Below, in pieces: positions 1-64,000 of a stretch of DNA of 64,000 nt. Origin of the DNA: Vicinamibacterales bacterium (GTDB lineage Bacteria > Acidobacteriota > Vicinamibacteria > Vicinamibacterales > UBA2999); assembly GCA_030680175.1 (NCBI GenBank), contig JAUXWO010000090.1, positions 9,933 to 73,932 of the forward strand. Reading direction: 5' to 3'. The notes beneath the pieces are model-generated. The model worked only from the letters and a program-made list of their open reading frames with translations. It was not told where the DNA came from and did no database searches. A program made the translations under genes and the position numbers. How positions within the stretch are numbered: the first letter of the stretch is position 1; the number at the start of each line of letters is the position of its first letter.

Positions 1-669
1 GAACGCCGGGTCGTGCCCGGCTTCGCGCACGCCACCAGGCGCGAGCGTGTTCGCGCGGAGGCCGAGCGGCGCGCCGTACTCCGCGAGCCACCTCGTGAAG
101 TTCAGCATCCCGGACTTCGCGACACTGTAGCCCACCGGCTTGAAGTACTGCGCCCCGTCCACGCGGCGGTAGTCGTAGACGGCCTGATCCGGCGACACGA
201 GGCCGTAGGTCGACGACACGTTGATGATGCTGCCGGTCCGATCCGGACCGCCGGCGCGGAACTGGCGGATGAACGCCTGCGTGGCGAAGAGCGCCGATTT
301 CAGGTGCGAGTCCATCATCGTGTCCCACGCGGCTTCCGGGTAGTCCTCGAACGGGCCCGTCTCGGCCGCGGCCGGCACCGCTGGCGACGCGCCCATGCCG
401 GCATTGTTCACCAGAATCGTGGGGGTCCCGAGGCTCGCGGCCGACGCCGCGACGGCGGCTTCGACCTCGGCGCGGACGACGAGATCGACCGTCTCCACTC
501 GAATCGGCAGGCCCTGCTCGATGAGCGCGGCCAGGTGACCGGGCACCGTCCGCGAGACATCAAGGGCCACCACGGCCGCGCCGGCGCGCGCGAGCGTCGC
601 GACGTACTGGCTGCCGAGCCGCCCCAGTCCGCCCGTCACGAGGGCCACCTGGCCATCGAGGTCGAACAT
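1..669 (-). CDS. SDR-family short-chain dehydrogenase/reductase (C-terminus lies beyond window start)
   Basis: Own translation of the minus strand from ATG at 669 gives MFDLDGQVALVTGGLGRLGSQ... It has the TGGxGxxG cofactor motif, NNAG, and catalytic YSVAK (YxxxK). The frame stays open to position 1, so it is absent from the ORF track. Confidence 0.8.
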   Translation of the reverse strand, partial: MFDLDGQVALVTGGLGRLGSQYVATLARAGAAVVALDVSRTVPGHLAALIEQGLPIRVETVDLVVRAEVEAAVAASAASLGTPTILVNNAGMGASPAVPAAAETGPFEDYPEAAWDTMMDSHLKSALFATQAFIRQFRAGGPDRTGSIINVSSTYGLVSPDQAVYDYRRVDGAQYFKPVGYSVAKSGMLNFTRWLAEYGAPLGLRANTLAPGGVREAGHDPAF

Positions 670-946
670 GTCGCGGAAGAGGGCGTCCGGGCCGGATGGG
701 CGGTTGGACACGAAAGTCCCTTGTTCTTGGCTATTTACGAGCGAGCAAGACAGGCATCCGCCCTCTCACTCCCAGGCGTGGGCGTGCACAAAGAGGCCGG
801 CCCAATCGTTTCAGGAGCCAGCCTCGACCGTACCGGCGCGGGTCCAGTACGTTCACAATTTGAACGCCATTGTCCGACGCGCCCGGCGATCTGTCAAGGG
901 CTGTAAATTGAAGCGAAACGGGGCCTTGATGGACCCCGGGCGGGGA

Positions 947-1930
947 TCAGCGGCCGCCGGTCACCGCCAGCCGCGCGCGCTCCGAGTCAATCACCCGCGA
1001 GATGATCTCGTCCAGCGCGATCTTCGGCTCGTACCCGATGAGCCGGTGGATCTTGGTCAGGTCCGGCAGCCGGCGCGGCATGTCCTCGAAGCCCGCCTCG
1101 TACGCCTGATCGTATGGAATCGTCACGATCTCCGACGCGCTGCCGGTCGCCGCCTTGATCTTCTCCGCCAGCCCGCGCATCGTCACCTCGCCGGTGTTGC
1201 CGACGTTGATGACCTCGCCCACCGCGGCGGGCAGCACCATCAGCTTCAGCAGGGCGCCGATGACGTCGCTGACGTCGGTGAAGCTGCGCGACTGCGTGCC
1301 GTCGCCGAAGACGGTGATGGGCTCGCCGGAGAGCGCCTGGCGCACGAACGTCGGCAGCACCATCCCGTACTGGCCGGTCTGGCGTGGTCCCACGGTGTTG
1401 AAGAAGCGCACCACCACGACGGGCAGCTGCTTCTGCTTCCAGTAGGCGAGCGCGAGGAATTCGTCGAGCGCCTTGCTGCAGGCGTAAGCCCAGCGGTGCC
1501 GGGACGTCGCGCCCATCACGAGGTCTGCGTCCTCCCGGAACGGCACGTGCACGCTCTTGCCGTAGACCTCGGAGGTCGACGCGACGAACACGAGCTTCTT
1601 CTTCTTGGCCGCCAGCCGCAGCACGACCTCGGTGCCGTGCACGTTGGTCTCGATCGTGTGGACCGGCTCCTGGACGATGAGCTTGACCCCGACCGCGGCG
1701 GCGAGATGGAAGATGACGTCGGCGCGGTCGACGAGCTCCGCCATCAACTGGTCGTTGAAGACCGTATCGATGGTGGATTCGAACCCGGGCCGGCCCTTCA
1801 GGTGCAGGATGTTCTCGATCGACCCGGTCGACAGGTCGTCGATCACCGCGACCTGATGGCCCGCATCGAGAAGCGCCTCGGACAGATGGCTGCCGATGAA
1901 GCCGGCGCCGCCCGTGATCAACACACGCAT
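947..1930 (-). CDS. NAD-dependent epimerase/dehydratase (UDP-glucuronate decarboxylase / dTDP-glucose dehydratase-like)
   Basis: ORF 947..2041 trimmed to the internal ATG at 1930 (MRVLITGGAGFIGSHL, Rossmann GxxGxxG). It also has a YACSK (YxxxK) catalytic motif. GGAGAGG lies upstream of this ATG. Confidence 0.85.
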   Translation of the reverse strand: MRVLITGGAGFIGSHLSEALLDAGHQVAVIDDLSTGSIENILHLKGRPGFESTIDTVFNDQLMAELVDRADVIFHLAAAVGVKLIVQEPVHTIETNVHGTEVVLRLAAKKKKLVFVASTSEVYGKSVHVPFREDADLVMGATSRHRWAYACSKALDEFLALAYWKQKQLPVVVVRFFNTVGPRQTGQYGMVLPTFVRQALSGEPITVFGDGTQSRSFTDVSDVIGALLKLMVLPAAVGEVINVGNTGEVTMRGLAEKIKAATGSASEIVTIPYDQAYEAGFEDMPRRLPDLTKIHRLIGYEPKIALDEIISRVIDSERARLAVTGGR

Positions 1931-1991
1931 TTGCGACAATGTCCTCTCCGGCGACGCCCCGCCGCCGCCGGTCCTCATTGTACCCGCAGGC

Positions 1992-3941
1992 TCACGACGG
2001 CGCGCCGCGATCGTCGCCCTGGGCGGCGGGTACCAGCCCACGCGCCACCAACGCCTCGATGATCCGGTACGCGCACGCCTCGATGCCCGCCCCGTCCGTG
2101 TCGATCACCAGTTCCGGCGCCACTGAGGCTTCGTAAGGCGCCGACACGCCCGTGAAGTCGGCGACCCGGCCGGCGTCCGCCCGGGCGTAGTGCCCCTTCG
2201 GGTCGCGCGCACGCCGCACCTCGTCGCCGGCCGTCACCAGCACCTCGAGGAACCGGCCATCGGGCACCAGCGCGCGCGCACGGTCCCGGTCCTGCCGGTA
2301 CGGGGACACGAACGCGCACAGCACAATCGCCCCCTGCTCGAAGAACAGCCGGGCGACCTCGCCCACGCGGCGGATGTTCTCGGTGCGATCCGCGGGCGCG
2401 AACCCGAGATCCCCGCAGAGGCCGTGCCGGATCTGATCCCCATCGAGCAGCATCGTCTGGCACCCGCGGGCGAACAGGAGTCCCTCGACCTGCCGGGCGA
2501 TCGGCGTCTTGCCGGCGCCGGGCAGGCCCGTGAGCCAGATGACGGCGGCGCGATGGCGATTGCGCGCCTCGCGCGCCTCGCGCCCGATGTTCCAGCCCTC
2601 CCAGACGACGTTGGCCGACACCGGGCCGGTGGCGGCGGGCTCGCCGGGGGCGCCGGGTCCGGCACGGCCCGGCACGTCACGCACCTCGCCGCGCACCATC
2701 CCGGCCCCCACGGTCACGTGCGTGTGCGGGTCGATCAGGATGAAGCTGCCGGTGGCCGCGTTCACACGGTAGGAGTCGACGAAGAGCGGCGCGCTCGTCG
2801 TGAGCGCGATACGGCCGATCTCGTTCAGGCCGAGCCTCTCGGCCTCGGCGCGGTGCAGGGTGTCGACGTCCACGCGGTATTCGATACGGTCCACGACCGC
2901 CTGCGTCTGCCGCGTCGTCTGCTGCAGGACGAACGTGGCGCCTGGCGCCATGGGCGCCTGGTCCATCCAGCACACATAGGCGTCCACCCGGCGCGTCGTC
3001 GTGGGCAGGTTCTTCGTGGGCACGACCATGTCGCCGCGCGAGATGTCGATCTCGTCCTCGAAGGTGAGCACCACGGCGTCGCCCGCGCGCGCCTCGTCGC
3101 GCGGGCCGTCGAACGTCTCGATCGACCGCACGCGCGTCGTGAGCCCCGCCGGGAGCGCCACGACCTCGGCGCCCGGGCGAATCGCCCCGGACGCCACGGT
3201 GCCCGCATAGCCGCGGAACCCCTGGTGCGGGCGGATCACGGACTGGACCGGGAACCGGAAGTCGATGGTGTTGCGCCGCCCGCTCACCTTCACGGTCTCG
3301 AGCAGGTGCAGCAAGGGCCCGCCGAGATACCACGGCATCCGCGCCGACGGCGTCACGACGTTGTCGCCGTCACGCGCCGAGACCGGCACGAACGACACGT
3401 CGGGCACCGTCAGCTTCTCCGCAAACGCCGTGAAGTCGGCGACGATCGCGTCGTACACCTCCTGCGCGAACCCCACCAGGTCCATCTTGTTGACGGCGAC
3501 GATGAGGTGCGGGATGCCGAGCAGGGACGCGATGAAGGCGTGGCGGCGCGACTGGTTGAGCACGCCCTTGCGCGCGTCGACCAGCACGATGGCGAGATCG
3601 GACGTGGAGGCGCCCGTCACCATGTTGCGCGTGTACTGCACGTGGCCGGGGGTGTCGGCGATGATGAACTTGCGGCGCGGTGTCGCGAAGTAGCGGTACG
3701 CGACGTCGATGGTGATGCCCTGCTCCCGCTCGGCCCGCAGCCCGTCGGTGAGGAGCGCCAGGTTGACCTGGTCCTCGCCCATCCGCTGGCTCGCCTCCGT
3801 AATCTGGGCGAGCTGGTCGTCGAAGATCGTCTTCGTGTCGTACAGCAGCCGCCCGATCAGCGTGCTCTTCCCATCGTCCACGCTCCCGGCGGTGGTGAAG
3901 CGCAGGAGCTCGGTGTCCGCGTAGGCGCGCGCGGCGTCCAT
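1992..3941 (-). CDS. cysNC: Bifunctional sulfate adenylyltransferase subunit 1 / adenylylsulfate kinase
   Basis: Frame of ORF 1992..5108 trimmed to ATG at 3941. The N-terminus MDAARAYADTELLRFTTAGSVDDGKSTLIGRLL carries the GTPase G1 motif. The C-terminal third has the APS-kinase P-loop VIWLTGLPGAGKT. The ATG overlaps the cysD stop (ATGA). Confidence 0.9.
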   Translation of the reverse strand: MDAARAYADTELLRFTTAGSVDDGKSTLIGRLLYDTKTIFDDQLAQITEASQRMGEDQVNLALLTDGLRAEREQGITIDVAYRYFATPRRKFIIADTPGHVQYTRNMVTGASTSDLAIVLVDARKGVLNQSRRHAFIASLLGIPHLIVAVNKMDLVGFAQEVYDAIVADFTAFAEKLTVPDVSFVPVSARDGDNVVTPSARMPWYLGGPLLHLLETVKVSGRRNTIDFRFPVQSVIRPHQGFRGYAGTVASGAIRPGAEVVALPAGLTTRVRSIETFDGPRDEARAGDAVVLTFEDEIDISRGDMVVPTKNLPTTTRRVDAYVCWMDQAPMAPGATFVLQQTTRQTQAVVDRIEYRVDVDTLHRAEAERLGLNEIGRIALTTSAPLFVDSYRVNAATGSFILIDPHTHVTVGAGMVRGEVRDVPGRAGPGAPGEPAATGPVSANVVWEGWNIGREAREARNRHRAAVIWLTGLPGAGKTPIARQVEGLLFARGCQTMLLDGDQIRHGLCGDLGFAPADRTENIRRVGEVARLFFEQGAIVLCAFVSPYRQDRDRARALVPDGRFLEVLVTAGDEVRRARDPKGHYARADAGRVADFTGVSAPYEASVAPELVIDTDGAGIEACAYRIIEALVARGLVPAAQGDDRGAPS

Positions 3942-4849
3942 CAGAAGTAGCCCACCTTCTTGCGGTCTTCCATGGCGGCGTCCGAGCGCTTGTCGTCGCT
4001 GCGGCCGCCACGCTCGGTCACGCGGGACGCCGCGGTCTCCTGGATGATGGCCTCCACCGTCGCGGCCTCGGACAGGACGGCGCCCGTGCACGTGGCATCG
4101 CCGATGGTTCTGAAGCGCACGCACCGATCCTCGACCGTCTCGCCAGGCAGGAGGGTAAGGAAGGGCGTCTTCGCCAGCCACATGCCGTCGCGCAGCACGA
4201 CGGGCCGGCGGGCCGCGAAGTACAAGGACGGCATCGGGATCTGCTCGGCGGCGATGTACTGCCAGATGTCCAGCTCGGTCCAGTTCGAGAGCGGGAACAC
4301 GCGGAAGTGCTCGCCGGGCTGCTTGCGGCCGTTGTAGAGCTGCCAGAGCTCGGGGCGCTGCTGCCGCGGGTCCCACTGGCCGAAGGCGTTGCGATGCGAG
4401 AAGACGCGCTCCTTGGCCCGCGCCTTCTCCTCGTCGCGCCGGGCGCCGCCGAGGGCCGCGTCCACCTTCAGTTCCTTCAGCGCGTCGAGCAGCGTGACGG
4501 TCTGTAATGCGTTGCGGCTCGCGGTGGGGCCGGTCTCCTCCGCCACGCGCCCCTGATCGATGGAGTCCTGCACACGCCGCACGACCAGCCGGCCCCCGAG
4601 CGTCTCGACGAACTCGTCCCGGTACGCCAGCGTCTCCGGGAAGTTGTGGCCGGTGTCGATGTGCAGCAGTGGGAACGGCACCGGGGCGGGATGAAACGCC
4701 TTGCGTGCGAGCCAGGCCAGCACGATCGAGTCCTTGCCGCCGGAGAAGAGCAGGACGAGCCGGTCGCACTGCGCCGCGGCCTCCCGGATGATGTGGATCG
4801 CCTCGTGCTCGAGCGTCGTCAGGTGTCCGCGAGGGTGCGTTTTCATCAC
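3941..4849 (-). CDS. cysD: Sulfate adenylyltransferase subunit 2
   Basis: 302 aa with the PP-loop LVLLFSGGKDSIVL. The end (...RGGRSDDKRSDAAMEDRKKVGYF) is typical of CysD. It is translationally coupled to cysNC. Confidence 0.95.
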   Translation of the reverse strand: MMKTHPRGHLTTLEHEAIHIIREAAAQCDRLVLLFSGGKDSIVLAWLARKAFHPAPVPFPLLHIDTGHNFPETLAYRDEFVETLGGRLVVRRVQDSIDQGRVAEETGPTASRNALQTVTLLDALKELKVDAALGGARRDEEKARAKERVFSHRNAFGQWDPRQQRPELWQLYNGRKQPGEHFRVFPLSNWTELDIWQYIAAEQIPMPSLYFAARRPVVLRDGMWLAKTPFLTLLPGETVEDRCVRFRTIGDATCTGAVLSEAATVEAIIQETAASRVTERGGRSDDKRSDAAMEDRKKVGYF

Positions 4850-4891
4850 ACGGCTGCCAGCACGAACAGCAGGAACTCCATCGCCGCGCCG

Positions 4892-5776
4892 TCAGCCGCG
4901 GTCCTGCAGCAGCCCTCGCAGGTATTGCCCGTACTCGCTCGACGGCCCGAACGGCACCGCCAGCGCCTCGAGCTGCGCCGCGTCGATGAAGCCCAGACGG
5001 AAGGCGACCTCCTCGGGGCAGGCGATCTTCAGCCCCTGCCGGCGCTCGATCGTCTCGATGAACTGGCTGGCCTCGAGCAGGGACGCGTGCGTGCCCGTGT
5101 CGAGCCACGCGTAGCCCCGGCCCATCACCTCGACCGACAGCGCGTCTGCCTCGAGATAGCGGCGATTGAGGTCCGTGATCTCGAGCTCGCCGCGCGCGGA
5201 CGGCGTGAGGCCGGCGGCCAGCTCCACCGCGCGGCCATCGTAGAAGTAGAGGCCGGTGACGGCGAAGCTCGACTTCGGCTTCGCGGGCTTCTCCTCGATC
5301 GACGTCGCGCGGCCCTCGGCATCAAAGGCCACAACGCCGTACCGCTGGGGATCGGTGACGTGGTACGCGAACACGGTCGCGCCATCCGCGCGCCGGCCGG
5401 CCGAGGCCAGCCGCTCGGGCAGGTCATGCCCGTAGAACAGGTTGTCGCCGAGGATCAGCACCGACGGCGACGTCCCGACGAAATCAGCCCCGATGATGAA
5501 GGCCTGCGCCAGGCCGCCCGGGTGCGGCTGCACCGCGTACTGCAGCCGGAGCCCCCACTGGCGGCCGTCGCCGAGCAGCTGCTCGAACACGGGCGTGTCA
5601 CGCGGCGTCGAGATGATCAGGATGTCGCGCACGCCCGCCAGCATCAGCGTGCTGAGCGGGTAGTAGATCATCGGCTTGTCGTAGATCGGCAGGAGCTGCT
5701 TCGACAGGGCCTGCGTCGCCGGATAGAGCCGTGTGCCGGATCCCCCGGCCAGAATGATCCCCCGCCGTCCCGTCAT
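4892..5776 (-). CDS. rfbA: Glucose-1-phosphate thymidylyltransferase
   Basis: The N-terminus [36 protein letters not shown] is the RmlA signature. The protein is 294 aa. Confidence 0.95.
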
Positions 5777-6273
5777 CGTTTCCGCTCCTTGACTGCGGCG
5801 CGCGTCTCGCGATCGATCTCGCGCCGCCGGATCGTCTCACGCTTGTCGTGCGCCTGCTTGCCCTTGACCAGGCTGATGGCCACCTTGATGCGGCCGCCCT
5901 TGAAGTACATCCGCAGCGGCACCAGCGTCAGGCCCTTCTCGGCCGTCTTGCCGATCAGCTTGCGGATCTCGGTCCGGTGCAGCAGCAGCTTGCGCTTGCG
6001 GCGCGGGTCGTGATCGACGTACCCGCGGTGGCTGTACGGATTGATGTGGACGTTATGGAGCCACACCTCGCCCTTGTCCACGCGCGCGTAGCTGTCGCGC
6101 AGGTTCGCCTTGCCCTCGCGGATCCCCTTCACCTCGGTGCCGAGCAGCATGATGCCCGCCTCGAACGTCTCGAGGATGTGGTAATCGTGCAGGGCCTTGC
6201 GGTTCTCCGCGATGACCGTCTCGGCCTTCTCCCGCGCCTCGCGGGCGGCCGCGTCCTTCTTCGCCGCGCTCAC
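5773..6273 (-). CDS. smpB: SsrA-binding protein
   Basis: ORF 5773..6477 trimmed to the in-frame GTG at 6273, which overlaps the pdxA stop (GTGA). The sequence [26 protein letters not shown]...[11 protein letters not shown] is typical SmpB. The trimmed product is 166 aa. Confidence 0.9.
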
Positions 6274-7151
6274 GGCGCCCCTCCGGCCGCGGCCAGCCGC
6301 GCCGCCAGCCGCACAGCATGCACGAAGCTGCCCGCGTCCGCCACGCCGCGCCCCGCGATGTCGAACGCCGTCCCATGATCGACGGAGGTCCGCACGATGG
6401 GCAGGCCAAGCGTCACGTTGACGGCCTCGCCGAAGGCCAGCAGCTTCACGGGAATCAGCCCCTGGTCGTGGTAGCACGCCACGACCACGTCGAACTCGCC
6501 GCGCACGGCGCGGACGAACACGGTGTCGGCGGGAATCGGTCCGGTGACGTCGAGGCCCTCGGCGCGGGCGTCGGCCACGGCCGGCGTCAGCACCGTCTCG
6601 TCCTCGACGCCGAGCAGCCCCGATTCACCCGCGTGCGGGTTGAGCCCCGCCAGGGCGATGCGCGGCTTCGCCACGCCGAACCGCGGCAGCGCGCGCGCGG
6701 TGAGCCGAAGGGTGCTCCCGAGCCGCGCGCGGGTCAGCTGGCGCGGCACGTCGGCGAGCGGGATGTGCACGGTGGCCAGGACCACGGCCAGCGTTGGCGC
6801 GTGGAACATCATGGCCACCTCGTCGACGCCGCACAGGTGCGCCAGCAGATCGGTGTGGCCCTTCCATGGCAGCCCGGCCTTCGCAAACGCGAGCTTGTTG
6901 ATGGGGGCCGTGGCGATCGCCGCGACCCGGCCGGCACGCGCGTCCTCGACCGCCCGCACGATCACGTCGTACGCGGCGCGGCCCGCCTCCGCCGACACGA
7001 CGCCCGTCTCGACGCGCACGCCCGGGGGCGGCGCATACACGACCGGCTCGCAGACCTCCCGCACGCGCGGGTCGGCCGCGGCCCGGGCCGCGATCTCGGG
7101 GCCAATGCCGGCCGGGTCGCCGACGGTCATGGCCACGCGGGGCAGAGGCAT
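6270..7151 (-). CDS. pdxA: 4-hydroxythreonine-4-phosphate dehydrogenase
   Basis: Motifs VGDPAGIGPEI, GLNPHAGE and TSVDHGTAFDIAG match the PdxA family. At 293 aa it is somewhat short for the family. Confidence 0.85.
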   Translation of the reverse strand: MPLPRVAMTVGDPAGIGPEIAARAAADPRVREVCEPVVYAPPPGVRVETGVVSAEAGRAAYDVIVRAVEDARAGRVAAIATAPINKLAFAKAGLPWKGHTDLLAHLCGVDEVAMMFHAPTLAVVLATVHIPLADVPRQLTRARLGSTLRLTARALPRFGVAKPRIALAGLNPHAGESGLLGVEDETVLTPAVADARAEGLDVTGPIPADTVFVRAVRGEFDVVVACYHDQGLIPVKLLAFGEAVNVTLGLPIVRTSVDHGTAFDIAGRGVADAGSFVHAVRLAARLAAAGGAP

Positions 7152-7248
7152 CCGACGATTGTACTGCGATCAGCTCTCGGCTATCAGCTGTCGGCGGTCG
7201 GGAGGCAGACGCTGAAAGCCGATCGCCGACAGCCGATCGCCCTCTGCC
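7141..7248. repeat. Imperfect long hairpin built from CGGCTRT-type heptamers and their complement
   Basis: The outer stem is ggcagagg (7141-7148) paired with cctctgcc (7241-7248). The inner arm ctgtcggcggtcgg pairs with ccgatcgccgacag with one mismatch. The element lies between the holB stop and the pdxA start. Confidence 0.8.
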
Positions 7249-7260
7249 GGCCGCAGTCCG

Positions 7261-8310
7261 TCAGATCTGCATCGCGAGCCACTCCGCCACGACCTTCGAG
7301 CCGGCGTTGCGGTCGAGGGCCATGAGGGCGCGGTCCACGGACTGGAACGCCCGGCGGGCGCGGTCGCCGCCCGCGCCGCGCGTCAGGCGCGTGAGGCTGT
7401 CCTGCAGGTCGGGGTTGGCCAGGACGCGTAGATCCGCCCCGGCGTGGATCACCTCGAGGTCGCGCAACATCGACTGCGCGGCACGCAGCACGATGGCCAC
7501 CTCCTCGCGCGTGCGCTCGGGCTTCGCGCCGATCAGCAGCTTCGCCACCTCGAGCTTCTGCCGCACATCGTCCGACCCCACGATCTGAGCGAGGAACGCC
7601 TGCGCGGTCTGGCGCACCTCGGCGAGGTCCTCGGAGCTCTGCGCCAGCGCGCGCGAGATGCTGCCGTCGGCCAGCGCCGCGGCCGCGCGCGCCTCCGCCG
7701 GCGCGATCGCGTAGTCACGCGTGAGCACACCGGTGACTTCGTCCTCCGTCAGGCGCCCGAAGCGGAGGCGCATGCAGCGCGATCGCACGGTCTGCAGCAG
7801 GACGCCGGCCACGGAGGTGACGAGAATGAAGACGGTGGAGGCGGGCGGCTCCTCGAGCGACTTGAGGAGCGCATTCTGGGCCTGGGGCTCGAGCATCTCC
7901 GCATCGCGGATCAGCACGAAGCGGCGCTTCCCTTCGAACGGCCGGAAGTTGCAGCGCTCGAGCACCTCGCGGACGGGGTCGATCTTGATCGACGACTTCT
8001 CGTCGGGTTCGAGCGCCAGCACGTCCACATGCACGCCGCGGGCGATGCGGTCGCACGACTTGCAGGTCCCGCAGGCATCGATCCGGGTTTCGCTGCCCGC
8101 CGCCCCCTCCTCACCGGACCCGTCCTCCGCGCGCGCGGCCACGATGGGGGCCAGGCAGTTCACGGCCGCGGCCACGGCCTGCGCGACCTGCCACTTCCCC
8201 ACGCCGGGCGGGCCGTCGAACAGCAGCGTCGGCGGCAACGTCCCCCGCACAATCGCCCGCGTCAGCAGGCCGATCACGGGACGATGGCCGGCAAGGTCGC
8301 GGAAAGGCAT
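7261..8310 (-). CDS. holB: DNA polymerase III subunit delta'
   Basis: LLFDGPPGVGKWQVAQAVAAAVNC is an AAA+ clamp-loader P-loop. A Zn-module-like CGTCKSCDRI and an SRC motif (TVRSRCMRL) are also present. Confidence 0.85.
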   Translation of the reverse strand: MPFRDLAGHRPVIGLLTRAIVRGTLPPTLLFDGPPGVGKWQVAQAVAAAVNCLAPIVAARAEDGSGEEGAAGSETRIDACGTCKSCDRIARGVHVDVLALEPDEKSSIKIDPVREVLERCNFRPFEGKRRFVLIRDAEMLEPQAQNALLKSLEEPPASTVFILVTSVAGVLLQTVRSRCMRLRFGRLTEDEVTGVLTRDYAIAPAEARAAAALADGSISRALAQSSEDLAEVRQTAQAFLAQIVGSDDVRQKLEVAKLLIGAKPERTREEVAIVLRAAQSMLRDLEVIHAGADLRVLANPDLQDSLTRLTRGAGGDRARRAFQSVDRALMALDRNAGSKVVAEWLAMQI

Positions 8311-8336
8311 GGGGGATTATGGATCGAGGGGGGCGT

Positions 8337-8434
8337 GGGGAGTGGGTAGTGGGGAGTGGGGAGTGGGGAGTGGGCGGTGGGTAGTGGGGAGTGGGTAGTG
8401 GGGAGTGGGGAGTGGGTAGTGGGGAGTGGGTGGC
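8337..8434. repeat. 14 tandem heptamers GGGNAGT (G-quadruplex-type array on the plus strand)
   Basis: Read directly: ggggagt gggtagt ggggagt ggggagt ggggagt gggcggt gggtagt and so on. The array is intergenic between the PBP1A stop (8494) and the holB start (8310). Confidence 0.9.
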
Positions 8435-8493
8435 GGGTATGGTCGTGGATAGTAGGGTCATGGACCGGGGACCACGAATGATCCCCGAGCCCG

Positions 8494-10644
8494 CTACTGA
8501 CGGAACCACCCGGCGAGACGGCGGAGAAATGTCTCCCGGTCGTGCAGGTCGCACGTGTCGACGGGCGCCGTGCCGCGCACGAAGTGCTCCCAGTAGACCG
8601 TCGAGCGCTCCTCGATCGACCCGTCGTCGCGCACGCTCTGCACCGCGCGACAGCCCTCGTCTGCCCGCAGGCCGCTGAGGCGACAGATCTCGACGTTGGT
8701 CAGCGTGGCCGGCGCCGTGAGCCATGACGCGCGGTGGCCTTTCGTGGCGGCCTTCATGAAGGCCGTCCACATCGGCACCGCCACGTCGCCGGCGTACCCG
8801 TTGCGCATGATCGGCTGCGGCTGGTCGAACCCGACCCAGACGCCGGCCACGAGCCTCGGCGTGAAGCCGACGAACCACGCGTCGTGGTAGTCGTTGGTCG
8901 TGCCGGTCTTGCCGCCCGCCGGCATCCGGTAGCCGAGTTGCCGCACGCGCCAGCCCGTGCCGCCGTCAATGACGCCCGCCAGCATGCTTGCCATCTGGAA
9001 CGCCGTCGCGGGGGTGACGACCTGGCGGCTGTCGTCGACCGCCTGGTAGAGCACCGTGCCCTCGGCGTCCTCGACCCGCCGGATCAACACGGGTGCATGC
9101 CGCACGCCGCCGGCGGCGAACACGCCAAACGCCGAGGTCATGGCCTGCAGCGTCACTTCCCCCGCGCCGAGCGCGAGCGACGGGACCGCGGGCATGACGC
9201 CGATCCCGAGGTCCGCCGCCGTCTGCACCGCATGACCGACGCCGAGATCCTGCAGCATGCGCACCGCGGCGCGGTTGCTCGACACCTTGATCGCCTCGCG
9301 CATGGTCATCGAGACGGCGTCGACGCGGCCGTCATCGGGTGTCCATGCGCCGCTCGCGAGCTGGATGGGCTCGTCGAGCCGGTCGATGATCGTCGCGGGG
9401 GTGTAGCCGGCTTCGAGCGCCGCCGCATAGACAAACGGCTTGAACACCGACCCCGGCTGGCGCAGCGCGTGCACGGCGCGGTTGAAGTTGCTGTCGGCGA
9501 AGCTGCGGCCGCCGACCATCGCGCGGACGTGGCCGTTGCGCGGGTCGATGGCCACCAGCGCGCCCTGCAGCACCGGGGCGCCGGCCGCGCGCACCGTCTT
9601 GCCGCGGCGGTCGAGGTCGGCGAGCGTCTGCTGGACCGCGGCCTCCGCGGCCTTCTGCATCGCGGGATCCAGCGTGGTGTAGACCGTCAGCCCGCCCTGG
9701 TACACCCGGTCGCGGCCGAACCGCTCGATGAGCTCGAGCCGTGCCTGCTCGCGGAAGTACGGGCCAATCGGCGCGGCGCGGCGCAGCCCGTCGTGGAGCG
9801 CCACCGGCTCGTCGAGCGCGTCCGTCCGCGTCGCGTCGTCGATGACGCCCGCGTCGCGCATCACCGTCAGCACGAGGTCGCGACGCGCGACGGCCCGCTC
9901 GGGATTCGTCGTCGGCGCGTACGTCGTCGGCGCCTTGACGAGGCCGGCCAGCAGGGCCGCCTCCGACAGCGTGAGCTCGCGCGCGGCCTTCCCGAAATAG
10001 CCGAGGGCCGCGGCTTCCGCGCCGTAGAGCCCGGCGCCGAAGTAGACCTTGTTCAGATAGAGCCCGAGGATCTGGTCCTTCGTGTACTCGCGCTCGATGC
10101 GCAGCGCGAGCACCACCTCCTGCAGCTTCCGCGTGTAGGTCTTCTGCGACGAGAGCAGGCTCTGGCGCGCGAGCTGCTGCGTCAGGGTGCTGGCGCCCTG
10201 AGCGCGACGGCCTTCACGCAGGTTCGCCAGCATCGCCCCGAAGACGCGCACCAGATCGATGCCGTCGTGGTCGTAGAAGCGCTGGTCTTCCAGGGCGATG
10301 AGGGCCGAGACGAGGTGCGGGGACACGGCATCGAGCGGCACCTCGATGCGCCGCTCGTCGTAGATCTGGAACACGTGCTCATCGTTGGCGTCGAGGAACA
10401 TCGTCGCCTTCGGCATCTCGCCGAGGCCACGCACCGCGTCTCGGTCGGGCAGGCCCGAGAGGACGGCAACGCCGATCCAGAGTGTGCCCACGGCCGCGAC
10501 GGCGTGCGCCGCCACCCCGAGCACGGCCACCCCCAGAAACGCACGCGGGAAGGCGGCCGCCAGACACCTGGCACGGTGAGCGAACCGGGACGCCGTGAGC
10601 GCGTCGAGACGTGAAGCCATGCCGCCAGCCAGAGCAATTCGCAC
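8494..10644 (-). CDS. mrcA: Penicillin-binding protein 1A (bifunctional glycosyltransferase/transpeptidase)
   Basis: GT51 motifs EDQRFYDHDGID and GASTLTQQLAR are present. The transpeptidase domain has a SxxK-type PGSVFKP motif. The start may instead be the ATG at 10620. Confidence 0.9.
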   Translation of the reverse strand: MRIALAGGMASRLDALTASRFAHRARCLAAAFPRAFLGVAVLGVAAHAVAAVGTLWIGVAVLSGLPDRDAVRGLGEMPKATMFLDANDEHVFQIYDERRIEVPLDAVSPHLVSALIALEDQRFYDHDGIDLVRVFGAMLANLREGRRAQGASTLTQQLARQSLLSSQKTYTRKLQEVVLALRIEREYTKDQILGLYLNKVYFGAGLYGAEAAALGYFGKAARELTLSEAALLAGLVKAPTTYAPTTNPERAVARRDLVLTVMRDAGVIDDATRTDALDEPVALHDGLRRAAPIGPYFREQARLELIERFGRDRVYQGGLTVYTTLDPAMQKAAEAAVQQTLADLDRRGKTVRAAGAPVLQGALVAIDPRNGHVRAMVGGRSFADSNFNRAVHALRQPGSVFKPFVYAAALEAGYTPATIIDRLDEPIQLASGAWTPDDGRVDAVSMTMREAIKVSSNRAAVRMLQDLGVGHAVQTAADLGIGVMPAVPSLALGAGEVTLQAMTSAFGVFAAGGVRHAPVLIRRVEDAEGTVLYQAVDDSRQVVTPATAFQMASMLAGVIDGGTGWRVRQLGYRMPAGGKTGTTNDYHDAWFVGFTPRLVAGVWVGFDQPQPIMRNGYAGDVAVPMWTAFMKAATKGHRASWLTAPATLTNVEICRLSGLRADEGCRAVQSVRDDGSIEERSTVYWEHFVRGTAPVDTCDLHDRETFLRRLAGWFRQ

Positions 10645-10795
10645 GCCAGGGGCGGTCCGCGCGGTCCGGCGGAGGGCGCGGGATGACTCCTCGCGCTAAC
10701 CCTCGCTCGAACAGCATGTTAGCAACGTACTGACACCGAGTTGGCCTCCGGGATGCCTCACCGGCCGGGCGCAACGACGCCCCAATATGCAGTCC

Positions 10796-11347
10796 CTACA
10801 TGCCGTTCGTGAAGAAGTGACTCGCCGGCGTGGCCAGTCCCGGGAGCACTGTCGAGACAACCGGAGCGTCCCCGCTGAAGGCCCGATGCCGCACGCGCCC
10901 CCCCGGCGCACGGGTGACGATGGTGATCCGGCGCCGGGCGGGATTCATCAGCCAGTACTCGCGGACGCCGTACTGCAGGTACCACCGAAGCTTCACGGTG
11001 CGATCCCGGGCCTCCGTGTACGGCGACTGCACCTCGACGACCAGGTCCGGCGCCCCCCACACCTGGCCGCGCACGATGCCCATGCGCGACTCCGCGATGA
11101 AGACCAGGTCGGGCTGCAGGATGAGGGCGCGCGCTTCGTCCAGGACGACATCAAGCGGCGCGATCGACACACGGCCCAGCCGGCCGGCGCTGACGTGCGC
11201 ATCGAGCGCAACGGCCGTGCGCATGACGACGGCCTGGTGATCCCAGAGCGGCGCGGGCGGCTCCCGCACCCTGCCCCAGACCAGCTCCCGGCGGCGGACC
11301 TCCTCGCGACCGGAGAGGTAACTGGACGTGGCGCGTGCGGTGGCCAT
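10796..11347 (-). CDS. Uma2-family (DUF820) PD-(D/E)xK putative endonuclease
   Basis: PDLVFIAESR...APDLVVEVQSPYTEARDRTVKLRWYLQYGVREYWLMNP matches the Uma2 pattern. The start is set at ATG 11347, which is preceded by GGGAGGA. Confidence 0.8.
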   Translation of the reverse strand: MATARATSSYLSGREEVRRRELVWGRVREPPAPLWDHQAVVMRTAVALDAHVSAGRLGRVSIAPLDVVLDEARALILQPDLVFIAESRMGIVRGQVWGAPDLVVEVQSPYTEARDRTVKLRWYLQYGVREYWLMNPARRRITIVTRAPGGRVRHRAFSGDAPVVSTVLPGLATPASHFFTNGM

Positions 11348-11479
11348 GGCATCCTCCCTCACCGACCCCCGAGGCTCCTCGCCGGGCATCGGCTTCGACG
11401 ACGACGATGCCATCGTCCGTGAGGGAAATCAACAGGGGACCCGCGCCCTCACCGAAGCGGCGCCGGTTCCTGAGGTAAG

Positions 11480-12577
11480 GTGACATCCATGACCGTCACC
11501 CGGTTTCGCAACGCCTTCCTGCTGCTCCTGGTCGTCGCGGTCTCCGTCGCCTTCTTCGCGATGGTGCGGGCGTTCCTGCTGACGATCCTGATGGCGGCGC
11601 TCTTTGCCGGCGTGTCGTATCCCCTCTACCTCTGGATGGTGCGTCAGTGCCGGGGACGCCACCGCCTGGCCGCGGTGGCCACGCTGCTCGTGCTGCTGGT
11701 GCTCGTGATGGCGCCGCTGCTCTCGGTGCTGGGCGTGGCGGCCGCCGAAGCCCTCAGGGTGAACGAGACCGTCGTGCCCCGCCTGCAGGCGCTGGTGAAT
11801 GAACCGGGCGAGCTCGAGAGCCGGCTGCGTCCGCTGCCTGGCTACGATCTCGTGTCGCCGTACCGCGATCAGATCCTGGCGAAGGCGGGCGAGGTCGCCA
11901 GCAGCGCGGGCGCGTTCGCGCTCGATGTCCTGTCGGCCACGACGCGTGCGACGGTCGTCTTCCTGTTCCATTTCGTGGTGCTGCTGTACACGATGTACTT
12001 CTTCTTCACGGACGGACCGTCCATGGTGCGCGCGGTCCTCGTGTACCTGCCGCTCACCGACGCCGACAAGGCGCGCATGCTCGACAAGTTCGTCTCGGTG
12101 GCGCGGGCCACGCTGAAGGGCACGGTGCTCATCGGCGTGGCGCAGGGCGGGTTGGCGGGCCTGGCGTTCTGGGCGGTGGGGATCGACGGCGCGGTCTTCT
12201 GGGGCACCGTCATGACGGTGCTGTCGATCATTCCCGGCATCGGCAGCGCGCTCATCTGGGTGCCGGCGGCGATCCTCCTGCTGGCGATGGGCCAGATCTG
12301 GCAGGCCGTGGCCCTGACGCTGTTCTGCGCGATTGTGGTCGGCAGCATCGACAACCTCCTGCGTCCGGTGCTGGTCGGCCGCGATACGCAGATGCACGAG
12401 TTGATGATCTTCTTCTCGACGCTCGGCGGCCTGATGCTGTTCGGCGCGGTGGGCTTCATCCTGGGCCCGATTCTCGCGGCGCTGTTCGTGACGGTGTGGG
12501 AGATGTTCGGCACGACGTTCCGCGGCGAACTGGCGGAACCAGGGCCCCCCCCGTCGCACCGCGCGCCGGGCGCCTGA
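11480..12577 (+). CDS. AI-2E family (PerM/UPF0118) transporter
   Basis: The protein is multi-TM. The C-terminal block GSIDNLLRPVLVGRDTQMHELMIFFSTLGGLMLFGAVGFILGPIL is typical of the family. ATG 11489 is an alternative start. Confidence 0.85.
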   Translation: MTSMTVTRFRNAFLLLLVVAVSVAFFAMVRAFLLTILMAALFAGVSYPLYLWMVRQCRGRHRLAAVATLLVLLVLVMAPLLSVLGVAAAEALRVNETVVPRLQALVNEPGELESRLRPLPGYDLVSPYRDQILAKAGEVASSAGAFALDVLSATTRATVVFLFHFVVLLYTMYFFFTDGPSMVRAVLVYLPLTDADKARMLDKFVSVARATLKGTVLIGVAQGGLAGLAFWAVGIDGAVFWGTVMTVLSIIPGIGSALIWVPAAILLLAMGQIWQAVALTLFCAIVVGSIDNLLRPVLVGRDTQMHELMIFFSTLGGLMLFGAVGFILGPILAALFVTVWEMFGTTFRGELAEPGPPPSHRAPGA

Positions 12578-12587
12578 ACGGCGCCTG

Positions 12588-12887
12588 TCAGCCCACCTGC
12601 CGGAAGAGGCGCACCTCGGCCCGGCGCGTCATCGCAGACAGCCGGCGCTCCCGCTCCTGCACGATACCGTGGTCAACCAGGCGGTCGCCCTCACGTGTCG
12701 TCATCGCGCCGGTGTGGGTGCGGCGGGCGTGCTCGTACGGCGCGCCCAGGTACCGGAGCGTCGCCTCGGTCGCCGCTTCGGCACGCGCCCCGGACCACTC
12801 CAGATAGCCGAGCTCCTCCACCCGTGACAGCAGGCGGCCGCACACCGCCACCACCACCCCCAGAACAACGGCCAGCGAAAGCATCAT
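12588..12887 (-). CDS. Hypothetical small membrane protein
   Basis: 99 aa with an N-terminal hydrophobic helix (MMLSLAVVLGVVVAV). AGGGGG lies 8 nt upstream of the ATG. It sits directly downstream of the sortase gene. I recognised no homology. Confidence 0.45.
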   Translation of the reverse strand: MMLSLAVVLGVVVAVCGRLLSRVEELGYLEWSGARAEAATEATLRYLGAPYEHARRTHTGAMTTREGDRLVDHGIVQERERRLSAMTRRAEVRLFRQVG

Positions 12888-12960
12888 CGTCGGCCCCCTT
12901 TCGGCAATGGGGTCTACTCTGCTGCCCCGGTGGCATCCTCCGCTGTCCTGTATTGAACGG

Positions 12961-13572
12961 CTAGCCCGGCCGTGAGGTTTCGCGGGCGCGCACGATGAAG
13001 CGGTCGGGCGCGGAGCCCAGCCATGTGAAGGGGAAGCAGGTGATGAGGGTCAGGGTCGGCTCGGCCGTCGGGGCGAGCACCTCGACGGCGGTCGGCGGGA
13101 CGACCGACGTCGCCTCCACGATGTAGGTGAACATGCCGCGCGCCGTGCGCAGCGAGATCGTGTCCCCCGTCCGCACGTCCTTCAGCGCCCGAAAGAACGT
13201 GTCGCGGTGGCCGGCCAGCACGACATTGCCTTCGTCGCCCGGCCACGCCGTGCCCGGCAGATGGCCGACGGCCCGTCGCAGGGTCGACGAGGACGACCCG
13301 TGGACGACCATCGCGTCCAGGCCGAGGCGATCGATGCGGACCTCGCCGACCGGATCGCCGTCGACCGGGAGAGCGAGGATCGCCGTCTCCACCTCAGGCC
13401 CCGCGCCACGGGTGGACAGGTCCGCCGCGGGCGGACTGATCAGCGCGACGTGAGCGGCACGTTGAAAGGCCTGCGCCTCGTTCACCGTGTACGCCACGTA
13501 GCCGAGCGCCAGCAGCCCCGCGACCCCGAGCACGAGCGCCGCGAACCGGGCGAGTGAACGGGAGAGGGTCAT
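12961..13572 (-). CDS. Sortase-family transpeptidase
   Basis: VLAGHRDTFFRALKDV carries the catalytic His region. TLTLITCFPF is the TLxTC Cys motif, and RFIVRA contains the Arg. It has an N-terminal TM anchor. The start is set at ATG 13572 with GGAG upstream. Confidence 0.8.
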   Translation of the reverse strand: MTLSRSLARFAALVLGVAGLLALGYVAYTVNEAQAFQRAAHVALISPPAADLSTRGAGPEVETAILALPVDGDPVGEVRIDRLGLDAMVVHGSSSSTLRRAVGHLPGTAWPGDEGNVVLAGHRDTFFRALKDVRTGDTISLRTARGMFTYIVEATSVVPPTAVEVLAPTAEPTLTLITCFPFTWLGSAPDRFIVRARETSRPG

Positions 13573-13641
13573 GCGTGGCTCCATGGCATCGGGGAAGGGG
13601 CACGCGCCGCGGGCATGGCCCGCGACGCGCACACGACACGC

Positions 13642-13753
13642 ACTAGTGGAATGTATCGGCTGAAGAGGTACTACCAGCGCCTCTGCTCAGCCGCGATTCT
13701 GCGGGCCGCCCAACGGGCGGCCCGGTAGTAGATCGTCAACGACACGCCACTAG
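13642..13753. repeat. ~112-bp palindromic MITE/REP-like element, copy A
   Basis: About 95% identical to 60474-60585. It is bounded by ctag...ctag with inverted ends (ctagtgg / ccactag). The central hairpin is gggccgccc-aac-gggcggccc. Confidence 0.85.
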
Positions 13754-14457
13754 ACGGTGGTGGTCTGACGGCCGAACACCATCAGGCCCATGGCCGCGAA
13801 GATGCTGCCGATGCCGAACAGGACGAGCAGCGGCAGGGAGCTGGCCGTGCGCGGCAGCTCCCGAGTGTCCTCCACGGGCTGGGTGACCACGGCGGCCTCC
13901 GGCTGACGCGCCGCCGTCGCGGCGGGCGGCTGAAGGGCCACGGCAACCGGAGGGTTCACCTCGTCGGCCTCCACGGTCACGATCGGCGCCGTCCTGAGCG
14001 CCATCGCATCATCGGCGGCCGCCTCCGTCGACGGCACCGCGGTGTGCGCCTGCTTCGCCAGGGCCACGGCGCGATCGCGCGGGTAGACGAACTCGTGCCC
14101 GACGGTGTTGTTCGGGTGGAACCAGGCGCGAATCGCCTGCGGGGCGCCCGTCGGCGTGTCGCCGTAGGTGATCAGCGTCTCATTCGTCCTGTCGAGACGG
14201 TAGTGGGGAATCGCCATCACGGTCGCGAGGATGCGCGCGCCGTCGACGGTCGAGATCTGCACGACGTGGCGGTCGACCATCGAATCGAGCAGGGTGAAGG
14301 CGTACGTGCCCGCGGGCAGCACCTGGCCCGGAATCTCGATCGGGCCGGCGAAGGTGTGCGTGGCGGTCGTGTCCGGCTGCGCGGCGACGGCCTCGGGGGC
14401 CGCGGTGAACGCGGCGAGCGAGAGCGCGAGGCCGATCCAAAGGGTCTGCTTGATCAT
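13750..14457 (-). CDS. Secreted protein with C-terminal sortase-type sorting signal (LPRTAS + TM + basic tail)
   Basis: ORF 13750..14505 trimmed to ATG 14457. The signal peptide is MIKQTLWIGLALSLAAFTAAPEAVAA. The C-terminus is ELPRTASSLPLLVLFGIGSIFAAMGLMVFGRQ. Confidence 0.7.
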   Translation of the reverse strand: MIKQTLWIGLALSLAAFTAAPEAVAAQPDTTATHTFAGPIEIPGQVLPAGTYAFTLLDSMVDRHVVQISTVDGARILATVMAIPHYRLDRTNETLITYGDTPTGAPQAIRAWFHPNNTVGHEFVYPRDRAVALAKQAHTAVPSTEAAADDAMALRTAPIVTVEADEVNPPVAVALQPPAATAARQPEAAVVTQPVEDTRELPRTASSLPLLVLFGIGSIFAAMGLMVFGRQTTTV

Positions 14458-14704
14458 GGGTGGTCCGTCTGCTTTCTGTACTTCGTGGACGAAGATGTGC
14501 GTCACGAGGAGCGAGAGGGGAAGGGAGGGCGTGTCGCTCCTCTCTCAGCAGCTTGGCACGAAGCCCCGCGAGGCGGTGTGCAGTCCAAGACACACACGGG
14601 AGGCGCGCGCAGGCATCCCCGCGAGGCGGGCGTGGGCGCCGAGGTCGTGGAAGGCGGAAACTGAAAAAGGCCTTGCTGGCGGACCAGCAAGGCCTTCTCA
14701 GTGT

Positions 14705-14781
<77 letters not shown>

Positions 14782-14782
14782 A

Positions 14783-14966
14783 GATAGATCGACCGATCTC
14801 GTGATGTGGTGATCTCGAGATCTCGAATCTTGCGATGTTGCTTCGAACCTCTATTTATCTCGCGATTCTACGATGTCCCGGCGATCATCCGGTAGATCAC
14901 CGCATCGCAGCATCCGAACATTTCGGTCACCACATCACCACATCACGAGATCCGTAGATTCCGAAC
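14783..14966. repeat. Inter-tRNA spacer with GATCT/GTGATGTG-type short repeats and a perfect 19-bp inverted repeat
   Basis: gatctcgtgatgtggtgat (14795-14813) is the exact reverse complement of atcaccacatcacgagatc (14934-14952). Confidence 0.85.
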
Positions 14967-15042
14967 TGGTGGGCGGTACAGGACTCGAACCTGTGACGGC
15001 CGGCGTGTAAAGCCGGAGCTCTACCAACTGAGCTAACCGCCC
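14967..15042 (-). tRNA. tRNA-Val (anticodon TAC)
   Basis: In the reverse complement the acceptor stem is GGGCGGT/ACCGCCC. The anticodon stem-loop is CCGGC-TTTACAC-GCCGG, the T-loop is GGTTCGAGTCC, and CCA is encoded. Confidence 0.9.
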
Positions 15043-15101
15043 GGCTCCCTGCGCCGCGACCAGCACAGAAGCACAATTGTAGTGGGCCTTGGGGCGGCGC
15101 G

Positions 15102-15617
15102 TCAATTCCCTATCGCCGCCTTCACCGCGAGCAGGCCCAACCCCACCGCGACCCCCACCATGGTGTGGTGCTCGCGGTTGTAGACGGCGCGCGCCCAGCT
15201 CCAGGCCCGGGTGTCGGGCGCCACCCGCCGCTCGGCGTAGGCATCGTAGGCGTCGCCAAACTTCTCGCGCAGGTGCGCCTCTTCGGCACGCATGGCCGCC
15301 GTGATGGTCGTGCCGAGATACAGGGCCGCGAGCCCCGCCACCCAGACGTTCGCACTGGCAATCGCCATCCCGGCGCCGATGAACGAGGAGCCGAGATACA
15401 GGGGATGGCGCGTGAAGCGATACGGCCCCGAACTCGTGACCTCGCGGCTCTTCTCGAGATGGCCCGCGGCCCAGACCCGAATCGCCTCGCCAACCGCGGC
15501 CACGAACGCCCCGGCCGCGAGCATCGGCCACGTGGGCGAGGCCAGCCACAGGACCAGCGCGCCGCACACGAACCCGAGCGTGACCCGCCAGCGCGCCAGC
15601 AGCCGCGTGATCGTCAT
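15102..15617 (-). CDS. Isoprenylcysteine carboxyl / phospholipid methyltransferase-family membrane methyltransferase
   Basis: ORF 15102..15731 trimmed to ATG 15617, which overlaps the upstream stop (ATGA). The motif SGPYRFTRHPLYLG...EEAHLREKFGDAYDAY is typical of the ICMT/PEMT family. Confidence 0.8.
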   Translation of the reverse strand: MTITRLLARWRVTLGFVCGALVLWLASPTWPMLAAGAFVAAVGEAIRVWAAGHLEKSREVTSSGPYRFTRHPLYLGSSFIGAGMAIASANVWVAGLAALYLGTTITAAMRAEEAHLREKFGDAYDAYAERRVAPDTRAWSWARAVYNREHHTMVGVAVGLGLLAVKAAIGN

Positions 15618-16657
15618 GCCGCGCGCCCCCGCGCGAGCCGGCGCTGCACGGCGCCGAACACGTTGTCGACCGAGATGTCGTCGAGACACCGCCGCTCGCG
15701 GCCGCACTGCCGCTTGTGATGGCACCCGCACGACGGCGCGCGCGAGATCACTTCATCGTCGCCGCTCCAGGGGCCATTGCGCTCGGGCCACGTCGGGCCG
15801 AAGACGCCGACGATCGGCGTCCCGACCGCGGCGGCCAGATGCAGCGGCCCCGTGTCGCCGGAGACCAGGAGCGCCGCGCGGGCCCCGAGCGCCACGACGT
15901 CGCCAATCGTCGTCGCCGGCGCCTGCTCGGCGGCGCCGCGCGATCGCGCCACGACCTCCTCGGCCAGGGCCTCTTCGCCCGGCCCCCACAGCACCCGGGA
16001 CGGGAGGCCCAGGTGTTCCTGAATCCGTGCGGCCAGCTCGCCGAAGCGCGCGGGCTCCCACCGCTTGTTGGGCCAGCCGCCGCCGGGGTTGAGCAGCACG
16101 AACCGCCCCTCCGGCGCCGCGGCCGCGACCTCGTCGGCGACCGTTGACGCGGGGGTCACGATCGGGACGCGCACCGAGGCCGGCGGGGTGATGCCGAGCG
16201 CGGAGAGCACGTGCAGGTTCTTGCGCACGACGTGCGCGCGGCGGTCGGTGGGCACGCGTTCCCCAAGCAGCCACGCGGCCTGGCGCTCGCGCAGCCCGGC
16301 GCGATCGAATCCGATCACGCGACGCGCACCCGACGCGCGCGCCAGTGCGGCCGACTTCAACAGCCCCTGCAGGTCGAGCGCCACGTCGTAGCGGCGGCGG
16401 CGGAGGGCGCGCACGGCGGCGAGCCAGCCGGCCGCCGTGCCCGTGAACGCCTGGCGCGGGCCGTCGACACCGGCGGCGGGCGCCCGCACCACGATGCGTC
16501 CATGCAGGCCCTCGACCAGGTCCAGCACGGACTCGTACCGCGCGTCGACGACCCAGTCGATTTCGGCGTCTGGCTGCGCGTCACGCAGCGCGGCCAGCAC
16601 GGGCAGGGCATGCACGATATCGCCCAGGGCGCTCAATCTGACGATGAGGACTCGCAT
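15614..16657 (-). CDS. waaC: ADP-heptose:LPS heptosyltransferase (GT9), WaaC-like
   Basis: The N-terminus MRVLIVRLSALGDIVHALPVLAALR resembles heptosyltransferase I. The C-terminal GDTGPLHLAAAVGTP is a GT9 motif. Confidence 0.75.
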   Translation of the reverse strand: MRVLIVRLSALGDIVHALPVLAALRDAQPDAEIDWVVDARYESVLDLVEGLHGRIVVRAPAAGVDGPRQAFTGTAAGWLAAVRALRRRRYDVALDLQGLLKSAALARASGARRVIGFDRAGLRERQAAWLLGERVPTDRRAHVVRKNLHVLSALGITPPASVRVPIVTPASTVADEVAAAAPEGRFVLLNPGGGWPNKRWEPARFGELAARIQEHLGLPSRVLWGPGEEALAEEVVARSRGAAEQAPATTIGDVVALGARAALLVSGDTGPLHLAAAVGTPIVGVFGPTWPERNGPWSGDDEVISRAPSCGCHHKRQCGRERRCLDDISVDNVFGAVQRRLARGRAA

Positions 16658-16675
16658 GACGGTCGACGCGGCTGG

Positions 16676-17149
16676 CTACCCGGCGGGGGCGATGCGCGAA
16701 AGCAGATCGCGCGTGGAGTGATCCTTGGGATCGCCAACGATGGCGATGCGTCCGCCGTAGGCGCGCACGGTCTCGCGCTCGGGGACGGTGTCGACCGTGT
16801 AGTCGGTGCCCTTGCAGTGCACGTCGGGCCGCAGCCGTTCGAGCAGCGGCGTCACGGTCGGTTCGGGGAAGATCACCACGTAGTCCACGGCGCCGAGCGC
16901 CGCCACGAGTTCGGCGCGGTCGGCGGCCGGCAGCACGGGACGCGACGGCCCCTTCAGCGTCCGCACCGACCGATCGTCATTGACCGCCACGATCAGGCGA
17001 TCGGCCTCACGGCGCGCGGCCTCGAGGTAGCGCACATGGCCCACGTGCAGCAGATCGAAGCAGCCGTTCGCGAACGCGACCGTCCGCCCCGCCGCGCGAT
17101 CGGCCGCCACACGCACGGCCACGTCCTCCCGGCTCAGGATCTCACCCAC
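16676..17149 (-). CDS. hldC: D-glycero-beta-D-manno-heptose 1-phosphate adenylyltransferase (RfaE domain II)
   Basis: The cytidylyltransferase motif is [18 protein letters not shown]. The protein is 157 aa with a GTG start at 17149. Confidence 0.9.
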
Positions 17150-17188
17150 CGTTCACCGTCCACCGTCCACCGCTCACCGTCCACCGTC
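17147..17188. repeat. Six tandem heptamers CACCGYY spanning the hldA stop and hldC start
   Basis: The units read caccgtt caccgtc caccgtc caccgct caccgtc caccgtc. They cover the 24-nt spacer plus the hldC start codon and the last hldA codons and stop. Confidence 0.9.
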
Positions 17189-18202
17189 CGTCACGGCCTC
17201 GCGCAGCTCCCGCACCGAGACCGTCGCGGTGCCGCGCTTCATCACGACGAGCCCGCCGGCGTAGTTGGCGAGCCGCGCGGCCTCTTCGAAGGTGGCGCCG
17301 GCGCCGAGCGCCAGCGTCATCACGGCCATCACGGTGTCCCCCGCGCCGGTGACGTCCGTCACCTCGTCGGGTCCGTAGATGGGGATGTGCACGGTCGGCT
17401 TGCCGGGCTCGAAGAGGGCCATCCCGCGGCTACCGCGTGTCACGAGCACCGCCTCCATGCGCGTCTTCTCGAGCACGGCGCGCCCCGCACGCTCGAGCAC
17501 GCGCGGGCGGTCCCCGATCGACACCCCCAGCACCTGCTCGACTTCGGATTCGTTCGGCGTGCACGCGGTCAGCCGCGAGAACTTCAGCAACTGGTAGCGC
17601 GAATCGACGAGCACCGGGATGCCACGGGCGTGCAGCGGGCGCGCGAGCGCGGCGACCATCCGCGGATCCACGAGGCCGGACCCGTAATCGGAGATGAGCA
17701 CGGCATCGGCCTGCCGCGTGGCGCGCGTGGCCGCGCGCACGATGGCGGCACGCTGCTGATCGGTGATCGGCCCCGACGGCCCGCGATCGATGCGGACCAC
17801 CTGCTGCTTGGCGGAATGCACGCCGCCGGCCAGGATCCGCGTCTTGACCGGCGTGCGGTACCCGGCCGGACGCACGATGCCCTGCCGGCCAATGCGCGGC
17901 GGCAGCGAGGCCATCAGCCGGCGGCCGGGCTCGTCGCGACCGGCCAGCGCCACGAGGCCGACCTGGCCGCCGAGCGCGGCGACGTTGCTGGCGGCGTTGC
18001 CGGCGCCTCCGGGCAGGATGGCCGTGGAGTCGTATTCGAGGATCAGGACGGGCGCTTCGCGCGACACACGCGCGACGCGCCCATAGACGAACTCGTCCGC
18101 GATCAGGTCACCGAGGACCACGACGCGGCAGGCGCGAAACCACGCGATCAGGTCGAGCAGGCGCCGGGAGGAGGCCGGCGCGGGGCGCTGAGAGGCTGGC
18201 AT
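17174..18202 (-). CDS. hldA: D-glycero-beta-D-manno-heptose-7-phosphate kinase (RfaE domain I, PfkB family)
   Basis: This is a PfkB-type carbohydrate kinase with GAGNAASNVAALGG and DVTGAGDTV motifs. It lies adjacent to hldC. Confidence 0.9.
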   Translation of the reverse strand: MPASQRPAPASSRRLLDLIAWFRACRVVVLGDLIADEFVYGRVARVSREAPVLILEYDSTAILPGGAGNAASNVAALGGQVGLVALAGRDEPGRRLMASLPPRIGRQGIVRPAGYRTPVKTRILAGGVHSAKQQVVRIDRGPSGPITDQQRAAIVRAATRATRQADAVLISDYGSGLVDPRMVAALARPLHARGIPVLVDSRYQLLKFSRLTACTPNESEVEQVLGVSIGDRPRVLERAGRAVLEKTRMEAVLVTRGSRGMALFEPGKPTVHIPIYGPDEVTDVTGAGDTVMAVMTLALGAGATFEEAARLANYAGGLVVMKRGTATVSVRELREAVTDGGR

Positions 18203-18274
18203 GCAGCCTAACAGGGTATCCCAGAAGGTGGCCGCCGGACACCGGCGCCCGGCCCCTGTGCGTCCCGGCCACCG

Positions 18275-18730
18275 TCAGGCCCGCGCGCGGCCCTCCGCCG
18301 CGGCCTTCAGGTCGGCCAGGTCTCGCTTCAGGCTCTCCTCCACCGTGCCCATCATCATCCAGCCGAACGGCGCGACCAGCATCCCGCCGAACGACTGCGG
18401 CACGACGTCGAACTCCGCCAGCACGTCGGTGCCGCCGAGCGCCCGATCGAACCGGAAGGTGCAGTCGAACTTCGTGCCGTGGGTCTCCGTGGTGATGGTG
18501 TAGGCGTGTCCGTGCTCGAGCGCGGTGACCGACAGCTCCTCGGTCTGCTCGCGGCCGAGGACCTCGCGCGTCTCGAGCCAGCGCGTCCCGATGCTGAAGT
18601 CGCCCGTCGTCAACACCTCGATCTTTCGGATGTTGCTGACCCGGCTGGCGGCACCCTCGATGTCGGTGAACAGCTTGAAGACGTCCTCGAGCGGACGCTC
18701 GATATGGGTTCCGACGCGCACACTGGCCAT
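18275..18730 (-). CDS. SRPBCC (START/polyketide cyclase-like) family protein
   Basis: ORF trimmed to ATG 18730 (MASVRVGTHIERPLEDVFKLFTDIEG...). The size is ~151 aa. The overall pattern resembles SRPBCC ligand-binding proteins, but assignment is by pattern only. Confidence 0.65.
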   Translation of the reverse strand: MASVRVGTHIERPLEDVFKLFTDIEGAASRVSNIRKIEVLTTGDFSIGTRWLETREVLGREQTEELSVTALEHGHAYTITTETHGTKFDCTFRFDRALGGTDVLAEFDVVPQSFGGMLVAPFGWMMMGTVEESLKRDLADLKAAAEGRARA

Positions 18731-18877
18731 GGCTTCCTCCGTGGCCCGGCGGACGCAAGACGACGCAGTTCGGGCCTCAGTGAACCCGTTGCAAGGGACT
18801 CGCCAACCATGGAACGGCGAGTTCGCGTGTTTCGCTGGGACGCGCACACGCGCACCGCCGGGAATCCGGCAGGATGC

Positions 18878-19459
18878 TCAGCCCCCGGCATGGCCTTCGG
18901 CCAGGATGAGGGCAACCGCGGCAGCGAGGTCGTCGACGATCGCCTCCACGCGCTGGCCCTCCGGCCGGGCGCCCTCGACGCGGCGGCCCCAGCCCGTCCG
19001 TACCAGGATGGACCGGGCGCCGATGTTGTGGCCGAGCTGCACGTCGATCCACTTGTCGCCGATCATCCACGACCGCGCGGGGTCGATCCCCAGGTCACGG
19101 ATGGCCGCCTCTGCCATGCCCGGCGCCGGCTTCCGGCAATGGCACTCAACGCGCAACGCCTCGATGATCGCCTCGGGGTGATGGGGGCAGCTGTACCAGC
19201 CGTCGACATGCGCGCCGCCAGCCGCGAGTCGCCGGTCGATCTCGGCGTGCAGCTCATCCACAAACGGCGCCTGGATGGCCCCCATCCCGATGCCGCCCTG
19301 ATTGGTCACCATCGGCACCAGGTACCCGGCCCGGTTCAGCAGCCGCACGGCATCGATCGCAAAGGGATACAGCGTGAGCTGCGACATCGCCGACAGGTAG
19401 CCGACGTCTTCGTTGAGGGTGCCGTCGCGATCGAGGAAGACGGCGGGACGAAGAGACAT
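18878..19459 (-). CDS. gmhB: D,D-heptose 1,7-bisphosphate phosphatase (HAD superfamily)
   Basis: Trimmed to ATG 19459. VFLDRDGTLN is HAD motif I. The CPHHP...CHCRKP Zn-binding pattern is typical of GmhB. Confidence 0.9.
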   Translation of the reverse strand: MSLRPAVFLDRDGTLNEDVGYLSAMSQLTLYPFAIDAVRLLNRAGYLVPMVTNQGGIGMGAIQAPFVDELHAEIDRRLAAGGAHVDGWYSCPHHPEAIIEALRVECHCRKPAPGMAEAAIRDLGIDPARSWMIGDKWIDVQLGHNIGARSILVRTGWGRRVEGARPEGQRVEAIVDDLAAAVALILAEGHAGG

Positions 19460-19650
19460 AGATAGATATCTCCGCAATCTGGTGATGTGGTGATGTGGTG
19501 ACGTGGTGATCTGATGTGGAGATCTGACGATGTTGCGATCGATGTGGTGATCTGATGGATCTATCTTGTGATCTTAAGGGATCTATCTTGCGATCTTGTG
19601 ATCTTGTGATCTGATGTGGCGATCTGTCATCTGACGAGATCTGTGATGGA
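19460..19650. repeat. GTGATGTG / CTTGTGAT-type 8-mer repeat field filling the waaF-gmhB spacer
   Basis: The sequence reads ggtgatgtggtgatgtggtgacgtggtgatctgatgtgg...cttgtgatcttgtgatctgatgtgg. It belongs to the same word family as 14783-14966 and 30972-31070. The motif continues into the last codons of waaF. Confidence 0.85.
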
Positions 19651-20673
19651 CGCCATCACCGCGTGCGCCGTGATGCCGCGCATGCACCGGTGATCGATCG
19701 GGCACTCGCGCAGCATGCAGGGGCGGCACCAGGCCGCGTGGGTGATGACGCGGGGGCGTGGGGCGTCTGGGGCGGCGGTGAGCGGCGTGGTCTGCTGCTC
19801 GTTGGTGGATCCGAAGAGCGCCACCACAGGCGCGCCGACCGCGCCGGCCAGATGCATCGCGCCTGAATCGTTCGCGACGACCGCGCGGGCGGACGCGAGC
19901 ACGGCGGCCAGGGCCGGCAGGTCTGTCTGGCCCGACAGATCAACGGGCGCGGGCGTTCCCGGCTCCCGGCGCTGCACATCACGCGCGATCCCGGCGCACA
20001 CCGGTGCGTCGCTCCGTGTGCCGACGAGCACCGCACGCCAGCCCAGCTCCGCATGGATCCGCGCGGCCAGCTCCGCAAACCGCTCGGGCGGCCACTGCTT
20101 GGCCTTGCCGTACGCGGCGCCGGGGGCCATGGCCACAAACGGCGCGGCGGCGGCGAGGCCGTGGCCTTCCAGCAGGCGCGTGCGCGCCTCGAGGGCCGCG
20201 CCGCGGACCTGCACCTGCGCATACGGCGGCGCCGGCGTGATCCCGAGGGCCTCCACCAGCGCCAGGTAATAGTCCGCTTGGTGCAGCAACGTGCGGGGCC
20301 GCGGCACGGCGCGGGTGAGCAGGCGCGCGCGCAGGTCCGCCGCATAGCCCCAGCGCTCGCCAATCGGCGCCTGCGCCACGATCCACGCGGACACGAACGA
20401 GTTCGGCAGCAGCAGCGCCGTGTCCGCACCGGCCGACGCCAGGCGATGCGCGTCACGGCGCCACCGCGCGACGGCGCCGAGCCCCGTGGTCGTCTCGAGC
20501 GTGATCACCGCATCGACGCCGGCCACCAGCGTGAAGAGCGGCGCCACGCTCGCACGCGCCGCCACCGCCAGGTGCGCCGACGGCCACTGACGCCTAACGG
20601 AGGCGACGGCCGGCAGTGCCATCACGGCGTCCCCCAGCCAGTTGGGCGCGACCACGACCACGCGATCAGCCAT
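19627..20673 (-). CDS. waaF: ADP-heptose:LPS heptosyltransferase II (GT9)
   Basis: VVVVAPNWLGDAVMALPAV matches the WaaF-type PxWxGD N-terminus. NDSGAMHLAGAVGAP is a GT9 motif. Confidence 0.8.
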   Translation of the reverse strand: MADRVVVVAPNWLGDAVMALPAVASVRRQWPSAHLAVAARASVAPLFTLVAGVDAVITLETTTGLGAVARWRRDAHRLASAGADTALLLPNSFVSAWIVAQAPIGERWGYAADLRARLLTRAVPRPRTLLHQADYYLALVEALGITPAPPYAQVQVRGAALEARTRLLEGHGLAAAAPFVAMAPGAAYGKAKQWPPERFAELAARIHAELGWRAVLVGTRSDAPVCAGIARDVQRREPGTPAPVDLSGQTDLPALAAVLASARAVVANDSGAMHLAGAVGAPVVALFGSTNEQQTTPLTAAPDAPRPRVITHAAWCRPCMLRECPIDHRCMRGITAHAVMASITDLVR

Positions 20674-21595
20674 CGAGCCCCTCGTCCGCGCGCGCCGCCG
20701 GGAACATGCCGCGCGTCACCGGCGCCGGCGCATCGCGCCACCGGCGGTGCATCCAGAGCCACAGCTCCGGATGGCGGCGCACGTACATCTCGAGGACGTC
20801 GGTGCAGCGCTGGGTGAACTCGTGGACCGCGTCGGGCGCGTCGCTCGGTGGCGGCTCCACGGGATGCTCGTACACCATCCGGAAGCGGCCACCCGGCAGC
20901 GGCAGCGCAAACACCGGCACCACCGGCGCGCCGGTGCGCAGCGCCAGCGCGGCGAGCGTGGAGGTGGTCGCCGCCGGCCGCTGGAAGAAGCTCACCCAGA
21001 TGGCGTCGGGGCTGTGCATGTGCTGGTCGATCAGCATCGCCACACCCTGCCCCCCGGCCAGCGTGCGCAGCATCTTGCGGACGGCGCCCTCGCGGTAGAT
21101 CACGGTGTTGCCGGTGCAGCCGCGCATCTGCTCGAGCAGCGTGTTCAGGCGCGGGTTGTCGAGCGCGCGCGCCAGCACGCCGATCGGCCGCAGGGACAGC
21201 CCGTGCACGATCGCCTGCAGTTCCCAGAACCCGAAGTGGCCGGTGAAGAACAGCACGCCTCGGCCCTGCGCATAGGCGTGCTCGGCGCGTTCCCGCCCCT
21301 CGAACTCCACGCGCGACAGCATCTGCTCCGGCCCGAGCGTCGTGAACTTCAGGATCTCGAACAGCAGCCGTCCGAAGTGCGCGAACATCCGCCGCGCCAG
21401 CGTCCGGTGCTCCGCCGCCGACTTGCCGGGAAAGCACTGCGCCAGATTGGCCAGCGCCACCCGACGATGGGGGCGATCGACGTGGTAGACGAGGACGCCG
21501 ACGGCCGATCCCAATGCGCGTACGGCGGCGTCCGGCAACACGCGCACCAGGGCGCGTGCCGAGGCCACGGCCGCATACTCGACCAGATGCCTCAC
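20666..21595 (-). CDS. lpxL: Lipid A biosynthesis (Kdo)2-lipid IVA acyltransferase (LpxL/HtrB family)
   Basis: Frame of ORF 20666..22033 trimmed to GTG 21595, which overlaps the lpxK stop (GTGA). The motif GRGVLFFTGHFGFWELQ is the HX4E-type acyltransferase motif. The product is 309 aa. Confidence 0.85.
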   Translation of the reverse strand: MRHLVEYAAVASARALVRVLPDAAVRALGSAVGVLVYHVDRPHRRVALANLAQCFPGKSAAEHRTLARRMFAHFGRLLFEILKFTTLGPEQMLSRVEFEGRERAEHAYAQGRGVLFFTGHFGFWELQAIVHGLSLRPIGVLARALDNPRLNTLLEQMRGCTGNTVIYREGAVRKMLRTLAGGQGVAMLIDQHMHSPDAIWVSFFQRPAATTSTLAALALRTGAPVVPVFALPLPGGRFRMVYEHPVEPPPSDAPDAVHEFTQRCTDVLEMYVRRHPELWLWMHRRWRDAPAPVTRGMFPAARADEGLDG

Positions 21596-22623
21596 CGGGC
21601 GCCTCCGCGCGAGGCGCCGTGCCGCCGGCGCGCCTGCGCGATCCACGCGTCGATCGCCGTCGCGGGATCGACCGTGATCGTGAGCGGCACGGTCGCCAGC
21701 GGGAACGGCAGGGGCCTCAGCGTCTCGAGCTTCACGACATCCTTCCCGGTCGCCAGCACGAGCCGCGCGCCGGTGTCCCGCACGACGGCCGCGATGCGCG
21801 TCACGTCCGCGGTGGTGAACCAATGATGATCGGACAACGGCAGCGTCCTGACAAGCGTCCACCCCTCGGCGCGGAGCCCGTCGAAGAACCGGTCCGGATG
21901 GGCGATGCCCGCGATCGCCACGACCGGCGCGTGCGTCTCGCGCAGCCGGTCCGGATCCAGATCGGCGTGCTCGATATCCGGCACCGCGCGCCCCAGCACG
22001 CGCGCCGCCCCGCACGAGGCCTCGACGCCCCACTGGCGGGCCTCGGCGGCGGCCGCCTCCGCGGACGCACCCACGACCACGAGGGCATCGGCGAGGCCGG
22101 CCGCCTCGGCCCCTTCGCGCAGCCGCCCGAACGGCAGCACCCGCCCCGCCATGATCTCACCGGGCGTCGTCACCAGCACGTCCACGTCGCGCGCCAGCCG
22201 CACGTGCTGAAACCCGTCGTCCAGCACATGCACCGTGCATCCGAGCGTCGCTTCCGCCAGCTGCCCCGACGCGTAGCGGTTCGCGCCGACCACGACGGCG
22301 GCGCCGGGCACGAGCCGCGCGAGGAGTGACGGCTCATCACCGGCCTCGGCGACGCCCGCGCGGATCTGCACGCCATCGGAGACCACGAGCGGACCGCGCG
22401 CGGGCCGGCGACGGCCGTACCCGCGGCTGAGGATGGCCGGACGCTCGCCGAGGGCCACCAGCCGTTCGGCAATGGCGGCCACCAGCGGGGTCTTGCCCGT
22501 GCCGCCCACGCTGAGGTTGCCCACCGCGATCACCGGATGCGCGAGACGCCGCACGGCCTCCGGGCGGCGGGCGTACCAGCCGCGCCGCGCGCGCATCAGG
22601 TGTCGATAGAGGTGGTCCAGCAC
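21592..22623 (-). CDS. lpxK: Tetraacyldisaccharide 4'-kinase
   Basis: The P-loop VIAVGNLSVGGTGKTPLV and ILSRGYGR motifs are present. The protein is 343 aa. Confidence 0.9.
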   Translation of the reverse strand: MLDHLYRHLMRARRGWYARRPEAVRRLAHPVIAVGNLSVGGTGKTPLVAAIAERLVALGERPAILSRGYGRRRPARGPLVVSDGVQIRAGVAEAGDEPSLLARLVPGAAVVVGANRYASGQLAEATLGCTVHVLDDGFQHVRLARDVDVLVTTPGEIMAGRVLPFGRLREGAEAAGLADALVVVGASAEAAAAEARQWGVEASCGAARVLGRAVPDIEHADLDPDRLRETHAPVVAIAGIAHPDRFFDGLRAEGWTLVRTLPLSDHHWFTTADVTRIAAVVRDTGARLVLATGKDVVKLETLRPLPFPLATVPLTITVDPATAIDAWIAQARRRHGASRGGAR

Positions 22624-22651
22624 GGATGGCGTGTTCCTGCAGCCCCGGCGA

Positions 22652-24004
22652 TCAGCTCACGACGCGAAACGGGCGCACCTTCGCGCCCGGCCCGTCCACC
22701 GGCAGCAGTGCGAGCAGCGCCGTGACCGTCCGGTCCTTCGCGCCGCGATTGGCCTCGACGAGCGCGCGGGCCGCCGCGCCGAGGCGCGCGCGCCGCACGG
22801 GGTCGGCCATCAGATCCACGAGCGCTGCTTCAAGTTCGCCCGCGGACCGCACCTGCACCCCTGCCTCGTGGGCGACGAAGGCCTCGGCAATCTCCGCGAA
22901 GTTCTGCATGTGCGGGCCGAACACGACGGGCTTGCCGAACACCGCGGGCTCGAGGATGTTGTGACCGCCGGTGGGCACGAGGCTCCCGCCGACGAACGCC
23001 ACGGTCGCGACCTGGTAGATGCGCGCCAGCTCGCCGATCGTATCGAGCACGACGATATCGGCGCGCGGCTCGGCATCCACGGGCAGCTCGCTGCGCCGCA
23101 CCGTGCGGAAGCCCTCTTCGCGGCAGATCTGCTCCACGTCGTCGAACCGCTCGGGGTGCCGCGGCGCGAGGATCAGGAGCGCCCCGGGCTGCGCCGCCTT
23201 GAGCTTGCGGAACGCGCGCAGGACCGCGGCCTCCTCGCCGCGCATCGTGCTGCCCGCCACGAGGACGGGACGCGACGCCGGCACGCGGAAGTAGCGCACG
23301 ACGCGGTCGCGCACGCGGACGTCGGCGGCGGCCACGGGCGCGTCGAGCGAATCGAACTTGAGGCTGCCCGTCACCGTGACACGCGCCGGATCGGCGCCCA
23401 GGTCGACGAAGCGGCGCGCCGATTCCTCGCTCTGCACGCAGAAGCGGTCGACGTGCGCCAGCACGCGGCGCATGAGCGGCCGCACGAGGCGGTAGCGCGG
23501 GTAGGATCGCGACGACAGGCGCCCGTTGACGATGGCCGTCTTCACGCCGCGGCGGTGGCACTCACGCAGCAGGTGCGGCCAGATCTCCGTCTCCATCATC
23601 AGGAACAGCCGTGGCCGCACCAGGTCGAGCGTCCGGCGCACGACGAAGGCGAAATCGAGCGGGAAGTAGAAGACCGCATCCACGTCGGGCACGTTGCGGC
23701 GTGCCAGCTGCTGCCCGGTCATCGTCGTCGTCGACAGGAAGATGCGCAGGCGCGGGTAGTGCTGCCGCAGTTCACGGATCAGCGGACGCACGGACAGCGT
23801 CTCGCCGACCGAGACCGCATGAATCCAGATGGAGGGCTCCGCATCCATGTTGAACGACACGGGGAGCGACCCGAGCCTCTGGGCGAGGCTGTCGACGTAC
23901 TTGCCGTGACGGATCGCCTGGTAGAGCAACCATGGCGAGACCACCACGAAGAGCGCCAGGGCGAACAGGCTGTAGAGGAAATACATGCGCGGCGGCGTGG
24001 CCAC
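22652..24004 (-). CDS. waaA: 3-deoxy-D-manno-octulosonic acid transferase
   Basis: IWIHAVSVGETLSVRPLI is the hallmark KdtA N-terminal motif. The protein is 450 aa. Confidence 0.9.
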   Translation of the reverse strand: MATPPRMYFLYSLFALALFVVVSPWLLYQAIRHGKYVDSLAQRLGSLPVSFNMDAEPSIWIHAVSVGETLSVRPLIRELRQHYPRLRIFLSTTTMTGQQLARRNVPDVDAVFYFPLDFAFVVRRTLDLVRPRLFLMMETEIWPHLLRECHRRGVKTAIVNGRLSSRSYPRYRLVRPLMRRVLAHVDRFCVQSEESARRFVDLGADPARVTVTGSLKFDSLDAPVAAADVRVRDRVVRYFRVPASRPVLVAGSTMRGEEAAVLRAFRKLKAAQPGALLILAPRHPERFDDVEQICREEGFRTVRRSELPVDAEPRADIVVLDTIGELARIYQVATVAFVGGSLVPTGGHNILEPAVFGKPVVFGPHMQNFAEIAEAFVAHEAGVQVRSAGELEAALVDLMADPVRRARLGAAARALVEANRGAKDRTVTALLALLPVDGPGAKVRPFRVVS

Positions 24005-24111
24005 TCCATCCCGAAGCCCGGCCGCGCGCCGTGCGCCCGCCGGTCACGGGATGCCAAAGTGTAACCAACAGAAAACACACGGGTTACAGTCAACGAAGTA
24101 TATCCCCCGGT

Positions 24112-25192
<1,081 letters not shown>

Positions 25193-25206
25193 CGGGGATC
25201 GGGGAA

Positions 25207-25269
25207 CGCCGAAAGCCGAAAGCCGAGAGCCGATAGCCGATAGCCGAGAGCCGAGAGCCGAACGCCGAC
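25207..25269. repeat. Nine tandem heptamers AGCCGAN (gap-pgk spacer)
   Basis: The units read cgccgaa agccgaa agccgag agccgat agccgat agccgag agccgag agccgaa cgccgac. Confidence 0.9.
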
Positions 25270-25278
25270 AGCATCCGT

Positions 25279-26478
25279 ATGACCAAGTACTCGATTCGTG
25301 ACCTCGACCTCGGCGGACGGCGCGTGTTCGTCCGCGTGGACTTCAACGTACCGATCGCGGACGGCGTCCTCGGCGACGAGACGCGGATCATGTCGGCGCT
25401 CCCGACCATTCGCCTGGCGCTCGAGCAGGGCGCCACCGTGGTGCTGGCCTCGCATCTCGGCCGCCCCAAGGGCGCCGTGACCGCGAAGTACAGCCTGCGC
25501 CCGGTGGCCGACCGGCTGGCCGCGATCCTCGGCCGGCCGGTGACGTTCGCCGCCGACTGCGTGGGCCCTCATGCCGAGGCGGCGGTGGCGGAAGCCCACG
25601 GACCGGGCGGCTCGCGCCTGGTGCTCCTCGAGAACCTGCGCTTCCACGCCGCCGAGGAAGCCAACGACGCCGCCTTCGCCGCCGGACTGGCCGCGCTGGC
25701 GGACGACTACGTCAACGACGCCTTCGGCGCGGCGCACCGGGCGCACGCGTCGGTCGCGGCGATCACGACGCACTTCCCGAAGGCGGCCGCCGGGCTCCTG
25801 ATGGAGAAGGAGCTCACGTACCTCGGGATGGCGCTCGACGAGCCGGAGCGGCCGTTCGTGGCGATCCTGGGCGGCGCCAAGGTGTCCGACAAGCTCGAGG
25901 TGATCGAGAACCTGCTGAAGCGCGTCGACCGGCTCCTCATCGGCGGGGCGATGGCGTACACGTTCTTCCGCGCGCTGGGCCTGCCGGTCGGGCGGTCGCT
26001 GGTCGAGGAGGACAAGCTCGACACCGCGCGGACGATCATCACCCACGCGAAGGCGCGCGACGTCCAGTTCTGCCTCCCCGTCGACCACGTCGTCGCCGCG
26101 GCGATCGAGGCGGGCGCCCCGACCGAGATCCTCAAGGTGAACGACGCAGCCATCGGCGACCGCATGGGCCTGGACATCGGGCCGGAGACGACGCGGCTGT
26201 ACGCGACGCTCGTGGCCGACGCGAAGACGATCGTCTGGAACGGGCCGATGGGCGTGTTCGAGACCGACGCATTCGCCAAGGGCACGCTCGGCGTCGCCCG
26301 TGCGGTGGCCGCGAGCACGGGCACGACGATCATCGGCGGGGGCGACTCGGTGGCCGCCATCAATCTGGCCGGCGTCGCCAGCCAGGTCACCCACATCTCA
26401 ACAGGCGGCGGCGCCTCGCTCGAGTTCCTCGGCGGCCGGATCCTGCCGGGGGTCGCCGCGCTGCCCGACAAGGGCTAG
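25279..26478 (+). CDS. pgk: Phosphoglycerate kinase
   Basis: [11 protein letters not shown] and ASHLGRPKG motifs are present. The C-terminus has [13 protein letters not shown]-like [13 protein letters not shown]. Confidence 0.95.
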
Positions 26479-26485
26479 GGGCGCT

Positions 26486-26667
26486 GTTCGCGATTCGCGA
26501 TTCGCGATTCGCTATTCGCGGTTCGCTATTCGCGGTTCGCAATTCGCAGTTCGCCCGTGCGCCGTTACGTTCTGCATCGTGCATTTCGCATTTCGCGACC
26601 CGCAGTCCGCGATTCGCCGTTCGCTCTCTGTTTTTGCATTCTGCATTTTGCATTTCGCTTTTTGCGT
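26486..26667. repeat. Heptamer array RTTCGCN x10 followed by degenerate GCATTT(C/T) repeats (pgk-tpiA spacer)
   Basis: The array starts gttcgcg attcgcg attcgcg attcgct attcgcg gttcgct attcgcg gttcgca attcgca gttcgcc. It continues with gcatttcgcatttcgcg...tttttgcattctgcattttgcatttcgc. Confidence 0.9.
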
Positions 26668-26698
26668 CCGGCCCTTCCGCCCTTGACCGAGTGAGACC

Positions 26699-27460
26699 AT
26701 GCGCCAGCCGATGATTGCCGGGAACTGGAAGATGTTCAAGACGGTCCACGAGGCCGTCGTGTTCGTGAAGGAGCTGCGCCCGCTCGTCGCGGATGTCACG
26801 GGCGTGGAGATCGTCGTCGCGCCGCCCTTCACGGCGATTCACGCGGTGGCCGAGGCCGCGCGCAACACGAACATCGGGGTGAGCGCCCAGTCCCTCCACT
26901 GGGAGCGCGAGGGTGCGTTCACGGGGGAGGTGAGCGCGGGGATGGTGCGCGAGGCGGGCGCCGAGTACGTGATCCTCGGCCACTCGGAGCGCCGGACGCT
27001 GTTTGGCGACACGGACCTGACGGTCAACCGCCGGCTGATGGCCGCGCTCGCCGCCGAGCTGACGCCGATCGTCTGCGTGGGCGAGACGCTGGAGCAGCGC
27101 GAAGGCGGGCAGACGCTGGCCGTGCTCGACCAGCAGTTGAAGCAGAGCCTCGATGGCGTGACCGGTGCCCAGCTGGCGGCGATCGTGGTGGCGTATGAGC
27201 CGGTGTGGGCGATCGGCACCGGCCGCAACGCCACCCCGGCGCAGGCCGGCGAGGCGCACACGCACCTGCGCGGACGGCTGCGCCAGTGGTTCGGCGCCGA
27301 CGCGGCCGAGCAGTGCCGCCTGCTCTACGGCGGCAGCGTGAAGCCGGGAAACATCGCGACGCTCATCGCCGAAGCCGACGTCGACGGCGCCCTGGTCGGC
27401 GGCGCCAGCCTGGATGTCGCGTCGTTTGCCGAGATCGTCAGGGGAGCGCTCGGACGGTAG
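26699..27460 (+). CDS. tpiA: Triose-phosphate isomerase
   Basis: IAGNWKM, GHSERR, AYEPVWAIGTG and YGGSV motifs are all present. Confidence 0.95.
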   Translation: MRQPMIAGNWKMFKTVHEAVVFVKELRPLVADVTGVEIVVAPPFTAIHAVAEAARNTNIGVSAQSLHWEREGAFTGEVSAGMVREAGAEYVILGHSERRTLFGDTDLTVNRRLMAALAAELTPIVCVGETLEQREGGQTLAVLDQQLKQSLDGVTGAQLAAIVVAYEPVWAIGTGRNATPAQAGEAHTHLRGRLRQWFGADAAEQCRLLYGGSVKPGNIATLIAEADVDGALVGGASLDVASFAEIVRGALGR

Positions 27461-27462
27461 AC

Positions 27463-27632
27463 AGCGATCAGTGGTCGGCTGTCGGCTATCAGCGATCGGC
27501 TTTCGGCTTTCGGCTTTCGGCTACCAGCTTCCGGCGCCACCCCGGCACCACGGCACCACGGCACCACGGCACCTCGGCACCCCGCCCCCAGGCACCCCGG
27601 GCACCCAGGGCACCCCGGGCACCCCGAGCACC
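27463..27632. repeat. Composite array: CGGCTNT heptamers then GGCACCNC 8-9-mers (tpiA-secG spacer)
   Basis: The first part reads cggctgtcggctatcagcgatcggctttcggctttcggctttcggct. The second reads ggcaccacggcaccacggcaccacggcacctcggcacc...ggcaccccgggcacccagggcaccccgggcaccccgagcacc. Confidence 0.9.
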
Positions 27633-27702
27633 TTGTCCCCGACCGCCCCGCCGTTGTATGATTGCGGTTTGTGACGCCGGGCAGATCCGGCGCAGAACAT
27701 CC

Positions 27703-28092
27703 ATGTATTACCTGCTGGTCGGCCTCTACGTCGTCATCTGTCTGGTGCTCATCGTCGTCGTTCTCCTGCAGCAGGGGAAGGGCGGGGACATCGCGGCCGC
27801 GTTTGGCGGCGGCGGCAGCCAGGCGGCCTTTGGCGCGCGCGCCGGGGCCACGTTCCTCACGAAGATGACGGCGGGGCTGGCCGTGTCGTTCATGGTGCTC
27901 GCGCTCGGCCTCGCGATTTGGGGCCAGCAGGGACCAGGGTCGGTGGTCGGCGGCGTCGATGGGCCGCCGCAAGTGCCGGCCGGCATCACGCTGCCTGCGG
28001 ACAGCCCCGTGCCGACGCCGACGCCGACGCCGCCACCGCAGCCCGAGCAGCCCCAGACGCCCGAAGGCGGCACGCCGCCCCAGGGTCAGTAG
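27703..28092 (+). CDS. secG: Preprotein translocase subunit SecG (with Pro-rich C-terminal tail)
   Basis: This is the internal ATG of ORF 27205..28092. The sequence [47 protein letters not shown]-like is the SecG signature. A tRNA-Leu follows, as in many bacteria. Confidence 0.85.
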   Translation: [129 protein letters not shown]

Positions 28093-28138
28093 TTTTCGAC
28101 CGCGGGCCCCGGCCCGCACGTGTAAGTCCCCTCTCGAC

Positions 28139-28224
28139 GCGGAAGTGGCGGAATGGCAGACGCACCAGCTTGAGGGGCTGGCGGGGGCAACCCCGTGGAG
28201 GTTCGAGTCCTCTCTTCCGCACCA
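28139..28224 (+). tRNA. tRNA-Leu (anticodon GAG)
   Basis: The acceptor stem is GCGGAAG/CTTCCGC. The anticodon stem-loop is CCAGC-TTGAGGG-GCTGG. It has a long variable arm (CGGGGGCAACCCCGT), T-loop GGTTCGAGTCC, and encoded CCA. Length is 86 nt. Confidence 0.9.
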
Positions 28225-28602
28225 ACCTCAAGGCCCGCTTCAGGCGGGCCTTTCGTTTTGGTGCCTCAGCGGGACTCAGCCACTCGGTCGTCGCGCTCCG
28301 CGCTCGACCTGGAGGGGTCGAGTCCCTGGTTCCGCACCAACCTCAAGGCCCGCTTCAGGCGGGCCTTTCGCTTTGGTGCCTCGAGAGGACTCAGCCACTC
28401 GGTCGTCGCGCTCCGCGCTCGACCTGGAGAGGTCGAGTCCCTGGTTCCGCACCAACCTCAAGGCCCCTTCAGGCGGGCCTTTCGCTTTGGTGCCTCGAGA
28501 GGACTCAGCCACTCGGTCGTCGCGCTCCGCGCTCGACCTGGAGAGGTCGAGTCCCTGGTTCCGCACCAACCTCAAGGCCCCTTCAGATGGGCCTTTTGTC
28601 GC
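28225..28602. repeat. 3.3 tandem copies of a 115-bp unit, each with a terminator hairpin and a mimic of the tRNA-Leu 3' end
   Basis: The units are 28225-28339, 28340-28454 and 28455-28568, with a partial unit at 28569-28602. Each unit ends in gtcgagtccctggttccgcacca, compared with the genuine gttcgagtcctctcttccgcacca. Confidence 0.9.
28230..28260 (+). terminator. Intrinsic terminator after tRNA-Leu
   Basis: The stem aaggcccgc / gcgggcctt has loop ttcag and is followed by tcgttttg. The same hairpin recurs at the start of each 115-bp repeat unit. Confidence 0.7.
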
Positions 28603-28690
28603 AATAACTTACGCCTCGATTAGCGCAATAACCTATTAATAGCTCAACTTAATAACCTATGATATGCGTGACGCCATTCCCTATGAATGG
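28603..28690. other. AT-rich junction with three direct AATAACYTA words
   Basis: The sequence is gcaataacttacgcctcgattagcgcaataacctattaatagctcaacttaataacctatgatatg. Its composition contrasts sharply with the rest of the window. Confidence 0.7.
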
Positions 28691-28721
28691 CCCGCCGCAC
28701 CCGTGACCCTGGATACAAGCG

Positions 28722-30287
28722 ATGGCAACGCCGCAGGAAAAGCTGGCTGAGTCTCTTGATGCCCTGCACGCGCTGCAGGCGCGCAGCGTGGCAATCCGCT
28801 CCGCTGATTTGAGCCGTACGCACCGCGAGCGCCTGCTCGGCGCCGGTTTCCTGCGGGAAGTGATCAAGGGCTGGTATGTCCCCGCGCGGCCGGACGAGGT
28901 GCCGGGCGACAGCACGCCGTGGTACGCCTCGTTCTGGGATTTCTGCGCCGCCTATCTGGCCGCGCGCTTCGGGAAGGACTGGTGCCTTTCTCCCGAGCAA
29001 TCGCTCTCCTTGCACGCCGGTAACAGGGCCGTGCCGGCGCAGCTGCTCGTGCGCACGCCCAAGGGCGGCAACAAGCCCACCGCGCTGCCGCATGGCACGT
29101 CGCTGTTTGATGTGCGCTATGCGATGCCGAAAGACAGCGAGGTCGTCGAGCGCGATGGTCTGCGGCTGTTCTCCGTTCCGGCGGCACTGGTGACGATATC
29201 GGAGCAGCACTTCGGCCGTGCGGCAACGGATGTGCGCGCAGCCATGGCGGGCGTCAAGGACGCCTCTGACGTGCTTGCCGTCCTGCTCGAGGGCGGCCAC
29301 AGCACGATCGCCGGGCGCCTGGCCGGCGCGTTCCGCAATGTCGGACAGGCGCGTATCGCCGACGGGATTCTCAAGACGATGACAGCGGCCGGCTACACGG
29401 TGCGGGAGAGCGATCCGTTCGAGGACCAGCCGGGCATCGTGCTGGCCGGCCGTGACGTTTCGCCCTACGTGAACCGCATTCGCCTGATGTGGGATGCGAT
29501 GCGTCAGCCTGCGCTGGATGCGTTTCCTGCCGCACCCGGACTCTCCCGCCAGCTGGAGACGTATCTGAAAGCCGTCGAGGACGTGTATGTGAACGATGCC
29601 TACCACTCCCTGTCGATTGAGGGCTACCGGGTCAGCCGCGAGCTCATCGAACGTGTGCGCAGCGGTGCGTGGAATCCCGATCAGAACGCCGAGGATCGTG
29701 AGAATCGCAGTGCACTCGCTGCGCGCGGGTACTACGATGCGTTCGGCGCAGTGAAGGCGAGTATCGGGAACGTGCTGCGCGGCGATAATCCTGGGATAGT
29801 CAGCCGCGATGATCACTCTGGCTGGTACCGGCGCCTGTTCGGACCGAGCGTGAGCGCGGGTCTCATCCGCGCTGCCGATCTGGCGGGCTACCGCAGCGGA
29901 CCGGTTTATATCCGGCGCTCGATGCATGTGCCGCCGCCGCGCGAGGCGGTGCGCGATTGCATGCCGGCGCTGTTCGAGCTTCTCGCGTCGGAGCCTGAAC
30001 CGGCTGTGCGCGCCGTGCTCGGGCACTTCGCGTTCGTTTACATCCATCCTTATATGGACGGCAACGGAAGGATGGGGCGCTTCCTGATGAATGTGATGAT
30101 GGCTGCGGGCGGCTACCCGTGGACCATCATTCCCCTTGAGCGGCGTGACGAGTACATGGCCACGCTCGAATCCGCGAGCGTGAAGCAGGACATCCGCCCG
30201 TTTGCGGCTTTCATCGGCGGCCTGGTGCGCGACGGCCTGCAAGGCAAGCCGCCGCCGCCCGTGCCGCTTCCGCGCGCGCGGTCATGA
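28722..30287 (+). CDS. Fic/DOC family protein (large, with N-terminal AbiEi-like domain)
   Basis: The Fic core motif is HPYMDGNGRMGR (HxFx[D/E]GNGRxxR). An upstream SLSIEG matches the [S/T]xxxE[G/N] inhibitory-helix motif. The N-terminus (RERLLGAGFLREVIKGWYVPARPDE) resembles AbiEi-type wHTH domains. Confidence 0.9.
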   Translation: MATPQEKLAESLDALHALQARSVAIRSADLSRTHRERLLGAGFLREVIKGWYVPARPDEVPGDSTPWYASFWDFCAAYLAARFGKDWCLSPEQSLSLHAGNRAVPAQLLVRTPKGGNKPTALPHGTSLFDVRYAMPKDSEVVERDGLRLFSVPAALVTISEQHFGRAATDVRAAMAGVKDASDVLAVLLEGGHSTIAGRLAGAFRNVGQARIADGILKTMTAAGYTVRESDPFEDQPGIVLAGRDVSPYVNRIRLMWDAMRQPALDAFPAAPGLSRQLETYLKAVEDVYVNDAYHSLSIEGYRVSRELIERVRSGAWNPDQNAEDRENRSALAARGYYDAFGAVKASIGNVLRGDNPGIVSRDDHSGWYRRLFGPSVSAGLIRAADLAGYRSGPVYIRRSMHVPPPREAVRDCMPALFELLASEPEPAVRAVLGHFAFVYIHPYMDGNGRMGRFLMNVMMAAGGYPWTIIPLERRDEYMATLESASVKQDIRPFAAFIGGLVRDGLQGKPPPPVPLPRARS

Positions 30288-30324
30288 AGGGCGCGGCGGA
30301 TCGAGGCCTCGGCAAGGGATGTGC

Positions 30325-30358
30325 GGGCGGCCCGGTAGTGGAACGTCAACGACACCCC
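30325..30358. repeat. Half copy (right arm) of the 112-bp palindromic element
   Basis: gggcggcccggtagtggaacgtcaacgacacccc aligns with gggcggcccggtagtagatcgtcaacgacac(g/c)cc in copies A and B. Confidence 0.75.
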
Positions 30359-30666
30359 CTTTAATCCCGGTCGGCCCTTGCGTTGGCGTTGCGGAGGCCG
30401 ACGTGGGAGGCGCGCGATGGGCGTCAGTACGCAACGTGCGCCGCAGGGAGCGTGCGCTTTCGAGCGCCGGCGCCGTAGGCCCAGCCGAAGGGGGGCCGGG
30501 TAGGCGCGGCGCGATGGGCGTCAGCACGAAAGCGCTCGCGCACGGAGGCGCAGGTGGCGAGCGCGCCCTCCCGGAGGCCGGAGCGACGGCAACGCAAGGG
30601 CCGATCGCGATTTGGGGGGGGGCGGGACTGCGGCGAGGCCGGTCTTTAGGTACGGAGCGAGAATCC

Positions 30667-30969
30667 CTACGGCTTGACCGGCGTGGCCGCCGTCTCCCCC
30701 GCCACCGTCGTCCACTCCCGCACTTCCCAACTCACCACCAGGCCGTTCAACACGTACGGGTCCGTCTTCGCGAACGTTTCCGGCACCTCGCGTGACTCGG
30801 CGCGGAAGAGCAGCACGGCGCCGTCCACCGGGTCAGTCAGCGCGCCGCCAAGCACGAGCTCCCCGCGCGCGGAGGCCGCCCACGCCTTCTCGAGGTGCAC
30901 CTGCCGGAACGCCGCCCGCCGCTCGAGGTAGTCGGGGGAGGTCTTGTAGAAGAGAAGGAAGTGTTTCAT
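30667..30969 (-). CDS. YciI-like (DGPF domain) protein
   Basis: The protein is 100 aa. MKHFLLFYKTSPDYLERRAAFRQVHLEKAW...GGALTDPVDGAVLLF...DPYVLNGLV is the typical YciI family pattern. Confidence 0.8.
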   Translation of the reverse strand: MKHFLLFYKTSPDYLERRAAFRQVHLEKAWAASARGELVLGGALTDPVDGAVLLFRAESREVPETFAKTDPYVLNGLVVSWEVREWTTVAGETAATPVKP

Positions 30970-30971
30970 TC

Positions 30972-31147
30972 AGATATCTCGCGATGTCGTGATGTGGTGA
31001 TCTGGTGATGGGATGTGCGATGTCAGGATCTCACGATCTATCTCGTGAGCTGCCCCGATCTCTCGATCTGCGTCCCCGCCGACAGCGGCGCGCCTTGTGC
31101 CGAGAGCCGGAAGCCGAAAGCCGATCGCTGATCGCTGATCGCTGACC
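30972..31147. repeat. Composite repeat field: GATCT/GTGATGTG words, then seven GCYGANN heptamers
   Basis: The first part reads gatatctcgcgatgtcgtgatgtggtgatctggtgatgggatgtgcgatg...gatctctcgatctg. The second reads gccgaga gccggaa gccgaaa gccgatc gctgatc gctgatc gctgacc. Confidence 0.85.
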
Positions 31148-31162
31148 GCCAGCGCGCAAGCG

Positions 31163-31345
31163 TCACACCCGCGCTGGCCTCCCCTTGAGCGGACAGGTGT
31201 CGCAGTTCAGCGACTCGCCGTCCGGGCCGAGCACCTCGGGGCCGCCGCAGGATCCACGCAGGCAGCGGTCTGAGAAGAGCACACCGACGGCCATCGCCAG
31301 CATGGCGATCCCGATGACGGCGATGGTGAGCAGCAGCAGTCCCAT
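31163..31345 (-). CDS. nqrM: (Na+)-NQR maturation factor NqrM
   Basis: The protein is 60 aa with one N-terminal TM helix. It has the conserved Cys pattern RGSCGG...CDTCP. Its start overlaps the apbE stop (TAATG). Confidence 0.75.
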   Translation of the reverse strand: MGLLLLTIAVIGIAMLAMAVGVLFSDRCLRGSCGGPEVLGPDGESLNCDTCPLKGRPARV

Positions 31346-32412
31346 TACGGTCTTCCCGCCGGCGCGGCCAGCGCCTCGAAGCGCGGCGTGCCCCGGCTCT
31401 CGAACCCGTCGCCGCCCTCGGCGCGGACGATGAAGAGGGCCGCGAGGTCGAGCGACTCGGCCAGCGCGTAGCCCTCGTCAGGGCCGAGCACCATGAGCGC
31501 CGTCGAGAGCCCGTCCGCGCGAACCCCGAGCGCGTCGACCACGGTCACCGACGCCAGCCGGTGGCGGATGGGCCGGCCCGTCCGCGGGTCCAGGATGTGC
31601 GCCACGCGCACGCCCTCCACCTCATGATAGTTCCGGTAGTCGCCGGAGGTCGCAATGGCGCCGTCGGTGATGGGGATCATCCGCTCGATGAACCGCCCCT
31701 GCTCGGTCGGACGCTCGACGGCGATCTGCCACGGCGTGCCCGCGTCGTTGAAGCCGCGCACGCGAAACTCCCCGCCGACATCCACCAGGAAATCCGTCGC
31801 GCCGCGCTCGACGAGGAGCGCGGCCAGGCGATCCGCCGCATAGCCGGGCGCCAGCGACGAGAACTCGCAGACGATGTCGGGCCGCAGCTTGCGGACGGTG
31901 CGGGCCTCGGCGTCGAGGACGACGTGGCGCAGGCCGGTGCCCTCGAGCAGGCGCGCGACCTCCGCGTCCGTCGGCGCCAGGTCACGCGGGCCGGCAGGGC
32001 CGAAGCCCCAGGCGTCGAGCAGGGGCCCGACCGTCACGTCCAGCGCGCCGCCGGTCATCGCCTCGAGCGTCCGCGCCCACGCGAACACCTCGAACGTCTC
32101 GGGCGCAACCGGGAACGGGTCGAGGCTGGGGGACTGATTGAAGCGGGAGAGCTCCGACGCGGGGTCCCACGTCGACATCAGCACGTTGATGCGCTCGAGG
32201 TCGGCGCGGATCAGCGCATCGATCTCTGGTGCGCCCGCAAGACCCTCCGGGCCGGTCACCACCTTCACGGTGAACGTGGCGCCCATCGTCGGGCCCGAGA
32301 ACTCGATGGTCTGCCGCGAAGGCGCCGGCGCCCCGGCGCAGGCCGCGACGACGCCCGTCCAGACGAGGAGCCCGCTGGCCGCGACGACACGCCGGAGAGT
32401 GTGGACGTTCAT
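31345..32412 (-). CDS. apbE: FAD:protein FMN transferase
   Basis: It has a lipoprotein-like N-terminus (VVAAC). The ApbE motifs TSGDYRNY and AHILDPRTGRP are present. Confidence 0.9.
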   Translation of the reverse strand: MNVHTLRRVVAASGLLVWTGVVAACAGAPAPSRQTIEFSGPTMGATFTVKVVTGPEGLAGAPEIDALIRADLERINVLMSTWDPASELSRFNQSPSLDPFPVAPETFEVFAWARTLEAMTGGALDVTVGPLLDAWGFGPAGPRDLAPTDAEVARLLEGTGLRHVVLDAEARTVRKLRPDIVCEFSSLAPGYAADRLAALLVERGATDFLVDVGGEFRVRGFNDAGTPWQIAVERPTEQGRFIERMIPITDGAIATSGDYRNYHEVEGVRVAHILDPRTGRPIRHRLASVTVVDALGVRADGLSTALMVLGPDEGYALAESLDLAALFIVRAEGGDGFESRGTPRFEALAAPAGRP

Positions 32413-32428
32413 GCGCCGTGTACCGTGT

Positions 32429-32459
32429 GCCGAAAGCTGATAGCCGACAGCTGAAAGCC
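32429..32459. repeat. Four heptamers GCYGANA (nqrF-apbE spacer)
   Basis: The units read gccgaaa gctgata gccgaca gctgaaa gcc. Confidence 0.8.
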
Positions 32460-32479
32460 CCCGACCTGGCCACCCGTGC

Positions 32480-33706
32480 CTATCCGAAGTCGTCGAACAG
32501 GACGTTCTCGCGCTCGACGCCGAGGTTGTCGAGCATCGTCATGCAGGCCTGCAGCATCATGGGCGGGCCGCACAGGTAGTACTCGATGTCTTCCGGCGCG
32601 GGATGATCCTTCAGGTACTGCGCGAGCACGACCTTGTGGATGAAGCCGGTGTGGCCGGTCCAGTTGTCTTCCGGCAGCGGCTCCGACAGCGCGAGATGCC
32701 ACTTGAAGTTCGGGTAGTCACGCTGGATCGAGTCGAAGTCCTCGACGTAGAACGCCTCGCGCAGGCTGCGGGCGCCGTACCAGAAGGTGACGGTGCGGCC
32801 GGTCTTCACCCGCTTGAACAGGTCGAAGATGTGCGACCGCATCGGCGCCATGCCCGCGCCGCCGCCGATGAACATCATCTCGTTGGCGGTCTCCTTGGTG
32901 AAGAACTCGCCGAAGGGACCGGCGATGGTCACCTTGTCGCCCGGCTTCAGGTTGAAGATGTACGACGACATCACGCCCGGCGGGATGCCCTCGGGGCCCC
33001 GCGGCGGCGGCGACGCGATGCGCACGTTCAACATGATCACGCCGCGCTCATCCGGGTAGTTCGCCATCGAGTAGGCGCGCGACACCGTCTCGTCGACCGT
33101 CGAGACGTAGCGCCACATGTTGAACTTGTCCCAGTCGCCGCGGTACTCGTCCTCGACGTGGAAGTCCTTGTAGTGGGCGACGTGCGGCGGGCACTTGATC
33201 TGGATGTACCCGCCCGCACGGAACGGCACCGACTGGCCCTCCGGCAGCTCGAGCACGAGTTCCTTGATGAAGGTCGCCACGTTCTCGTTCGACCGGACGG
33301 TGCACACCCACTCCTGGACGGAGAAGATCTCGTGCGGCACCTCGATCCGCATGTCGCCCTTCACCTTGACCTGGCAGGTCAGGCGCACGCCCTCGCGTTC
33401 CTCGCCACGGCTGATGTGGCTGCGCTCGGTCGGCAGCACGGCGCCGCCGCCTTCGAGCACCTTGGCCGTGCACACGCCGCACGTGCCCTTCCCGCCGCAC
33501 GCCGAGGGGATGAAGATCTTCTGGTCGGCCAGCGTCGCGAGCAGGGTGCCACCCGCCTGCGTCACGATCGGCTTCGCCTCGTCACCGTTGACGACGATGC
33601 GGACCTGGCCGGTGGCGACGAGCTTGCTGCGGGCCACGAGCAGCAGCCCGACGAGCGCCAGGATGACGCCCGTGAACATGCCGACGCCCATCACGATGGT
33701 GGTCAT
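32480..33706 (-). CDS. nqrF: Na+-translocating NADH:quinone oxidoreductase subunit F
   Basis: It has an N-terminal TM helix and a 2Fe-2S ferredoxin motif ([10 protein letters not shown]). RAYSMANYP is the FAD-binding motif, and [12 protein letters not shown] is the NAD-binding motif. Confidence 0.95.
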
Positions 33707-33724
33707 TAGTGTCTTGCTCCTGAC

Positions 33725-33814
33725 GCGATCAGCTATCGGCTATCGGCTATCGGCAGGACACCCGCCGGGCATGGCGTGACAGCGTGACGGGCCGAAAGCC
33801 GAAAGCCGAGAGCC
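33725..33814. repeat. Inverted heptamer arrays (CGGCTAT x3 ... GCCGARA x3) inside the nqr operon
   Basis: The left arm is gcgatcagctatcggctatcggctatcggc (33725-33754). The right arm is gccgaaagccgaaagccgagagcc (33791-33814). The arms are imperfect reverse complements separated by a 36-nt loop. Confidence 0.85.
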
Positions 33815-33821
33815 ACTCCCG

Positions 33822-34439
33822 TCACAATTGGATGCCGGCGAAGGCCATGAAGCCGATCGCCATCAGGCCCGTCACGATGAACGTGATGCCCAGCCCCCGG
33901 AGTCCGTCGGGCACGTTGCTGTACCGCATCCGCTCGCGGATGGCGGCCAGCGCGACGATGGCGAGCGCGAAGCCCGTGCCCGCGCCGAACCCGAACACCA
34001 CACTCTCGCCGAACGTGTACGCCCGCTCGACCATGAACAGCGAGGCGCCGAGAATCGCGCAGTTCACGGCGATGAGCGGCAGGAAGATGCCGAGCGTCGC
34101 GTGCAGGGCGGGCACGTACCGCTCGAGCACCATCTCCACGATCTGCACGCTCGCGGCGATCGTCCCGATGTAGGTCAGGAAGCCCAGGAACGTCAGGTCG
34201 TACTGCCCGAGCGCCGGATGCACCCACGCCAGGCCGCCGTCCTTGAGCAGGTAGTGGAAGATCAGGTTGTTGAGCGGCACGGTGATCGTCTCGACGAAGA
34301 TCACCGCCAGCCCGAGGCCGACCGCCGTCTCGACCTTCTTCGACACCGCCAGGAACGAGCACATGCCCAGGAAGAAGGCCAGGGCCATGTTCTCGACGAA
34401 GATCGCCTTCACGGCGAGGTTCAGATAGTGTTCGACCAC
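33822..34439 (-). CDS. nqrE: Na+-NQR subunit E
   Basis: The protein is polytopic and 205 aa. [22 protein letters not shown] is typical of NqrE/RnfA. It has a GTG start. Confidence 0.95.
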
Positions 34440-34440
34440 C

Positions 34441-35067
34441 TTACGCCTCCGCCTTCTCGACCTGGTCGGGCTTCCACGTGCGCAGCCCCCAGATGAGCAG
34501 CCCGATCAGGAAGAACGCGCCGGGCGCGAGCACCATCAACCCGTTCGGGGTGTACCACCCGCCCTCCGCCGCCAGCGGCAGCACCGGCTGATTGAAGAAC
34601 GTGCCCGACCCGAGCACCTCGCGGAACGCGCCGACCACCATCAGCACGATGCCGTAGCCCAGGCCGTTGCCGAGACCGTCGGCCAGGCTGTCGGTGGGCC
34701 CGTTCTGCATCGCGAAGGCCTCGGCGCGGCCCATCACGATGCAATTGGTGATGATGAGCCCGACAAACACCGAGAGCTGCTTCGAGATGTCGAAGAGGTA
34801 GGCCTTCAGCACCTGGTCCACGATGATCACGAGCGACGCGATGATCGTGAGCTGGACGATGATCCGGATGTTGGTCGGGATCAGGTTCCGGAGCAGGCTC
34901 ACCGTCAGGTTCGACCCCGACAGCACGAACACGACCGCCGCCGCCATGACGACGGAGGTCTCCATCTTGGTCGTCACCGCGAGCGCCGAGCAGATGCCGA
35001 GCACCTGCAGCGCGATCGGGTTGTTGTTGAACAGCGGATCCAGCAGGACGTCCCGCGTCTTAGCCAT
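34441..35067 (-). CDS. nqrD: Na+-NQR subunit D
   Basis: [25 protein letters not shown] is the NqrD/RnfE signature. ATG 35067 is preferred over the upstream GTG 35076. Confidence 0.95.
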
Positions 35068-35848
35068 CGGTGCCACCCTTCTTCAGCTGCGCCAGGTACG
35101 GCCCGTAGCCGTGCTCGCCCAGCCAGAACCGCAGCATGGCGGTCACGCCGCGGCTCGTGATCGTCGCGCCGGCGAGTCCATCCACGCGGTTCGGGTCGGA
35201 CTGCACCGGGCCGGCGCGCCCGCGAATCACCTCGATGGCCAGGTCCCCGTCGGCATCGAGCGCCTGCCGGCCCGGCCAGAGCTGCTTCCATCGCGGGTTG
35301 TCGACCTCGCCCCCGAGGCCGGGGGTCTCCTTGTGCTCGTAGTAGGTGAGCCCGCGGATGGTCGTCAGGTCGGCGTCGAGGGCGACGAAGCCCTTCATCT
35401 TGCCCCACAGCCCCATGCCCTCGATGGGCAGCACGACCAGCTGCAGCGCGCCGTCGGGGCCGCGCTCCTTGTAGACCAGCCCGTGGTTCGCGACACGCGT
35501 CACGCCCGCCGGGTTGCCCGGCACCGCCCGGCTGGTCGCCGGGACTGTCTGGGCGCGGCTGGCGTCGTAGCCGGCCACCGTGAAGGCCGGGTCCTCCTCG
35601 CCGGAGGCCAGCTCCACCGCGGCCACCTCGAACGAGGCGAAGCGCGACTCGACCTCCGCCGCGGCCACGGACTCGTCGGCGCCGAGCAGGCCGGCCGCCA
35701 TCAAGACGTTCTTCTTCCGGTCCAGTTCGACGTTCACGGCCTGCCGGTCGCGCAGCAGCACGGCCGACGAGGACACGAGCACCGCGCAGACGACGCAGAC
35801 CGCCGTCGCAAACCCGACCGTGCGGACGATGTAGCTACGCGGCTGCAC
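35060..35848 (-). CDS. nqrC: Na+-NQR subunit C
   Basis: It has a single TM helix. The FMN-attachment region [12 protein letters not shown] contains the S/T-G-A-T motif. The protein is 262 aa. Confidence 0.9.
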
Positions 35849-37043
35849 GAGCCTGCCTCCGCCGGATGTTGGCCCGCACGACGAAGTAGTCGATCGTCGC
35901 GGCGAACACGTTCATGAGCAGAATCGCGAGCATCATCCCCTCCGGATACGCCGGGTTGACGACGCGAATGAGGACGACGAGCACGCCGATGAGCACGCCG
36001 TAGATCCAGCGGCCGGTGTTCGTGTGCGTGCCGGTCACCGGGTCCGTGGCCATGTAGACCATGCCGAACGCCCAGCCGCCAAGCACCATGTGCCACCAGA
36101 AGGGTAGCTCGAAGTAGGGGTTCGTCGTGGAGCCGATGGCGTTGAGCCCGGCCGCGGCCACGACCGTGCCGAGCGTCACCCCCACCATGATGCGCCACGA
36201 GCCGACGCCCGTCACGACGAGCAGCAGCGCCCCGAGCAGGCACGCGAAGACCGAGGTTTCGCCCATCGACCCTGGCACGAACCCGAAGAACGCGTCGCGG
36301 AACGACACCCCCTCGAGCCCCGCCATCCCGCTCGTCGTCACCGCCGAGAGGTACGTCGCGCCGGCGATGGCATCCGGCGTCGAGCCGGCCGCCACCCACA
36401 CATCCCCGGAGATCTCCGCCGGATAGGCGAAGAACAGGAACGCGCGCGCGGTGAGCGCGGGGTTGAGGATGTTCATCCCGGTCCCGCCGAAGATCTCCTT
36501 GCCGATCACCACGCCGAACGACGTGCCGAGCGCCACCTGCCAGAGCGGGATGGCGGGGGGCAGCGTGAGCGGGATCAGCATGCCGGTGACGAGAAAGCCC
36601 TCGTTGATCTCGTGTCCGCGCACCTGCGCGAAGAGGCCCTCCCACATGCCGCCCACCGCATAGGTGACGAGCATCACGGGCAGGAAGTAGAGCCCGCCGT
36701 GCACGACGCACGCGAGGAAGACGTCGGGGGCGAAGGGCAGGTCCAGCGCCTGCATGGCCGCCGTCTGCCAGGTATCGAGCGGCTGGGCGCCGGCCTGGAT
36801 CGCCCGGTTCGCCTGGTAGCCGGTGTTGTAGAACGCCATCGCGATCGGGCCGATGAGCGACACGACGACGAGCGACATCAGCCGCTTCAGATCGATGCCG
36901 TCGCGCACGTGCGACGGCCCGGGCGTCACCGACTTGGGCGTGTAGAGGAACGTATCCGCCGCGTCATACAGCGGAAACAGGCGCTCGAGCGTGCCGCCCT
37001 TGTGGAACAGGTGCTCGTAGCGGTCGAGAGTCCGACGCAGCAT
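35835..37043 (-). CDS. nqrB: Na+-NQR subunit B
   Basis: Trimmed to ATG 37043, which overlaps the nqrA stop (ATGA). It is polytopic and has an NqrB/RnfD-type FMN site region (AGATYLS-like IAGATYLSAV). Confidence 0.9.
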   Translation of the reverse strand: MLRRTLDRYEHLFHKGGTLERLFPLYDAADTFLYTPKSVTPGPSHVRDGIDLKRLMSLVVVSLIGPIAMAFYNTGYQANRAIQAGAQPLDTWQTAAMQALDLPFAPDVFLACVVHGGLYFLPVMLVTYAVGGMWEGLFAQVRGHEINEGFLVTGMLIPLTLPPAIPLWQVALGTSFGVVIGKEIFGGTGMNILNPALTARAFLFFAYPAEISGDVWVAAGSTPDAIAGATYLSAVTTSGMAGLEGVSFRDAFFGFVPGSMGETSVFACLLGALLLVVTGVGSWRIMVGVTLGTVVAAAGLNAIGSTTNPYFELPFWWHMVLGGWAFGMVYMATDPVTGTHTNTGRWIYGVLIGVLVVLIRVVNPAYPEGMMLAILLMNVFAATIDYFVVRANIRRRQARAAA

Positions 37044-38413
37044 CAGCCTTCCTTCTCGATCGTGGACAGCAGCCGGCGCAGATACGGGCCGTAGTCGTTC
37101 TTGCCGGGACAGACGAACGTGCAGAGCGCCACGTCCTCTTCGTCGAGCTCGAGACACCCGAGCGCCTCGGCGTTCTCGACATCCCCGGTGACGAGCGCCT
37201 TCAGCAGGAAGGTGGGCTCGAGGTCAAAGGGCATCACCTGCTCGTACAGGCCGATCGGAATGATCGCGCGGTGCGAGCCGTGGAGTTCCGTGGTGAACGG
37301 GAAGCGGCGGCCCGGAATGAGGCGCGACAGGAACACGCCGCTCACCGAGAACTTGTCGAACCCGGGCAGCGCCCATCCCATCAGCTCGCGCTCGCGCCAC
37401 TCCTGCAGCACGGTGAGGTGGCGGTGGAAGCGGCCGAGGAACCCGGTCTCGGGCCCCATCGCCGTCCGGCCCGCGAACACGGATCCGGAGATCACGCGCA
37501 CGGTGTCGGACGTGAGCTGGCCGGCGACGAGCTCCTCGGTGGACGCGCCCACGCGCGTCGCGATCAGGCGCGGTTCGGCGACCGCCGGACCCGCGAGCGC
37601 CACCACGCGGCGCACGTCGAGCACGCCCGTGGCGAAGAGGTGGCCCATGGCCACCACGTCCTGGTAGCCGACGTACCATACGACGCGGCCGCGGCCGGCC
37701 GGGTCCAGGGTGTGGATGTGGAAGCCGGGCGTGCCGGCGGGATGGATGCCGGCGAAGCGCTCATGGCGCAGACGCTCGGTCGACGGCACCGGCAAGGAAT
37801 AGCTGTCGGACGTGCACAGGAAGACCGGGCCGTCGGTCAGCTTCGCAAGGGCCGCCAGGCCGCGTTCGAAGTCGGCCTCGTGGCCGCGGAGCACCACCTC
37901 GACGTCGGGCGCCAGCGGGTCGGTGTCGATCGCCGTCACGAAGATGGACCGCGGCCGCACCGCCGGGTCCGCCACCTTCGAGAACGGCCGCGCCCGCAGC
38001 GTCGTCCACAGCCCGGATTCGAGGAGCAGCGCCTGCACGCCCTCGGCCGCCAGCGTCGACGGATGGCTGCCCGTGTAGGCGGCGAACGCCACCTGGCCGG
38101 CGGTGCCCGCGCGCTCGGCGTCGCTCAACTCGATGACGACCGACTGCAGCGCGCGCTTCTCCCCGCGGTTGAGCGCGGCGACGCGGCCGCCGCCCGGGGC
38201 CGTGAAGCGGACGCCCGGCGTCTTCTTGTCCTCGAACAGCAGCTGCCCGCGCTCGACGACGTCGCCCTCGGCCACGTGCATCCCGGGGCGCAGGCCCACG
38301 GCATCGGCGGCCAGCACGGCCACGCGGGAGACCGCGGGGCCGTCGACAATCGTCTGTGCCGGCTCGCCCGTGATCGGCAGGCGCAGCCCTCGTGAGACTC
38401 GATGAACCGTCAT
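37043..38413 (-). CDS. nqrA: Na+-NQR subunit A
   Basis: Trimmed to ATG 38413. [18 protein letters not shown] is the canonical NqrA N-terminus. The product is 456 aa. Confidence 0.9.
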
Positions 38414-38715
38414 CAACCGTGCCTGTGTACGCCGCTGGCCCTGAAGGCCAGGGGGCATGTCCCCTCTTGGGTGCTGGTGGCCGTGTGGCGGGCCGGCCGG
38501 AAGCGCGGAACGACCCGAAATCGTGCGAACCGTGGCGACGCAGCGGTGGTGGTCAGCCCCCCGGTGGACGCCTGGCCACCAGCGGCTGTCAACGCGCGCG
38601 CACCGATCCGCTAAAAGTTTGTGCCGGAGCATGCGCGGGGGTCAAGCAATACCGGACACGGCGCGAGACACCCGGGCAGAAACGCGGTACCCTCCCCCCT
38701 GGAGGACGCAACACG

Positions 38716-40086
38716 ATGAGGCGGAGATTCGCCGGTCGACGGCTTGTGCAGGCGGCGGTGGCGGCGGCCCTGATGGCTACGGTCGAGGTGGCGGGCGCGG
38801 CGCAGGCGCCGGCGGTCGACGCCCCGCGGCTGCTGCCCCTCTCGGCCCAGATCGCGGTCCGGGAGGGCTGGCTGGCCACGCGGCACGCCGCGCTGCTCCC
38901 GATGATGCGCCGCCACGGCATCGCCATGTGGATCGTCGTCAACGAGGAGTTTCACGACGATCCGCTCACCGAGTTCATCGCGCCGCCGCGCCCCTACGCC
39001 GGCAACCGCGACCTCTTCGTGTTCGTGGATGCGGGTGACGCCGGCCTCAAGGCGTTCGCGCTCACCGGCTACGCCGAGGACAACCTGAAGCGGTTCTTCG
39101 AGGCGCCCGATGAACCGGTGGCGGCCGACGTCCGCCTGGGCCAGCTCGTCGCCGAGTTCGCGCCGAAGACCATCGGCCTCGGCATCGGCGGCGCGCGCGG
39201 CATGACGCGGTCGCTGACCTCCGACACCCACGACTATCTCCGTCGCGCGGTGGGCCCCGCCTACGCCGCGCGCATGGTGAGCGCGGCCGACCTGATCGAG
39301 GAGTACCTCGACACGCGGCTCCCCGAGGAGCTGCCGCACTACACGACCGCCGTGGCGCTCACCGAGCAGATCGTCCGGCGCGCGCTCTCGAGCGAGGTCA
39401 TCCGGCCCGGCACGACCACCGTCGGCGACGTGCGCAACTGGCTCTACGACGCGGTGTGGGCACACGGCGTGCGCACGTGGTTCCAGCCCGACCTGCGGGT
39501 GCAGCGCCGCGGCGTGCCGAACCCGACCTCGCGCGGCTTCCTCGCCGTGGCGCCCGAGCACCTCGTCATCGAGCGCGGCGACGTCGTCCACGTGGACTTC
39601 GGCATCACCTACATGGGCCTCGACACCGACTGGCAGAAGATGGCGTACGTGCTCCGCGACGGCGAGGAGGACGTGCCCGAGGGCCTGAAGCGGGCGATGG
39701 CCGCCACCAACACCCTGCAGGATGCACTCATGCTGCGGCACTCGCGTCCCGGCAAGCCAGCCGGCGAGGTCTACCGCGACACGATGGCCGAGATGGAGTC
39801 GCGCGGGATCGAGGCGATGATCTACTCGCACCCGGTCGGCACGCACGGCCACGGTCTTGGCGCCTCCATCGACTTCCGGGCCACGATGCGGCCCGACATC
39901 GGACAGCAGGTGCAGCGCCGGCTGCGCGAGGGCTCCTACATCTCGATCGAGCTGAACACCGGCAGCGCCGTGCCCGAGTGGGACGGCCAGAAGGTGTTCG
40001 TCATGATGGAGGACGTCGCGCACCTGACTGGTGAGGGCTGGCGCTTCTTCCGCCCCCGCCAGGAGGCGTGGTATCTCGTGCGGTAG
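38716..40086 (+). CDS. M24-family metallopeptidase (Xaa-Pro aminopeptidase-like), secreted
   Basis: Trimmed to ATG 38716, giving an Arg-rich signal peptide [21 protein letters not shown]. Pita-bread fold metal ligand regions are present ([33 protein letters not shown]). Confidence 0.75.
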
Positions 40087-40104
40087 GGGGCGGGGACCCG
40101 GGAT

Positions 40105-40953
40105 TCAGGGCGTTCGGGCGAGGGCGGTGCGGAGTTCGGTCAGCTTCCGCGTCAGCGTCCGGACATGGGCAGGGCCCATGCGGACGAGGTGCTTCTGCGC
40201 GGGGTCGAGGCTCTCGAGCGCGAGGTCGACGTAGACGTAGTTCGGCCCGTCGCCGAACTCCAGGCCAGGAGAGTCCGGGGGCACGGGCGTGGCGATCAGG
40301 ACCGCAAGACCCTCGGCCACCGCGCGATCCACGTCACCGCCCGGCTGGGCCACCGCACGGTAGGCCTCGTTCAGCCGCGGCTGGATCGTGCGATACGCGC
40401 GGGCCAACGCCGTCATGTCCATGGAATCGATGGTGGCGACGATCCCGTCGTAGCGCTGGTAGCCCGCGGGATCGACGACGAGACGGCCCTGGCGGCGCAT
40501 GACCGCGAAGGGCTGCGCCGGTGCGAGCATGCGGAGTTCCCCCGCAGGCGAGACGCCGCGCGCGACGCGGTCGATGACGACGGCGAGGTGGCGGACGAGG
40601 TCGTCGGTCGCCAGATAGCGCGCAAGTTCCGGCCGCGCGGAGAGTGCGCCGAGCAGGCCGCGGATGAACGGGTCCATCTGGTCGAGCGGCGGCAGTTCGA
40701 TCGCGGCCGCGGGCTCGGGCGGGAGTGTGCCCTCGGTGCCAGCGACCGGGGCAGTCGCCGCCGGCGCCTCGGCCGCGGCATCACGCGGCGCCCGGTCGCT
40801 CCACCACCAGCGGAGGCCGAAGCCGATGGCGGCGAGCAGCACGATGCCGCCGACAATCAATACGACGGGCGGCCGCGCGGGCGGCAGGGGCGGTTCCGAC
40901 CCGGCGAATGGAGACGGTGTGCGCGCAAGCGGCTGGTCGTCCAGACTGGTCAT
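40105..40953 (-). CDS. DUF3014-like membrane-anchored protein
   Basis: Only the last 282 codons of ORF 40105..42543 are used, from ATG 40953. A Pro-rich N-terminus is followed by one TM helix (VVLIVGGIVLLAAIGFGL). The conserved C-terminal domain has FVVDPxGYxRYD-like LVVDPAGYQRYD. Confidence 0.7.
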   Translation of the reverse strand: MTSLDDQPLARTPSPFAGSEPPLPPARPPVVLIVGGIVLLAAIGFGLRWWWSDRAPRDAAAEAPAATAPVAGTEGTLPPEPAAAIELPPLDQMDPFIRGLLGALSARPELARYLATDDLVRHLAVVIDRVARGVSPAGELRMLAPAQPFAVMRRQGRLVVDPAGYQRYDGIVATIDSMDMTALARAYRTIQPRLNEAYRAVAQPGGDVDRAVAEGLAVLIATPVPPDSPGLEFGDGPNYVYVDLALESLDPAQKHLVRMGPAHVRTLTRKLTELRTALARTP

Positions 40954-41022
40954 TGCGTCCCCCTCGGAGACCAGCCTACCAGTACGCGCCGCGGACGCGC
41001 CCCCGTGGTCCCCGCTTCCCGC

Positions 41023-41077
41023 CCCCGATCCCCGATCCCCGATCCCTGATCCCTGATCCCCCGATCCCCGATCCCCG
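41023..41077. repeat. Eight tandem heptamers CCCYGAT (G4N3 motif on the minus strand)
   Basis: The units read ccccgat ccccgat ccccgat ccctgat ccctgat cccccgat ccccgat ccccg. The array lies in the divergent spacer between the DUF3014 and amidase genes. Confidence 0.9.
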
Positions 41078-41079
41078 TT

Positions 41080-42801
41080 ATGATCCGCCCCATGACACAG
41101 CCGACCCGCGCCGCCCTGCCTGTCAGCCTTGTGCTGGTCCTCGCGCTCGCCGCCTGCACGCCGGCCCCGCCGCCGGCCTCCGCGCCGTTCTCGGTGGTCG
41201 AAGCCAGCTTCGCCGACATGCAGCAGGCGATGGCCGAGGGCCGCGTGACCTCGCGCGATCTGGTGCAGCAGTACCTGACGCGCATCGCCTACTACGAGGA
41301 CACGCTGAACGCGACCATGGTCGTGAGCCGCCGGGCGCTCGAGGAGGCCGACCGGCTCGACGAGGAGCGCCGGCAGGGCCGGGTGCGCGGACCGCTGCAC
41401 GGCATTCCGATCGCGCTCAAGGACATCATCAACACCACGGACATGCCGACCACCGGCGGCGCGCTGGCGTTCGAGGGCTACACGCCGCCGTACGACGCGA
41501 CGCTCGTCACCCTCCTGCGCGAGGCTGGCGCGGTGCTCATCGCCAAGACGGTCAACACGGAGCTGGCCAACTGGGTGGCCAACGGCATGCCCGGCAACTA
41601 CAGCGCGGTGGGCGGCTACGGCATGAACCCGTACGACCCGCGGCGCGACCCGCGCGCCGGCACGAGCGACGGGCGTCCCGTGATGGGCACGGGCGGATCG
41701 AGTTCCGGCATCGGCACGGCGACCAACCTCTGGGCGGCGAGCGTCGGCACCGAGACGTCGGGCTCCATCCTGAGTCCGTCGAACGCGAACATGCTCGCCG
41801 GCATCAAGCCCACCGTCGGCCGCATCAGCCGGTACGGCATCATGCCGATTACGGCCGATCAGGACACGGCGGGCCCGATGGCCAAGACGGTGGCGGACGC
41901 GGCGATCCTGCTCGGCGCCATGGAGGGCGCGTCGCCGGATCCGAACGACCCGGCCACCTCCACCTGCACGCCGCCGCCGAATCGCGACTACACGCCGCAT
42001 CTGAAAGCCGGCGCCCTGCAGGGCGCGCGCATCGGCGTCCCTCGTGCGCTCTTCTACACGCCCGCCACGGTCCCCGGCACGACGACGACGCGCGGCGGAT
42101 TGAATGAGGCGCAGACGGCCCAGATGGAGGAAGTGATCGCGCTGCTGCGCGCGCAGGGCGCCGAGGTCGTCGACGCCGACATCCCGAGCGTCCTCGATCC
42201 CGACCCCGCGGCGAACTTCATGACGTGGGGCACGTGCGCGGGTCCGGACAACACCCGCGGCAACGACGCGGACTGCTCGGTGGTCTTCAAGTACGGCATG
42301 AAGCGCGACTTCAACGCCTACGTGGCCTCCCTCGGCCCGACGGCGCCGGTCAAGTCCCTGACGGAGCTGCGCGAGTTCAACCTCGCCAACCAGCACCGGA
42401 ACGCCATCAAATACGGCCAGGCCCACCTCGACGTGTCGGACGAGATGGACGTCGAGCGCGACCGTGTGCGCTACGAGGCCGACCGCGCCAGGGACATCCT
42501 GCTCGGCGGCACGCGCGGCATCGCCGCGGCGATCGAGGCGCATCAGCTCGACGCCCTGCTCTTCCCAGGCAGCGGCGGGGCCGGCATCGCCGCCAAGCCC
42601 GGCTATCCCACCGTGATCGTGCCCTACGGCATGCAGATGCCCACGCCCCAGCCGCCGATGCCCGACGGCTTCGAGCTGCGGCCCGGCCCCTTCGGTGTGA
42701 GCTTCACCGGCGTCGCCTGCAGCGAGCCGCGCCTGATCGAACTGGCGTACGCCTTCGAGCAGGCCACGAAGAAGCGCGTCCCGCCGCCGCTCTTCCCGTA
42801 G
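41080..42801 (+). CDS. Amidase-signature family amidase, probable lipoprotein
   Basis: The lipobox is LVLALAAC. The amidase signature is GGSSSGIGTA...GTETSGSILSPS. ATG 41092 is an alternative start. Confidence 0.85.
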   Translation: MIRPMTQPTRAALPVSLVLVLALAACTPAPPPASAPFSVVEASFADMQQAMAEGRVTSRDLVQQYLTRIAYYEDTLNATMVVSRRALEEADRLDEERRQGRVRGPLHGIPIALKDIINTTDMPTTGGALAFEGYTPPYDATLVTLLREAGAVLIAKTVNTELANWVANGMPGNYSAVGGYGMNPYDPRRDPRAGTSDGRPVMGTGGSSSGIGTATNLWAASVGTETSGSILSPSNANMLAGIKPTVGRISRYGIMPITADQDTAGPMAKTVADAAILLGAMEGASPDPNDPATSTCTPPPNRDYTPHLKAGALQGARIGVPRALFYTPATVPGTTTTRGGLNEAQTAQMEEVIALLRAQGAEVVDADIPSVLDPDPAANFMTWGTCAGPDNTRGNDADCSVVFKYGMKRDFNAYVASLGPTAPVKSLTELREFNLANQHRNAIKYGQAHLDVSDEMDVERDRVRYEADRARDILLGGTRGIAAAIEAHQLDALLFPGSGGAGIAAKPGYPTVIVPYGMQMPTPQPPMPDGFELRPGPFGVSFTGVACSEPRLIELAYAFEQATKKRVPPPLFP

Positions 42802-42816
42802 CGGTGGACGGGGCTC

Positions 42817-42865
42817 GGGGATCGGCGAATAGCGAACAGCGAATGGCGAATAGCGAATAGCGAAC
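42817..42865. repeat. Seven tandem heptamers RGCGAAY (complement of the RTTCGCN family)
   Basis: The units read ggggatc ggcgaat agcgaac agcgaat ggcgaat agcgaat agcgaac. The array ends 1 nt before the GH15 GTG start. Confidence 0.9.
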
Positions 42866-42866
42866 A

Positions 42867-44732
42867 GTGACCTCCTACAGGCCCATCGAAGACTACGCCC
42901 TGATCGGCGACATGCACACCGCCGCGCTCGTCGGCCGTGACGGGGCGATCGACTGGCTGTGCCTGCCGCACTTCGACTCGCCCAGTGTGTTCGGGGCGAT
43001 CCTCGATCACGGGAAGGCGGGGACGTTCCGGATCTGCCCGGCCGTCGACGAGGTCAGCCAGAAGCAGTTCTACTGGCCCGAGACCAACGTCCTCATCACG
43101 CGCTTCCTGACGGACGCGGGCTCGGCCGAGATCACCGACTTCATGCCGGTCGGCCGCGCGCGCACCGATGCGCGGCACCACGAACTCATCCGCCGCGTGA
43201 CCTCGGTCCACGGCCGCCTGCCGATGCGGCTCGTCTGCCGTCCCGCGTTCAACTACGCGCGCACGCCGCACACCGTGGAGATCACCGCGCACGGCGCGCG
43301 CTTCGTCTCCGACGGCCTGGTCCTCGGCCTCGCGTCGGACGTGCCGCTCACGGTCGAGGGGGACGCCGTCGTGGCCGCCTTCGATCTGGCCGATGGCGAG
43401 AGCGCCCACTTCGTCCTCCGCGTGCTGTCCGGCGAGTGGAGCGCCGGAGCCGAGCCGACGCCCGAGTACGTCGAGCGCGCGTTCACGCGCACGGTGGACT
43501 ACTGGCGGGAGTGGATCGGCCGCTGCCGCTACCAGGGCCGCTGGCGCGAGACCGTGCACCGCTCCCTCCTCACGCTGAAGCTGCTGACGTTCGAACCGAC
43601 CGGCGCGATCGTCGCGGCGCCCACCTGCAGCCTGCCCGAGGGCGTCGGCGGCGAGCGCAACTGGGACTACCGCTACAGCTGGATCCGCGACTCGGCGTTC
43701 GTCCTGTACTCGTTCCTGCGCATGGGCTATCACGAGGAAGCCCACCGCTACATGTCGTTCCTCGATTCGGTCACCAGCGGCACCGGCTTCGACGGCTCGC
43801 TCCGCGTGATGTACGGCATCGACGGCCGCAGCCGGCTCGACGAGATCACGCTCGATCACCTCGACGGCTACAAGGGCTCACGGCCCGTCCGTATCGGCAA
43901 CGGCGCCTTCGACCAGCTGCAGCTCGACATCTACGGCGAGCTCATCGACGCCATCTACCTCTACGACAAATGGGGCACGCCGATCTCGCACGACACGTGG
44001 ACCACGGTGAGCGCGCTCGTCAACTGGGTGGCCGCCAACTGGTCGCGGAAGGACCACGGCATCTGGGAAGTGCGGGGGCCGCTGCGCCACTTCGTCAGCT
44101 CGAAGCTGATGTGCTGGGTCGCGCTCGACCGCGGGCTCCGCATCGCGCGCCACCGTTCGCTCCCCTGCCCCGTGGATCGATGGACGACGGTGCGTGACGA
44201 GATCTACCGGGAGGTGATGGCCGAGGGGTGGGACGAGGCGCGCCAGGCGTTCATGATGAGCTACGGCGACCACGCGCTCGACGCCGCGAACCTGCTGATG
44301 TCGCTCACCATGTTCGTGGCGCCCAACGACCCCCGCATGCTCGGCACCATCGAGGCGATCATGCGCGCTCCGAAGGACGGCGGCCTCTTCTCGAACTCAC
44401 TGGTGCTGCGCTACGACGTCTCGGCCGTCGACGATGGCCTGTCGGGCGAGGAAGGCACGTTCAACATCTGCACGTTCTGGCTGGTGGAGGCGCTGACGCG
44501 CGCGGGGCGGTACCGGCCCGATCTGCTGGAGCGCGGGCGGCTGGTCTTCGAACGGATGCTGGGATTTGCGAACCACGTCGGGCTCTACGCGGAGGAGACC
44601 GGCTCAAGGGGCGAGGCGCTGGGCAACTTTCCCCAGGCCTTCACCCATCTCTCGCTGATCAGCGCGGCCTACAACCTGGATCGCACGCTGGATAGGGGAA
44701 CGCGGCGGCCGCCGGCCGCCCATCGTGACTGA
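42867..44732 (+). CDS. Glycoside hydrolase family 15 (glucoamylase/trehalase-like)
   Basis: [36 protein letters not shown] is the characteristic GH15-related N-terminus. [11 protein letters not shown] and TFWLVEAL motifs are present. Confidence 0.9.
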
Positions 44733-44747
44733 CGCGGACAGGCCCGG

Positions 44748-45002
44748 TTACGGTGCCTCGTCGGCGTCCTCGTCCTCGTCGGCGAACTCGGGCGGCAGGG
44801 CGTCGAATTCCTCGCCCCACGGCGAGGCCTGCGGACCGGGCACGATGCCGGCGATGTCCGGGTCTTCTCCGGACGCACCGGAACCCGAGGGCCCCTTGCG
44901 CATCTTCGCTTCGACGCGCTTCTGGGCTTTCTCTTTCTGCTTTTCCTGTTTGGCGCGTTCGCGTTCGCGCTTGTTACGGGCGGGACGGGCGCGATTGACC
45001 AT
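44748..45002 (-). CDS. Hypothetical small dipolar protein (basic N-half, acidic C-half)
   Basis: The protein is 84 aa. A strong AAGGAG lies 5 nt upstream of the ATG. The N-half is RNKRERERAKQEKQKEKAQKR and the C-half is EEFDALPPEFADEDEDADEAP. I recognised no family. Confidence 0.55.
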   Translation of the reverse strand: MVNRARPARNKRERERAKQEKQKEKAQKRVEAKMRKGPSGSGASGEDPDIAGIVPGPQASPWGEEFDALPPEFADEDEDADEAP

Positions 45003-45025
45003 GGCGCTCCTTTCGACATGAGGAC

Positions 45026-45051
45026 CGCGGGCCGGGGGAAGCCGGCCCGCG
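45026..45051 (-). terminator. GC-rich hairpin between the RRM gene and the small dipolar gene
   Basis: cgcgggccgg (45026-45035) pairs with ccggcccgcg (45042-45051), a perfect 10-bp stem with a 6-nt loop. No U-tract follows. Confidence 0.35.
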
Positions 45052-45072
45052 CGTCACTCGGTTTCCGTCAGA

Positions 45073-45387
45073 CTACCAGCGGGGCTCGCGGCGGTTGCCG
45101 CCGCCGCCGCCGCCGTAGCCGCCGCCGCCCGAACGCTCCGGCCGCGGCCGGGCCTCGTTGACGGTCAGGGCGCGGCCGCCGAGCTGGTGCTCGTGCAGGG
45201 TTTCGATCGCCTGGCGGGCGCCTTCATCGGTGCCCATCTCGACGAACGCAAACCCGCGCGCGCGGCCCGTGGCCTGATCGCGCATCACGTTCACCGACTC
45301 GACCGATCCCACCTGTCCGAAGATCTCGTAGAGCTCCTGCTCGCCGGTTTCGTACGGCAGGTTACCCACATACAACTTACGACCCAT
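45073..45387 (-). CDS. RRM-type RNA-binding protein with Gly-rich tail
   Basis: RNP2 is KLYVGNL and RNP1 is RGFAFVEM. The C-terminus has GGGGYGGGGGG. GAGGAG lies upstream of the ATG. Confidence 0.9.
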   Translation of the reverse strand: MGRKLYVGNLPYETGEQELYEIFGQVGSVESVNVMRDQATGRARGFAFVEMGTDEGARQAIETLHEHQLGGRALTVNEARPRPERSGGGGYGGGGGGNRREPRW

Positions 45388-45705
45388 CTCGACTCACTCC
45401 TCGTCTCGCACGGAGACGGCTGACAGACGCAGCCCACCCCGGGCAGGCGCGCCCCTGACGACGGGGCCGCGGCGGGCCTGATTGCCCACGGTCGCGGCCG
45501 GCACTGAAGGCGGACGTCGTGCGGAGGCGAGTTGAGAACCGAAACTCGAGTCGACCCGTGGACGCGAAAGGCCGCCTGGAAGGCGGCCTTTCACCAACAG
45601 ACCCGCTTATCTTACCACGGTTGCGCGAGACGACTGGGCGGCCGGAGGCGAATCGCCACGGCAAGCAAGACGGCAAACCCATCCTTACGCTAGACTTAGG
45701 GCACC

Positions 45706-47478
45706 TTGCCCCCGTCCTCTGCTCCACAGGCCCTCGCCCTGCTCGCCGGGGCCGCCCTCGCGCTCTGGATCGCGTTTGTCTCACGCGGCCGGCACGCCGT
45801 GCCCGGCAGCGTGCCCTTCGCCTGGCTGCAACTGGCCATCGCGCTCTGGTGCCTGACCGGCGCCCTCCATGCCCTGGCCACGCCGCTGGCAGCCCAGATC
45901 GTCTGGGCCAAGGTGCAGTACTTCGGGATCGCGAGCGTCCCGCCGCTCTGGCTCCTCTTCACGACCCAGTACGGACGGGTCCCGCTCGTGACCGACCGCT
46001 GGCACTACGTCGTGCTCTGGACGGTGCCCGTGCTCATGGTCGGGCTGGCGGTCACCAACGAGTGGCACCACTGGCTCTGGACCAGCATCACCGCCCTCGA
46101 CAACGGGCGGGTGGTCTACGAGCACGGTCCGGCATTCTGGATCGCCGTCGCCCAGAACTACACGCTCCTCATTGGCGGCACGCTGGTGCTCGTGCGCAGC
46201 ATTCGGCGGTTCCCGACCCCGTACCACCGGCAATCGGCCGCCCTCATCGCCGGTGCCGTCGTGCCGTGGACGGGCAACATCGCCTACCTGTCGGGGGCCA
46301 CCCCGCCCGGCCTCGACCCGACGCCGGTGGCGTTCGTGGTCTCGGGGCTGTGCTTCGCCTGGGGGATGTTCCGCTACCAGCTCTTCGAGCTGGTGCCCAT
46401 CGCCCGCGACCTGCTCTTCGACAGCATGAGCGACGCGGTCCTCGTCCTCGATCCGAACCGGCGCATCGTCGACCACAACCAGGCTGCGCTCGTCCTGCCC
46501 GGCGCCCGCGGCGTCGAGATCGGCGCGACCGTGGATCAGGCGCTGGCCTGGTGGAGCGATGCCGCCACGTTTGGCGAGGCCTTCGACGGCACGGCCGTGG
46601 TCGTGACGACGGGGCCGGAGCGGCGGTCGCTCGAGGTCCGGGTGGTGCCGGTGCGCGGCACGGCGGGGCAGTTCTCGGGATGGCTCGTGGTCGTGCGCGA
46701 CGTGACGGATCGCGTCCGCGCGGAGGAGGACCGCCGCGTGCTCGACGAGCGGCTGCGCGGGCAGGAGAAGCGCGAGAGCCTGAGCGTGCTGGCCGGCGGA
46801 CTCGCACACGACTTCAACAACCTGCTGACGGGCATTCTCGGCAACGCCGAGCTCGTGTCGATGTCGCTGCCGGGGAACTCGCCGTTCCGGGACCACCTGG
46901 CCACGATCATCACCGGGTCGCAGCGCGCCGCGGACCTGGTGTCGAAGATGCTGGCGTACGCGGGCGAAGGCCGCGTCATCGCCGGCATGGTGGACATCGA
47001 CGCGCTCACCGATGACGTCGTCGGCGGCGGGCTGTCGCGGACCGGCGTCATCGTGCACCACGACCGTGTCGGCCCGCTGCCGCCCGTGCACGGGGATGTG
47101 ATGCAGATCCGCCAGGCGATCGCCAACGTGATCACCAACGCGATCGAGGCCACGCCGTCCGGCGGCGAGGTGATCGTGGCCACGGGCGTGGAGACGCTGT
47201 CGGCCGAGGCGCTGCTCACGGCCACGCTCGGCAACGACCGCGCCCCGGGCACGTACGCGTTCGTCGAGGTGCGGGACACCGGTGCCGGTATGGACGAGGC
47301 CACGCTGCCGCGCATCTTCGACCCGTTCTTCTCGACGCGCGACCTGGGCCGCGGGCTCGGCCTCGCCGCCGCCCAGGGCATCATCCGCAGCCACGACGGC
47401 GCGCTGCGCGTCGACAGCGCCCCCGGCACCGGCACGACGATCCGTCTCTGGTTTCCCGTCGCGAACCGGCCCGCCTAA
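45706..47478 (+). CDS. Sensor histidine kinase (N-terminal 7TM module, PAS, HisKA, HATPase_c)
   Basis: The N-terminal ~200 aa are polytopic. A PAS-like region is present (DSMSDAVLVLDPNRRIVDHN). The H-box is LAHDFNNLLTGILG, and the G-boxes are DTGAGMD and GRGLGL. The start is TTG in the ORF track, so its position is uncertain. Confidence 0.85.
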   Translation: MPPSSAPQALALLAGAALALWIAFVSRGRHAVPGSVPFAWLQLAIALWCLTGALHALATPLAAQIVWAKVQYFGIASVPPLWLLFTTQYGRVPLVTDRWHYVVLWTVPVLMVGLAVTNEWHHWLWTSITALDNGRVVYEHGPAFWIAVAQNYTLLIGGTLVLVRSIRRFPTPYHRQSAALIAGAVVPWTGNIAYLSGATPPGLDPTPVAFVVSGLCFAWGMFRYQLFELVPIARDLLFDSMSDAVLVLDPNRRIVDHNQAALVLPGARGVEIGATVDQALAWWSDAATFGEAFDGTAVVVTTGPERRSLEVRVVPVRGTAGQFSGWLVVVRDVTDRVRAEEDRRVLDERLRGQEKRESLSVLAGGLAHDFNNLLTGILGNAELVSMSLPGNSPFRDHLATIITGSQRAADLVSKMLAYAGEGRVIAGMVDIDALTDDVVGGGLSRTGVIVHHDRVGPLPPVHGDVMQIRQAIANVITNAIEATPSGGEVIVATGVETLSAEALLTATLGNDRAPGTYAFVEVRDTGAGMDEATLPRIFDPFFSTRDLGRGLGLAAAQGIIRSHDGALRVDSAPGTGTTIRLWFPVANRPA

Positions 47479-47518
47479 TCCCGAGCGGGATGCGTTGCCG
47501 GGGGCAGCGGCCCGGCCC

Positions 47519-49810
47519 CTACTGCCGCTCCCCACGGATCCGCTGCACGTCTCCGCGCAACCCCGACACGTCCACGGGCGGGTCATCGGCCGGCAGGGAG
47601 CGGTGGTACTCGACGAGCGGGCGGTCGTCGGACAGCACGACCCCGTCGCCCACGAACCGCCGCATCTCGTCGGGCCCCGCCGTGTACCAGGAGAGCAGGG
47701 TGGCCGTGCTGTCGAGCCCCACATCGTCGAAGGCCGCCCGCGTGCTGGCGGCCTCGCGCTTCCGCTCGATGAGGCCGGACGCGACGGTCAGCGGCCGCGT
47801 GGCGCCCACCATCAGATTGCCGTCGACCCAGAGCGTGGCGTCGGGGAACACCTCGAGGAAGGTGCGCATGATCAGCTTGTACTGGGTCTCGGGCCGGTGG
47901 CCGATCCACTGCAGCACCAGGCCCCCGTCCGCGAGCGCCTCACGCACGAGCGTGAAGTACTCGCGCGAGTAGAGGTTGCCTGCGCCGGCGTGCATCGGCT
48001 GGATGATGTCGGCCGTGATGACGTCGAAGCGCCGGCGCGTCAGCAGCAGGAAGTTGCGGCCATCGTCCACGTGCAGGCGCACGTTGGGCCGGTCGAGCAC
48101 CTCGTAGTTGACGTGGCCGAAGTAGCGCGCCCCCTCGACGACCGTGCTCGAGAGCTCCACCACGTCGACCTCGGTGCCGGCGTGCTGGCTCACGGCGCCG
48201 GGCGTGGCGCCGCCGCCGAGGCCGATGACGAGCGCGCGCGCCGGGTCTGGATGGAGCGCCATCGGCAGCAGGCCGATCACCCGGTGCAACCGGACCATCT
48301 CGGCCGTGTCATTGGCCTGGTGCAGGCCATCGAGGTAGAGCACCCGGTTGTGAATCGGCCGGCGGTGGACGCTGACGCTCGTCTGCAGCCCCTCCGCTCT
48401 CCAGATGATCTGCTCAGTGTTGCCATGGCGCCGGCGCAGCGCCGCGTCGAACGGATCCGGCACGGCCGTGGCCGCGACCGTGAAGATCGCCAGCGCGGCC
48501 GCGACGGTCACGAACGCACGCGCACGCGTGGTGTGCGCGACGACCAGCACCAGGCCGGAGACCAGGTACAGCGCGGCCAGCACCACGAGCGAGACCCGGC
48601 TCCCGAGCAGCGGCAGCAGCAGGAAGCCGCCGGCAATCGACCCGGCGATCGCGCCGACGACGTTCACCGAGTAGAGGATGCTGACACGACGCGCGACCTC
48701 GGCCTGCCCGGGATCGACGCCCGGCCGTGCCATGGTCCAGGCCCGCAGTCCAATCGGGAACCCGAGGCCCATGCCGATGGCCGCCGGCAGGATCGCGACG
48801 ATGCTCGCCTGCGTGAGTCCGCCGGTACGCCAGCCCGCCGCGTACGACCAGGCCAGTGCCGCGAGTGACGCCAGCGCCGCCACGCTCGTCCCGATCTGCA
48901 CGAACGCCAGCCACATGGGCCACGCCCGCTCGCGGCGCAGCAGCGGCGCCGCGAGGGCGCTCCCGAGCGCGATGCCCCCGAGCACGGTCGCCAGCATGGT
49001 CGTGAAGGCGTAGGAGGTGGCCGGCAGGAACTGCACCAGCACGCGGAACCAGACGATCTCGAGGGCGAGTGAGGCGAAGCCGGACACCCCCATCACCGCG
49101 AGCACGAGCAGGCGCCGGTCTCGACCGACTGCCGTGACCGGGGGCACCGGGGCCGCCGGGGCGGGCGCCTCATCCGCGGCACTCGAGGGTTGGCGCGCGA
49201 GGACCCACGCCAGGAGGCCGACACCGACGTTCAGGCTCGCGCCGATCAGGAACGTCCGCTGGATCCCGATCGCGCCAATGAGCACGTAGCCCGTCAGCAT
49301 CGCGCCGGTCAACGCCCCGGCCGTGTTGACCGCATAGAGCAGGCCCACGCGGGTGCCGAAACGCGACCCCCGCACGAGCGACGACGCGCTCAGCAGCGGC
49401 AGCGTCGCGCCCATCAGCATCGTCGGCACGAGGAGGACGAGGAACGAGCACAGGAAGCGCGCCACGGTCAGGAGCGGCAGCGACCCGGGGGCGGCCTCGT
49501 GCAGCGCCAGGTAGATGGCGGTCGCCGCATCGAGCGCGAACGGGGTGGCCAGCGCCGACACGCCGATGAGGACCTCGATCACGGCGAACGCCCGAACGGG
49601 ATGGCCGAGCCGGCCTCCGGCCCGGCCCGCGATCCAGCTGCCCAGGGCCAGGCCGCTCATGAAGCTGGCCAGGACGGTGGCCGCGGCGTACACCGTGACA
49701 CCAAACACCAGGCTCAGCAGCCGCAGCCACAGCACCTGATAGAGGAGGCCGGCGACGCCTGAGAAGAAGAACAGGGCGAGCAGGGCGATCAGAGCGATCT
49801 GGGGCGGCAT
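47519..49810 (-). CDS. Fused MFS-like membrane domain / spermidine synthase-like aminopropyltransferase
   Basis: The first ~450 aa are polytopic. The C-terminal domain has a SAM-binding motif (LVIGLGGGATPG) and a spermidine-synthase-like motif (DVITADIIQPMHAGAGNLYSREYF). Confidence 0.85.
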   Translation of the reverse strand: MPPQIALIALLALFFFSGVAGLLYQVLWLRLLSLVFGVTVYAAATVLASFMSGLALGSWIAGRAGGRLGHPVRAFAVIEVLIGVSALATPFALDAATAIYLALHEAAPGSLPLLTVARFLCSFLVLLVPTMLMGATLPLLSASSLVRGSRFGTRVGLLYAVNTAGALTGAMLTGYVLIGAIGIQRTFLIGASLNVGVGLLAWVLARQPSSAADEAPAPAAPVPPVTAVGRDRRLLVLAVMGVSGFASLALEIVWFRVLVQFLPATSYAFTTMLATVLGGIALGSALAAPLLRRERAWPMWLAFVQIGTSVAALASLAALAWSYAAGWRTGGLTQASIVAILPAAIGMGLGFPIGLRAWTMARPGVDPGQAEVARRVSILYSVNVVGAIAGSIAGGFLLLPLLGSRVSLVVLAALYLVSGLVLVVAHTTRARAFVTVAAALAIFTVAATAVPDPFDAALRRRHGNTEQIIWRAEGLQTSVSVHRRPIHNRVLYLDGLHQANDTAEMVRLHRVIGLLPMALHPDPARALVIGLGGGATPGAVSQHAGTEVDVVELSSTVVEGARYFGHVNYEVLDRPNVRLHVDDGRNFLLLTRRRFDVITADIIQPMHAGAGNLYSREYFTLVREALADGGLVLQWIGHRPETQYKLIMRTFLEVFPDATLWVDGNLMVGATRPLTVASGLIERKREAASTRAAFDDVGLDSTATLLSWYTAGPDEMRRFVGDGVVLSDDRPLVEYHRSLPADDPPVDVSGLRGDVQRIRGERQ

Positions 49811-49826
49811 GCGCCCCCATTCTGCC

Positions 49827-51014
49827 CTACGTCGCGCCCCGCAACGCCACGCGGGCCCCGTCCGTCAGCGTGTCGCCCGGATGCAGCACCACCTGGGTAC
49901 CGGGCGAGAGCCCCCCGGTGACCTCGGCCTGCCTCTGATTTCTCGCGCCGAGCGTCACGGTCGTGACGCGGGCGCGGCCGGCCTCGACCACGAAGACGGC
50001 CCACGCGTCGCCGCGACGGAACAGGGCGCTGATGGGGACCGACACCACGTCGGCGGCGTCGTGGACCACGATGCGCACCTCGACACGGTAGCCGTCGCCG
50101 AGCCGCGCCCACGCCTCCGCCGGATCCTCGAAGTCCATCACCACGTACACGCGCTGCTCCTCGACGCCGAGCGCCGAGATCTTCGTGAAGCCGGCCGGTT
50201 CGATGCGACGGACGCGCGCGCGGAGCACGGTGTCGCCGCCCCACTGGTCGATCAGGACCGCCGCGCCTGGCTGCACGCGCACGGCATCGGTCGAGAGCAG
50301 GTCGGCGATGATCTCGAGATCCGCCGGGTCGCCGATCTCGACCAGCGGCTCTCCCGCGGGCACGACGCCCTCGCTCTCGCGCAGGCGGCGAAGGACGACG
50401 CCATCCACCGGCGCGGTGACGGCGAGCACGCGGCCGCGCTCGGTCCCGGTGGGCCGCAGGCGCGCCTCGGCACGTGCGAGATCGGAGGCCGCCGAGGCGC
50501 TGGCATACTCCGCGGCCCGCAGCGTCTCGCGGGCGGCGGCGACTTCGGCGGCACGGAGATCGATCGCCTGCCCCGTCGTGAGCCCCGACGCGTCCAGCTC
50601 CCGCTCCCGGGCGAGTTCGCGTTCGAGCCGCGCCAGCTCCGCGCCCGCGCGCGCGAGCTCAGCCCGCGTCCGGCCAAGCACGGCCCGGGCGGCCTCGACG
50701 ATGGCCTCGGCCTCGGCGCGGCTGCGCGCATCGAGCAGCGCGGGCGTCTCCGGCTGCAGTTGGGCGACCACGGTTGCGCCCCCCACCACGGGGTCCCCCG
50801 GTTCCAGATCGATCCGCAGCACGCGCGCGGTCACCGGCGACGAGACGATGAACCGCCGGCGGACGCGCGTCTCGCCCTCCTCGTCGATCGTCACCTGCAG
50901 CGCCGCCCGCGTCACGTCACCCACGTCGATGGCGACCGCCTGCGGCCACAACGCCACGGCGAGCAGCCCGCCCACCAGCACCACGCCGACCAGCCACGCA
51001 CGATACCGTTTCAC
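49827..51014 (-). CDS. HlyD-family periplasmic adaptor (membrane fusion protein)
   Basis: Trimmed to GTG 51014, with GGGAG 6 nt upstream. A TM anchor is followed by a coiled-coil region (AELARAGAELARLERELARE) and beta-barrel domains. Confidence 0.85.
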   Translation of the reverse strand: MKRYRAWLVGVVLVGGLLAVALWPQAVAIDVGDVTRAALQVTIDEEGETRVRRRFIVSSPVTARVLRIDLEPGDPVVGGATVVAQLQPETPALLDARSRAEAEAIVEAARAVLGRTRAELARAGAELARLERELARERELDASGLTTGQAIDLRAAEVAAARETLRAAEYASASAASDLARAEARLRPTGTERGRVLAVTAPVDGVVLRRLRESEGVVPAGEPLVEIGDPADLEIIADLLSTDAVRVQPGAAVLIDQWGGDTVLRARVRRIEPAGFTKISALGVEEQRVYVVMDFEDPAEAWARLGDGYRVEVRIVVHDAADVVSVPISALFRRGDAWAVFVVEAGRARVTTVTLGARNQRQAEVTGGLSPGTQVVLHPGDTLTDGARVALRGAT

Positions 51015-51034
51015 TGCACACTCCCTGTCGGTGT

Positions 51035-53413
51035 CTACCCCTGCAACTTCAGGACGGCCACGAGGTCCAGGTGATCCAGGCGGCGCCGGACGGCGAGTCC
51101 CGACACGGCGGCGGCGGCGATGACCGTCAGCCACGTCCATGCGTGCGCCGGCCACGAGGCCATGAACGGAATCCGGAAGACCTCGCTGGTGAATCCGGTC
51201 GCGATGAGCCAGCCCAGCCCCACGCCGAGCACCGACCCCGCCGGCAGGGCCAGCGTCGTCAGCACGGCGAGTTCGCCGAGCAGGATCATTGAAATCTCCG
51301 TGCGGGTGAACCCGAGCACGCGGAGGCTGGCCAGCTCGTGGCTGCGCTCCGACAGCGAGACCCGCGCCGCGTTGTAGACGACCCCGAAAGCGATGATGCC
51401 CGCGAACAGGACGTTCATCACGATCATCAGGTCCATGTTCTCGGCGAGCGTCTCGCGGAAGCTGCGCAGCATGGCCTGCTTGATCGCCAAACCGGCGACG
51501 ACCGGCAGCGCCTTGACGCGGGCATGCAGCGCGTCGTTGGCGGCCTCGTCCACGAGGAGGTACGCGCCGGACACGGTCGAGCCCTCGCCGATGAGCGCGC
51601 CGAGCGCCTCGATCTCCATGTACGCCTGCAGGCCCATCGCGTCCTCCACCGTCCCGGCCACGAGGACCTGGCGCACCGGGCGGCGGCCCTCGAGCACCTC
51701 GACCTGCACGACGTCGCCCGGCCGGACGTCAAGCGCCGTGGCGAGCAGCGACGAGAGCAGCAGGCCGGAGACCGGCATCGGATACGGGCGCCCGTCGAGA
51801 TCGAGCACGCGGTTGAGGCGCGGCTCCGCGACGAGGCCCGTCACGGCCAGGGGCCGCGACCGGTGGCCCACCCGCAGGCGCGCGGGGACGATGCGGACGG
51901 GCTCGACCTGCAGGACACCGGGCAGCCGGGCCACCGCGTGGAGGGCCGACGGGCCGCGCGGCTCGACGAAGGCCAGCGTCACGTCCTGCCGCAGCGCTTC
52001 CTCGAACTGCTGCGTGATGAGGCGGTCCATGGCGTCGATGAACGCGAAGCCGACGAGCAGGATCCCGCCCGCCGAGGCGATGCCCGCCACCGACATCGCG
52101 GCGCGCGCCGGCTGGCGCTCGAGGTTGCGCACGATCATCCGCGCGGCATGCGGGAGCCGGCGCAACAGGCCGGCCGAGGCGGCGAGGCCCGTGTGGTACC
52201 GCGCGGGCGGTTCGGGCCGCATCGCCTCTGCCGGAGGAATGCGGACCGCACGGGCCACGGCGGCGCGCGCGCCAAGCACGGCCGCCGCGAGGCTGAAGCC
52301 GAGCGCGGCCAGTCCGACGCGCCACGAGAGGCCGTAGTCGAGCGACGGGAACTTGAAGTACTCGTTGTAGAGCCCGATCATCGCGCCGCCCAGCCAGACC
52401 CCGGCGGCGATGCCGAGCAGGGCGCCCGCGGACGCGATGGCGAGCGCCCACTTCAGGTAGTGCCAGCCGACCTCGCCGTTCGAGTAGCCGAGCGCCTTGA
52501 GCGCCGCGATCTGCGCACGCTGGAGCGCCAGCGCGCGGGCGAGGGCCACGTTCAGGACGAACGCCGCCACCGCAAGGAAGATCGCCGGCGTGACGAACCC
52601 GAAGCTCTGCAGCTGCATCAGCTCGTTCTCGAGCGTCCACACCGACGCCTGCTGCGCGCGCGGGATCGCGCCGCGGCCGCCGTACGGTTCGAGGAGCCGG
52701 TCGAGCGCGGCAATCGCCGCCTCGGGCGACGCACCAGGCCGCAGGCGCAACGACACGTCGTTGAACCCGCCCTCCATATCGAAGGCGCTCGCCAGCGCGC
52801 GCCGCGCCATCCAGAACACGCCGAAGCGCCGGTTGTCCGGGATCATCTCCCCGGGCCGGATCGAGTACACGTATTCCGGCGAGAGCACGACCCCCGCAAT
52901 CACGAGCCGGCGCCGCCGCCCGTTGATGAGCGCCGACACCGTGTCTCCGGGCACGAACCCGTGCGCATCGACGAACGCCTCGCTCGCGAGCACCTCGTCC
53001 GGGCGCGCCGGATCGATCCAGCGTCCGCGGCGCAGCACGACGTCGTTCAATATCGGGCGCCCGGCCGCCGGCAGCGACAGCAGGCGGCCGCTCGCCGGTT
53101 CCGTGAATCCCGGCACATCGAGCGTCACGTCCACCACCACGCGCGTCTCGACCGCCGCCACCTCGGGGATCGCGGCCAGGCGCGCCGCCAGCCGTTCGGG
53201 CGCGCGCTTGAGCGACGCGAACACATCGGCCAGCCGCTGCTGCTCGTAGTAGGCGGTCTGCGTCCGCCGCAGCGACTCGAAGTTCGACAGGTACATGACG
53301 AACATCGCCACGCCCGCGGCCATGACCAGCGCGATGGCGGCTGCCTGTCCCTTCATCGCCCAGAGATCGCGCAGCAGCTTGCGATCGAGCGCCGTGACGC
53401 GGAGGCGCGTCAC
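51035..53413 (-). CDS. ABC transporter permease with two FtsX domains (YbbP/MacB-type)
   Basis: The protein is 792 aa. The N-terminus is [28 protein letters not shown]. FtsX-type TM bundles are duplicated, each preceded by a large periplasmic domain. Confidence 0.9.
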
Positions 53414-54168
53414 CAGACCAGCTCCGCCGCGCGCTGTCGCGATTCGTGCCGTTCGACGCCGGCGATCCGCCCATCGGCGAGACGCACCACGCGGTCGGCC
53501 ATGGCGGCGATCGCCGCGTTGTGCGTGATGACGACGGTCGCCGTGCCGAGTTCGTCATTCACGCGTGCAATCGCCTCGAGCACGACGATGCCGGTCGTGA
53601 TGTCGAGGGCGCCGGTGGGCTCGTCGCAGAGCAGCACGGCGGGACGCTTCGCGATCGCGCGCGCGATGGCCACGCGCTGCTGCTCCCCGCCCGAGAGCTG
53701 CGCGGGGAAGTGATCGAGCCGGTGCTCGAGTCCGACCAGCCGCAGCGCCTCGTCCGGCGCCATCGGGTCGTCGGCGATCTCGGTGACGAGCGCGACGTTC
53801 TCGCGCGCCGTCAGGCTGGGACTGAGGTTGTAGAACTGGAAGACGAAGCCCACGTGCCGCCGCCGGTACTCGGTGAGCGCCGCGTCGTCGGCCCGCGCGA
53901 GGTCCTCGCCCTCGTAGAGGACCTGGCCCGCGGTCGGCGTGTCGAGACCGCCCAGGATGTTGAGGAGCGTGGACTTGCCGCTGCCGGACGGCCCGAGCAG
54001 GACGACGAATTCGGACGCCCGCAGGTCGAAGTCGATGCCGCGCAGCGCGTGCACGGGCACGTCGCCCATCGCGTAGACCTTGGTGAGGCCGCGAGCGTCG
54101 AAGACGAGCGCGCGCTCGACGGTCTCCCTGTCCGCTGCGGGCACATCCCTCTCCTGCATGTGCAGCAA
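53410..54168 (-). CDS. ABC transporter ATP-binding protein (MacB/LolD-like)
   Basis: Walker A is GPSGSGKST, the signature is LSGGEQQR, and Walker B is LLCDEPT. The stop overlaps the permease start. Confidence 0.95.
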
Positions 54169-54214
54169 GCATGGCAGGAATCGCGCCGCGAGGGTAGGAC
54201 GACTGGCGGCCGGG

Positions 54215-55327
54215 TCAGGGCTGTTCGAACCGGATCAGTGCCTCCGAGACGCCCCCGACGAAGAACCGCGCGGTGGCACCCGCCAGCCGGTCCGTCCCGA
54301 CGTTGGGCTCGAGACCGATGACCTGCGGATACCAGAGCGTGCCGGGCGCAATCGGTTGAGGCACCGTCAGGCGCGACGGCTGGGTCAGGTCGTCGAGAAA
54401 CGACACGTAGACCCCGCCAGGCGTCCACGCCGAGTCCACCGCCCGGTTCAGGAGCATCACCCACCGGCCCACGTCCACGTTCCAGTGCATCGACGGCCCC
54501 CACAGCACGGAGACGCCGCCCCGGCCGTCATCCCAGGTATCGACGGCCGGCAGCACCGGCGAGGCCGCCGGGTAGGTCCATGTGGTCACCGACGCGCCGG
54601 CGTCGTTCGTCGTGCGCACGCTGCGTGCCGGCAGCCAGACCCCGTTGTTCCAGATCGTGACGCGGCCGCGGGGCGCGGTGCGATTCGCCCAGGTCATACG
54701 AGCCGTGGCGACGCCGATGCCCCCGGCCTCGAAATACTGGGTGTAGAAGAAATACAGGAACTGCTTCGACGCATCGAGGGCGACGCTGAAATCACCGACG
54801 CCACCGAGGAAGTAGTGGTTCGCCGTCTCGCAGCGCACCGATCCCGGCGGCCCCTCGATGACGATGCCGAGGTCCCGCCACGTACGCCCGCGATCGCCGG
54901 ATCGCATGGCGCCGATGCGCGGCACGACTTTGTCCGGACCGCACGCCGGATCCACCACCTCGTTGTGGTAGTAGCCGAACCAGACGCCGGCATCGTCCAC
55001 GACAACGGCCTCGATCCAGACGCCGCCGGCGGGCGGTGTGCCGGTGTATGTGATGGCCCTGGCGGCCGACAGCCGGTCGAGCGCCGGGCCCGTCGCGATC
55101 GACGGCTTGCCGTACGCCGACGTGAAGACGTGCACGACCCACTGGCCGTTCACGAGTTGCCAGACGACAGGGCTGTTGGAGTCCGCGACGCCGGGCAGGG
55201 CCAGGCGCGGCGCGGGTTCGAGGCGCACGACGATGTCGTCCGCCCGGGCGCCGAGGCCGGCGGCGCCCGCAAGGAGCACCGGGACCAGCGCGAGGAGGCC
55301 CGGGAGGCGCAGGTGTCGGGTGGGCAT
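54215..55327 (-). CDS. Hypothetical secreted protein (possible beta-propeller/glycosidase-like fold)
   Basis: The protein is 370 aa with signal peptide [27 protein letters not shown]. Codon usage is consistent with coding. It is W/G/V-rich and repetitive like beta-strand proteins. No family was recognised with confidence. Confidence 0.6.
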
Positions 55328-55329
55328 GG

Positions 55330-55767
55330 TCAGACCGTCACGGTCTTGTCGACGATGAAGATGTTGTTCTCGGTCTCCTGGATGAGGACTTCCACCTGGT
55401 ACCGCAGTCCCCGTCCGGGGTACTTGCGCTCGATGAGTTGCACGACGTGGCCGTGCACGTACGTCGCGACGTTCTCCACGCTCGGCCCCTTGCCCTCGAG
55501 CCGCACGAGGCCCTCGGGCTCGAAGAGGCTGGGGTCGAGGAACGCGGTGTCCTGATCGGTCACGAGGAGCTTGTGGTCGAGGGCCCGCATGATGGCCTTG
55601 ATGTCGCCGAAGTCGAGCGACATGTCGAGGGCGTCACGCGGGAACGCCTCGGTCGACACGGTCACGGTCCCGCGCCACGTGTGGCCGTGCACCCACCGGC
55701 ACTTGCCCGGATAGCCCAGCTGGCGGTGTCCGGTGTGGAACTTCGCGTGGACGATGATTTTTTCCAT
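55330..55767 (-). CDS. 6-carboxytetrahydropterin / 6-pyruvoyl-tetrahydropterin synthase family protein
   Basis: GKCRWVHGHTW carries the Cys-x-x-x-His-Gly-His Zn/catalytic motif. The protein is 145 aa. Confidence 0.8.
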   Translation of the reverse strand: MEKIIVHAKFHTGHRQLGYPGKCRWVHGHTWRGTVTVSTEAFPRDALDMSLDFGDIKAIMRALDHKLLVTDQDTAFLDPSLFEPEGLVRLEGKGPSVENVATYVHGHVVQLIERKYPGRGLRYQVEVLIQETENNIFIVDKTVTV

Positions 55768-55888
55768 GATGGCGGCTACGGGAATTATAGCTGGGCCGGC
55801 CGGGGGCGACCGTGCAGGCTCGCCGTGGGCCCGCGGTCACCGGGGCGGGAATTCCGAGTCTAATGGGAAGTACGTGAAGGAGACCGAC

Positions 55889-56338
55889 ATGTCCGACAAG
55901 AAGAAGCAGGCCGTCGTCGATGCGCTGTCGACGCTGCTGGCCGACAGCTACACGCTCTACCTGAAGACCCACAACTACCACTGGAACGTCACCGGGCCGA
56001 TGTTCACGACGCTCCATACCCTGTTCGAGACGCAGTACACGGAGCTGGCGCTGGCCGTGGATGAGGTCGCCGAGCGCATCCGATCGCTGGGCGCGTACGC
56101 CCCGGGCAGCTACACGGCATTCCAGAAGCTGGCGACCGTGCAGGAAGAGACGGGCCGGCCCGACGCCAAGAGGATGATCAAGCTGCTCGTAGCGGATCAG
56201 GAGCGGGTGTCGGCCACGGCGCGGCGCGTGATCGAAGCGGCCGAAGCCGTGCGCGACCAGGCCACCGCCGACCTGGCCACCCGGCGCCTCGACGTGCACG
56301 AGAAGCACGCCTGGATGCTGCGGTCGCACCTGGAGTGA
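55889..56338 (+). CDS. dps: Dps (DNA starvation/stationary-phase protection) ferritin-like protein
   Basis: Trimmed to ATG 55889, with GAAGGAG upstream. LLADSYTLYLKTHNYHWNVTGPMFTTLHTLFE...DEVAERI is the Dps ferroxidase-site pattern. Confidence 0.9.
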   Translation: MSDKKKQAVVDALSTLLADSYTLYLKTHNYHWNVTGPMFTTLHTLFETQYTELALAVDEVAERIRSLGAYAPGSYTAFQKLATVQEETGRPDAKRMIKLLVADQERVSATARRVIEAAEAVRDQATADLATRRLDVHEKHAWMLRSHLE

Positions 56339-56341
56339 TTG

Positions 56342-56361
56342 GCAGGGGGACCGCCCCCTGC
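56342..56361. terminator. Hairpin between convergent dps and ADOP permease genes
   Basis: The stem gcaggggg / ccccctgc has loop accg. There is no clear U-tract on either strand. Confidence 0.4.
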
Positions 56362-56362
56362 G

Positions 56363-58873
56363 TCACTCGTAGCGCAGCGCGATCATCGGGTCGATGCGCG
56401 ACGCCTTCAACGCCGGGATGAGGCCCGCCAGCATCGCCACGAAGGCGAGCAGGACGGCGGAGATCGCCATCACCACCGGATCGTAGCCCTCGATCTCGAA
56501 GAGCTGCGACCGGGCGGCCGTGCCGATGCCGACCGCGGCGGCCAGGCCGATGAGGCCGCCCACCACGGTCATCTTGCCCACCTGGCCGAGCAGCATCCCG
56601 CGCACCCGCGCGGCGTCAGCGCCGAGCGCCATCCGCAGCCCGATCTCCCGCGTGCGCTGCGCCACGGTGTAGGCGAGCACGCCGTACAACCCCACCGCGG
56701 CCAGCAGCGTCGCCAGCACCGCGAAGGCCGACGACAGCGTCGTGATCATGCGGTCCATGAACACGTTCTCGCGCACCTGCTGCGGCATCGTCTTGAGCTG
56801 GACCACCGGCAGGTTCGGATCGAGCCGCGCCATCGCCGGCTGGATCGACGTGAGCAGCGGCTCGGGCGCCATGGCCGTACGCACGTAGAAGTTGAGGGAC
56901 CCGAGCCGCACGTTCTGCCGGTAGGGCCGGAAGAAGAGCGGCGGCACCTCCTGCTTCACGTCGCTGTACTTGGCGTTCTGCACGATGCCGATGATCTCCG
57001 TGTCGAGATCCGTAGACGCGCCGCTCGACATGCGCCGCCCGACGGCATCGCGGCCGAGGTTGAACTTCGCGGCGAACGCCTCGTTGATGATCGCCACGCG
57101 TGGCGCGCCGAGCGCGTCGGCGTCGGTGAACTCCCGGCCGGCCATCACCACCATGCCCATCGTCCGGAAGTAGCCCGGTCCCACCTCGTTGTAGCGCGCG
57201 TTGCGGTCGGTATCGGGACCGGCCTCGAAGCCTTCCACGCGGACGTCGCTGCCCCAGTTGCTGCCGGACAGGGCCGGCACCATCGAGGCGGTCACGGCGC
57301 TCACGCCGGGAATCGCGGCGAGCGCGGCCTCGGTCGTCTCGAAGAGCTGGCGCGACTGGTCGGGCGTGTAGGCATTCAGTTCAGGCGAGATGCCGAACGT
57401 GATCATCTGCTCGACGTCCAGGCCGAGATCGACCCGGCTCACGTTCATCAGGCTCTTCGTGAACAGGCCCGCCGACATGAGCAGCGCCATCGATAGCGCG
57501 ATCTGGACCGTTGCCAGCGTCGTACGGAAGCGCGTCGCCGATCGCGCGCCGGACGGCTGGCCCGACGTGCCCTTGAGGGTGGTCAGCAGATCGGGCCGCG
57601 TCGCATGGATCGCCGGGAACAGCCCGAAGAGGACGCCGGTGGCGAGTGACAACCCCGCCGCGAACAGCAGCGCCGTGCCGCTCAGCTCGTACGCGATCGT
57701 CTCGGCGGCCTGCGGCGGGAGGAGCATCCCGATACCGGCGAGCGTCCAGCGCGCCACGAGCAGCCCCGCCAGGCCGCCCAGCACCGCCAGCAGGCACGAC
57801 TCGGTCAGCAGCTGGCCCACGAGCTGACGGCGGCTGGCGCCGATCGACAGCCGCACCGCCATCTCGCCCGCCCGGCCGGCCGCGCGCGCGAGCAGCAGGT
57901 TCGCGATGTTCGCGCAGGCGATGAGCAGCACGACCCCGGTGACGGTGAGCAGCAGGAGCAGCGGCACCTGCGCGTTCGCGTGCAGGTTGCTTTGCCCGCG
58001 GGACCCCTCTTCGAGGCCCACCTGCTTGGCGCGGAACTGCGCCATCGCCTGATCGCTCATGCCGGTCTGAAGCGGCGCCTCGAGCTCGTTGATGAGGTTG
58101 CGGTACGGGCCGTTGATCCCGGTGGCGGCCTGCTCCATCGACACGCCGGGCCTGAGGCGCCCGAACAGGTACACCCAGTAGCTGCGCCGGTCCTCGAAGC
58201 CGTTGTAGTCCTCGCGCACGAACCCGGGCTGCATCAGCCCCCGCATCGTGAGCGGGACGAACACGGTCGGCCGGGTGCCGAGCGTCGTGCCCGTGAAGCC
58301 GTCGGGCGCGACACCGACGACCGTCATCGACTGCCCGTTGACGATCATCGTCTCGTTGAGAATCCCGGGATTCTGATTGAAGCGGCGCCGCCAGAAGTCG
58401 TGGCTGAGCACCACGACCTGCGACTGGCCGATTGCCCCATCGTCCTGGGGCCCGAAGAGGCGGCCGGCGGCGGGCACGAGTCCGAGGACCTGGAAGTAGC
58501 TGCCCGAGACCAGCATCCCGTCCTCGGCCGTCGTCTGCCCCTCGTAGGACAGGTTCGCGCCGAACGTCCGGTGCGCGGCCAGGCCGGTCAGGACCTGCTG
58601 CTCACGCTCGAGGTCCCGGAACATGCCGTAGCTGAAGACGGCCGAGCAGTTGCCGGCCTGGTTACAGGAGGTCGAGCCGGGCTTGGGCCCGGGCGCCGTC
58701 AGGCTGACCAGCTCGCGCGGCGCCGGCACCGGCAGCGGCTTCAGCAGCATCTGGTCGAAGAGCGAGAAGATGGCCGCATTGGCCCCGATCCCGAGCGCCA
58801 GCGACACGATGGCGACCACGGTGACGAACGGGGTCTTGAAGAGGGTGCGGAGCGCGAGCTTCAGCTGTCTCAT
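56363..58873 (-). CDS. ADOP-family duplicated orphan permease (MacB-like, FtsX x2, no adjacent ATPase)
   Basis: The N-terminus MRQLKLALRTLFKTPFVTVVAIVSLALGIGANAAIFSLFDQMLLKPLPV is the characteristic acidobacterial ADOP leader. The protein is 836 aa. Confidence 0.9.
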   Translation of the reverse strand: MRQLKLALRTLFKTPFVTVVAIVSLALGIGANAAIFSLFDQMLLKPLPVPAPRELVSLTAPGPKPGSTSCNQAGNCSAVFSYGMFRDLEREQQVLTGLAAHRTFGANLSYEGQTTAEDGMLVSGSYFQVLGLVPAAGRLFGPQDDGAIGQSQVVVLSHDFWRRRFNQNPGILNETMIVNGQSMTVVGVAPDGFTGTTLGTRPTVFVPLTMRGLMQPGFVREDYNGFEDRRSYWVYLFGRLRPGVSMEQAATGINGPYRNLINELEAPLQTGMSDQAMAQFRAKQVGLEEGSRGQSNLHANAQVPLLLLLTVTGVVLLIACANIANLLLARAAGRAGEMAVRLSIGASRRQLVGQLLTESCLLAVLGGLAGLLVARWTLAGIGMLLPPQAAETIAYELSGTALLFAAGLSLATGVLFGLFPAIHATRPDLLTTLKGTSGQPSGARSATRFRTTLATVQIALSMALLMSAGLFTKSLMNVSRVDLGLDVEQMITFGISPELNAYTPDQSRQLFETTEAALAAIPGVSAVTASMVPALSGSNWGSDVRVEGFEAGPDTDRNARYNEVGPGYFRTMGMVVMAGREFTDADALGAPRVAIINEAFAAKFNLGRDAVGRRMSSGASTDLDTEIIGIVQNAKYSDVKQEVPPLFFRPYRQNVRLGSLNFYVRTAMAPEPLLTSIQPAMARLDPNLPVVQLKTMPQQVRENVFMDRMITTLSSAFAVLATLLAAVGLYGVLAYTVAQRTREIGLRMALGADAARVRGMLLGQVGKMTVVGGLIGLAAAVGIGTAARSQLFEIEGYDPVVMAISAVLLAFVAMLAGLIPALKASRIDPMIALRYE

Positions 58874-59088
58874 GTGTTGGACCTACGTCGGTCTTTGACG
58901 AGGCTCAGCCGTGAAAAGTTGAGCGGAACCGCCCCAGCCCGGCCGTGCGCGCGAAATCGTGCATCGCGGGGCCGATTCGGCTTGCCGAGGTCCGGCGCGG
59001 CGAGTACCAATAAGGAAGTTTCGAACGCGACACGGTCGGTGTTGACCGTCCCCCGCCACCCGAGTTCAAGCGTTCCAAGGGGGCACCT

Positions 59089-59364
59089 GTGGCACTGCTT
59101 TCCCGTACTTCCAGCACGACACGGATCGACATCCGCGTGCGCGCGATCGACGAGCGGCGCCTGCTCGATCGCATCCGTGCCGAATTTCTGGAGATGCCGG
59201 GGCTTGACCTGACGCCGGCCCAGGCCCAGCGGCTCTGGGGCCTCGACCAGCTGACGTGCGAGTACCTGTGCGGACGGCTGCTCGAGGACGGCTTCCTCTG
59301 CCGCACGTCGCGCGGCACCTTCGTCAGGCGGGACACGGCCCGCCCTCGCACACAGATGAACTGA
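59089..59364 (+). CDS. Hypothetical small protein (possible winged-helix)
   Basis: The protein is 91 aa with a GTG start. The pattern EFLEMPGLDLTPAQAQRLWGLDQLTCEYLCGRLLEDGFLCRTSRGTFVR resembles a recurrent small conserved family. This is recalled only by pattern. Confidence 0.4.
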   Translation: MALLSRTSSTTRIDIRVRAIDERRLLDRIRAEFLEMPGLDLTPAQAQRLWGLDQLTCEYLCGRLLEDGFLCRTSRGTFVRRDTARPRTQMN

Positions 59365-59392
59365 TCGTCCGGGACCTGCCGCCGCCCCGCGC

Positions 59393-60448
59393 CTAGCGGA
59401 AGCGGTGCTGCAGCGTCTCGAGGGCCGCGCTGCCGGGGCACAGCTGCTCATACGGGAGCTGCACCAGCGGCGTCGACACCGTGCCGGCCTGCGCGTGCAT
59501 GTCGGCCGCCCCCGGCGCGATGTGCAGCAGGCCGGTCACCACCTCGTTGCGGCGCTGGTGTTCCCGGATGAAGGCATACGCCCGGTCACGGTCCAGCGGA
59601 TCGTAGTCCTCGGCCACCTTCCGCAGCCGCAGCCAGCTGCCGTCGTGCAGCATCACATTTCGCGCGCTGCCCGGATCGTAGTCCGTCGTGATCTCGCTCC
59701 GCGGCGGCACGAAATCCGCCTGCACCACCTCGACATTGTGCTCGCGCGTATAGGCGTAGCTCTTCGTCGACCCTTCGTGGTCGTTGAAGGTCACGCAGGG
59801 CGAGATGACGTCGATGAAGGCGAACCCCTGGTGCGTGAGGCCGGCCTTCAGGATGGGCACGAGCTGCGCCTTGTCGCCCGAGAAGCTCCGCGCCACGAAC
59901 GTCGCGCCGAGCGAGAGCGCCAGCAGGCAGCCGTCGATGGGCTCCATCGCGTTGGCCTCGCCCTTCTTGCTCGTGGACCCGCGGTCGGCGGAGGCCGAGA
60001 ACTGGCCTTTCGTGAGCCCGTACACGCCGTTGTTCTCCAGCACGTAGAGCAGGTTCACGTTGCGGCGGATCGCGTGGCACATCTGGCCGAGCCCAATCGA
60101 CAGCGAATCGCCGTCGCCCGACACGCCGATGTAGAGGATGTCGCCGTTGGCGGCGTTGGCGCCGGTCGCGAGCGCGGGCATGCGCCCGTGCACGCTGTTG
60201 AAGCCGTGGGCCTCCTTCAGGAAGTAGGTCGGCGTCTTCGACGAGCACCCGATGCCCGAGAGCTTGGCCACCTTGTACGGCGCGATGTCGAGCTCCCAGA
60301 AGGCCTGGTTGATCGCCGCGGTCACGGAATCGTGCCCGCACCCGGCGCAGAGGGTGGACATCGACCCCTCGTAGTCGCGCCGCGTGAGCCCGATCGCGTT
60401 CTTCTGCAGCGAGGGATGATGAACGGCCGGCTTGGGAATGTACGTCAT
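59393..60448 (-). CDS. korB: 2-oxoacid:ferredoxin oxidoreductase subunit beta
   Basis: CAGCGHDS and GIGCSS are TPP/Fe-S region motifs, and GDGDSLSIG is the TPP-binding GDG motif. The protein is 351 aa. Confidence 0.9.
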   Translation of the reverse strand: MTYIPKPAVHHPSLQKNAIGLTRRDYEGSMSTLCAGCGHDSVTAAINQAFWELDIAPYKVAKLSGIGCSSKTPTYFLKEAHGFNSVHGRMPALATGANAANGDILYIGVSGDGDSLSIGLGQMCHAIRRNVNLLYVLENNGVYGLTKGQFSASADRGSTSKKGEANAMEPIDGCLLALSLGATFVARSFSGDKAQLVPILKAGLTHQGFAFIDVISPCVTFNDHEGSTKSYAYTREHNVEVVQADFVPPRSEITTDYDPGSARNVMLHDGSWLRLRKVAEDYDPLDRDRAYAFIREHQRRNEVVTGLLHIAPGAADMHAQAGTVSTPLVQLPYEQLCPGSAALETLQHRFR

Positions 60449-60473
60449 AGGCCTTCTGCTGCCTTCTGCCTGT

Positions 60474-60585
60474 GCTAGTGGAGTGTATCGACTGAAGAGG
60501 TACTACCAGCGCTTCTGCTCAGCCGCGATTCCGCGGGCCGCCCAACGGGCGGCCCGGTAGTAGATCGTCAACGACACCCCACTAG
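60474..60585. repeat. ~112-bp palindromic MITE/REP-like element, copy B
   Basis: It differs from copy A (13642-13753) at about five positions. It is bounded by ctag...ctag. The right-hand ctag contains the korA stop codon. Confidence 0.85.
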
Positions 60586-62378
60586 GCCGCCTTGTCGATT
60601 TTCGCCCGGACGCCCGTCACCACGTGGTGGGCGCTCATCGGGAAGCCGCCGTAGTACCGCACCGAGTGCAGCCGGTCGAGCGGCACAGCGGTCTCGAGCG
60701 TCAGCAGGTTACGGAGCTGCCCGTCGCGGTTCTGCTCCACCACGAAGTTCACCTCGTGCGCCTCGAGGAACTGCCGCACATCGTCGCCGAACGGGAACCC
60801 GCGCACGCGCATGAAGTCGAGGGCGATGCCCTCACGCTCGAGCAGGTCGAGCGCCTCTACGCACGCCGCGTGGCAGCCGCCGATCGTCACGACGCCCATC
60901 GTGGCGCCCGGCCGGTGGCGGATGACGGGCGCGGGGACGGCCGCGGCGGCGTTCTGGATCTTGCGGGCGATCCGATCGACGACGTCCGTGTACTCCTCGT
61001 CGTCTTCGGTGTAGCGGCCGAAGCGGTTGTGGCCGGAGCCGCGCGCGAAGTAGGCGCCGTTCGGGTGCACCCCCGGCAGGGTGCGCGCGGCGATTCCGTC
61101 GCCATCGGCATCGACATACCGGTAGAACGCCTTGAGGGACTCCAGTTCCTCGACGCCGAGCACCTTGCCCCGGTCCGGACGGTAGGTGTCATCCCAGGTG
61201 AGCTTCGGGACCATCCAGTCGTTCATGCCGATGTCGAGATCGGTCAGCACGAAGACGGGTGTCTGAAAGCGCTCGGCCAGATCGAAGGCCGCGACGGCGA
61301 ACTCGAACGCCTCCCGGGGGTCGGACGGATAGAGGCAGACGTGCCGCGTGTCCCCATGGGAGGCATACGCGCACATCATCAGATCGCCCTGCTGCGTGCG
61401 TGTGGGCATCCCCGTGGACGGGCCCGTGCGCTGGACATCGAAGATCACGGCCGGCACCTCGGCGTAGTACGCCAGGCCGAGGAACTCGTTCATCAGCGAG
61501 ATGCCGGGACCGGAGGTGGGCGTGAAGGCGCGCGCGCCGGACCATCCGGCGCCGATCACCATGCCGATGGCGGCCAGTTCGTCCTCGGCCTGCAGGATCG
61601 CGTACCGGTTCTGCCTGGTCTCCGGATCGCGCCGGTACTTCTTGCAGAACCCGTTGAAGGCCTCCATCATCGAGGTGGACGGCGTGATGGGATACCACGC
61701 GCCGACGGTCGCGCCGGCGTACACGCAGCCGAGCGCCGCCGACGTGTTGCCGTCGATGAGGATCGCCTCCCGGGTTTCGTCCATCGGGGCGAGACGAATC
61801 GGCAGCGGGCAGTCGAAGTGCTCGGTGGCGTAGTCGAATCCGAGCGCGAGGGCCGCGTCGTTCGAATCGAGCAGCGCCGGCTTGGCCGCGTACTTCTCAC
61901 GGATGAGCGCCCGCACGATCTCGGTATCCATGCCGATGAGCGCCGCGAGCGCCCCGGCATAGGCGATGTTCTTCATCAGGATGCGCTCGCGCACCCCCGC
62001 GAACCGCGCGTTGCACAGCCCGGCGAGCGGCACACCGAGGTAGGTGACGTCGGGCCGCTTCAGCGCCGCATCGAGCGGCCACGTCGCGTCGAAGAGCAGC
62101 CAGCCGCCGCTGCGCACCTCGGCCACGTCCCGGGCGTAGGTCGCGGGATTGAGGGCGACCATCAGGTCGAAGTGTGGCGTCCGGGCGGTGTAGCCGTCCT
62201 TGCTGACGCGGATCTCGTACCACGTCGGCAGGCCCTGGATGTTCGACGGGAACACGTTCTTCCCCGTCACCGGCACACCCATCCGGAAGATGGCCTGCAT
62301 GATCAGCCCGTTGGCCGACGCGGACCCCGTGCCGTTCGGCGTGGCGATCTTGAAGGCGAAATCGTTCGTGCGATCCAT
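60582..62378 (-). CDS. korA: 2-oxoacid:ferredoxin oxidoreductase subunit alpha
   Basis: The protein is 598 aa. The N-terminal gamma-like domain (IATPNGTGSASANGL) is fused to the alpha domain (AWYPITPST), typical of KorA. Confidence 0.9.
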   Translation of the reverse strand: MDRTNDFAFKIATPNGTGSASANGLIMQAIFRMGVPVTGKNVFPSNIQGLPTWYEIRVSKDGYTARTPHFDLMVALNPATYARDVAEVRSGGWLLFDATWPLDAALKRPDVTYLGVPLAGLCNARFAGVRERILMKNIAYAGALAALIGMDTEIVRALIREKYAAKPALLDSNDAALALGFDYATEHFDCPLPIRLAPMDETREAILIDGNTSAALGCVYAGATVGAWYPITPSTSMMEAFNGFCKKYRRDPETRQNRYAILQAEDELAAIGMVIGAGWSGARAFTPTSGPGISLMNEFLGLAYYAEVPAVIFDVQRTGPSTGMPTRTQQGDLMMCAYASHGDTRHVCLYPSDPREAFEFAVAAFDLAERFQTPVFVLTDLDIGMNDWMVPKLTWDDTYRPDRGKVLGVEELESLKAFYRYVDADGDGIAARTLPGVHPNGAYFARGSGHNRFGRYTEDDEEYTDVVDRIARKIQNAAAAVPAPVIRHRPGATMGVVTIGGCHAACVEALDLLEREGIALDFMRVRGFPFGDDVRQFLEAHEVNFVVEQNRDGQLRNLLTLETAVPLDRLHSVRYYGGFPMSAHHVVTGVRAKIDKAA

Positions 62379-62387
62379 ACGGGTCTC

Positions 62388-62478
62388 GTCTATCGGCTAT
62401 CGGCGCTCAGCTATCGGCTTTCGGCTTTCGGCTTTCGGCTGCCTTTTCGCATTTCGCATTTCGCATTTTGCATTCCGC
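62388..62478. repeat. Composite array: CGGCTNT heptamers then CGCATTT heptamers
   Basis: The units read ctatcggctatcggcgctcagctatcggctttcggctttcggctttcggct gccttttcgcatttcgcatttcgcattttgcattccg. Confidence 0.9.
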
Positions 62479-62484
62479 CCCCAG

Positions 62485-64000
62485 CTATCCCACCGGGGTG
62501 GGGACGGGCGTGCCGGCGTAGGGAATCTGCACGAGGGACTTGCGCATGTCCCAGGCGTAGGTGGGACACCGCTCGGCGCACAACCCGCAGTGCAGGCACA
62601 CGTTCTCGTCCTTCACCATGACGCGGCCGGTCTGCTTCAGCCCGCCCGAGACGAAGAGCGGCTGGTCCAGGTTGTCTGCCGGGGCGAGCAGGCGCTGGCG
62701 CAGGTCGGGCTCCTCCCCGTTCGGCACAATGGTGAGGCAGTCCACGGGGCAGATGTCGATGCAGGCGTCGCATTCGATGCACAACCTGTCGGTGAAATGC
62801 GTCTGCACGTCGCAGTTCAGGCAGCGCTGCACCTCGGCGCGCGTCTGCTCCGGCGTGAAGCCCTTCTCCACCTCGATGGTCATCTGCGCGAAGCGATCCG
62901 GCATGTCCGCGTGCACCATCTTCTGGCGCACCACCGGGTCGTAGTTGTTGCTGTACGACCACTCGTGCAACCCCATCTTGGTGCTGGTGAGCGTGATCCC
63001 GCGCGCCGGCCGCTCCGTGACCGGCAGCCCCTGGCAGAACTGGTGGATCGAGATCGCGGCCTGGTGGCCGTGCTCCACCGCCCAGATGATGTTCAGCGGC
63101 CCGAAGGCGGCATCACCGCCGAAGAATACGCCCTCGCGTGTGCTCATGAAGGTCGTCTTGTCGACAACCGGCATGTCCCACTTCGGGTCGAAGTCGAGTC
63201 CGATGTCGCGTTCGATCCATGGGAACGCGTTGTCCTGGCCGATCGCGAGCACGACCGCATCGCACGGGAGGATCTCGCGGCCGATCACCTCCTGCCGCAG
63301 CTTGCCGTCGATCTCCTGCGACGAGAACCGGTCGAACTCCATGCCCACCAGCCGGCCGTCCTCGTACACGAACCGCACGGGCTGCAGATTCTCGACGATC
63401 TCGACGCCTTCCTCCTCGGCGTCCTCGAGCTCCCAGGGCGAGGCCTTGAAGTACTTGCGCGTCTTGCGGGCGACCACCTTCACGTCGGTGGCGCCGAGCC
63501 GCTTCGACGAACGGCAGCAATCCATCGCCGTGTTGCCCACGCCGATGATGAGCACCTTGGGCCCGATCGACGACACGTGCCCGAAGTGAATGGCCTCGAG
63601 CCACTCGATGCCGATGAAGATCTGATCGCTGTCCCAGCGCCCGGGGATGTCCAGTTCCTTGCCCTTCGGCGCGCCGCTGCCCACGAACACGGCGTCGAAC
63701 GCGCGCGTGTCGAGCAGCGCCTTCAGGCTCTCGACGGGCGCTTCGTACCGCACCTCCACGCCCATGTCGACGATGTAGCCGATCTCTTCGTCGAGGACGG
63801 TCTCGGGCAGCCGGAAGGCGGGGATGTTGGTGCGCATCAACCCGCCCGGCCGCGGCAGCTTCTCGAAGATCGTGCACTGATAGCCGAGCGGCATCAGGTC
63901 GTTGGCCACGGTGAGCGAGGCCGGGCCCGCACCGACGAGCGCCACCTTCTTGCCGTTCTTCTCGGTGGCGCCCTTCGGCACCAGGTGCTTCACCTCGTCG
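62485..64000 (-). CDS. GltD-like FAD/NAD(P)H oxidoreductase with C-terminal 2x[4Fe-4S] ferredoxin domain (5' end outside window)
   Basis: KVALVGAGPASLTVA and VLIIGVGNTAMDC are dinucleotide-binding motifs. The C-terminal Cys clusters are CLNCD...CIECDACIDICP and CLHCGLCAERCP. The frame stays open to the window edge. Confidence 0.85.
   Translation of the reverse strand, partial: DEVKHLVPKGATEKNGKKVALVGAGPASLTVANDLMPLGYQCTIFEKLPRPGGLMRTNIPAFRLPETVLDEEIGYIVDMGVEVRYEAPVESLKALLDTRAFDAVFVGSGAPKGKELDIPGRWDSDQIFIGIEWLEAIHFGHVSSIGPKVLIIGVGNTAMDCCRSSKRLGATDVKVVARKTRKYFKASPWELEDAEEEGVEIVENLQPVRFVYEDGRLVGMEFDRFSSQEIDGKLRQEVIGREILPCDAVVLAIGQDNAFPWIERDIGLDFDPKWDMPVVDKTTFMSTREGVFFGGDAAFGPLNIIWAVEHGHQAAISIHQFCQGLPVTERPARGITLTSTKMGLHEWSYSNNYDPVVRQKMVHADMPDRFAQMTIEVEKGFTPEQTRAEVQRCLNCDVQTHFTDRLCIECDACIDICPVDCLTIVPNGEEPDLRQRLLAPADNLDQPLFVSGGLKQTGRVMVKDENVCLHCGLCAERCPTYAWDMRKSLVQIPYAGTPVPTPVG

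Follow-up and report, generated by a model that had tools for sequence, protein, structure and literature searches.

Heptanucleotide tandem arrays in the spacers of a soil Vicinamibacterales genome: probable slippage-made simple-sequence repeats

Tandem arrays beside housekeeping genes

The DNA analysed here (the window) is a 64-kb piece of a soil Acidobacteriota (Vicinamibacterales) MAG, in which arrays of short tandem repeats lie beside housekeeping genes: pdxA, holB, PBP1, nqr, gap-pgk-tpiA, and LPS heptose genes. An earlier note, made from the letters alone, had listed 14 such loci, and TRF together with reading of the sequence located tandem units of 7-8 nt at all 14 of them (Table 1). 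Strong period-7/8 arrays were returned by TRF at 12 loci, and weaker ones at the remaining two, 7163-7257 and 32429-32459, where the period is 14 and the units are degenerate. In the real window, TRF gave 13 rows of period 7, five of period 8, and six of period 21, against 0, 0.1, and 0.35 rows per window in third-order Markov simulations, an excess far above chance expectation. All 14 arrays are inside non-genic DNA, which accounts for 9.5% of the window, and their summed length of 1544 nt corresponds to approximately 25% of it. The spurious heptad peptides to which the earlier note had pointed were found in the window's ORF list.

Since short-read assemblers can mis-size tandem repeats and the window derives from a MAG, copy numbers may be inexact. 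The probability that the arrays themselves are assembly or sequencing artefacts is nevertheless vanishingly small: the same families occupy the same orthologous spacers in independent JGI, ENA, NCBI, and Logan assemblies (including one 1.41-Mb contig), (TTCGGCT)3 is present in at least 120 metagenome contigs, and finished genomes also contain repeats of this class (PMC4692102, PMC2700814).

Table 1. Tandem arrays of the window, with their units and neighbouring genes
Position	Units	Setting	Evidence
7163..7257	degenerate C[AG]GC[TG]NT, then reverse complement ANAGCCG	between holB and pdxA	TRF period 14
8326..8434	(GGGNAGT) x15, + strand	between PBP1 gene and holB	TRF period 7, score 154
14783..14966	8-nt GATCTCGA, GTGATGTG and reverse complement TCACCACA	fill tRNA-Val/tRNA-Asp spacer	TRF
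17146..17189	(CCACCGT) x6.3	heptose-activation genes (PfkB-type kinase, cytidylyltransferase)	TRF period 7 and 21
19460..19650	8-nt TGGTGATG, ATCTTGTG, GATCT-rich	fill heptosyltransferase/HAD-phosphatase spacer	TRF
25204..25272	(AGCCGAN) x9.9	fills gap-pgk spacer	TRF
26482..26665	(TTCGCNN) x8.7, then TTCGCAT / TGCATTT units	fill pgk-tpiA spacer	TRF
27462..27632	(TCGGCTN) x~7, then 8-nt (GGCACCNC) x11.5	tpiA stop to promoter-like block 5' of secG	TRF
30972..31149	GATGTGGT-type 8-mers, then (GCCGAAA) x3.7, (GATCGCT) x3.9	upstream of YCII-domain gene	TRF
32429..32459	(GCCGAAAGCTGAAA) x2.2, short, weakest array	between nqrF and apbE	TRF period 14, score 48
33725..33814	(ATCGGCT) x3.9 and (GCCGAAA) x3.4, inverted	between nqrE and nqrF	TRF
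41022..41077	(CCCYGAT) x7.7, i.e. GGGGATC on other strand	ends 2 nt before amidase start codon	TRF
42817..42865	(GCGAAYR) x5.7	fills amidase/GH15 glucoamylase spacer up to GTG start	TRF period 7 and 21
62386..62478	(TCGGCTN) x7.9, then (TTTCGCA) x4.9	between Fer4/Pyr_redox protein and POR oxidoreductase genes	TRF

Unit families and variation within units

A unit listing bore out the description of a few families, used in both orientations and varying at one or two unit positions. The CGGCTNT/ANAGCCG family occurs at 7 of the 14 loci, and the remaining families are TTCGCNN (including CGCATTT), GGGNAGT, CCCYGAT, CACCGYY, GGCACCNC, and GTGATGTG/GATCT. This concentration of changes at one or two positions, where as many as four alleles are seen in the window arrays, hints at constraint on a core of 5-6 nt. 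Among metagenome TTCGGCT arrays, single-mismatch variants are spread nearly uniformly over the unit positions, and the decay of these units looks neutral. The array heptamers are not common 7-mers of the window's coding DNA, where they rank 335-4218 of 5444 and some occur only 0-3 times. The same few families nevertheless recur at many loci and are kept at orthologous spacers down to approximately 85% TpiA identity, a restricted repertoire for which random seeding followed by slippage gives no explanation.

The use of few families would be accounted for if the arrays were tandem binding sites, with one 5-6-nt core per 7 nt, for a nucleoid-associated or global regulator or for an orientation-blind single-strand binder such as a cold-shock protein, a reading that we consider decidedly improbable. 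Recurrence across loci and relatives beyond k-mer abundance and invariant cores beside a multi-allelic position are consistent with it, both orientations fit recognition of double-stranded DNA, and a run of three units measures 21 bp, roughly two turns of the helix, a period that TRF often scored as well as or above period 7. Similar hepta- and octanucleotide tandem sets, mostly paired, were annotated in the Geobacter genome paper as putative global-regulator sites (PMC2700814), and S1, Csp, and CsrA were named as candidate binders by MacGregor (2015). Yet no candidate protein was found, copy number ranges from 2 to 15, and five or more unrelated families exist side by side and take each other's place at a single spacer, which would require several binders or none. 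The near-uniform variation in the broad TTCGGCT sample and the presence of the same heptamer array in contigs of 40-70% GC, i.e., in many taxa, also argue against it.

Placement relative to genes

On the gene map of this analysis, the earlier counts of 13 arrays between co-directional genes and one (41022-41077) in a divergent spacer proved right, but the co-directional specificity drawn from them, and hence an intercistronic function, is unsupported. When the window's spacers with a length of 40 nt or more are counted, arrays are present in 12/27 co-directional ones and 1/8 of the rest, a difference that is not significant (Fisher p=0.21). At 80 metagenome loci with (TTCGGCT)n arrays, for which gene calls are crude, arrays lie in 36/123 co-directional, 10/44 divergent, and 15/39 convergent spacers, with no co-directional preference, an outcome close to the equal frequencies that would speak against the earlier inference; unit orientation, moreover, is random. 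The absence of arrays from convergent spacers is true as a count but has little meaning, as these are mostly too short (5 of the 7 convergent junctions in the window measure just 10-28 nt and one 40 nt). The proposed two-way sorting of junctions, either an overlap or a spacer filled with repeats, was overstated, given that 15 co-directional spacers of 40-584 nt are array-free.

Across Acidobacteriota, the spacers on either side of pgk are hot spots for arrays (10/20 versus 17/134 other spacers), with unrelated units, which could point to selection and not just tolerance. This hot spot sits in the gap-pgk-tpiA operon and counts in favour of the intercistronic inference, as does the reported under-representation of GGGNATC repeats between divergent ORFs (Rehm et al. 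2015, PMC4692102).

Change between relatives

Unit counts were compared at orthologous spacers, as the earlier note had proposed, and whole-unit steps, flips, family replacement, and absence were all seen. The pgk-tpiA spacer, with approximately 10 units in the window, measures 94 nt in relative L081 and 87 nt in L082, one 7-nt unit apart beside identical TpiA; its family is ATTCGCN in the window, GTTCTCA plus GGTCCCY in L084/85, GGCACCTGA in L086, and one other than the window's in L207. The gap-pgk spacer holds 9.9 units in the window, approximately 3 in L081, and an inverted TTCGGCT/AGCCGAG pair in L084/85 and L207. Between tpiA and secG, the 8-mer is repeated 11.5 times in the window and 14.1 times in L081; both window families recur there in L081, L086, and L207 in differing copy numbers, and neither is present in the orthologous spacer of L084/85. 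The heptose-gene junction of L085 has a larger array of the (CCACCGT) family, and the heptosyltransferase/HAD spacer of L084/L085 carries ATCACCAC, the same family reverse-complemented. In L208, the spacer orthologous to 30972..31149 contains ATCTGGTG / GTGATCT units and that orthologous to the nqrE/nqrF spacer GCCGATA x6.4. The more distant L209 has few arrays, and L210 (78% TpiA identity), with its genes in the same order and junctions that overlap or are short, has none. These comparisons establish the arrays as hypervariable DNA, subject to whole-unit copy changes between near-identical strains, to flips or inverted pairing of arms, and to family turnover.

Folding and RNA-level signals

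The spacers were also folded, as had been suggested, and scored against their own dinucleotide shuffles: four array spacers are strong hairpins (z from -3 to -5.7), and several show weaker folding than the shuffled versions (z up to +3.6). An imperfect inverted pair with 39-nt arms, 74% complementary, lies at 7163-7201 / 7219-7257 (spacer z = -3.9), long-range inverted arms (85% complementary) at 14788-14820 / 14927-14959 give z = -5.7, and in the inverted array at 33725..33814 cores pair and variable positions mismatch (z = -3.0). The spacer of 62386..62478 has z = +1.9 and -0.18 kcal/nt, and the array at 8326..8434, C-rich in the mRNA of minus-strand genes, lies in a spacer with an MFE of just -0.13 kcal/nt. 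The 17146..17189 array spans a 24-nt junction and extends beyond it on both sides, covering the final five codons of the gene before it and the beginning of the gene after it. No known RNA family or terminator pattern was detected at the window arrays, and no promoter-like site in the gap-pgk and pgk-tpiA spacers; a promoter-like site, a conserved block upstream of secG, lies at 27633-27662.

Behind arrays, positions -40 to +20 around the start codon fold with a median of -8.8 kcal/mol, compared with -18.8 where the preceding spacer measures 40 nt or more and lacks an array (p=1.4e-4), and accessibility from -20 to +10 is 0.53 versus 0.38 in the window; at the metagenome loci the same effect is weaker (-10.6 versus -13.5, p=0.017). 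Weaker start-region folding, by approximately 10 kcal/mol, is a measurable side effect of the arrays, and it could be selected. The arrays might accordingly be selected intra-operon RNA modules that keep the initiation region unfolded in mRNA of 70% GC, with slippage tuning product stoichiometry, and whose inverted forms act as register-tolerant, REP-like hairpins stabilising or processing the upstream mRNA. We regard this as possible but unlikely. Besides the folding contrast and the two extremes of spacer structure, the pgk hot spots favour it, as do the extension of arrays to the start codon, where SD-like motifs precede 2/10 genes behind arrays and 20/45 others (p=0.28), and the translational role proposed for TAACTGA repeats (MacGregor 2015). 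However, co-directional metagenome spacers contain 16 TTCGGCT and 14 AGCCGAA arrays in mRNA sense, although eight units of AGCCGAA RNA fold with -2.4 kcal/mol and those of TTCGGCT with -14.4, and no GC-skew bias exists among the window arrays; orientation that is random with respect to transcription argues against a strand-specific RNA motif. The units are not less self-complementary than composition-matched permuted units, which makes weak folding generic to short-period direct repeats. Furthermore, hairpin and non-hairpin forms swap at gap-pgk between the window and L084/L207, inverted partner arrays are rare (5/81 in the metagenome sample), and L209 and L210 run the same operon with overlapping genes.

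Slippage as the probable origin

Random orientation, together with units that are not specially unstructured, points to an origin at the DNA level. The arrays are probably heptanucleotide long SSRs, some with 8-nt units, made by slippage and tolerated in spacers, with secondary effects on RNA. Strand slippage during replication or repair would gain and lose units and spread mutated units along an array, and, as 7 is not divisible by 3, arrays would persist only outside genes. They may build up in spacers free of promoters and operators, mostly within operons or behind genes, which they could occupy from stop codon to start codon, and would be co-transcribed with their neighbours. Single-orientation arrays would then yield unusually unfolded leaders before the next start codon and inverted arrays long imperfect hairpins, RNA effects that are regarded as consequences rather than the cause of the arrays' existence. 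The earlier view of non-coding, family-structured, slippage-prone repeats with no established function is supported, and slippage-prone sequence was its best-supported candidate.

Comparison with known repeat classes

The earlier note knew of no described function and missed that the repeat class was already described (PMC2700814; Mrazek 2007, to which PMC4692102 and PMC4679880 refer). In the literature, 7 nt is the most frequent unit length of long SSRs, slippage of the polymerase is a proposed origin, and array lengths differ widely among close relatives (PMC4692102, PMC4679880, PMC4060949).

For GGGNATC repeats of Xanthomonas and Nostoc, action through G-quadruplexes or i-motifs was proposed, and a preferred position next to ORFs was reported (PMC4692102). 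The array at 41022-41077 matches this motif exactly, and GGGNAGT at 8326-8434 resembles the Nostoc unit GGGGA(C/T)T; both contain at least four G-tracts and have the preferred placement, with the G-rich sequence on the non-coding strand and no more than 50 nt upstream of an ORF. A template-strand G-quadruplex or i-motif just upstream of genes is still very unlikely even for this G-run subset (GGGNAGT x15, CCCYGAT x7.7), as Rehm et al. could not demonstrate a regulatory role (PMC4692102). G3+ tracts, moreover, exist in only 2/14 arrays (partly in the 8-mer GGCACCNC), and the dominant families CGGCTNT, TTCGCNN, and GTGATGTG are unable to form G4.

As a whole, the arrays belong to the known heptanucleotide long-SSR class (STRR-like, GGGNATC-like), which is known from cyanobacteria (heptanucleotide repeats), Xanthomonas, Geobacter (PMC2700814), and others, and is over-represented in many large, GC-rich bacterial genomes, with the arrays of this window as a further member.

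Array inventory and genomic setting

The arrays are best read, with reasonable though far from full confidence, as heptanucleotide (together with some octanucleotide) long SSRs (LSSRs) that were made by slippage and are tolerated in the spacers. TRF detected period-7 or period-8 tandem arrays at all 14 sites listed in the earlier note, and each sequence was also read directly; 12 arrays are strong and two are weaker, with a period of 14. The TRF rows in the window comprise 13 of period 7 and 5 of period 8, with 2.2-15 copies, versus 0 and 0.1 rows, respectively, per simulated window in 20 third-order Markov simulations. The predominance of period 7 recurs in 80 metagenome loci (from at least 120 contigs), with 127 rows and at most 32 for any other period. 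The unit families proposed earlier were borne out, namely CGGCTNT/ANAGCCG at seven loci, TTCGCNN (which covers "CGCATTT") at three, GGGNAGT, CCCYGAT, CACCGYY, and the 8-mers GGCACCNC and the GTGATGTG/GATCT group, as was the presence in window arrays of one or two variable positions per unit; these positions carry up to four alleles (TCGGCT-N, TTCGC-NN, GGG-N-AGT). Several families share single spacers.

The window has a GC content of ~70%. Among species representatives, the Pgk most similar to that of the window (73% identity) belongs to an Acidobacteriota MAG. The gene map, built from codon usage, contains 57 CDS and 3 tRNAs, and the genes adjoining arrays were checked with Pfam. Non-genic DNA constitutes 9.5% of the window and holds all 14 arrays, which total 1544 nt, or about 25% of it; a single array touches gene ends. 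Among the metagenome matches listed, in-frame read-through is possible, on crude gene calls, for at most 8 of 87 classifiable arrays. Such confinement to non-coding DNA would follow from unit lengths that are not multiples of 3. Seeding from abundant k-mers was rejected, as the array heptamers are not among the common 7-mers of window coding DNA. By these checks, the array-flanking genes in the window have housekeeping roles: pdxA, holB, and a class-A PBP; the heptose/LPS-core cluster; gap-pgk-tpiA-secG-tRNA-Leu; nqrE-nqrF-apbE and a YCII-domain gene; an amidase and a GH15 glucoamylase; and 2-oxoacid:ferredoxin oxidoreductase genes.

Coordinates of individual features in the window and in contigs of other Acidobacteriota
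Contig	Coordinates	Feature
Window	7163-7257	Weaker array, period 14
Window	8326-8434	GGGNAGT x15; G3+ tract in each unit
Window	17146-17189	The array touching gene ends
Window	27633-27662	Promoter-like TTGTCC-18-TATGAT, directly after the tpiA-secG array
Window	27633-27702	Block directly upstream of secG: TTGTCC-18-TATGAT, then TTGCGGTTTGTGACGCCGGGC...
Window	28139-28640	tRNA-Leu(GAG), then 3.5 tandem copies of a 115-nt unit
Window	28809-30287	Fic/DOC-domain gene, GC3 0.79
Window	30288-30666	Convergent spacer (379 nt, Fic gene / YCII-domain gene), no array
Window	30355-30399 / 30576-30620	45-nt arms of inverted repeat
Window	30430-30465 / 30524-30559	36-nt arms of inverted repeat
Window	32429-32459	Weaker array, period 14
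Window	41022-41077	GGGGATC x7.7, divergent spacer; G3+ tract in each unit
L084 (91% relative)	9061-9404	344-nt insert in tpiA-secG spacer, no heptamer array
L085 (91% relative)	10760-11103	344-nt insert in tpiA-secG spacer, no heptamer array
L207 (88% relative)	3006-3192	pgk-tpiA spacer with 56-nt higher-order duplication
L012	7944-8023; 9226-9312	Head-to-head inverted heptamer arrays, pgk-side spacers
L016	9855-9991	Head-to-head inverted heptamer array, pgk-side spacer
L010	5425-5604	Head-to-head inverted heptamer array, pgk-side spacer

Position relative to gene orientation

The earlier note had argued that the arrays mark junctions between co-directional genes. Its placement of 13 arrays in co-directional spacers and one in a divergent spacer stands but carries little statistical weight: when spacers of at least 40 nt are counted, arrays occupy 12 of 27 co-directional and 1 of 8 other spacers (Fisher p=0.21), and the comparison with the divergent spacers (12/27 vs 1/6) gives p=0.36. 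Convergent spacers are indeed free of arrays, but six of the seven convergent junctions (five of 10-28 nt and one of 40 nt) are too short to hold one. The division of junctions into overlapping and repeat-filled ones proved overstated, since 15 co-directional spacers of 40-584 nt carry no array.

The sample was widened by scanning metagenome contigs for (TTCGGCT)3, which yielded at least 120 contigs; 80 among the matches listed, with a GC content of 40 to 70%, were examined. Genes were called with arrays as hard ORF boundaries and with codon models per GC bin, and spacers of at least 40 nt were counted; two other gene-calling variants were discarded because spurious ORFs ran through the arrays. 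In these 80 loci, each picked for having an array and with genes crudely called, arrays occur in 36 of 123 co-directional, 10 of 44 divergent, and 15 of 39 convergent spacers (co-directional vs divergent, p=0.44). These counts show no co-directional preference, and the arrays appear to be intergenic rather than specifically intercistronic.

Viral contigs were also searched and contained (TTCGGCT)3 in 3 cases, (TCTGGCT)3 in 76 (L214-L289), and (TTGCGCT)3 in 1, (TCTGGCT)3 having been chosen merely as a composition-matched control. Their use as a neutral baseline for array frequency was dropped, as these counts are too uneven for matched units; the 76 contigs indicate that some heptamer arrays are strikingly common in phage or prophage sequence.

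One observation points the other way from this absence of a placement preference. When 17 pgk-centred loci of Acidobacteriota were examined, 10 of 20 spacers directly flanking pgk proved to carry a heptamer or octamer array versus 17 of 134 other spacers (p=3e-4), counts that are slightly inflated because the contigs L084 and L085 are near-duplicates. The units in these flanking spacers are unrelated between genomes. Slippage with tolerance does not explain this hot spot, nor does it explain the restricted, recurring unit repertoire and the position-specific variation in window arrays, and these three features keep two rivals alive. The first, that the arrays are sites for a core-reading protein, appears improbable to us. 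The second concerns RNA and is discussed below.

In Pyrinomonadaceae and other Acidobacteriota MAGs (L010, L012, and L016), the pgk-side spacers hold inverted pairs, e.g., CAGTTTT/ACTGAAA and AGTGGTC/GACCACT, which would give hairpins with tandem-repeat arms.

Turnover at orthologous spacers

The relatives compared are represented by contigs whose TpiA identity to the window runs from 97% (L081-L083) through 91, 88, and 85% to 79% (L209) and 78% (L210). The comparison of unit counts at orthologous spacers, which the earlier note had proposed, revealed whole-unit differences between close relatives. L081 and L082, with identical TpiA, have pgk-tpiA spacers differing by exactly 7 nt (L082 being shorter), and L081 departs from the window at each of the three operon spacers. 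The CACCGYY, GTGATCT, and GCCGATA families are also retained at orthologous spacers in L085 and L208.

Array units at orthologous spacers (TpiA identity to the window in brackets)
Spacer	Window	L081-L083 (97%)	L084/85 (91%)	L207 (88%)	L086, L208 (85%)
gap-pgk	(AGCCGAN) x9.9	L081: about 3 units	Inverted TTCGGCT/AGCCGAG pair	Inverted TTCGGCT/AGCCGAG pair	
pgk-tpiA	(TTCGCNN), about 10 units	L081: 5.7 copies; L082: 4.7 copies	GTTCTCA + GGTCCCY	CAGTTNC	L086: GGCACCTGA; L208: no array
tpiA-secG	TCGGCTN + GGCACCNC	L081: both families, other copy numbers	Long palindrome instead	Both families, other copy numbers	L086: both families, other copy numbers
Heptosyltransferase-HAD	GTGATGTG group		Same family, reverse-complemented		

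The arrays are therefore long-lived at a locus, while their length, orientation, and unit change fast. In the two most distant relatives, the genes of the LPS and gap-pgk-tpiA-secG regions are ordered as in the window, but they overlap or are separated by short junctions (<35 nt), with few arrays in L209 and none in L210 (73% GC), so array richness is lineage-specific within the order Vicinamibacterales, and the arrays are lineage-specific spacer expansions. An assembly artefact was ruled out, since arrays are present in independent assemblies of four different origins, a 1.41-Mb contig among them.

Two spacers in relatives deserve separate mention. The insert shared by L084 and L085 holds a long near-perfect palindrome (…GTTGTGGCTGCTGAACGTGCGGGAGGAAAGCACGCC / GGCGTGCTTTCCTCCCGCACGTTCAGCGGCCACAG…) and represents another kind of intergenic element in the spacer where the window has an array. 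In L207, the duplicated 56-nt segment contains CAGTTNC heptamers and is followed by inverted GAACTGG units, an example of array growth via multi-unit block duplication.

Properties at the RNA level

A consensus scan of positions 24000-34000 found no promoter-like site in the gap-pgk or pgk-tpiA spacers and no terminator-like site inside the arrays at 25204-33814, the sole nearby one lying after tRNA-Leu. The block directly upstream of secG, which opens with a promoter-like site, is conserved in L081, L084/85, L086, and L208, and the arrays ahead of it turn over between these relatives. This block is probably secG's own promoter or leader; as such, it would place the tpiA-secG array at the end of an operon and not between cistrons. 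In Rfam, only the three tRNAs matched, and no family coincides with an array. Known structured RNAs and, within the region scanned, intrinsic terminators do not account for the arrays.

Each 115-nt copy behind tRNA-Leu(GAG) combines a fragment resembling the tRNA 3′ end (GGTCGAGTCCCTGGTTCCGCACCA) with a terminator-like hairpin (AAGGCCCGCTTCAGGCGGGCCTT), and the copies look like stacked integration remnants at the tRNA 3′ end; no integrase was seen. The Fic/DOC-domain gene that follows has a lower GC3. The convergent spacer beyond it, the one long spacer of its kind, is more structured than any other in the window, with -0.57 kcal/nt and z about -4.3 for either strand; it contains nested inverted repeats and a 32-nt direct repeat and has no Rfam match.

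Folding of the spacers, also proposed earlier, gave a divided result: four spacers with inverted arrays form strong predicted hairpins (z -3.0 to -5.7), whereas single-orientation arrays are strikingly unfolded (z up to +3.6), with -0.13 to -0.18 kcal/nt compared with some -0.4 to -0.5 kcal/nt for most spacers that lack arrays. In the window, the region from -40 to +20 has a median folding energy of -8.8 kcal/mol behind arrays versus -18.8 behind array-free spacers (p=1.4e-4); the effect is smaller in the metagenome loci among the matches listed (-10.6 vs -13.5, p=0.017). Loss of the Shine-Dalgarno motif behind arrays is a trend only (motif in 2/10 vs 20/45, p=0.28).

These values are what would favour the second rival, namely that the arrays are selected RNA-level spacer modules. 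Selection of units for weak RNA folding was nevertheless rejected, since the natural units show at least as much self-complementarity as permuted units of matched composition. A strand-specific RNA motif was likewise rejected: units are oriented at random with respect to transcription (16 vs 14 among the metagenome matches listed), without GC-skew bias. This is so even though RNA folding differs greatly between the two orientations. Inverted pairing fails as a general rule as well, with inverted arms in 3-4 of the 14 window spacers and in several Pyrinomonadaceae loci, and an inverted partner in 5 of 81 metagenome arrays listed. Furthermore, hairpin and non-hairpin versions swap at the same spacer between relatives. 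The permuted units, the random orientation, and these swaps together argue that weak folding was not selected but arises as a by-product, and RNA-level selection is an unlikely account of the arrays.

Origin and possible function of the arrays

Slippage with tolerance, the favoured reading, would operate as follows. Strand slippage at the DNA level would generate and resize the arrays; genes would exclude them, 7 not being a multiple of 3; and spacers without promoters or operators would tolerate them, allowing accumulation. Unit-step changes, orientation neutrality, and turnover are observed directly, and slippage is suggested by the unit-step changes together with blocks of identical neighbouring variants; that the arrays are neutral is likewise our interpretation.

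A more far-reaching proposal, which we regard as quite unlikely, is that the arrays form an evolvable operon-control layer in GC-rich genomes, with heptamer cores kept by an orientation-blind factor or by intercistronic RNA folding, and with slippage acting as a rheostat for relative cistron output. Single-orientation arrays would give unfolded leaders, and inverted arrays would give register-tolerant hairpins. If true, this proposal would explain why the gap-pgk-tpiA spacers are hot spots throughout Acidobacteriota even though the unit sequences have turned over completely, why the same families persist at orthologous spacers, and why variation is limited to one or two unit positions. At present, weak RNA folding before starts, the pgk hot spot, and the restricted unit families are leads only.

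In practical terms, the arrays inflate spacers and create spurious heptad-peptide ORFs into which gene callers may extend. MAG assemblies from short reads will tend to break or give wrong lengths at these sites, and the arrays could also be used to tell strains apart. Among SSR classes, heptanucleotide repeats alone are over-represented in several bacterial phyla; they were first described in cyanobacteria over 30 years ago, and we know of no established function or origin for them. The present case extends the class to Vicinamibacterales, abundant soil Acidobacteriota, as an extreme example in which a quarter of non-genic DNA is array.

Comparison with known repeat systems

Several familiar classes do not fit. 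The contiguous 7-8-nt units without spacers differ from CRISPR repeats of 23-50 nt with unique spacers. Phase-variation contingency loci, in which unit changes in an SSR within a coding region or among promoter elements of surface, restriction-modification, or virulence genes toggle expression, are excluded by the housekeeping flanks and the location of arrays between a stop codon and the next start; one array (41022-41077) lies in a divergent spacer able to hold promoters. The arrays resemble REP/BIME elements in being intergenic and probably transcribed, with an inverted subset able to form hairpins behind operon genes, but they lack a conserved palindromic unit or a dispersed element with fixed ends, and most are direct repeats that cannot fold. 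With inverted arms in 3-4 of 14 spacers, flanks that are merely decayed units, and 5 of 81 listed metagenome arrays paired, they are neither REP/BIME elements nor MITEs.

The arrays share the defining features of LSSRs: a tandem 5-11-nt unit with a mode of 7, length beyond composition, non-coding location, and whole-unit polymorphism. As in that class, they are head-to-tail repeats of 7 nt (some 8 nt), far longer than chance and intergenic, and the class is typical of large, high-GC genomes of non-pathogens, without a link to surface or virulence genes; the window differs in having 25% of its non-genic DNA as array and several unit families per spacer. As cited in PMC4692102 and PMC4679880, heptamers outnumber the other classes of long SSRs in many genomes, above all in large ones with a high GC content, and polymerase slippage has been proposed as the origin of long SSRs with 5-11-nt units (Mrazek, Guo & Shah 2007). 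In a later survey, 7n3 alone among the SSR patterns had positive medians in several phyla, and Acidobacteria (4 genera) scored 0, i.e., normal representation (Huang & Mrazek 2014, PMC4060949), which makes the heptamer-rich Vicinamibacterales lineage a new taxon for the class. Our literature search found no paper on such repeats in Vicinamibacteria.

A close published parallel is provided by the arrays of Xanthomonas and Nostoc with GGGNATC and GGGGA(C/T)T units, which are non-coding, lie among housekeeping genes, adjoin stops and starts, are rare between divergent ORFs, and vary strongly between close relatives (Rehm et al. 2015, PMC4692102). The window arrays share the variable position within the heptamer, the housekeeping setting, an apparent lean towards aligned over divergent ORFs, the adjacency to stop and start codons, the G-rich strand as the non-coding strand upstream of ORFs, the marked differences in length and sequence among close relatives, and an occasional inverted arrangement; one array is literally (GGGGATC)n. 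They differ in that most families lack G-tracts and cannot form quadruplexes, in the absence of a four-unit preference (2-15 copies), and in a co-directional preference that is not significant in the window or in the metagenome loci. A G-quadruplex role is conceivable solely for the two arrays with a G3+ tract per unit and at least four units (8326-8434 and 41022-41077); as 12 of 14 arrays lack a G3 tract in each unit, the set is not a quadruplex-forming GGGNATC-type class, and such a role is highly improbable.

Tandem heptanucleotide repeats of cyanobacteria, named STRR, are used for strain fingerprinting. They have been reported from Calothrix PCC 7601 (cited as ref. 39 in PMC4692102) and resemble the window arrays in comprising a small number of heptamer families, each particular to a genome, which recur in tandem between genes at many places and are polymorphic enough to fingerprint strains, although they belong to another phylum and have other unit sequences. 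In marine Beggiatoaceae, TAACTGA arrays abut start codons (MacGregor 2015, PMC4679880) in place of a recognisable Shine-Dalgarno region and adjoin genes of all kinds, essential ones included, as here, where the Shine-Dalgarno loss is a trend; those of BOGUAY consist of a single, mostly forward heptamer in 2-6 copies, whereas the window has several families in random orientation with up to 15. Geobacter metallireducens has tandem hepta- and octanucleotide families, often in opposed pairs, one being GGGACCG (Aklujkar et al. 2009, PMC2700814), a heptamer also found in L084/85 (GGGACCGGGGACCA). The likeness lies in tandem heptamers or octamers, 4-5 per site, at tens of sites and often paired on opposite strands; in Geobacter, the copy number is fixed (4-5), and the repeats align as discrete elements, some within genes, whereas the window arrays are open-ended in copy number and strictly non-genic. 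Given this likeness to published heptamer repeats, the window arrays belong to an already described kind of repeat in a new taxon, and they are therefore of interest mainly for their density and for the leads they offer rather than as a new type of element.

Follow-up and report, generated by a model that had tools for sequence, protein, structure and literature searches.

A probable CTAG-bounded miniature inverted-repeat transposable element at operon junctions of an uncultured Vicinamibacterales bacterium

The stretch of DNA analysed here (hereafter, the window) comprises 64,000 nt at 70% G+C from an uncultured soil member of the Vicinamibacterales (Acidobacteriota); its KorB, sortase and ApbE are 100% identical to proteins encoded in an NCBI metagenome-assembled genome. 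Two of its minus-strand gene pairs are each separated by a full copy of the same repeat, which has the same orientation relative to transcription in both. The first pair consists of a 251-aa ORF (13750-14505, minus strand) followed by the gene of a class D sortase (Pfam PF04203; annotated start 13572). The product of this ORF ends in ...ELPRTAS, a hydrophobic segment and an R, which makes it a plausible LPXTA sortase substrate judging from its C-terminus. The second pair is formed by korA (60582-62378) and korB, encoding the alpha and beta subunits of a 2-oxoacid:ferredoxin oxidoreductase. These neighbours had been named in a preliminary description of the sequence, and the names agree with Pfam and with protein-level annotation. 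As that description also claimed, the right-hand CTAG of the repeat carries the stop codon of the upstream gene in both copies: the TAG of the LPRTA-protein gene (13750-13752, minus strand) and that of korA (60582-60584, minus strand) both lie inside the terminal CTAG. In both cases the downstream gene has its purine-rich ribosome-binding sequence outside the repeat.

Repeat searches and BLAST within the 64-kb window delimited the repeat as 111 nt from CTAG to CTAG, located at 13643-13753 (copy 1, in the spacer between the LPRTA-protein and sortase genes; nhmmer E = 1.6e-36) and at 60475-60585 (copy 2, in the korA/korB spacer). The two copies are identical at 106 of 111 positions (95.5%; BLAST E = 1.6e-47), with mismatches at element positions 9, 17, 39, 58 and 104, although they are 47 kb apart in unrelated contexts. 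Two near-identical copies with some five differences, each bounded by CTAG on both sides, had been reported before, and both observations stand; the length of 112 then given took in one flanking base on the left, which is an A next to one full copy and a G next to the other. Similarity between the copies ends abruptly at both CTAGs, with no homology in the flanks. Between the flanking CTAGs lies a non-coding core of 103-105 nt. The two full copies had been correctly listed, but a partial copy of 35 nt was overlooked. It lies at 30324-30358 (plus strand), just 3' of a Fic-domain gene, corresponds to element positions 73-107 at 91-94% identity, and consists of the right arm of the hairpin described below and the right inverted repeat, lacking the terminal CCACTAG. 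A fourth copy was found in a relative, on a JGI metagenome contig (L009:7389-7499), and is 81% identical to the window element. The known family is thus made up of two full copies and one fragment in the window and one copy in L009.

The ends of the element are inverted repeats, with CTAGTGG and CCACTAG matching perfectly over 7 nt. The terminal inverted repeat has the consensus CTAGTGGNGTGT (10-11 of 12 positions matching), and in a self-alignment with the reverse complement an imperfect symmetry extends to about 33 nt. In copy 1, this alignment places the left repeat (CTAGTGGAATGT) at 13643-13654 and the right repeat (ACACGCCACTAG) at 13742-13753, both given on the plus strand. Further inside, GGTACTACC pairs with GGTAGTA, and a 9-bp G+C hairpin, GGGCCGCCC-AAC-GGGCGGCCC, occupies 13703-13723 in copy 1 and 60535-60555 in copy 2. 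The nested palindrome of the preliminary description is real, and its G+C hairpin lies off centre. The predicted fold has an energy of about -60 kcal/mol on either strand (z = -5.5 and -6.3 against dinucleotide shuffles), and none of 200 such shuffles was as stable as the element. Stop codons are present in all six frames of both full copies, so that no reading frame runs through the element, which is non-coding.

Immediately beside copy 1, at 13626-13642 (minus strand; extending to 13646 with the terminal CTAG), the flank reads CTAGTG-CGTGTCGTGTG and agrees with the element's own start at 15 of 17 positions. In a fuzzy search with the 17-nt end of the element, this flank was the only match besides the true ends. 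It could be the solo-end remnant of a second insertion into copy 1's own terminal CTAG; such an event would fit CTAG targeting.

Further searches suggest a family of narrow distribution. A profile built from three copies (nhmmer) revealed no additional copies in any of the fetched loci, among them the L010-L012 and L021-L023 contigs and 20 kb of L020. No copy was present in about 45 kb of sequence from more distant relatives, which makes the family look young and narrowly distributed. The pattern CCGGTAGTNGANCGTCAACGAC gave eight matches across a genome-contig collection, all of them chance 22-mers in unrelated taxa, and no match across a viral-contig collection, while BLAST against plasmid and phage records returned nothing relevant. 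Of two patterns scanned against metagenomes, one gave zero matches and the other four chance matches; the second should match the L009 contig yet missed the L009 copy, indicating that the collections are incomplete for this lineage. An attempt to find copies through miscalled genes failed, since a 37-aa spurious ORF spanning the element gave only low-complexity matches among 1.84 billion representative proteins.

Assemblers typically break at repeats. A Logan assembly of the same strain (contig L017, SRR13727517) ends inside the element, at element position 45 (L017:1-44). Copies 1 and 2 do not become identical at that point, and the SRR13727517 sample may thus contain more copies or variants.

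The tetranucleotide that bounds the element is very rare in this DNA. CTAG occurs eight times in 64 kb, against 176 occurrences expected from mononucleotide composition and about 45 expected under a Markov model. The roughly 5-fold deficit relative to the Markov expectation is unusually strong, and it is found even though TAG is a common stop, ending 19 of the 47 predicted genes in the window. Four of the eight CTAGs are ends of the element, and three of the other four are stop codons, namely those of the sortase gene (12961), pgk (26475) and korB (59393). As CTAG is depleted and survives mostly as stops, an element that seeks CTAG would find few places other than stop codons, and the earlier proposal that a CTAG target accounts for the position of the copies agrees with these counts. 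Restriction avoidance, a mismatch repair bias or the purging of transposon targets are possible causes of the depletion.

Comparison of orthologous loci showed that relatives differ in the presence or absence of the element at three sites. The korB gene of L009 is 94.8% identical to that of the window at the DNA level and 95% at the protein level, and its korA-korB spacer is a 61-nt run of heptamer repeats without the element. The spacer of L023 (KorB 90% identical) is 11 nt long and also lacks it, as do the spacers of L010-L012 (KorB 87%), which hold other short repeats. The element is likewise absent between the substrate and sortase genes of L018 and L019 (sortase 75% identical). These two sequences align with the window through ...ACCACCGTC and again from GCGTGCACG..., with 107-111 nt missing and the alignment resuming about 10 nt on; their substrate gene ends ...ACCACCGTC TGA. 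The reverse case was found in L009, where the site at 7389-7499, between a conserved 91-aa gene and the gene of a MacB-type permease, is filled and its window counterpart is empty. This counterpart, CTGG at 58934-58937 (minus strand), has well-aligned flanks and lies upstream of the MacB-type permease gene.

Three filled/empty differences (korA|korB, substrate|sortase and the MacB-type permease locus) were thus obtained where the preliminary description had proposed looking for empty sites. That description had also weighed the possibility of an ancestral, vertically conserved RNA, which is contradicted by the empty orthologous sites at both window insertions. Together with the filled L009 site, which is unoccupied in the window, these empty sites indicate that the element moved. 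It is non-coding and shorter than about 300 bp, has terminal inverted repeats, occurs as dispersed copies with sharp borders, and alternates with empty sites, all of which are characteristics of MITEs (miniature inverted-repeat transposable elements). On these grounds we consider the repeat to be probably a lineage-specific MITE with ends CTAGTGGNGTGT and CTAG on both sides.

Could a local palindrome resembling a terminator instead have been duplicated without transposition, by chance or by recombination (segmental copying or gene conversion)? Only two full copies are seen directly, and both are downstream of genes, as such an origin would have it. However, their borders are exact to the base in two unrelated contexts and fall on a tetranucleotide that is very rare in the genome, and no flanking homology exists that could drive recombination. 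An additional fragmentary copy exists at 30324-30358, and L009 carries a diverged copy at a different locus whose window site is empty. We regard duplication as highly improbable.

The details of the empty sites deserve attention in relation to the target. After excision of the element and one CTAG, a CTAG-target model predicts an empty site reading CTAG; the three empty sites read CTGA, CTGA and CTGG, none of them CTAG and none containing TA, which counts against the model. The L009 copy is flanked by CTAG at one end and by TGAG at the other. At two of the empty sites the flanks are too diverged to place the junction to the base, and the substrate|sortase and MacB-type sites would require one or two substitutions in diverged flanks, which is plausible. 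The ancestral korA stop is not inferable from these relatives: the window and L009 are sisters, and the stop is TGA in L023 and TAG in L010-L012. In L009 the GA of the TGA stop belongs to the first unit of the heptamer array, which shows that the korA-korB spacer turns over quickly. CTAG is, moreover, a palindrome, so that any target duplication would be inseparable from the inverted repeat.

The sequence of the empty sites leaves room for a different reading of the insertions. The element might integrate at C^TGR, including directly before TGA stops, its own TAG then replacing the stop codon of the host; or it might have been co-opted as an orientation-dependent module of mRNA processing or stability in operons. 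We give this alternative a small probability only. If true, it would describe a stop-codon-directed mobile element with a regulatory afterlife and not an ordinary MITE.

Both operons also raise the question of what the element does once transcribed. It is probably co-transcribed in each of them, and according to the predicted fold it would form a very stable hairpin in the mRNA. Effects on mRNA processing or stability are possible by analogy with ERIC and NEMIS, which are co-transcribed MITEs that affect mRNA processing, ERIC in connection with RNase E and NEMIS with RNase III (PMC2229807). A rival reading is a cis-acting RNA module (an intra-operon processing site, a stabiliser or an attenuator hairpin) kept by selection for structure, whatever its origin. 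The position of both full window copies inside operons, in the same orientation relative to transcription, speaks for such a module, as do the minus-strand RNA folding at -60 kcal/mol and the changes in the L009 copy, where two hairpin G-C pairs became G-U on the same strand and two stem pairs are compensatory. These observations are offset by several others. In close relatives the sequence is missing from the orthologous operon junctions, which means that these operons can do without it. In L009 the copy is flanked by divergent genes, and the 30324 fragment is oriented the opposite way relative to its neighbour gene.

The structural evidence points the same way. Over three copies and 40 predicted pairs there are two compensatory changes, four one-sided compatible changes and seven pairs broken in the L009 copy, and the L009 substitutions hit paired positions at the chance rate. 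Covariation, proposed earlier as a means of telling a structured RNA from a MITE, gave no signal above shuffled controls: between 100 and 192 of 500 shuffles reached the observed values, with three copies offering minimal power. Compensatory change is in any case expected in inverted repeats that are two binding sites of one transposase. With Rfam 15 at gathering thresholds, the only matches in the whole window were three tRNAs, and the best sub-threshold match on the element reached 15.9 bits (E = 0.77), where the gathering score is 50. Neither a sigma-70-like promoter nor a hairpin followed by a U-run was detected within 300 nt on either side of either copy, on both strands in the case of terminators. 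With no Rfam match, U-tract or promoter, a mixed orientation over the four copies and covariation not above controls, the stabiliser or attenuator role put forward in the preliminary description gained no support, and we consider an RNA module kept by selection to be unlikely.

The G+C hairpin might also be mistaken for an intrinsic terminator. The bases after it are GCAGAAUC and GGUAGUAG on the two strands, neither of which is a run of T/U, and an intrinsic terminator was ruled out on account of the missing U tract.

The same hairpin invites comparison with REP and REPIN sequences, which are also palindromic, have a G+C-rich hairpin, and occur between genes near stop codons. Under this explanation the element would have been spread by a RAYT, an IS200/IS605-like tyrosine transposase recognising the hairpin, and not by a DDE enzyme acting on inverted repeats. 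The strong G+C hairpin lies within a longer imperfect palindrome of about REPIN length, GTAG adjoins it (GGGCGGCCC-G-GTAG), the fragment at 30324-30358 starts exactly at its right arm, and the intergenic, stop-codon-proximal position is that of many REPs (PMC3733652). REPs, however, carry a GTAG or CGTC tag at the 5' foot of the palindrome, and in the GTAG-tagged ones the tetranucleotide is 5' of the stem (equivalently, CTAC 3' of it), whereas the GTAG of the element is 3' of the stem and hence of the wrong polarity. There is one off-centre hairpin in place of two inverted REPs, similarity breaks off at the inverted repeats with their CTAGs and not at the hairpin, and neither a RAYT nor a Y1 transposase gene is present in the window. 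The L009 copy retains a recognisable left end, but its hairpin is degraded, with 3 of 9 pairs broken at the DNA level. A REP/REPIN identity is quite unlikely in view of these differences. Two other kinds of element were considered and ruled out: an integron attC site, because both insertions are inside conserved housekeeping operons and not cassettes, and an IS200/IS605-type PATE, because the element has true terminal inverted repeats and two internal hairpins of unrelated sequence.

Returning to the MITE interpretation, we turn to the enzyme that would mobilise the element. No transposase family of Pfam was matched by any of the 48 predicted (GC3-supported) genes of the window, nor by the Fic-domain gene. 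No autonomous element with matching ends was found in the window, where the 17-nt end was matched elsewhere only by the flank of copy 1. An IS5-family transposase had been suggested earlier, and the junctions are indeed compatible with a 4-bp CTAG duplication, but IS630 gives identical junctions and no transposase gene in the window backs the attribution. IS630 has a documented preference for inserting at the TA within 5'-CTAG-3', which it duplicates in the process (Tenzen & Ohtsubo 1991, as cited in PMC2170065). A repeat starting with G and ending with C at the TA of CTAG reproduces the CTAG...CTAG borders of the element, and the junctions (C-TA-G...C-TA-G) are compatible with this type of duplication, although the three empty sites lack TA. 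Since TA duplication by IS630 and CTAG duplication of the IS5 type leave the same CTAG...CTAG junctions, sequence alone cannot separate them. Judging from the 5'-TG...CA-3' ends that are left when CTAG is removed, an IS3-type enzyme would suit as well.

Among described elements, several MITEs come close. RUP, the repeat unit of pneumococcus, is 107 bp long with stops in all six frames, and its mobilisation is attributed to an IS630 member (PMC2229807). Together with other bacterial MITEs derived from IS630/Tc1-mariner elements, it resembles the Vicinamibacterales element in length (107 bp vs 105-111 bp), in its inverted repeats, junction TA and six-frame stops, and in its intergenic location (PMC2229807). 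The resemblance ends at the enzyme and the target, as neither an IS630-family transposase nor a matching inverted repeat was found in the window and the empty sites are without TA.

MITEPsy1, a 100-nt MITE of Pseudomonas syringae related to the IS5-family element ISPsy2, inserts at CTAG/YTAA with a 4-nt duplication (PMC3189936), which would give the same junctions, and those of the element are compatible with an IS5-type YTAR duplication. The left repeat reads GGAATGT one base after CTAG and is loosely similar, by eye, to the GGAAGGT of the repeat given in PMC3189936. Apart from this, the inverted repeats show no relationship (GGAAGGTCTGAAAAAGCC vs TGGAATGTATCGGCTGAAG): there is an extra T between CTAG and GG, the right repeat reads GGCGTGT, and the window contains no IS5-family gene.

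The Correia or NEMIS elements of Neisseria are MITEs of about 105-155 bp that duplicate TA, often abut genes, are co-transcribed and form an end-to-end hairpin; the 155-bp form has stops in all frames (PMC2229807). They start with TA-TAGTGGATTAA (TATAGTGGATTAA..., PMC5039591) and the present element with C-TAGTGGAATGT, so that the terminal heptamer TAGTGGA is common to both. This identity may be due to chance, given that no similarity extends past the 7 nt, no IHF site or promoter-like hexamers were detected in the element, and the hosts belong to different phyla and have a different base composition.

The bacterial MITEs described so far are mostly A+T-rich. The element differs from them in being G+C-rich and in residing in an acidobacterium of 70% G+C.

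We propose that a DDE transposase encoded elsewhere in the genome would move the element in trans and integrate it at CTAG. This could be an IS630/Tc1-like enzyme that duplicates only the central TA, or an IS5-like one that duplicates the whole tetranucleotide. CTAG is strongly depleted in this genome of 70% G+C and persists almost exclusively at TAG stops preceded by a codon ending in C, and an element seeking it would land at the 3' ends of genes, also within operons. There the insertion would restore the TAG stop. With stops in six frames, no U-tract terminator and the downstream ribosome-binding site outside the element, the insertion would be tolerated and carried along as a harmless mRNA hairpin of about -60 kcal/mol.

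Under the MITE interpretation, the element is a new family of an ordinary, known kind and involves no new biology; current understanding of transposition is unchanged by it. To our knowledge, there are hardly any descriptions of MITEs from Acidobacteriota, and the present family seems to be confined to one lineage known only from metagenomes. It offers an example of how target specificity and genome composition may jointly decide where mobile DNA settles, with the rarity of CTAG at 70% G+C steering a CTAG-seeking element towards stop codons and the junctions within operons, places in which it causes little damage. Repeats of this kind also have practical consequences, as they break short-read assemblies (the Logan contig above being one case) and can be mistaken for regulatory RNAs or terminators.

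The surroundings of the partial copy displayed further repeats. After the tRNA-Leu(GAG) gene (28139-28224) come 3.5 tandem copies of a 115-nt unit (95% matches) that extend to 28596, and each unit starts with a copy of the tRNA 3' end; the arrangement resembles the outcome of repeated integration or excision events at a tRNA attachment site. Adjoining these repeats is the 521-aa Fic-domain gene (28722-30287), whose stop is 36 nt upstream of the partial copy. The Fic-domain gene failed the third- or second-position G+C filter that the other 48 genes passed, suggesting that it was probably acquired horizontally. Where the partial copy ends, an imperfect palindrome of 266 nt begins (30355-30620; 45-nt arms, 78% complementary, 176 nt between them), which may be a second and unrelated MITE-like element.

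Near the other end of the window, korB and the MacB-type permease gene are separated by a conserved 91-aa ORF (window 59089-59364, plus strand; L009:6963-7238; L010:2475-2750). It is present in all three sequences and had no Pfam match.

More than ten intergenic spacers contain short tandem arrays with a period of 7 nt, sometimes 8 nt. In the window these include 8326-8430, 17146-17189, 19480-19557, 25204-25272, 26482-26554, 27462-27632, 41022-41077, 42824-42864 and 62386-62478, and in the relatives L009:5787-5847 and L010:1303-1378. The unit varies from spacer to spacer (GAGTGGG, GAAAGCC, TTCGCGA, TCGGCTT, CCCCGAT, GCGAATA and others). The korA-korB spacers of relatives hold different arrays, with GCGAAGA-type units in L009 and CCCTTAC-type units in L010, suggesting that the arrays turn over quickly at fixed positions.

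Follow-up and report, generated by a model that had tools for sequence, protein, structure and literature searches.

Tandem arrays of 7-nt units occupy the intergenic spacers of the gap-pgk-tpiA-secG operon analysed here, and we consider it likely that they locally represent a population of intergenic heptanucleotide SSRs which extends throughout the genome, is driven by slippage, and resembles the STRRs of cyanobacteria. The window, i.e. the whole 64-kb stretch of DNA under study, belongs to a MAG of the Vicinamibacterales, a soil acidobacterium (Acidobacteriota), as identified via the pgk product. Heptanucleotide arrays have long been noticed in several bacterial groups and are functionally unexplained; here, roughly a tenth of the window's non-coding sequence consists of them, which adds a new phylum to their hosts. 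They reside in core operons (glycolysis, Na+-NQR, tRNA clusters), and their turnover is visible at identities of 77-95%. The anatomy of the arrays, their genome-wide distribution, their change in copy number, their turnover, and their pairing in silico were observed as described below.

Anatomy of the operon arrays

A sequence-only reading of this DNA had claimed a different array for each of the three spacers of the operon, and both TRF and a listing of the units confirmed it (Table 1). The spacers gap|pgk, pgk|tpiA, and tpiA|secG are 86, 220, and 242 nt long; their period-7 autocorrelation is 0.80, 0.60, and 0.73 with z-values of 9.3, 9.4, and 9.0, respectively, as compared to dinucleotide shuffles. 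Periods other than 7 did not exceed the chance level of these shuffles in the three spacers; for the GGCACC part (A4), a period of 8 was determined (z = 6.0). According to TRF and the shuffles, the operon arrays consist of head-to-tail 7-nt units beyond chance length.

Table 1. Genes, arrays, and signals of the gap-pgk-tpiA-secG locus (positions refer to the window)
Feature	Position	Strand	Description
Promoter-like site 5' of gap	24112-24139	+	TTGACG-16-TAAAAT, 10/12, consensus scan
gap (GAPDH)	24200-25192	+	Pfam Gp_dh_N/Gp_dh_C
Array A1	25204-25272	+	TRF period 7, 9.9 copies; AGCCGAN heptamers x9-10
pgk	25279-26478	+	100% identity with P0001, a phosphoglycerate kinase from a Vicinamibacterales MAG
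Array A2a	26482-26556	+	TTCGCNN heptamers x10; TRF period 7/14 at 26482-26554
Array A2b	26570-26670	+	Degenerate period-7 field, GCATTTC / TTTTGCA units
tpiA	26699-27460	+	Pfam TIM
Array A3	27462-27537	+	CAGCGAT/CGGCTNT heptamers ~x11 (CAGTGGT units too); reverse-complement family of A1
Array A4	27538-27632	+	GGCACC-containing 8-9-mers; TRF period 8, 11.5 copies; abuts secG -35
secG promoter-like site	27633-27662	+	TTGTCC-18-TATGAT
secG leader	27663-27702	+	Conserved; GCGCCGG...CCGGCGC hairpin
secG	27703-28092	+	Pfam SecG
tRNA-Leu(gag)	28139-28224	+	Rfam match; followed by terminator-like hairpin 28230-28252

In gap|pgk, GGGGATC GGGGAAC (25194-25207) precede the heptamers of A1, and the units listed for this spacer are CGCCGAA, AGCCGAA, AGCCGAG, AGCCGAT (twice), AGCCGAG (twice), AGCCGAA, and CGCCGAC. 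The sequence-only reading had counted nine AGCCGAN units; the number holds, but only seven of the nine match AGCCGAN exactly. For pgk|tpiA it had described ten TTCGC-type units plus a degenerate field, in agreement with TRF and the unit listing: ten TTCGCNN units, among which the palindrome TCGCGA recurs every 7 nt, are followed by about 14 degenerate units in unbroken period-7 register, with TRF period-7 calls at 26581-26596 and 26632-26665. The local fold of this whole spacer is not significant (z = -1.7). In tpiA|secG, where CGGCTNT units and then about ten GGCACC-containing 8-9-mers had been described, we found about 11 and 11.5 copies; TRF reported for A3 a period of 7 at 27475-27522 and periods of 14-28 over 27462-27535.

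Because their period is 7, the arrays were not interpreted as coding sequence or as encoding a peptide. Promoters of the sigma-54 type have a consensus with fixed GG-to-GC spacing; judged from the sequence, the GGCAC units do not seem to fit this spacing, and such a reading was dropped. An Rfam E-value scan of 23900-28800 matched the tRNA-Leu only and assigned no known RNA family to the spacers.

Arrays in the window and in known systems

The sequence-only reading had regarded repeat-laden spacers as unusual for an operon of this kind, which does not agree with the composition of the window. Period 7 yields 9 strong segments (595 nt), and periods 5, 6, and 8-11 yield 0-2 segments each. Non-coding DNA, which is 8.8% of the window, contains 608 of the 638 period-7 nucleotides; about 11% of it consists of period-7 arrays. 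These are distributed over about 14 spacers, including nqrE|nqrF|apbE and a tRNA spacer, and the nqr operon likewise has arrays in three consecutive spacers. The gap operon is not special for this genome. Of the spacers between co-directional genes, 9 out of 29 were scored as having an array; for divergent genes this was 1 out of 6, and for convergent genes none out of 5. At least six heptamer families are involved, and a limited set is reused at many loci in either orientation. The AGCCGA family is present in half of the array-bearing spacers, in either orientation (AGCCGA/TCGGCT at 7163-7257, 25204, 27462, 31099, 32429, 33728/33791, and 62386). Similarly, TTCGCNN at 26487 faces GCGAANN at 42825, and TTTCGCA units occur at 62445. 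Versions that form hairpins are located at 7163-7257, 33707-33821, and 14782-14966.

In cyanobacteria, STRRs comprise several heptanucleotide families, which are dispersed between genes and within operons, e.g. between hupS and hupL of Nostoc/Anabaena; they have been suggested to act in the stability of transcripts, in translational coupling or in termination (PMC2670836, PMC4692102). The arrays described here share with them the tandem 7-nt units, the coexistence of several families, the intergenic and in-operon location, and the hairpins formed by some. They differ in their host and in being mixed with 8-9-nt units. Their GC-rich units (AGCCGAA, TTCGCGA, GCATTTC etc.) are presumably unrelated to the cyanobacterial heptamers, as AGCCGAN, TTCGCNN, GCATTTC, and CGGCTNT are not known to be among the named STRR families. 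A literature search retrieved no account of heptamer or tandem repeats for Acidobacteria or Vicinamibacter.

According to a 2007 survey, as summarised in PMC4692102 and PMC4679880, long heptameric SSRs are over-represented in bacterial intergenic DNA. The GGGNATC repeats of Xanthomonas and Nostoc and the TAACTGA repeats of Beggiatoaceae resemble our arrays in the dominance of period 7, in the intergenic location near the ends of ORFs, in a position that is kept between related genomes while length and sequence vary, in occasional inverted pairs, and in the occurrence of one unit across distant taxa. An array of the GGGGATC type is also present at 41011-41077 of the window, and gap|pgk opens with two units of this type. 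In contrast to these repeats, several families coexist here without a single dominant heptamer, and whole spacers are filled. At least four consecutive runs of three or more G with short loops were found at 41011-41077 and at 8326-8438; in the operon, such runs are limited to the two units at 25194-25207, and the main arrays of the three spacers contain none. Most units lack G-runs; therefore, the G-quadruplex is not the common denominator.

The reuse of a limited repertoire of units throughout the genome would also be expected if the arrays were iterated DNA or RNA sites for a nucleoid-associated, a cold-shock-type or another single-strand-binding protein, which serves many operons. Moreover, the GGCACC core is conserved among relatives while its 2-3-nt linkers vary (GGCACCAC, GGCACCCC, GGCACCTTG, GGCACCTGA). 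This explanation is nevertheless very improbable in our view: the units have many unrelated sequences, close relatives freely lose or replace arrays, and we know of no candidate protein that binds these heptamers. In addition, AGCCGA arrays show no significant preference for one direction with respect to transcription, neither in the window (3 versus 2) nor at metagenome loci (10 versus 4, based on crude GC3-based gene calls). A precedent for such binding is CspB, which occupies heptamer repeats with one protein per unit, according to a review (PMC4679880).

Spread in metagenomes and inverted pairs

The 27-mer of four AGCCGAA units was found in more than 120 metagenome contigs with GC contents of 43-72%, and period 7 was again dominant in these contigs. 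Tandem repeats are prone to copy-number misassembly and the window stems from a MAG, which raises the question of an assembly artefact. We give this practically no credence, as identical families occupy the corresponding spacers in independent JGI, ENA, and NCBI assemblies, some contigs of relatives are very long (0.13-1.4 Mb), and the AGCCGAA array is present in so many unrelated contigs. Independent slippage from random seeds does not predict that identical families recur across numerous loci and lineages; there must be a contribution of copying, mobility or selection.

A rival explanation is a palindromic element of the REP/BIME or MITE type, mobile or of the copy-paste kind, which spreads from spacer to spacer in either orientation; solo arrays such as A1 and A3 would then be half-elements in decay, the arms of which have grown by slippage. 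Such an origin appears improbable to us, as does the primary unit proposed for it, GCGATC(AGCTNTC/GGCTNTC)n-loop-(GANAGCC)nGATCGC. A strong bias is in its favour: among local inverted pairs, 17 have the order TCGGCT->AGCCGA and 2 the reverse order, which a single ancestral architecture would produce. The composite 21-mer junction ATCAGCGATCGGCTTTCGGCT is common to A3 (27488) and, inverted, to the array at 31112; it also occurs in the A3-type array of the relative L081, in gap|pgk of L086, and at 7163-7257 of the window. Hairpin versions are located in a tRNA spacer and in nqrE|nqrF. Furthermore, the HAD|GT9 spacer of the window can be aligned with its L082 orthologue solely when the latter is reverse-complemented (score 87 versus 14 for the direct alignment; shuffles 11 +/- 1.7), an apparent case of arm-swapping between orthologous spacers. 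Both the order bias and the arm-swapping are leads worth pursuing. Against the element, a nearby inverted partner exists for only about 7% of the AGCCGAA x4 seeds, neither target-site duplications nor terminal repeats were identified, the families GAGTGGG, CCACCGT, and GGCACC have no palindromic partner in the window, and the GGCACC array seems to be derived in place. REP/BIME sequences, too, lie in the spacers of operons in both orientations and have hairpin versions, and like them the arrays could protect upstream mRNA. The arrays are, however, direct repeats of heptamers and mostly solo, and A1, A2, and A3 lack the imperfect palindrome of about 35 nt which is the REP/BIME unit; palindromic versions are confined to some other loci. 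In the slippage-driven population that we favour, too, some arrays are inverted pairs, i.e. palindromic elements, single arms of which may persist.

Copy number and turnover in relatives

Close relatives were identified by a protein search and contig look-ups; the best contig-search hit among the matches listed had 73% identity. Between the window and L081, which share 95% Pgk identity, the flanks are nearly identical and each spacer has the same families, and array lengths differ by 27 nt and by 126 nt (18x7), i.e. position is kept while copy number varies. This comparison suggests that arrays lengthen and shorten in whole units, most plausibly by replication slippage. In relatives at 77-92% identity, arrays are swapped, halved or absent. 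Three genomes that are 88-92% identical to each other (L084, L085, and L086) represent three different states. L084 has an A3-type array without the A1 arm; in L085 and L086, only arrays of the A1 type are present. The gap|pgk spacers of L087 and L089 are array-free and comprise 21-23 nt; other families, CCCAAGA and GGGACTT, are found in L088 and L089. A1-type and A3-type arrays were gained or lost independently among these relatives. Arrays appear to be tolerated in spacers, mostly co-directional ones, and would inflate spacers which measure 10-23 nt where relatives have no arrays. In L082 and L086, gap|pgk contains a local hairpin version, and A1 is probably the remaining 3' arm of such a TCGGCT...AGCCGA hairpin. 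The AGCCGA family is kept in gap|pgk of five of the six closest genomes, and GGCACC units are kept 5' of secG in four of six; this persistence could reflect constraint and not descent alone.

Complementarity of A1 and A3

That the families of gap|pgk and tpiA|secG are reverse complements, as the sequence-only reading had stated, was borne out: the arms 25208-25265 and 27464-27521, 58 nt each and separated by 2198 nt, are 84% complementary, and no longer inverted repeat with arms up to 3 kb apart was found anywhere in the window. Co-folding, which had been suggested as a check, was positive. In silico, the duplex has an energy of -99.6 kcal/mol (shuffles -45.6 +/- 4.9) and about 60 pairs, including an uninterrupted run of 27 bp. 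The MFE structure of 25150-27703 contains 63 long-range pairs and is 88 kcal/mol better than a fold with pairs held to a 300-nt span; in the ensemble, 63 of the 86 gap|pgk bases pair with the tpiA|secG spacer with P > 0.5. For L081, long-range pairing of this type (41 pairs) is predicted as well. This predicted duplex, which is highly stable, prevails in the ensemble at equilibrium.

These values might indicate an RNA bracket, i.e. a duplex of about 60 bp which is cut by RNase III or stabilises the mRNA, parts pgk-tpiA from gap, sets their stoichiometry, and is tuned by slippage of the stem length, in analogy to rRNA processing stems. Energies between -99.6 and -115 kcal/mol for the duplex, with z-values from about -8 to -11, would be in accordance with this model; A1 by itself is unstructured (-5.4 kcal/mol), the arms are able to form dsRNA of at least 20 bp, and a crude scan detected no terminator from gap to secG, including the interval between the arms. 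L088 even possesses an independent cross-spacer complementary pair of a different family, which flanks pgk (z = -14.7). Nevertheless, we regard the bracket as unlikely, and the comparison with relatives argues against its conservation. Complementarity between gap|pgk and tpiA|secG was seen in the window (z = -8.1) and in L081 (-6.0) only, i.e. in one lineage; at 83-86% identity it is absent (-0.7, -0.9, and +0.1 in L085, L086, and L082, which are at 84-86%), and no conserved or covarying A1/A3 pairing was found. The single-type relatives L084, L085, and L086 lack one of the two partners, and L082 and L086 pair locally instead. The order AGCCGA->TCGGCT, in which A1 and A3 follow each other, is rare (2 of 19 genuine local pairs). 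The G-U wobble test for selection at the RNA level favoured the sense strand in 4 of 4 cases, by only 2-7 kcal/mol (e.g. -107.8 versus -105.5 kcal/mol), and is not decisive. Note that equilibrium folding leaves out co-transcriptional folding and ribosomes. The 2.2-kb pairing around pgk-tpiA that the sequence-only reading had proposed is supported in part, namely by the co-folding.

The A1/A3 pairing looks like a side effect and not like a conserved device. As the AGCCGA family is present in half of the approximately 14 array-bearing spacers and in both orientations, we estimate that two complementary arrays in one operon would come about by chance in about one case in four (~25%); the complementarity of A1 and A3 probably arises because the commonest family happens to face opposite ways in two spacers. 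For annotation, such spacers should not be taken as operon-specific regulators from sequence alone. Any effect on expression would presumably act via RNA structure, with a dsRNA segment that alters decay or is cut by RNase III, and it would be a lineage-specific, copy-number-tunable effect and not a conserved regulatory device.

The experimental precedent is hmw1A of H. influenzae, where an (ATCTTTC)n hairpin in the 5'-UTR is processed by RNase III and output depends on copy number (PMC12721329). As in our prediction, a heptamer array pairs with a complementary stretch into a long dsRNA stem, the length of which is set by copy number. In hmw1A, however, the partner is a nearby G-rich region of the same 5'-UTR, the gene encodes a phase-variable adhesin, and the mechanism is experimentally proven, whereas the predicted partner here is another array of a housekeeping operon, at a distance of 2.2 kb, and lacks conservation. 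If complementary arrays are RNase III substrates, slippage would be a mutational path to retune the stoichiometry of an operon. A more far-reaching version, which we judge more doubtful still than the bracket itself, is that transcribed, opposite-facing heptamer arrays are evolvable dsRNA switches in housekeeping operons: RNase III-sensitive stems, local or kilobases apart, would set cistron stoichiometry by slippage-tuned length, and a palindromic element of fixed TCGGCT->AGCCGA architecture would disperse their arms. If so, the hmw mechanism would reach from a phase-variable adhesin to the core metabolism of a major soil phylum.

Transcription signals and the secG promoter

Most probably, the operon arrays are passengers which are transcribed as part of a gap-pgk-tpiA mRNA, and secG would additionally be driven from its own promoter. 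Own promoters in the spacers and the absence of arrays from relatives had been named in the sequence-only reading as arguments against its proposal, and both apply partly: a promoter-like site precedes secG (Table 1), and a crude consensus scan detected no promoter or terminator in gap|pgk or pgk|tpiA; some relatives lack the arrays, e.g. L087 and L089 in gap|pgk. The only terminator-like hairpin detected on the + strand of the scanned region is the one downstream of tRNA-Leu. The secG -10 box is TATGAT or TATGCT in all five relatives checked, and the TTG-type -35 box with 18-nt spacing is kept in four, L084 being left out. The GGCACC array looks locally derived from sequence beside this -35 box.

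Repeat arrays in the operon and the window

The repeat arrays in the spacers of the gap-pgk-tpiA-secG operon are real: all those named in the sequence-only reading were recovered with Tandem Repeats Finder and by listing the units one by one, and the period-7 self-similarity of every heptamer array of the operon has z ~9 against dinucleotide shuffles. They lie in spacers of 86 nt (gap-pgk), 220 nt (pgk-tpiA) and 242 nt (tpiA-secG). The window has a GC content of 70%, and a protein search found its Pgk, at 100% identity, in a MAG of the Vicinamibacterales (Acidobacteriota).

Positions of genes, arrays and related features (in the window unless a contig, L-number, is named)
Feature	Coordinates	Location or remark
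gap	24200-25192	
pgk	25279-26478	
tpiA	26699-27460	
secG	27703-28092	
tRNA-Leu(gag)	28139-28224	after secG
Nine AGCCGAN-type heptamers (A1)	25204-25272	gap-pgk
Ten TTCGCNN heptamers	26482-26556	pgk-tpiA
Degenerate field, period-7 register kept	to ~26670	pgk-tpiA, after TTCGCNN heptamers
About eleven CAGCGAT/CGGCTNT heptamers (A3)	27462-27537	tpiA-secG
11.5 GGCACC-containing 8-9-mers (A4)	27538-27632	tpiA-secG
secG promoter-like site TTGTCC-18-TATGAT	27633-27662	between A4 and secG
AGCCGA/TCGGCT family	7163-7257, 25204, 27462, 31099, 32429, 33728/33791, 62386	
TTCGCNN vs GCGAANN	26487 vs 42825	opposite orientations
TTTCGCA	62445	
GTGGTGAT-type 8-mers	14806, 19487, 30994	
Local inverted pairs, AGCCGA family (examples)	33728/33796; L082 9741/9778; L086 1714/1744	
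pgk-flanking heptamer arrays	L010 3872-3954; L012 3907-3993, 5239-5287; L001 5276-5301	distant Acidobacteriota

Scanned for periodicity over its full length, the window gave nine strong segments of period 7 (595 nt) and 0-2 segments for each of the periods 5, 6 and 8-11. On a GC3-based gene map, the non-coding 8.8% of the window contains 608 of 638 period-7 nucleotides, and such arrays make up about 11% of the non-coding DNA. Arrays occur in 9 of 29 co-directional spacers (those of at least 20 nt), in 1 of 6 divergent and in 0 of 5 convergent ones; adding weaker arrays and the hairpins from an inverted-repeat search gives about 14 array-bearing spacers. A small number of families recur within the window in both orientations, and nqrE-nqrF-apbE-YCII is a second core operon with arrays in three consecutive spacers. 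The gap-pgk-tpiA-secG operon is thus not special in this genome, and the idea that array-filled spacers are peculiar to the glycolytic operon had to be abandoned. Because the AGCCGA family occupies roughly half of the array-bearing spacers, with roughly equal orientations, we estimate from the spacer counts that, where all three spacers of an operon are filled, a complementary pair would arise by chance in about 1 of 4 cases.

Several arrays deserve separate mention. At the end of the Na+-NQR operon (30970-33821; nqrE, nqrF, apbE, a small ORF, YCII), three adjacent spacers carry AGCCGA-family arrays, one of them forming a predicted local TCGGCT...AGCCGA hairpin (33707-33821, -54.7 kcal/mol). 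GAGTGGG is repeated 15 times (8326-8438) between two minus-strand genes, for DNA polymerase III delta' and a class A penicillin-binding protein; the array's regular G3 runs on the plus strand have G-quadruplex potential, and the mRNA would read CCCACUC x15, C-rich and G-free, resembling a Rho-utilisation site. Among divergent spacers, an array was found only at 41011-41077 (CCCCGAT x8); it ends 2 nt before an amidase start codon, and its unit is the complement of the GGGGATC type of Xanthomonas and Nostoc. The 379-nt convergent spacer between a Fic-domain gene and a YCII gene holds a 45-nt inverted repeat (30355-30399/30576-30620; 78% complementary, 176 nt apart).

Predicted pairing and its conservation

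No inverted repeat of the window with arms up to 3 kb apart is longer than that of A1 and A3, whose 58-nt arms are 84% complementary and separated by 2198 nt. The sequence-only reading had proposed that, if the operon is one transcript, they could pair and enclose pgk-tpiA, and in silico co-folding agrees: the isolated duplex is predicted at -99.6 kcal/mol (shuffles -45.6 +/- 4.9), and 63 pairs join the two outer spacers in the minimum-free-energy fold of 25150-27703, which gains 88 kcal/mol over a fold with pairing restricted to spans of 300 nt. According to the partition function, 63 of the 86 bases of the gap-pgk spacer pair with the tpiA-secG spacer at P>0.5; A1 by itself is unstructured (-5.4 kcal/mol). 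The prediction is therefore positive in thermodynamic terms, which ignore co-transcriptional folding and ribosomes, and the sense strand folds barely better than the antisense strand (-107.8 vs -105.5 kcal/mol).

Nine operon relatives were collected by protein search and contig look-ups. By Pgk identity they were divided into "four groups and two singletons", the members listed being window and L081 (95% identical); L084, L085 and L086 (mutually 88-92%); L082; L087; and L088 with L089. L081 has the families and spacers of the window with near-identical flanks, and its arrays differ by 27 nt and by 126 nt (18x7), a pattern characteristic of arrays that gain and lose whole units. L085 carries an AGCYGAW array in gap-pgk, its other operon spacers being array-free. 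In L086, TCGGCT and AGCYGA arms stand together in gap-pgk as a local hairpin, a CCAGTTN/AACTGGN pair lies in pgk-tpiA and GGCACCTTG units precede secG. L084 practically lacks the gap-pgk spacer, and its secG is preceded by TCGGCTN and GGCACCTGA arrays. The gap-pgk spacer of L082 forms a predicted local TCGGCT...AGCCGA hairpin (-37.4 kcal/mol); its pgk-tpiA spacer contains other families, and heptamers are absent before secG. The gap-pgk spacers of L087 and L089 measure 21-23 nt, and L088 and L089 have units of a quite different kind (CCCAAGA/TCTTGGG, GGGACTT), arranged in very long inverted arms.

The complementarity of the gap-pgk and tpiA-secG spacers has z-values of -8.1 (window) and -6.0 (L081), compared with -0.7, -0.9 and +0.1 in L085, L086 and L082. 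From these values and the array states, A1-type and A3-type arrays therefore come and go independently, and the long-range pair is limited to one shallow lineage, window and L081. It is chiefly this confinement that speaks against a conserved bracket; the original interpretation is partly supported, in that the complementarity and the predicted pairing stand, the operon specificity and a conserved function do not. A functional bracket of the RNase III type, favoured by the modelled duplex and by L088, in which complementary arrays of another family independently flank pgk (z -14.7), is accordingly disfavoured by its narrow distribution, and we consider it unlikely. We rather regard it as probable that slippage-driven heptanucleotide arrays are spread genome-wide and tolerated in gene spacers, and that the A1/A3 duplex is their by-product; that the arrays serve as protein-binding sites seems very improbable.

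In L088, TCTTGGG x~18 followed by CCCAAGA x~10 lies inside pgk-tpiA (6198-6410); in L089, ~130-nt arms of GGGCTTGA-type units follow tpiA between convergent genes (~7200-7575). Both are potential giant hairpins or cruciforms. Heptamer arrays of unrelated units (GGTCTTA, CAGTTTT/AACTGGA, CCACTGA) also directly flank pgk in distant Acidobacteriota, namely MAGs of Pyrinomonadaceae and a relative at 73% identity.

Inverted pairs and palindromic arrangement

When the local inverted pairs of the AGCCGA family are counted over all loci compared, window included, a TCGGCT array precedes an AGCCGA array in 17 cases and follows it in 2. Thermodynamics does not explain this bias, because the helix is identical in either order; it may have been inherited from a single ancestral palindromic element, or selection may act against a U-rich 3' arm. 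The composite 21-mer junction AGCCGAAAGCCGATCGCTGAT is common to 31112 and 27488 in inverted orientation, and the window's HAD-GT9 spacer aligns with its L082 orthologue only when the latter is reverse-complemented (alignment score 87 vs 14; shuffles 11 +/- 1.7). Such a flip could result from inversion, from insertion in either orientation or from retention of alternative palindrome arms. In a simple reading, palindromic array pairs formerly occupied some spacers and different lineages kept different arms; A1 would then be what remains, as the 3' arm, of the hairpin that L082 and L086 have intact, and A3 the 5' arm of another, which would explain the rarity of the A1-to-A3 order. That the arrays are half-sites of a dispersed palindromic element we consider unlikely; this reading is compatible with much of the slippage explanation.

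The HAD-heptosyltransferase spacers (window 19460-19626, L082 4139-4230) contain one 8-mer array family as mutual reverse complements, between flanking genes of the same orientation. The minus-strand tRNA-Val-tRNA-Asp spacer (14782-14966) is enclosed by inverted 8-mer arrays, GTGGTGAT and ATCACCAC, GATCTCGA; it is predicted to form one long hairpin (-79.7 kcal/mol, z -4.7), resembling a processing stem.

Occurrence elsewhere and known repeat classes

The exact 27-mer of AGCCGAA units (AGCCGAA x4) occurs in >120 metagenome contigs among the matches listed. The 80 contigs analysed (L090-L169) span 43-72% GC, so the unit is common to evidently different lineages, as reported for the TAACTGA repeat. 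Period 7 dominates in them (109 arrays vs at most 15 for any other period). By crude gene calls, counting only seeds with both flanks called, 11 seeds lie between convergent, 14 between co-directional (10 antisense, 4 sense) and 2 between divergent genes. An inverted partner accompanies only 6 of the 80 seeds; most of these arrays are thus solo.

Heptameric SSRs are reported to be over-represented in bacterial intergenic DNA; examples are the cyanobacterial STRRs, which also occur, with hairpin potential, in operon spacers such as hupS-hupL, the GGGNATC repeats of Xanthomonas and Nostoc and the TAACTGA repeats of Beggiatoaceae, all without established function (PMC4692102, PMC4679880, PMC2670836). 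The one mechanistically solved transcribed heptamer array, in the 5'-UTR of Haemophilus influenzae hmw, folds into a long hairpin that RNase III cleaves; expression varies in inverse proportion to the number of copies (PMC12721329). Structurally, the window arrays are heptameric SSRs outside the named STRR families; the operon arrays belong neither to the G-quadruplex repeat families nor, by their unit, to REP/BIME. The literature searched held no report of heptamer arrays in Acidobacteria or Vicinamibacter.

Transcription signals and the secG region

A crude consensus scan for promoters and terminators found a good promoter-like site before gap (24112-24139) and none in gap-pgk or pgk-tpiA; the sole terminator-like hairpin on the operon strand follows tRNA-Leu. 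The -10 of the secG site is TATGAT or TATGCT in 5 of 5 relatives examined, its TTG-type -35 and 18-nt spacing, compared in L081, L082, L085 and L086, are kept in all four, and a leader hairpin lies downstream. From this conserved site, secG therefore probably has its own promoter, and A3 and A4 may be 3'-untranslated sequence of a gap-pgk-tpiA transcript.

The block directly upstream of secG (27633-27702) is conserved in window, L081, L082, L084, L085 and L086: -35/-10-like hexamers at fixed spacing are followed by a TGCGGTTTGTGACGCCGG...CCGGCGCAGAA hairpin with variable loop. In L086 the GGCACC array ends with the -35, a hint that it grew from sequence beside the promoter.

A 115-bp unit is repeated 3.5 times with 95% identity at 28198-28596, the first copy starting within tRNA-Leu(gag); each copy holds a tRNA 3' end (T-arm/acceptor-like GTCGAGTCC...CCGCACCA) and a terminator hairpin, and a Fic/DOC-domain gene follows (28809-30287). 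In L084, tRNA-Leu is directly followed by four tandem copies of 56 bp that include a T-arm-like piece (13041-13265), and these by HTH_17/MerR genes. The secG-tRNA-Leu region resembles a hot spot of recurrent integration or duplication.

Follow-up and report, generated by a model that had tools for sequence, protein, structure and literature searches.

The genes for tRNAs and for tmRNA are classical targets of integrases and the main entry points for genomic islands; to our knowledge, the elements that use these entry points carry genes. The ssrA islands of Dehalococcoides integrate in the T-loop class (sublocation II) and display tandem att repeats, with a conserved motif beside each of them (PMC3146451). 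CIMEs, as cited in that article, are flanked by att sites, encode nothing for integration or transfer and may be arranged in tandem with further elements (PMC3146451). After integration, the CTX phage presents one new dif site together with attP2 and attP1 (PMC3089051). The tRNA gene fragments left by integration are described as partial, non-functional copies of the 3′-end located downstream of an intact gene (PMC9897764).

Here, we describe a tandem array within a 64-kb window (the whole stretch of DNA that was analyzed), in which 115-bp units found directly behind a tRNA-Leu(GAG) gene are copies of one discrete, gene-less module family present in Vicinamibacterales genomes and in soil metagenomes (loci other than the window are designated by L numbers; A stands for the 3′-end of the target gene, A′ for its inverted copy, and R1 for a covariance model of the module). 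The features of the locus are as follows:

28139–28224, forward strand: tRNA-Leu(GAG), on which ARAGORN and Rfam agree (Rfam tRNA, 52.4 bits)
28204–28224: segment A0, the last 21 nt of tRNA-Leu(GAG), CGAGTCCTCTCTTCCGCACCA, from T-loop C56 to CCA
28225–28339, forward strand: unit 1, 115 bp (R1, 76 bits), with the hairpin at 28230–28252, A′1 at 28258–28277 (TTGGTGCCTCAGCGGGACTC), AGCCA at 28278–28282, the core hairpin at 28283–28309, the connector at 28310–28318 and mimic A1 at 28319–28339
28340–28454, forward strand: unit 2, 115 bp (R1, 71 bits), with the hairpin at 28345–28367, A′2 at 28373–28392 (TTGGTGCCTCGAGAGGACTC), the core at 28398–28424 and mimic A2 at 28434–28454
28455–28568, forward strand: unit 3, 114 bp, 99% identical to unit 2 (repeat search, R1), with the hairpin at 28460–28481, A′3 at 28487–28506, the core at 28512–28538 and mimic A3 at 28548–28568
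28569–28597, forward strand: partial fourth unit, linker hairpin only (TRF; the same in the independent contig L136), AAGGCCC at 28574–28580 and GGGCCTT at 28589–28595 enclosing a variant loop
28598–28721, no strand assigned: AT-rich junction with three AATAAC(T/C)TA repeats, in which promoter-like hexamers were found; outside the module
28722–30287, forward strand: Fic-domain ORF, 521 aa (Pfam Fic, 5.3e-14), a neighbour outside the module family

An earlier note on this DNA had reported head-to-tail 115-bp units behind the tRNA gene that differ at a few positions, and ARAGORN, Rfam, TRF and a repeat search all bear this out: there are 3.3–3.5 copies of 114–115 bp, 95–99% alike. TRF returned a single array at 28198–28596 (period 115, 3.5 copies, 95% matches), and the repeat search placed units at 28235, 28350 and 28464, units 1 and 3 being 95% and 99% identical, respectively, to the reference unit 2. 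The 24-mer GGTCGAGTCCCTGGTTCCGCACCA, which ends each unit, occurs exactly three times, as against none in shuffled sequences, and the junction between the tRNA end and the hairpin, TTCCGCACCAACCTCAAGGCCC, occurs four times. The tRNA 3′-end mimic noted in each unit is confirmed as a copy matching the real end at 20 of 24 nt (88% identity over 34 nt in the repeat search) and is an att-type duplicate starting in the T-loop; the A-to-A gap is 94 bp and non-coding. The hairpin AAGGCCC..GGGCCTT is found in all units and in the final partial one; it had been taken for a terminator in each, but only that of unit 1 satisfies the hairpin-plus-T-run rule, the others having the stem with a shorter T run.

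Homology of the partial fourth unit to the full units stops at about 28597, and the abrupt AT-rich junction and Fic gene of the earlier note follow as described; the same junction is repeated in L136, a contig from the same organism in a short-read assembly (Logan SRR13727517) that starts inside the last unit and is identical into Fic. The junction between the array and Fic is thus real, since an independent assembly reads identically across it, and the break of that contig inside the array is as expected of a repeat; the copy number of the units is that of the one assembly analyzed here, L136 supporting the Fic-side junction only. The exact protein of the Fic ORF is also present in SRR13727517. 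Within the AT-rich junction, AATAACTTACG resembles the sequence following CCA at the integrated inserts of L010, L011, L037, L045 and L059. The contig of L001 ends (at 9917) exactly at the tRNA CCA, and L136 begins (position 1) inside the array; modules appear to break short-read metagenome assemblies at tRNA genes.

Every unit also contains two parts that the earlier note did not record, an inverted copy of the tRNA end and a conserved core hairpin. Throughout the family the parts are ordered as gene 3′-end (A), linker, A′, TCAG(G/C)CA, core, connector and second direct A, A′ being the reverse complement of A. The linker, of 14–35 nt, is usually a small hairpin, and in type B modules, which include those of the window, a terminator-like one; the core is a conserved hairpin of ~40 nt (CTCGGCC-N-TCGCGC-TNC-GCGC-T-CGGCC); the connector preceding the second A is TTCGGGCA in type A and TAGAGGGGT in type B. 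At all sites the second A matches the gene from T-loop position C56 (type A) or T55 (type B), identity running to the end of the gene or a few bases past it. A and A′ vary with the neighbouring gene; the core is constant.

The two arms pair in register, with 78% of the cells paired, as compared to 37–45% when the partner is slid, and the variable T-loop base covaries between A′ and A (CG 19, UG 5, UA 4, GC 1). Likewise, the sole core pair left free by the search pattern is always paired (CG 29, UA 3, GC 1), UA being found in window units 1 and 2 and in L097, and GC at the tmRNA locus. Complementarity between cognate A′ and A exceeds that between non-cognate arms for type B, Leu(TAA), Lys, tmRNA and most Leu(CAG) modules, and is degenerate in many type A Leu(GAG) copies. 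When the 70 nt downstream are compared with the tRNA end, significant complementarity is confined to module-bearing loci, L013 being marginal; it is therefore no general property of terminators, and A′ as a generic extension of tRNA terminators was rejected. In the window, A′ of units 2 and 3 holds GAGAGGACTC, the exact complement of GAGTCCTCTC in the real tRNA and not of GAGTCCCTGG in the mimic, whereas in unit 1 it is the mimic that A′ (GGGACTC) matches; all three mimics have CCCTGG where the tRNA has CCTCTC.

At the Leu(TAA) loci TCC stands in the gene in place of CCA and recurs in A and A′ alike, not the CCA added to the tRNA. The template of the copies was therefore DNA, which led us to reject a retro-copy of mature tRNA, or a primer-binding site. 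A decayed tRNA, for example a Leu-CAG read from GACTCAG, was rejected as well: GACTC is simply GAGTC of the T-loop read on the opposite strand, ARAGORN found no extra tRNA, and Rfam at E<=10 returned only the real tRNA. Some tRNA-Leu genes lack an encoded CCA, namely those of L088, L092, L096, L117 and L133 (GCA|TTT) and of L090 and L102 (GCA|TAT). CCA is kept in the last copy of the module in five CCA-less loci (as TCA in L088); in L117 the last copy has CCC, in L102 it repeats TAT, and in L090 it is lost. In L098 (560–631), the 5′ part of a tRNA-Leu(CAG) (GCGGGAGTGGCGGAATT) is fused directly to the core region of a module, a deletion or a misassembly.

A related piece lies behind the same tRNA in L002, L008 and L019, each ending with the tRNA end of its own genome. 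A profile and the covariance model R1 matched the three units of the window as well as L002, L008, L019, L023, L032 and L045, and weakly L033; in 1.37 Mb of related loci all strong R1 matches fall directly behind tRNA-Leu or its displaced 3′ part, and by the same searches the module is absent from this locus in most relatives. When metagenome contigs were scanned with the 27-mer at the centre of the module (22 fixed bases), 55 stretches were retrieved, ~44 of which are true modules with the same layout; several of the contigs share the tRNA-Leu(GAG) sequence with Vicinamibacterales MAGs. The target genes are tRNA-Leu with anticodons GAG, CAG, TAA and TAG, tRNA-Lys(CTT) and, in L082, tmRNA. Thus, the module is found behind at least six different tRNA or tmRNA genes and at about 50 loci, and none of these instances contains cargo. 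Many copies are visibly decaying (L023, L031, L032, L045). The module was not found in viral contigs by our scans or in plasmids and phages by BLAST, nor behind the tRNA-Asp and tRNA-Val genes of the window. A literature search, of incomplete coverage and hence weak as evidence of novelty, returned no description of such a module; a gene-less module behind tRNA and tmRNA genes, with direct and inverted copies of the gene end, is apparently undescribed so far.

Two other repeat families were seen at these loci. One starts at the CCA of tRNA-Leu (TTCGACTCG...CTCGCTCATGGC..GTCGAAGG), has inverted T-loop-like ends and was found in L005, L009, L012, L016, L021, L025, L033 and L035. The other ((G/A)(A/C)CTTCGCTCG...GCGAAG..GCGAAGGCGGAC) follows either a tRNA end or the last copy of a module: it comes directly after CCA in L043 and L049, and after a module in L081, L086, L092 and L133.

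The module lacks defining features of each of the nearest known systems. It shares with T-loop-class islands the direct repeat of ~20 nt from the T-loop, with the gene intact at one end, the tandem downstream repeats, the adjacent motif and the tRNA or tmRNA target; unlike them, it has neither cargo nor integrase between the repeats, its units measure about 100 bp instead of kilobases, it includes an extra inverted copy of the 3′-end, and one and the same core is found at many genes. As with CIMEs, it is bounded by att repeats, has no recombination or transfer genes and occurs in tandem; known CIMEs, however, are kilobases long and tied to one ICE and one site, as compared to ~75–95 bp between repeats and at least six targets for the module. 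With the CTX attP(+) and the attC sites of integrons it has in common target-like sites in direct-inverted-direct order, a spacer of ~40–90 nt between the inverted and the last direct copy, and an imperfect hairpin with conserved internal mismatches. In contrast to both, its target is the T-loop of tRNA and tmRNA genes and not dif (XerCD) or attI (IntI), neither a phage genome nor a gene cassette is attached, and XerCD and IntI are not implicated. Like REP/REPIN sequences and MITEs, it is small, non-coding, hairpin-forming, multi-copy and extragenic. Its arms, however, follow the neighbouring gene where a MITE has fixed terminal repeats, and its duplication, at about 21 nt or more, is unlike the short target-site duplication of a MITE; nor is it dispersed as REP/REPIN sequences are, its strong matches in the 1.37 Mb being confined to tRNA-Leu ends. 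The tRNA gene fragments left by integration share the copied 3′-end, to which the module adds an inverted fragment and a core in a conserved composite.

In L008, L110, L125 and L131 the tRNA is followed by the module, a terminator and the AGCTAACGG flank, and in L025 the 3′ part of the tRNA is followed directly by the same terminator and AGCTAACGG flank, with no module in between. The empty site that the earlier note had proposed to look for among relatives is represented by L025: the comparison with the four other loci is a clean presence/absence of exactly the linker, A′, core and A. Islands with anticodon-loop-type repeats precede the module in L045, where a 1.5-kb insert has a 56-nt copy extending from the anticodon loop to the 3′-end, and in several metagenome loci, e.g. 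L087 and L089, and island-like sequence directly follows the last A of the module in L002, L093 and L111; both arrangements would be expected if the module entered at the T-loop and thereby displaced the older 3′-end, with the sequence downstream of it, outward. Further islands bounded by tRNA fragments are present in relatives (L008 at 17024 and L025 at 15030; of the T-loop type in L057 and L025), and T-loop-type repeats bound real inserts in L057, L025, L112, L130 and L138.

In L130, the gene for a tyrosine integrase (Phage_integrase, Pfam 2e-25) stops 124 nt short of an attR of the T-loop type, located at the same tRNA-Leu(CAG) family, and a module comes after that repeat. The arm of the homologous island in L112 aligns to A′-TCAGGCA-CTCGGCC of the module with a score of 17.5, above the shuffle maximum of 14.5 (0/500); the L130 island has TCAGCCA...CACTCGGCC, and L138, whose integrase is 77% identical to that of L130, has GGCACTAGCCGTC at the corresponding place. 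The similarity amounts to a short motif shared by three islands, and on this basis the core may contain binding motifs for the L130-type integrase family. The proximity to integrase genes that the earlier note had raised is thus seen at L130, but no integrase of the L130 family is encoded anywhere in the 64 kb of the window, and most modules have none beside them. The contexts of integrases 50% identical to it (L139–L141) contain no tRNA fragment. In L057 (16620–16751, reverse strand), an L130-type integrase is reduced to its last 44 codons, which abut a T-loop-type repeat (AATCCCCCTTCCGCACCA); this may be a split or decayed integrase gene at an att site.

The explanation that we favour, at somewhat less than an even chance, is that the module is a non-autonomous, cargo-less mini-element, one of a family specific to tRNA and tmRNA genes in Vicinamibacterales-type Acidobacteria, which a tyrosine integrase supplied in trans placed at the T-loop and which was amplified in the window by unequal recombination. 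Its anatomy, the family, the range of targets, the presence/absence polymorphism and the recurrence of tandem arrays are observed; its mobility, the enzyme and the route of amplification are what we infer. The element would consist of A (the 3′-end of the target gene from the T-loop), the hairpin linker, A′ and the ~40-nt core hairpin. A T-loop-class tyrosine integrase encoded elsewhere would recombine it with the T-loop of the gene, which would be rebuilt with the A of the element, the former 3′-end being displaced behind the core to become the mimic. Mobility is read from the distribution of the module and from one empty site, which could equally be the product of precise deletion between the A repeats; no circular or excised form and no cargo-bearing element of the family was seen among the loci studied. 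The classical integrase model also has no need of A′, and the match of the arms to unrelated Leu, Lys and tmRNA genes around a near-identical core is not accounted for by this or any other model. In all likelihood the array is selfish or neutral DNA, and the succession of terminator-like hairpins is the one side effect that is obvious.

In the window, a single module bearing direct repeats of ~55 bp would have given rise to the three copies, through unequal recombination or slippage on the one hand or repeated integration on the other. The period of the array equals the A-to-A distance, and every module is flanked by such repeats, formed by A plus the hairpin. The mimics share changes that are absent from the tRNA, so that the later duplications copied an already diverged unit, and the last amplification steps, given CCCTGG in the mimics and CCTCTC in the tRNA, cannot have been new integrations into the tRNA gene itself. 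The simplest route of amplification in the window is unequal recombination, and re-integration at a mimic is a possible one. Tandem amplification recurs in the family, arrays overlapping modules at four loci according to TRF (115 bp x 3.5 in the window, 146 bp x 2.3 in L087, 56 bp x 4.0 in L002 and 32 bp x 3.0 in L105); the periods in L002 and L105 correspond to partial units, for which slippage or unequal exchange is the only possible source. Of what the earlier note had put forward, amplification of an att-bearing unit is the part that fits best.

A variant of the mini-element explanation, which we regard as rather unlikely, is that the substrate is a folded single strand, in which the A′-core-A hairpin would imitate a double-stranded tRNA or tmRNA 3′-end and one strand would be exchanged with the T-loop, in the manner of the CTX phage at dif or of cassettes at attI. 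Such an attachment site is conceivable because the direct-inverted-direct layout matches that of the integrated CTX phage. The arms might then be re-matched to new genes, perhaps if, during replication, one arm of the imperfect palindrome served to correct its partner.

Three other explanations of the units themselves are, in our view, improbable, each to a similar degree. The earlier note had pointed to classical att scars, in which each unit would be the remnant of a separate cargo-bearing island at tRNA-Leu whose cargo was later lost. The att-type duplicate stands, and the tRNA is an integration hotspot, islands bounded by tRNA fragments being common at tRNA-Leu in relatives (L045, L008, L025, L057), and the Dehalococcoides ssrA islands, with their tandem T-loop repeats and conserved motif beside each, offer a precedent (PMC3146451). 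Descent from separate islands does not hold up, however: one cargo-less module is seen throughout the roughly 50 loci, with the same core behind six different genes; its ends are identical at every site, which makes random deletions unlikely; the window units, 95–99% identical including the linker, are copies of one another and not the products of independent events; and the inverted copy A′ is left unaccounted for. A functional structured RNA, for instance a tRNA-like or acceptor-stem-mimic hairpin produced together with the tRNA or beside it and serving perhaps as a decoy, as serial terminators or in processing, would account for the long imperfect A′-core-A hairpin with its in-register pairing and some covariation, and the window unit does fold better than shuffled sequences (z = −2.9 as RNA and −6.7 as DNA). 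Type A modules, moreover, lie between the tRNA and its terminator and would be co-transcribed; but type B modules, those of the window included, lie behind the terminator hairpin, so that the transcription status differs with the subtype. The serial terminators or small RNAs of the earlier note are further disfavoured by the Rfam and ARAGORN results, by wobble pairs that show no strand bias (38 G.T as against 52 C.A) and mismatches that are mostly pyrimidine-pyrimidine, by the degenerate T-stem and acceptor pairings of window units 2 and 3, and by the many decaying copies and the absence of the module from the same locus in most relatives.

Replication template switching without a recombinase is doubtful to the same extent. 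Here, the terminator hairpin and the palindrome of the T-arm would be the sites of fold-back copying, which would produce a direct-inverted-direct triplication of the tRNA end, and the core would be copied from another module by way of the T-loop microhomology GA(N)TCC. A direct-inverted-direct order is the signature of tandem inversion duplications, and it is the layout of the module; the arms end on both sides of the core at the T-loop, a short sequence common to all tRNAs; the linker is itself usually a hairpin; the partial-unit arrays of L002 and L105 indicate that slippage is active; and A′ and the mimic of unit 1 changed together (GGGACTC/GAGTCCC), as if one arm had templated the other. 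Three ordered switches would nonetheless be needed each time, yet across about 50 sites the boundaries are the same and the core is near-invariant; a T-arm reverse complement in the middle would be expected of a pure inversion duplication, and is not seen; and the restriction to genes that integrases classically target would be a coincidence. An assembly artefact, the tandem copies being a collapsed or expanded repeat, is highly improbable. Short-read assemblies do break here, L136 starting in the last unit and L001, the closest relative, ending at the CCA; but the units carry their own differences (unit 1 as compared to units 2 and 3, and the variant fourth hairpin), and the same module is found in independent genomes and metagenomes, with arrays elsewhere, so that only the exact copy number depends on the one assembly.

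If the mini-element explanation is correct, a gene-less element of ~100 bp uses the entry point of islands and spreads over several tRNA genes and tmRNA, as the integrase counterpart of a MITE; by adding secondary attachment sites behind tRNA genes, it would also shape where islands land. The inverted arm raises the question of whether some tRNA-targeting integrases act on folded single-stranded substrates, and, should the folded strand be the substrate, the module would be a re-targetable, gene-less integration device of a kind not described before. The tRNA 3′-end fragments made by modules could also pass as island boundaries in island-finding software.

Upstream of the array are pgk, tpiA and secG, and downstream, beyond the Fic ORF, a YciI-like gene and then, on the opposite strand, apbE and nqr genes. 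The TPI of the window (Acidobacteriota, order Vicinamibacterales) is 91% identical to that of L001 and 85% identical to that of L002, and in most related loci with enough downstream sequence tRNA-Leu(GAG) follows tpiA on the same strand. None of 80 related loci has Fic, ApbE or NqrF behind tRNA-Leu, from which it follows that the conserved gene order ends at the tRNA. A right end of a "Fic islet" from relatives was ruled out, given this count and the finding of no further copy of the tRNA end in the window. Exact look-ups of TPI and SecG for strains with other copy numbers retrieved no record. L002, a MAG whose TPI is 85% identical and whose tRNA-Leu is the same, bears the label "uncultured Chloroflexia bacterium", and Bifidobacteriaceae or Bifidobacterium is the label of L001, L033 and L040; to judge by the neighbours of these loci, the taxon labels are probably wrong.

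Several other stretches of the window are rich in repeats. Short repeats (gatgtggtgat / cgagatc / gatctc), similar to those between tpiA and secG described below, occupy 14800–14960, in the spacer between tRNA-Val and tRNA-Asp, and 30985–31060, after the YciI-like gene. Following Fic, 30300–30660 is GC-rich and non-coding, with a 32-nt direct repeat and long imperfect inverted repeats (30355–30399/30576–30620 and 30430–30465/30524–30559). The spacer between tpiA and secG (27461–27700) consists almost entirely of short tandem repeats, with TCGGCTT x 7 at 27475–27522, CACCCCGG x 11.5 at 27538–27632 and additional 9-mers; an inverted copy of the GCCGAAA heptads is found at 31099–31138, near the end of apbE.
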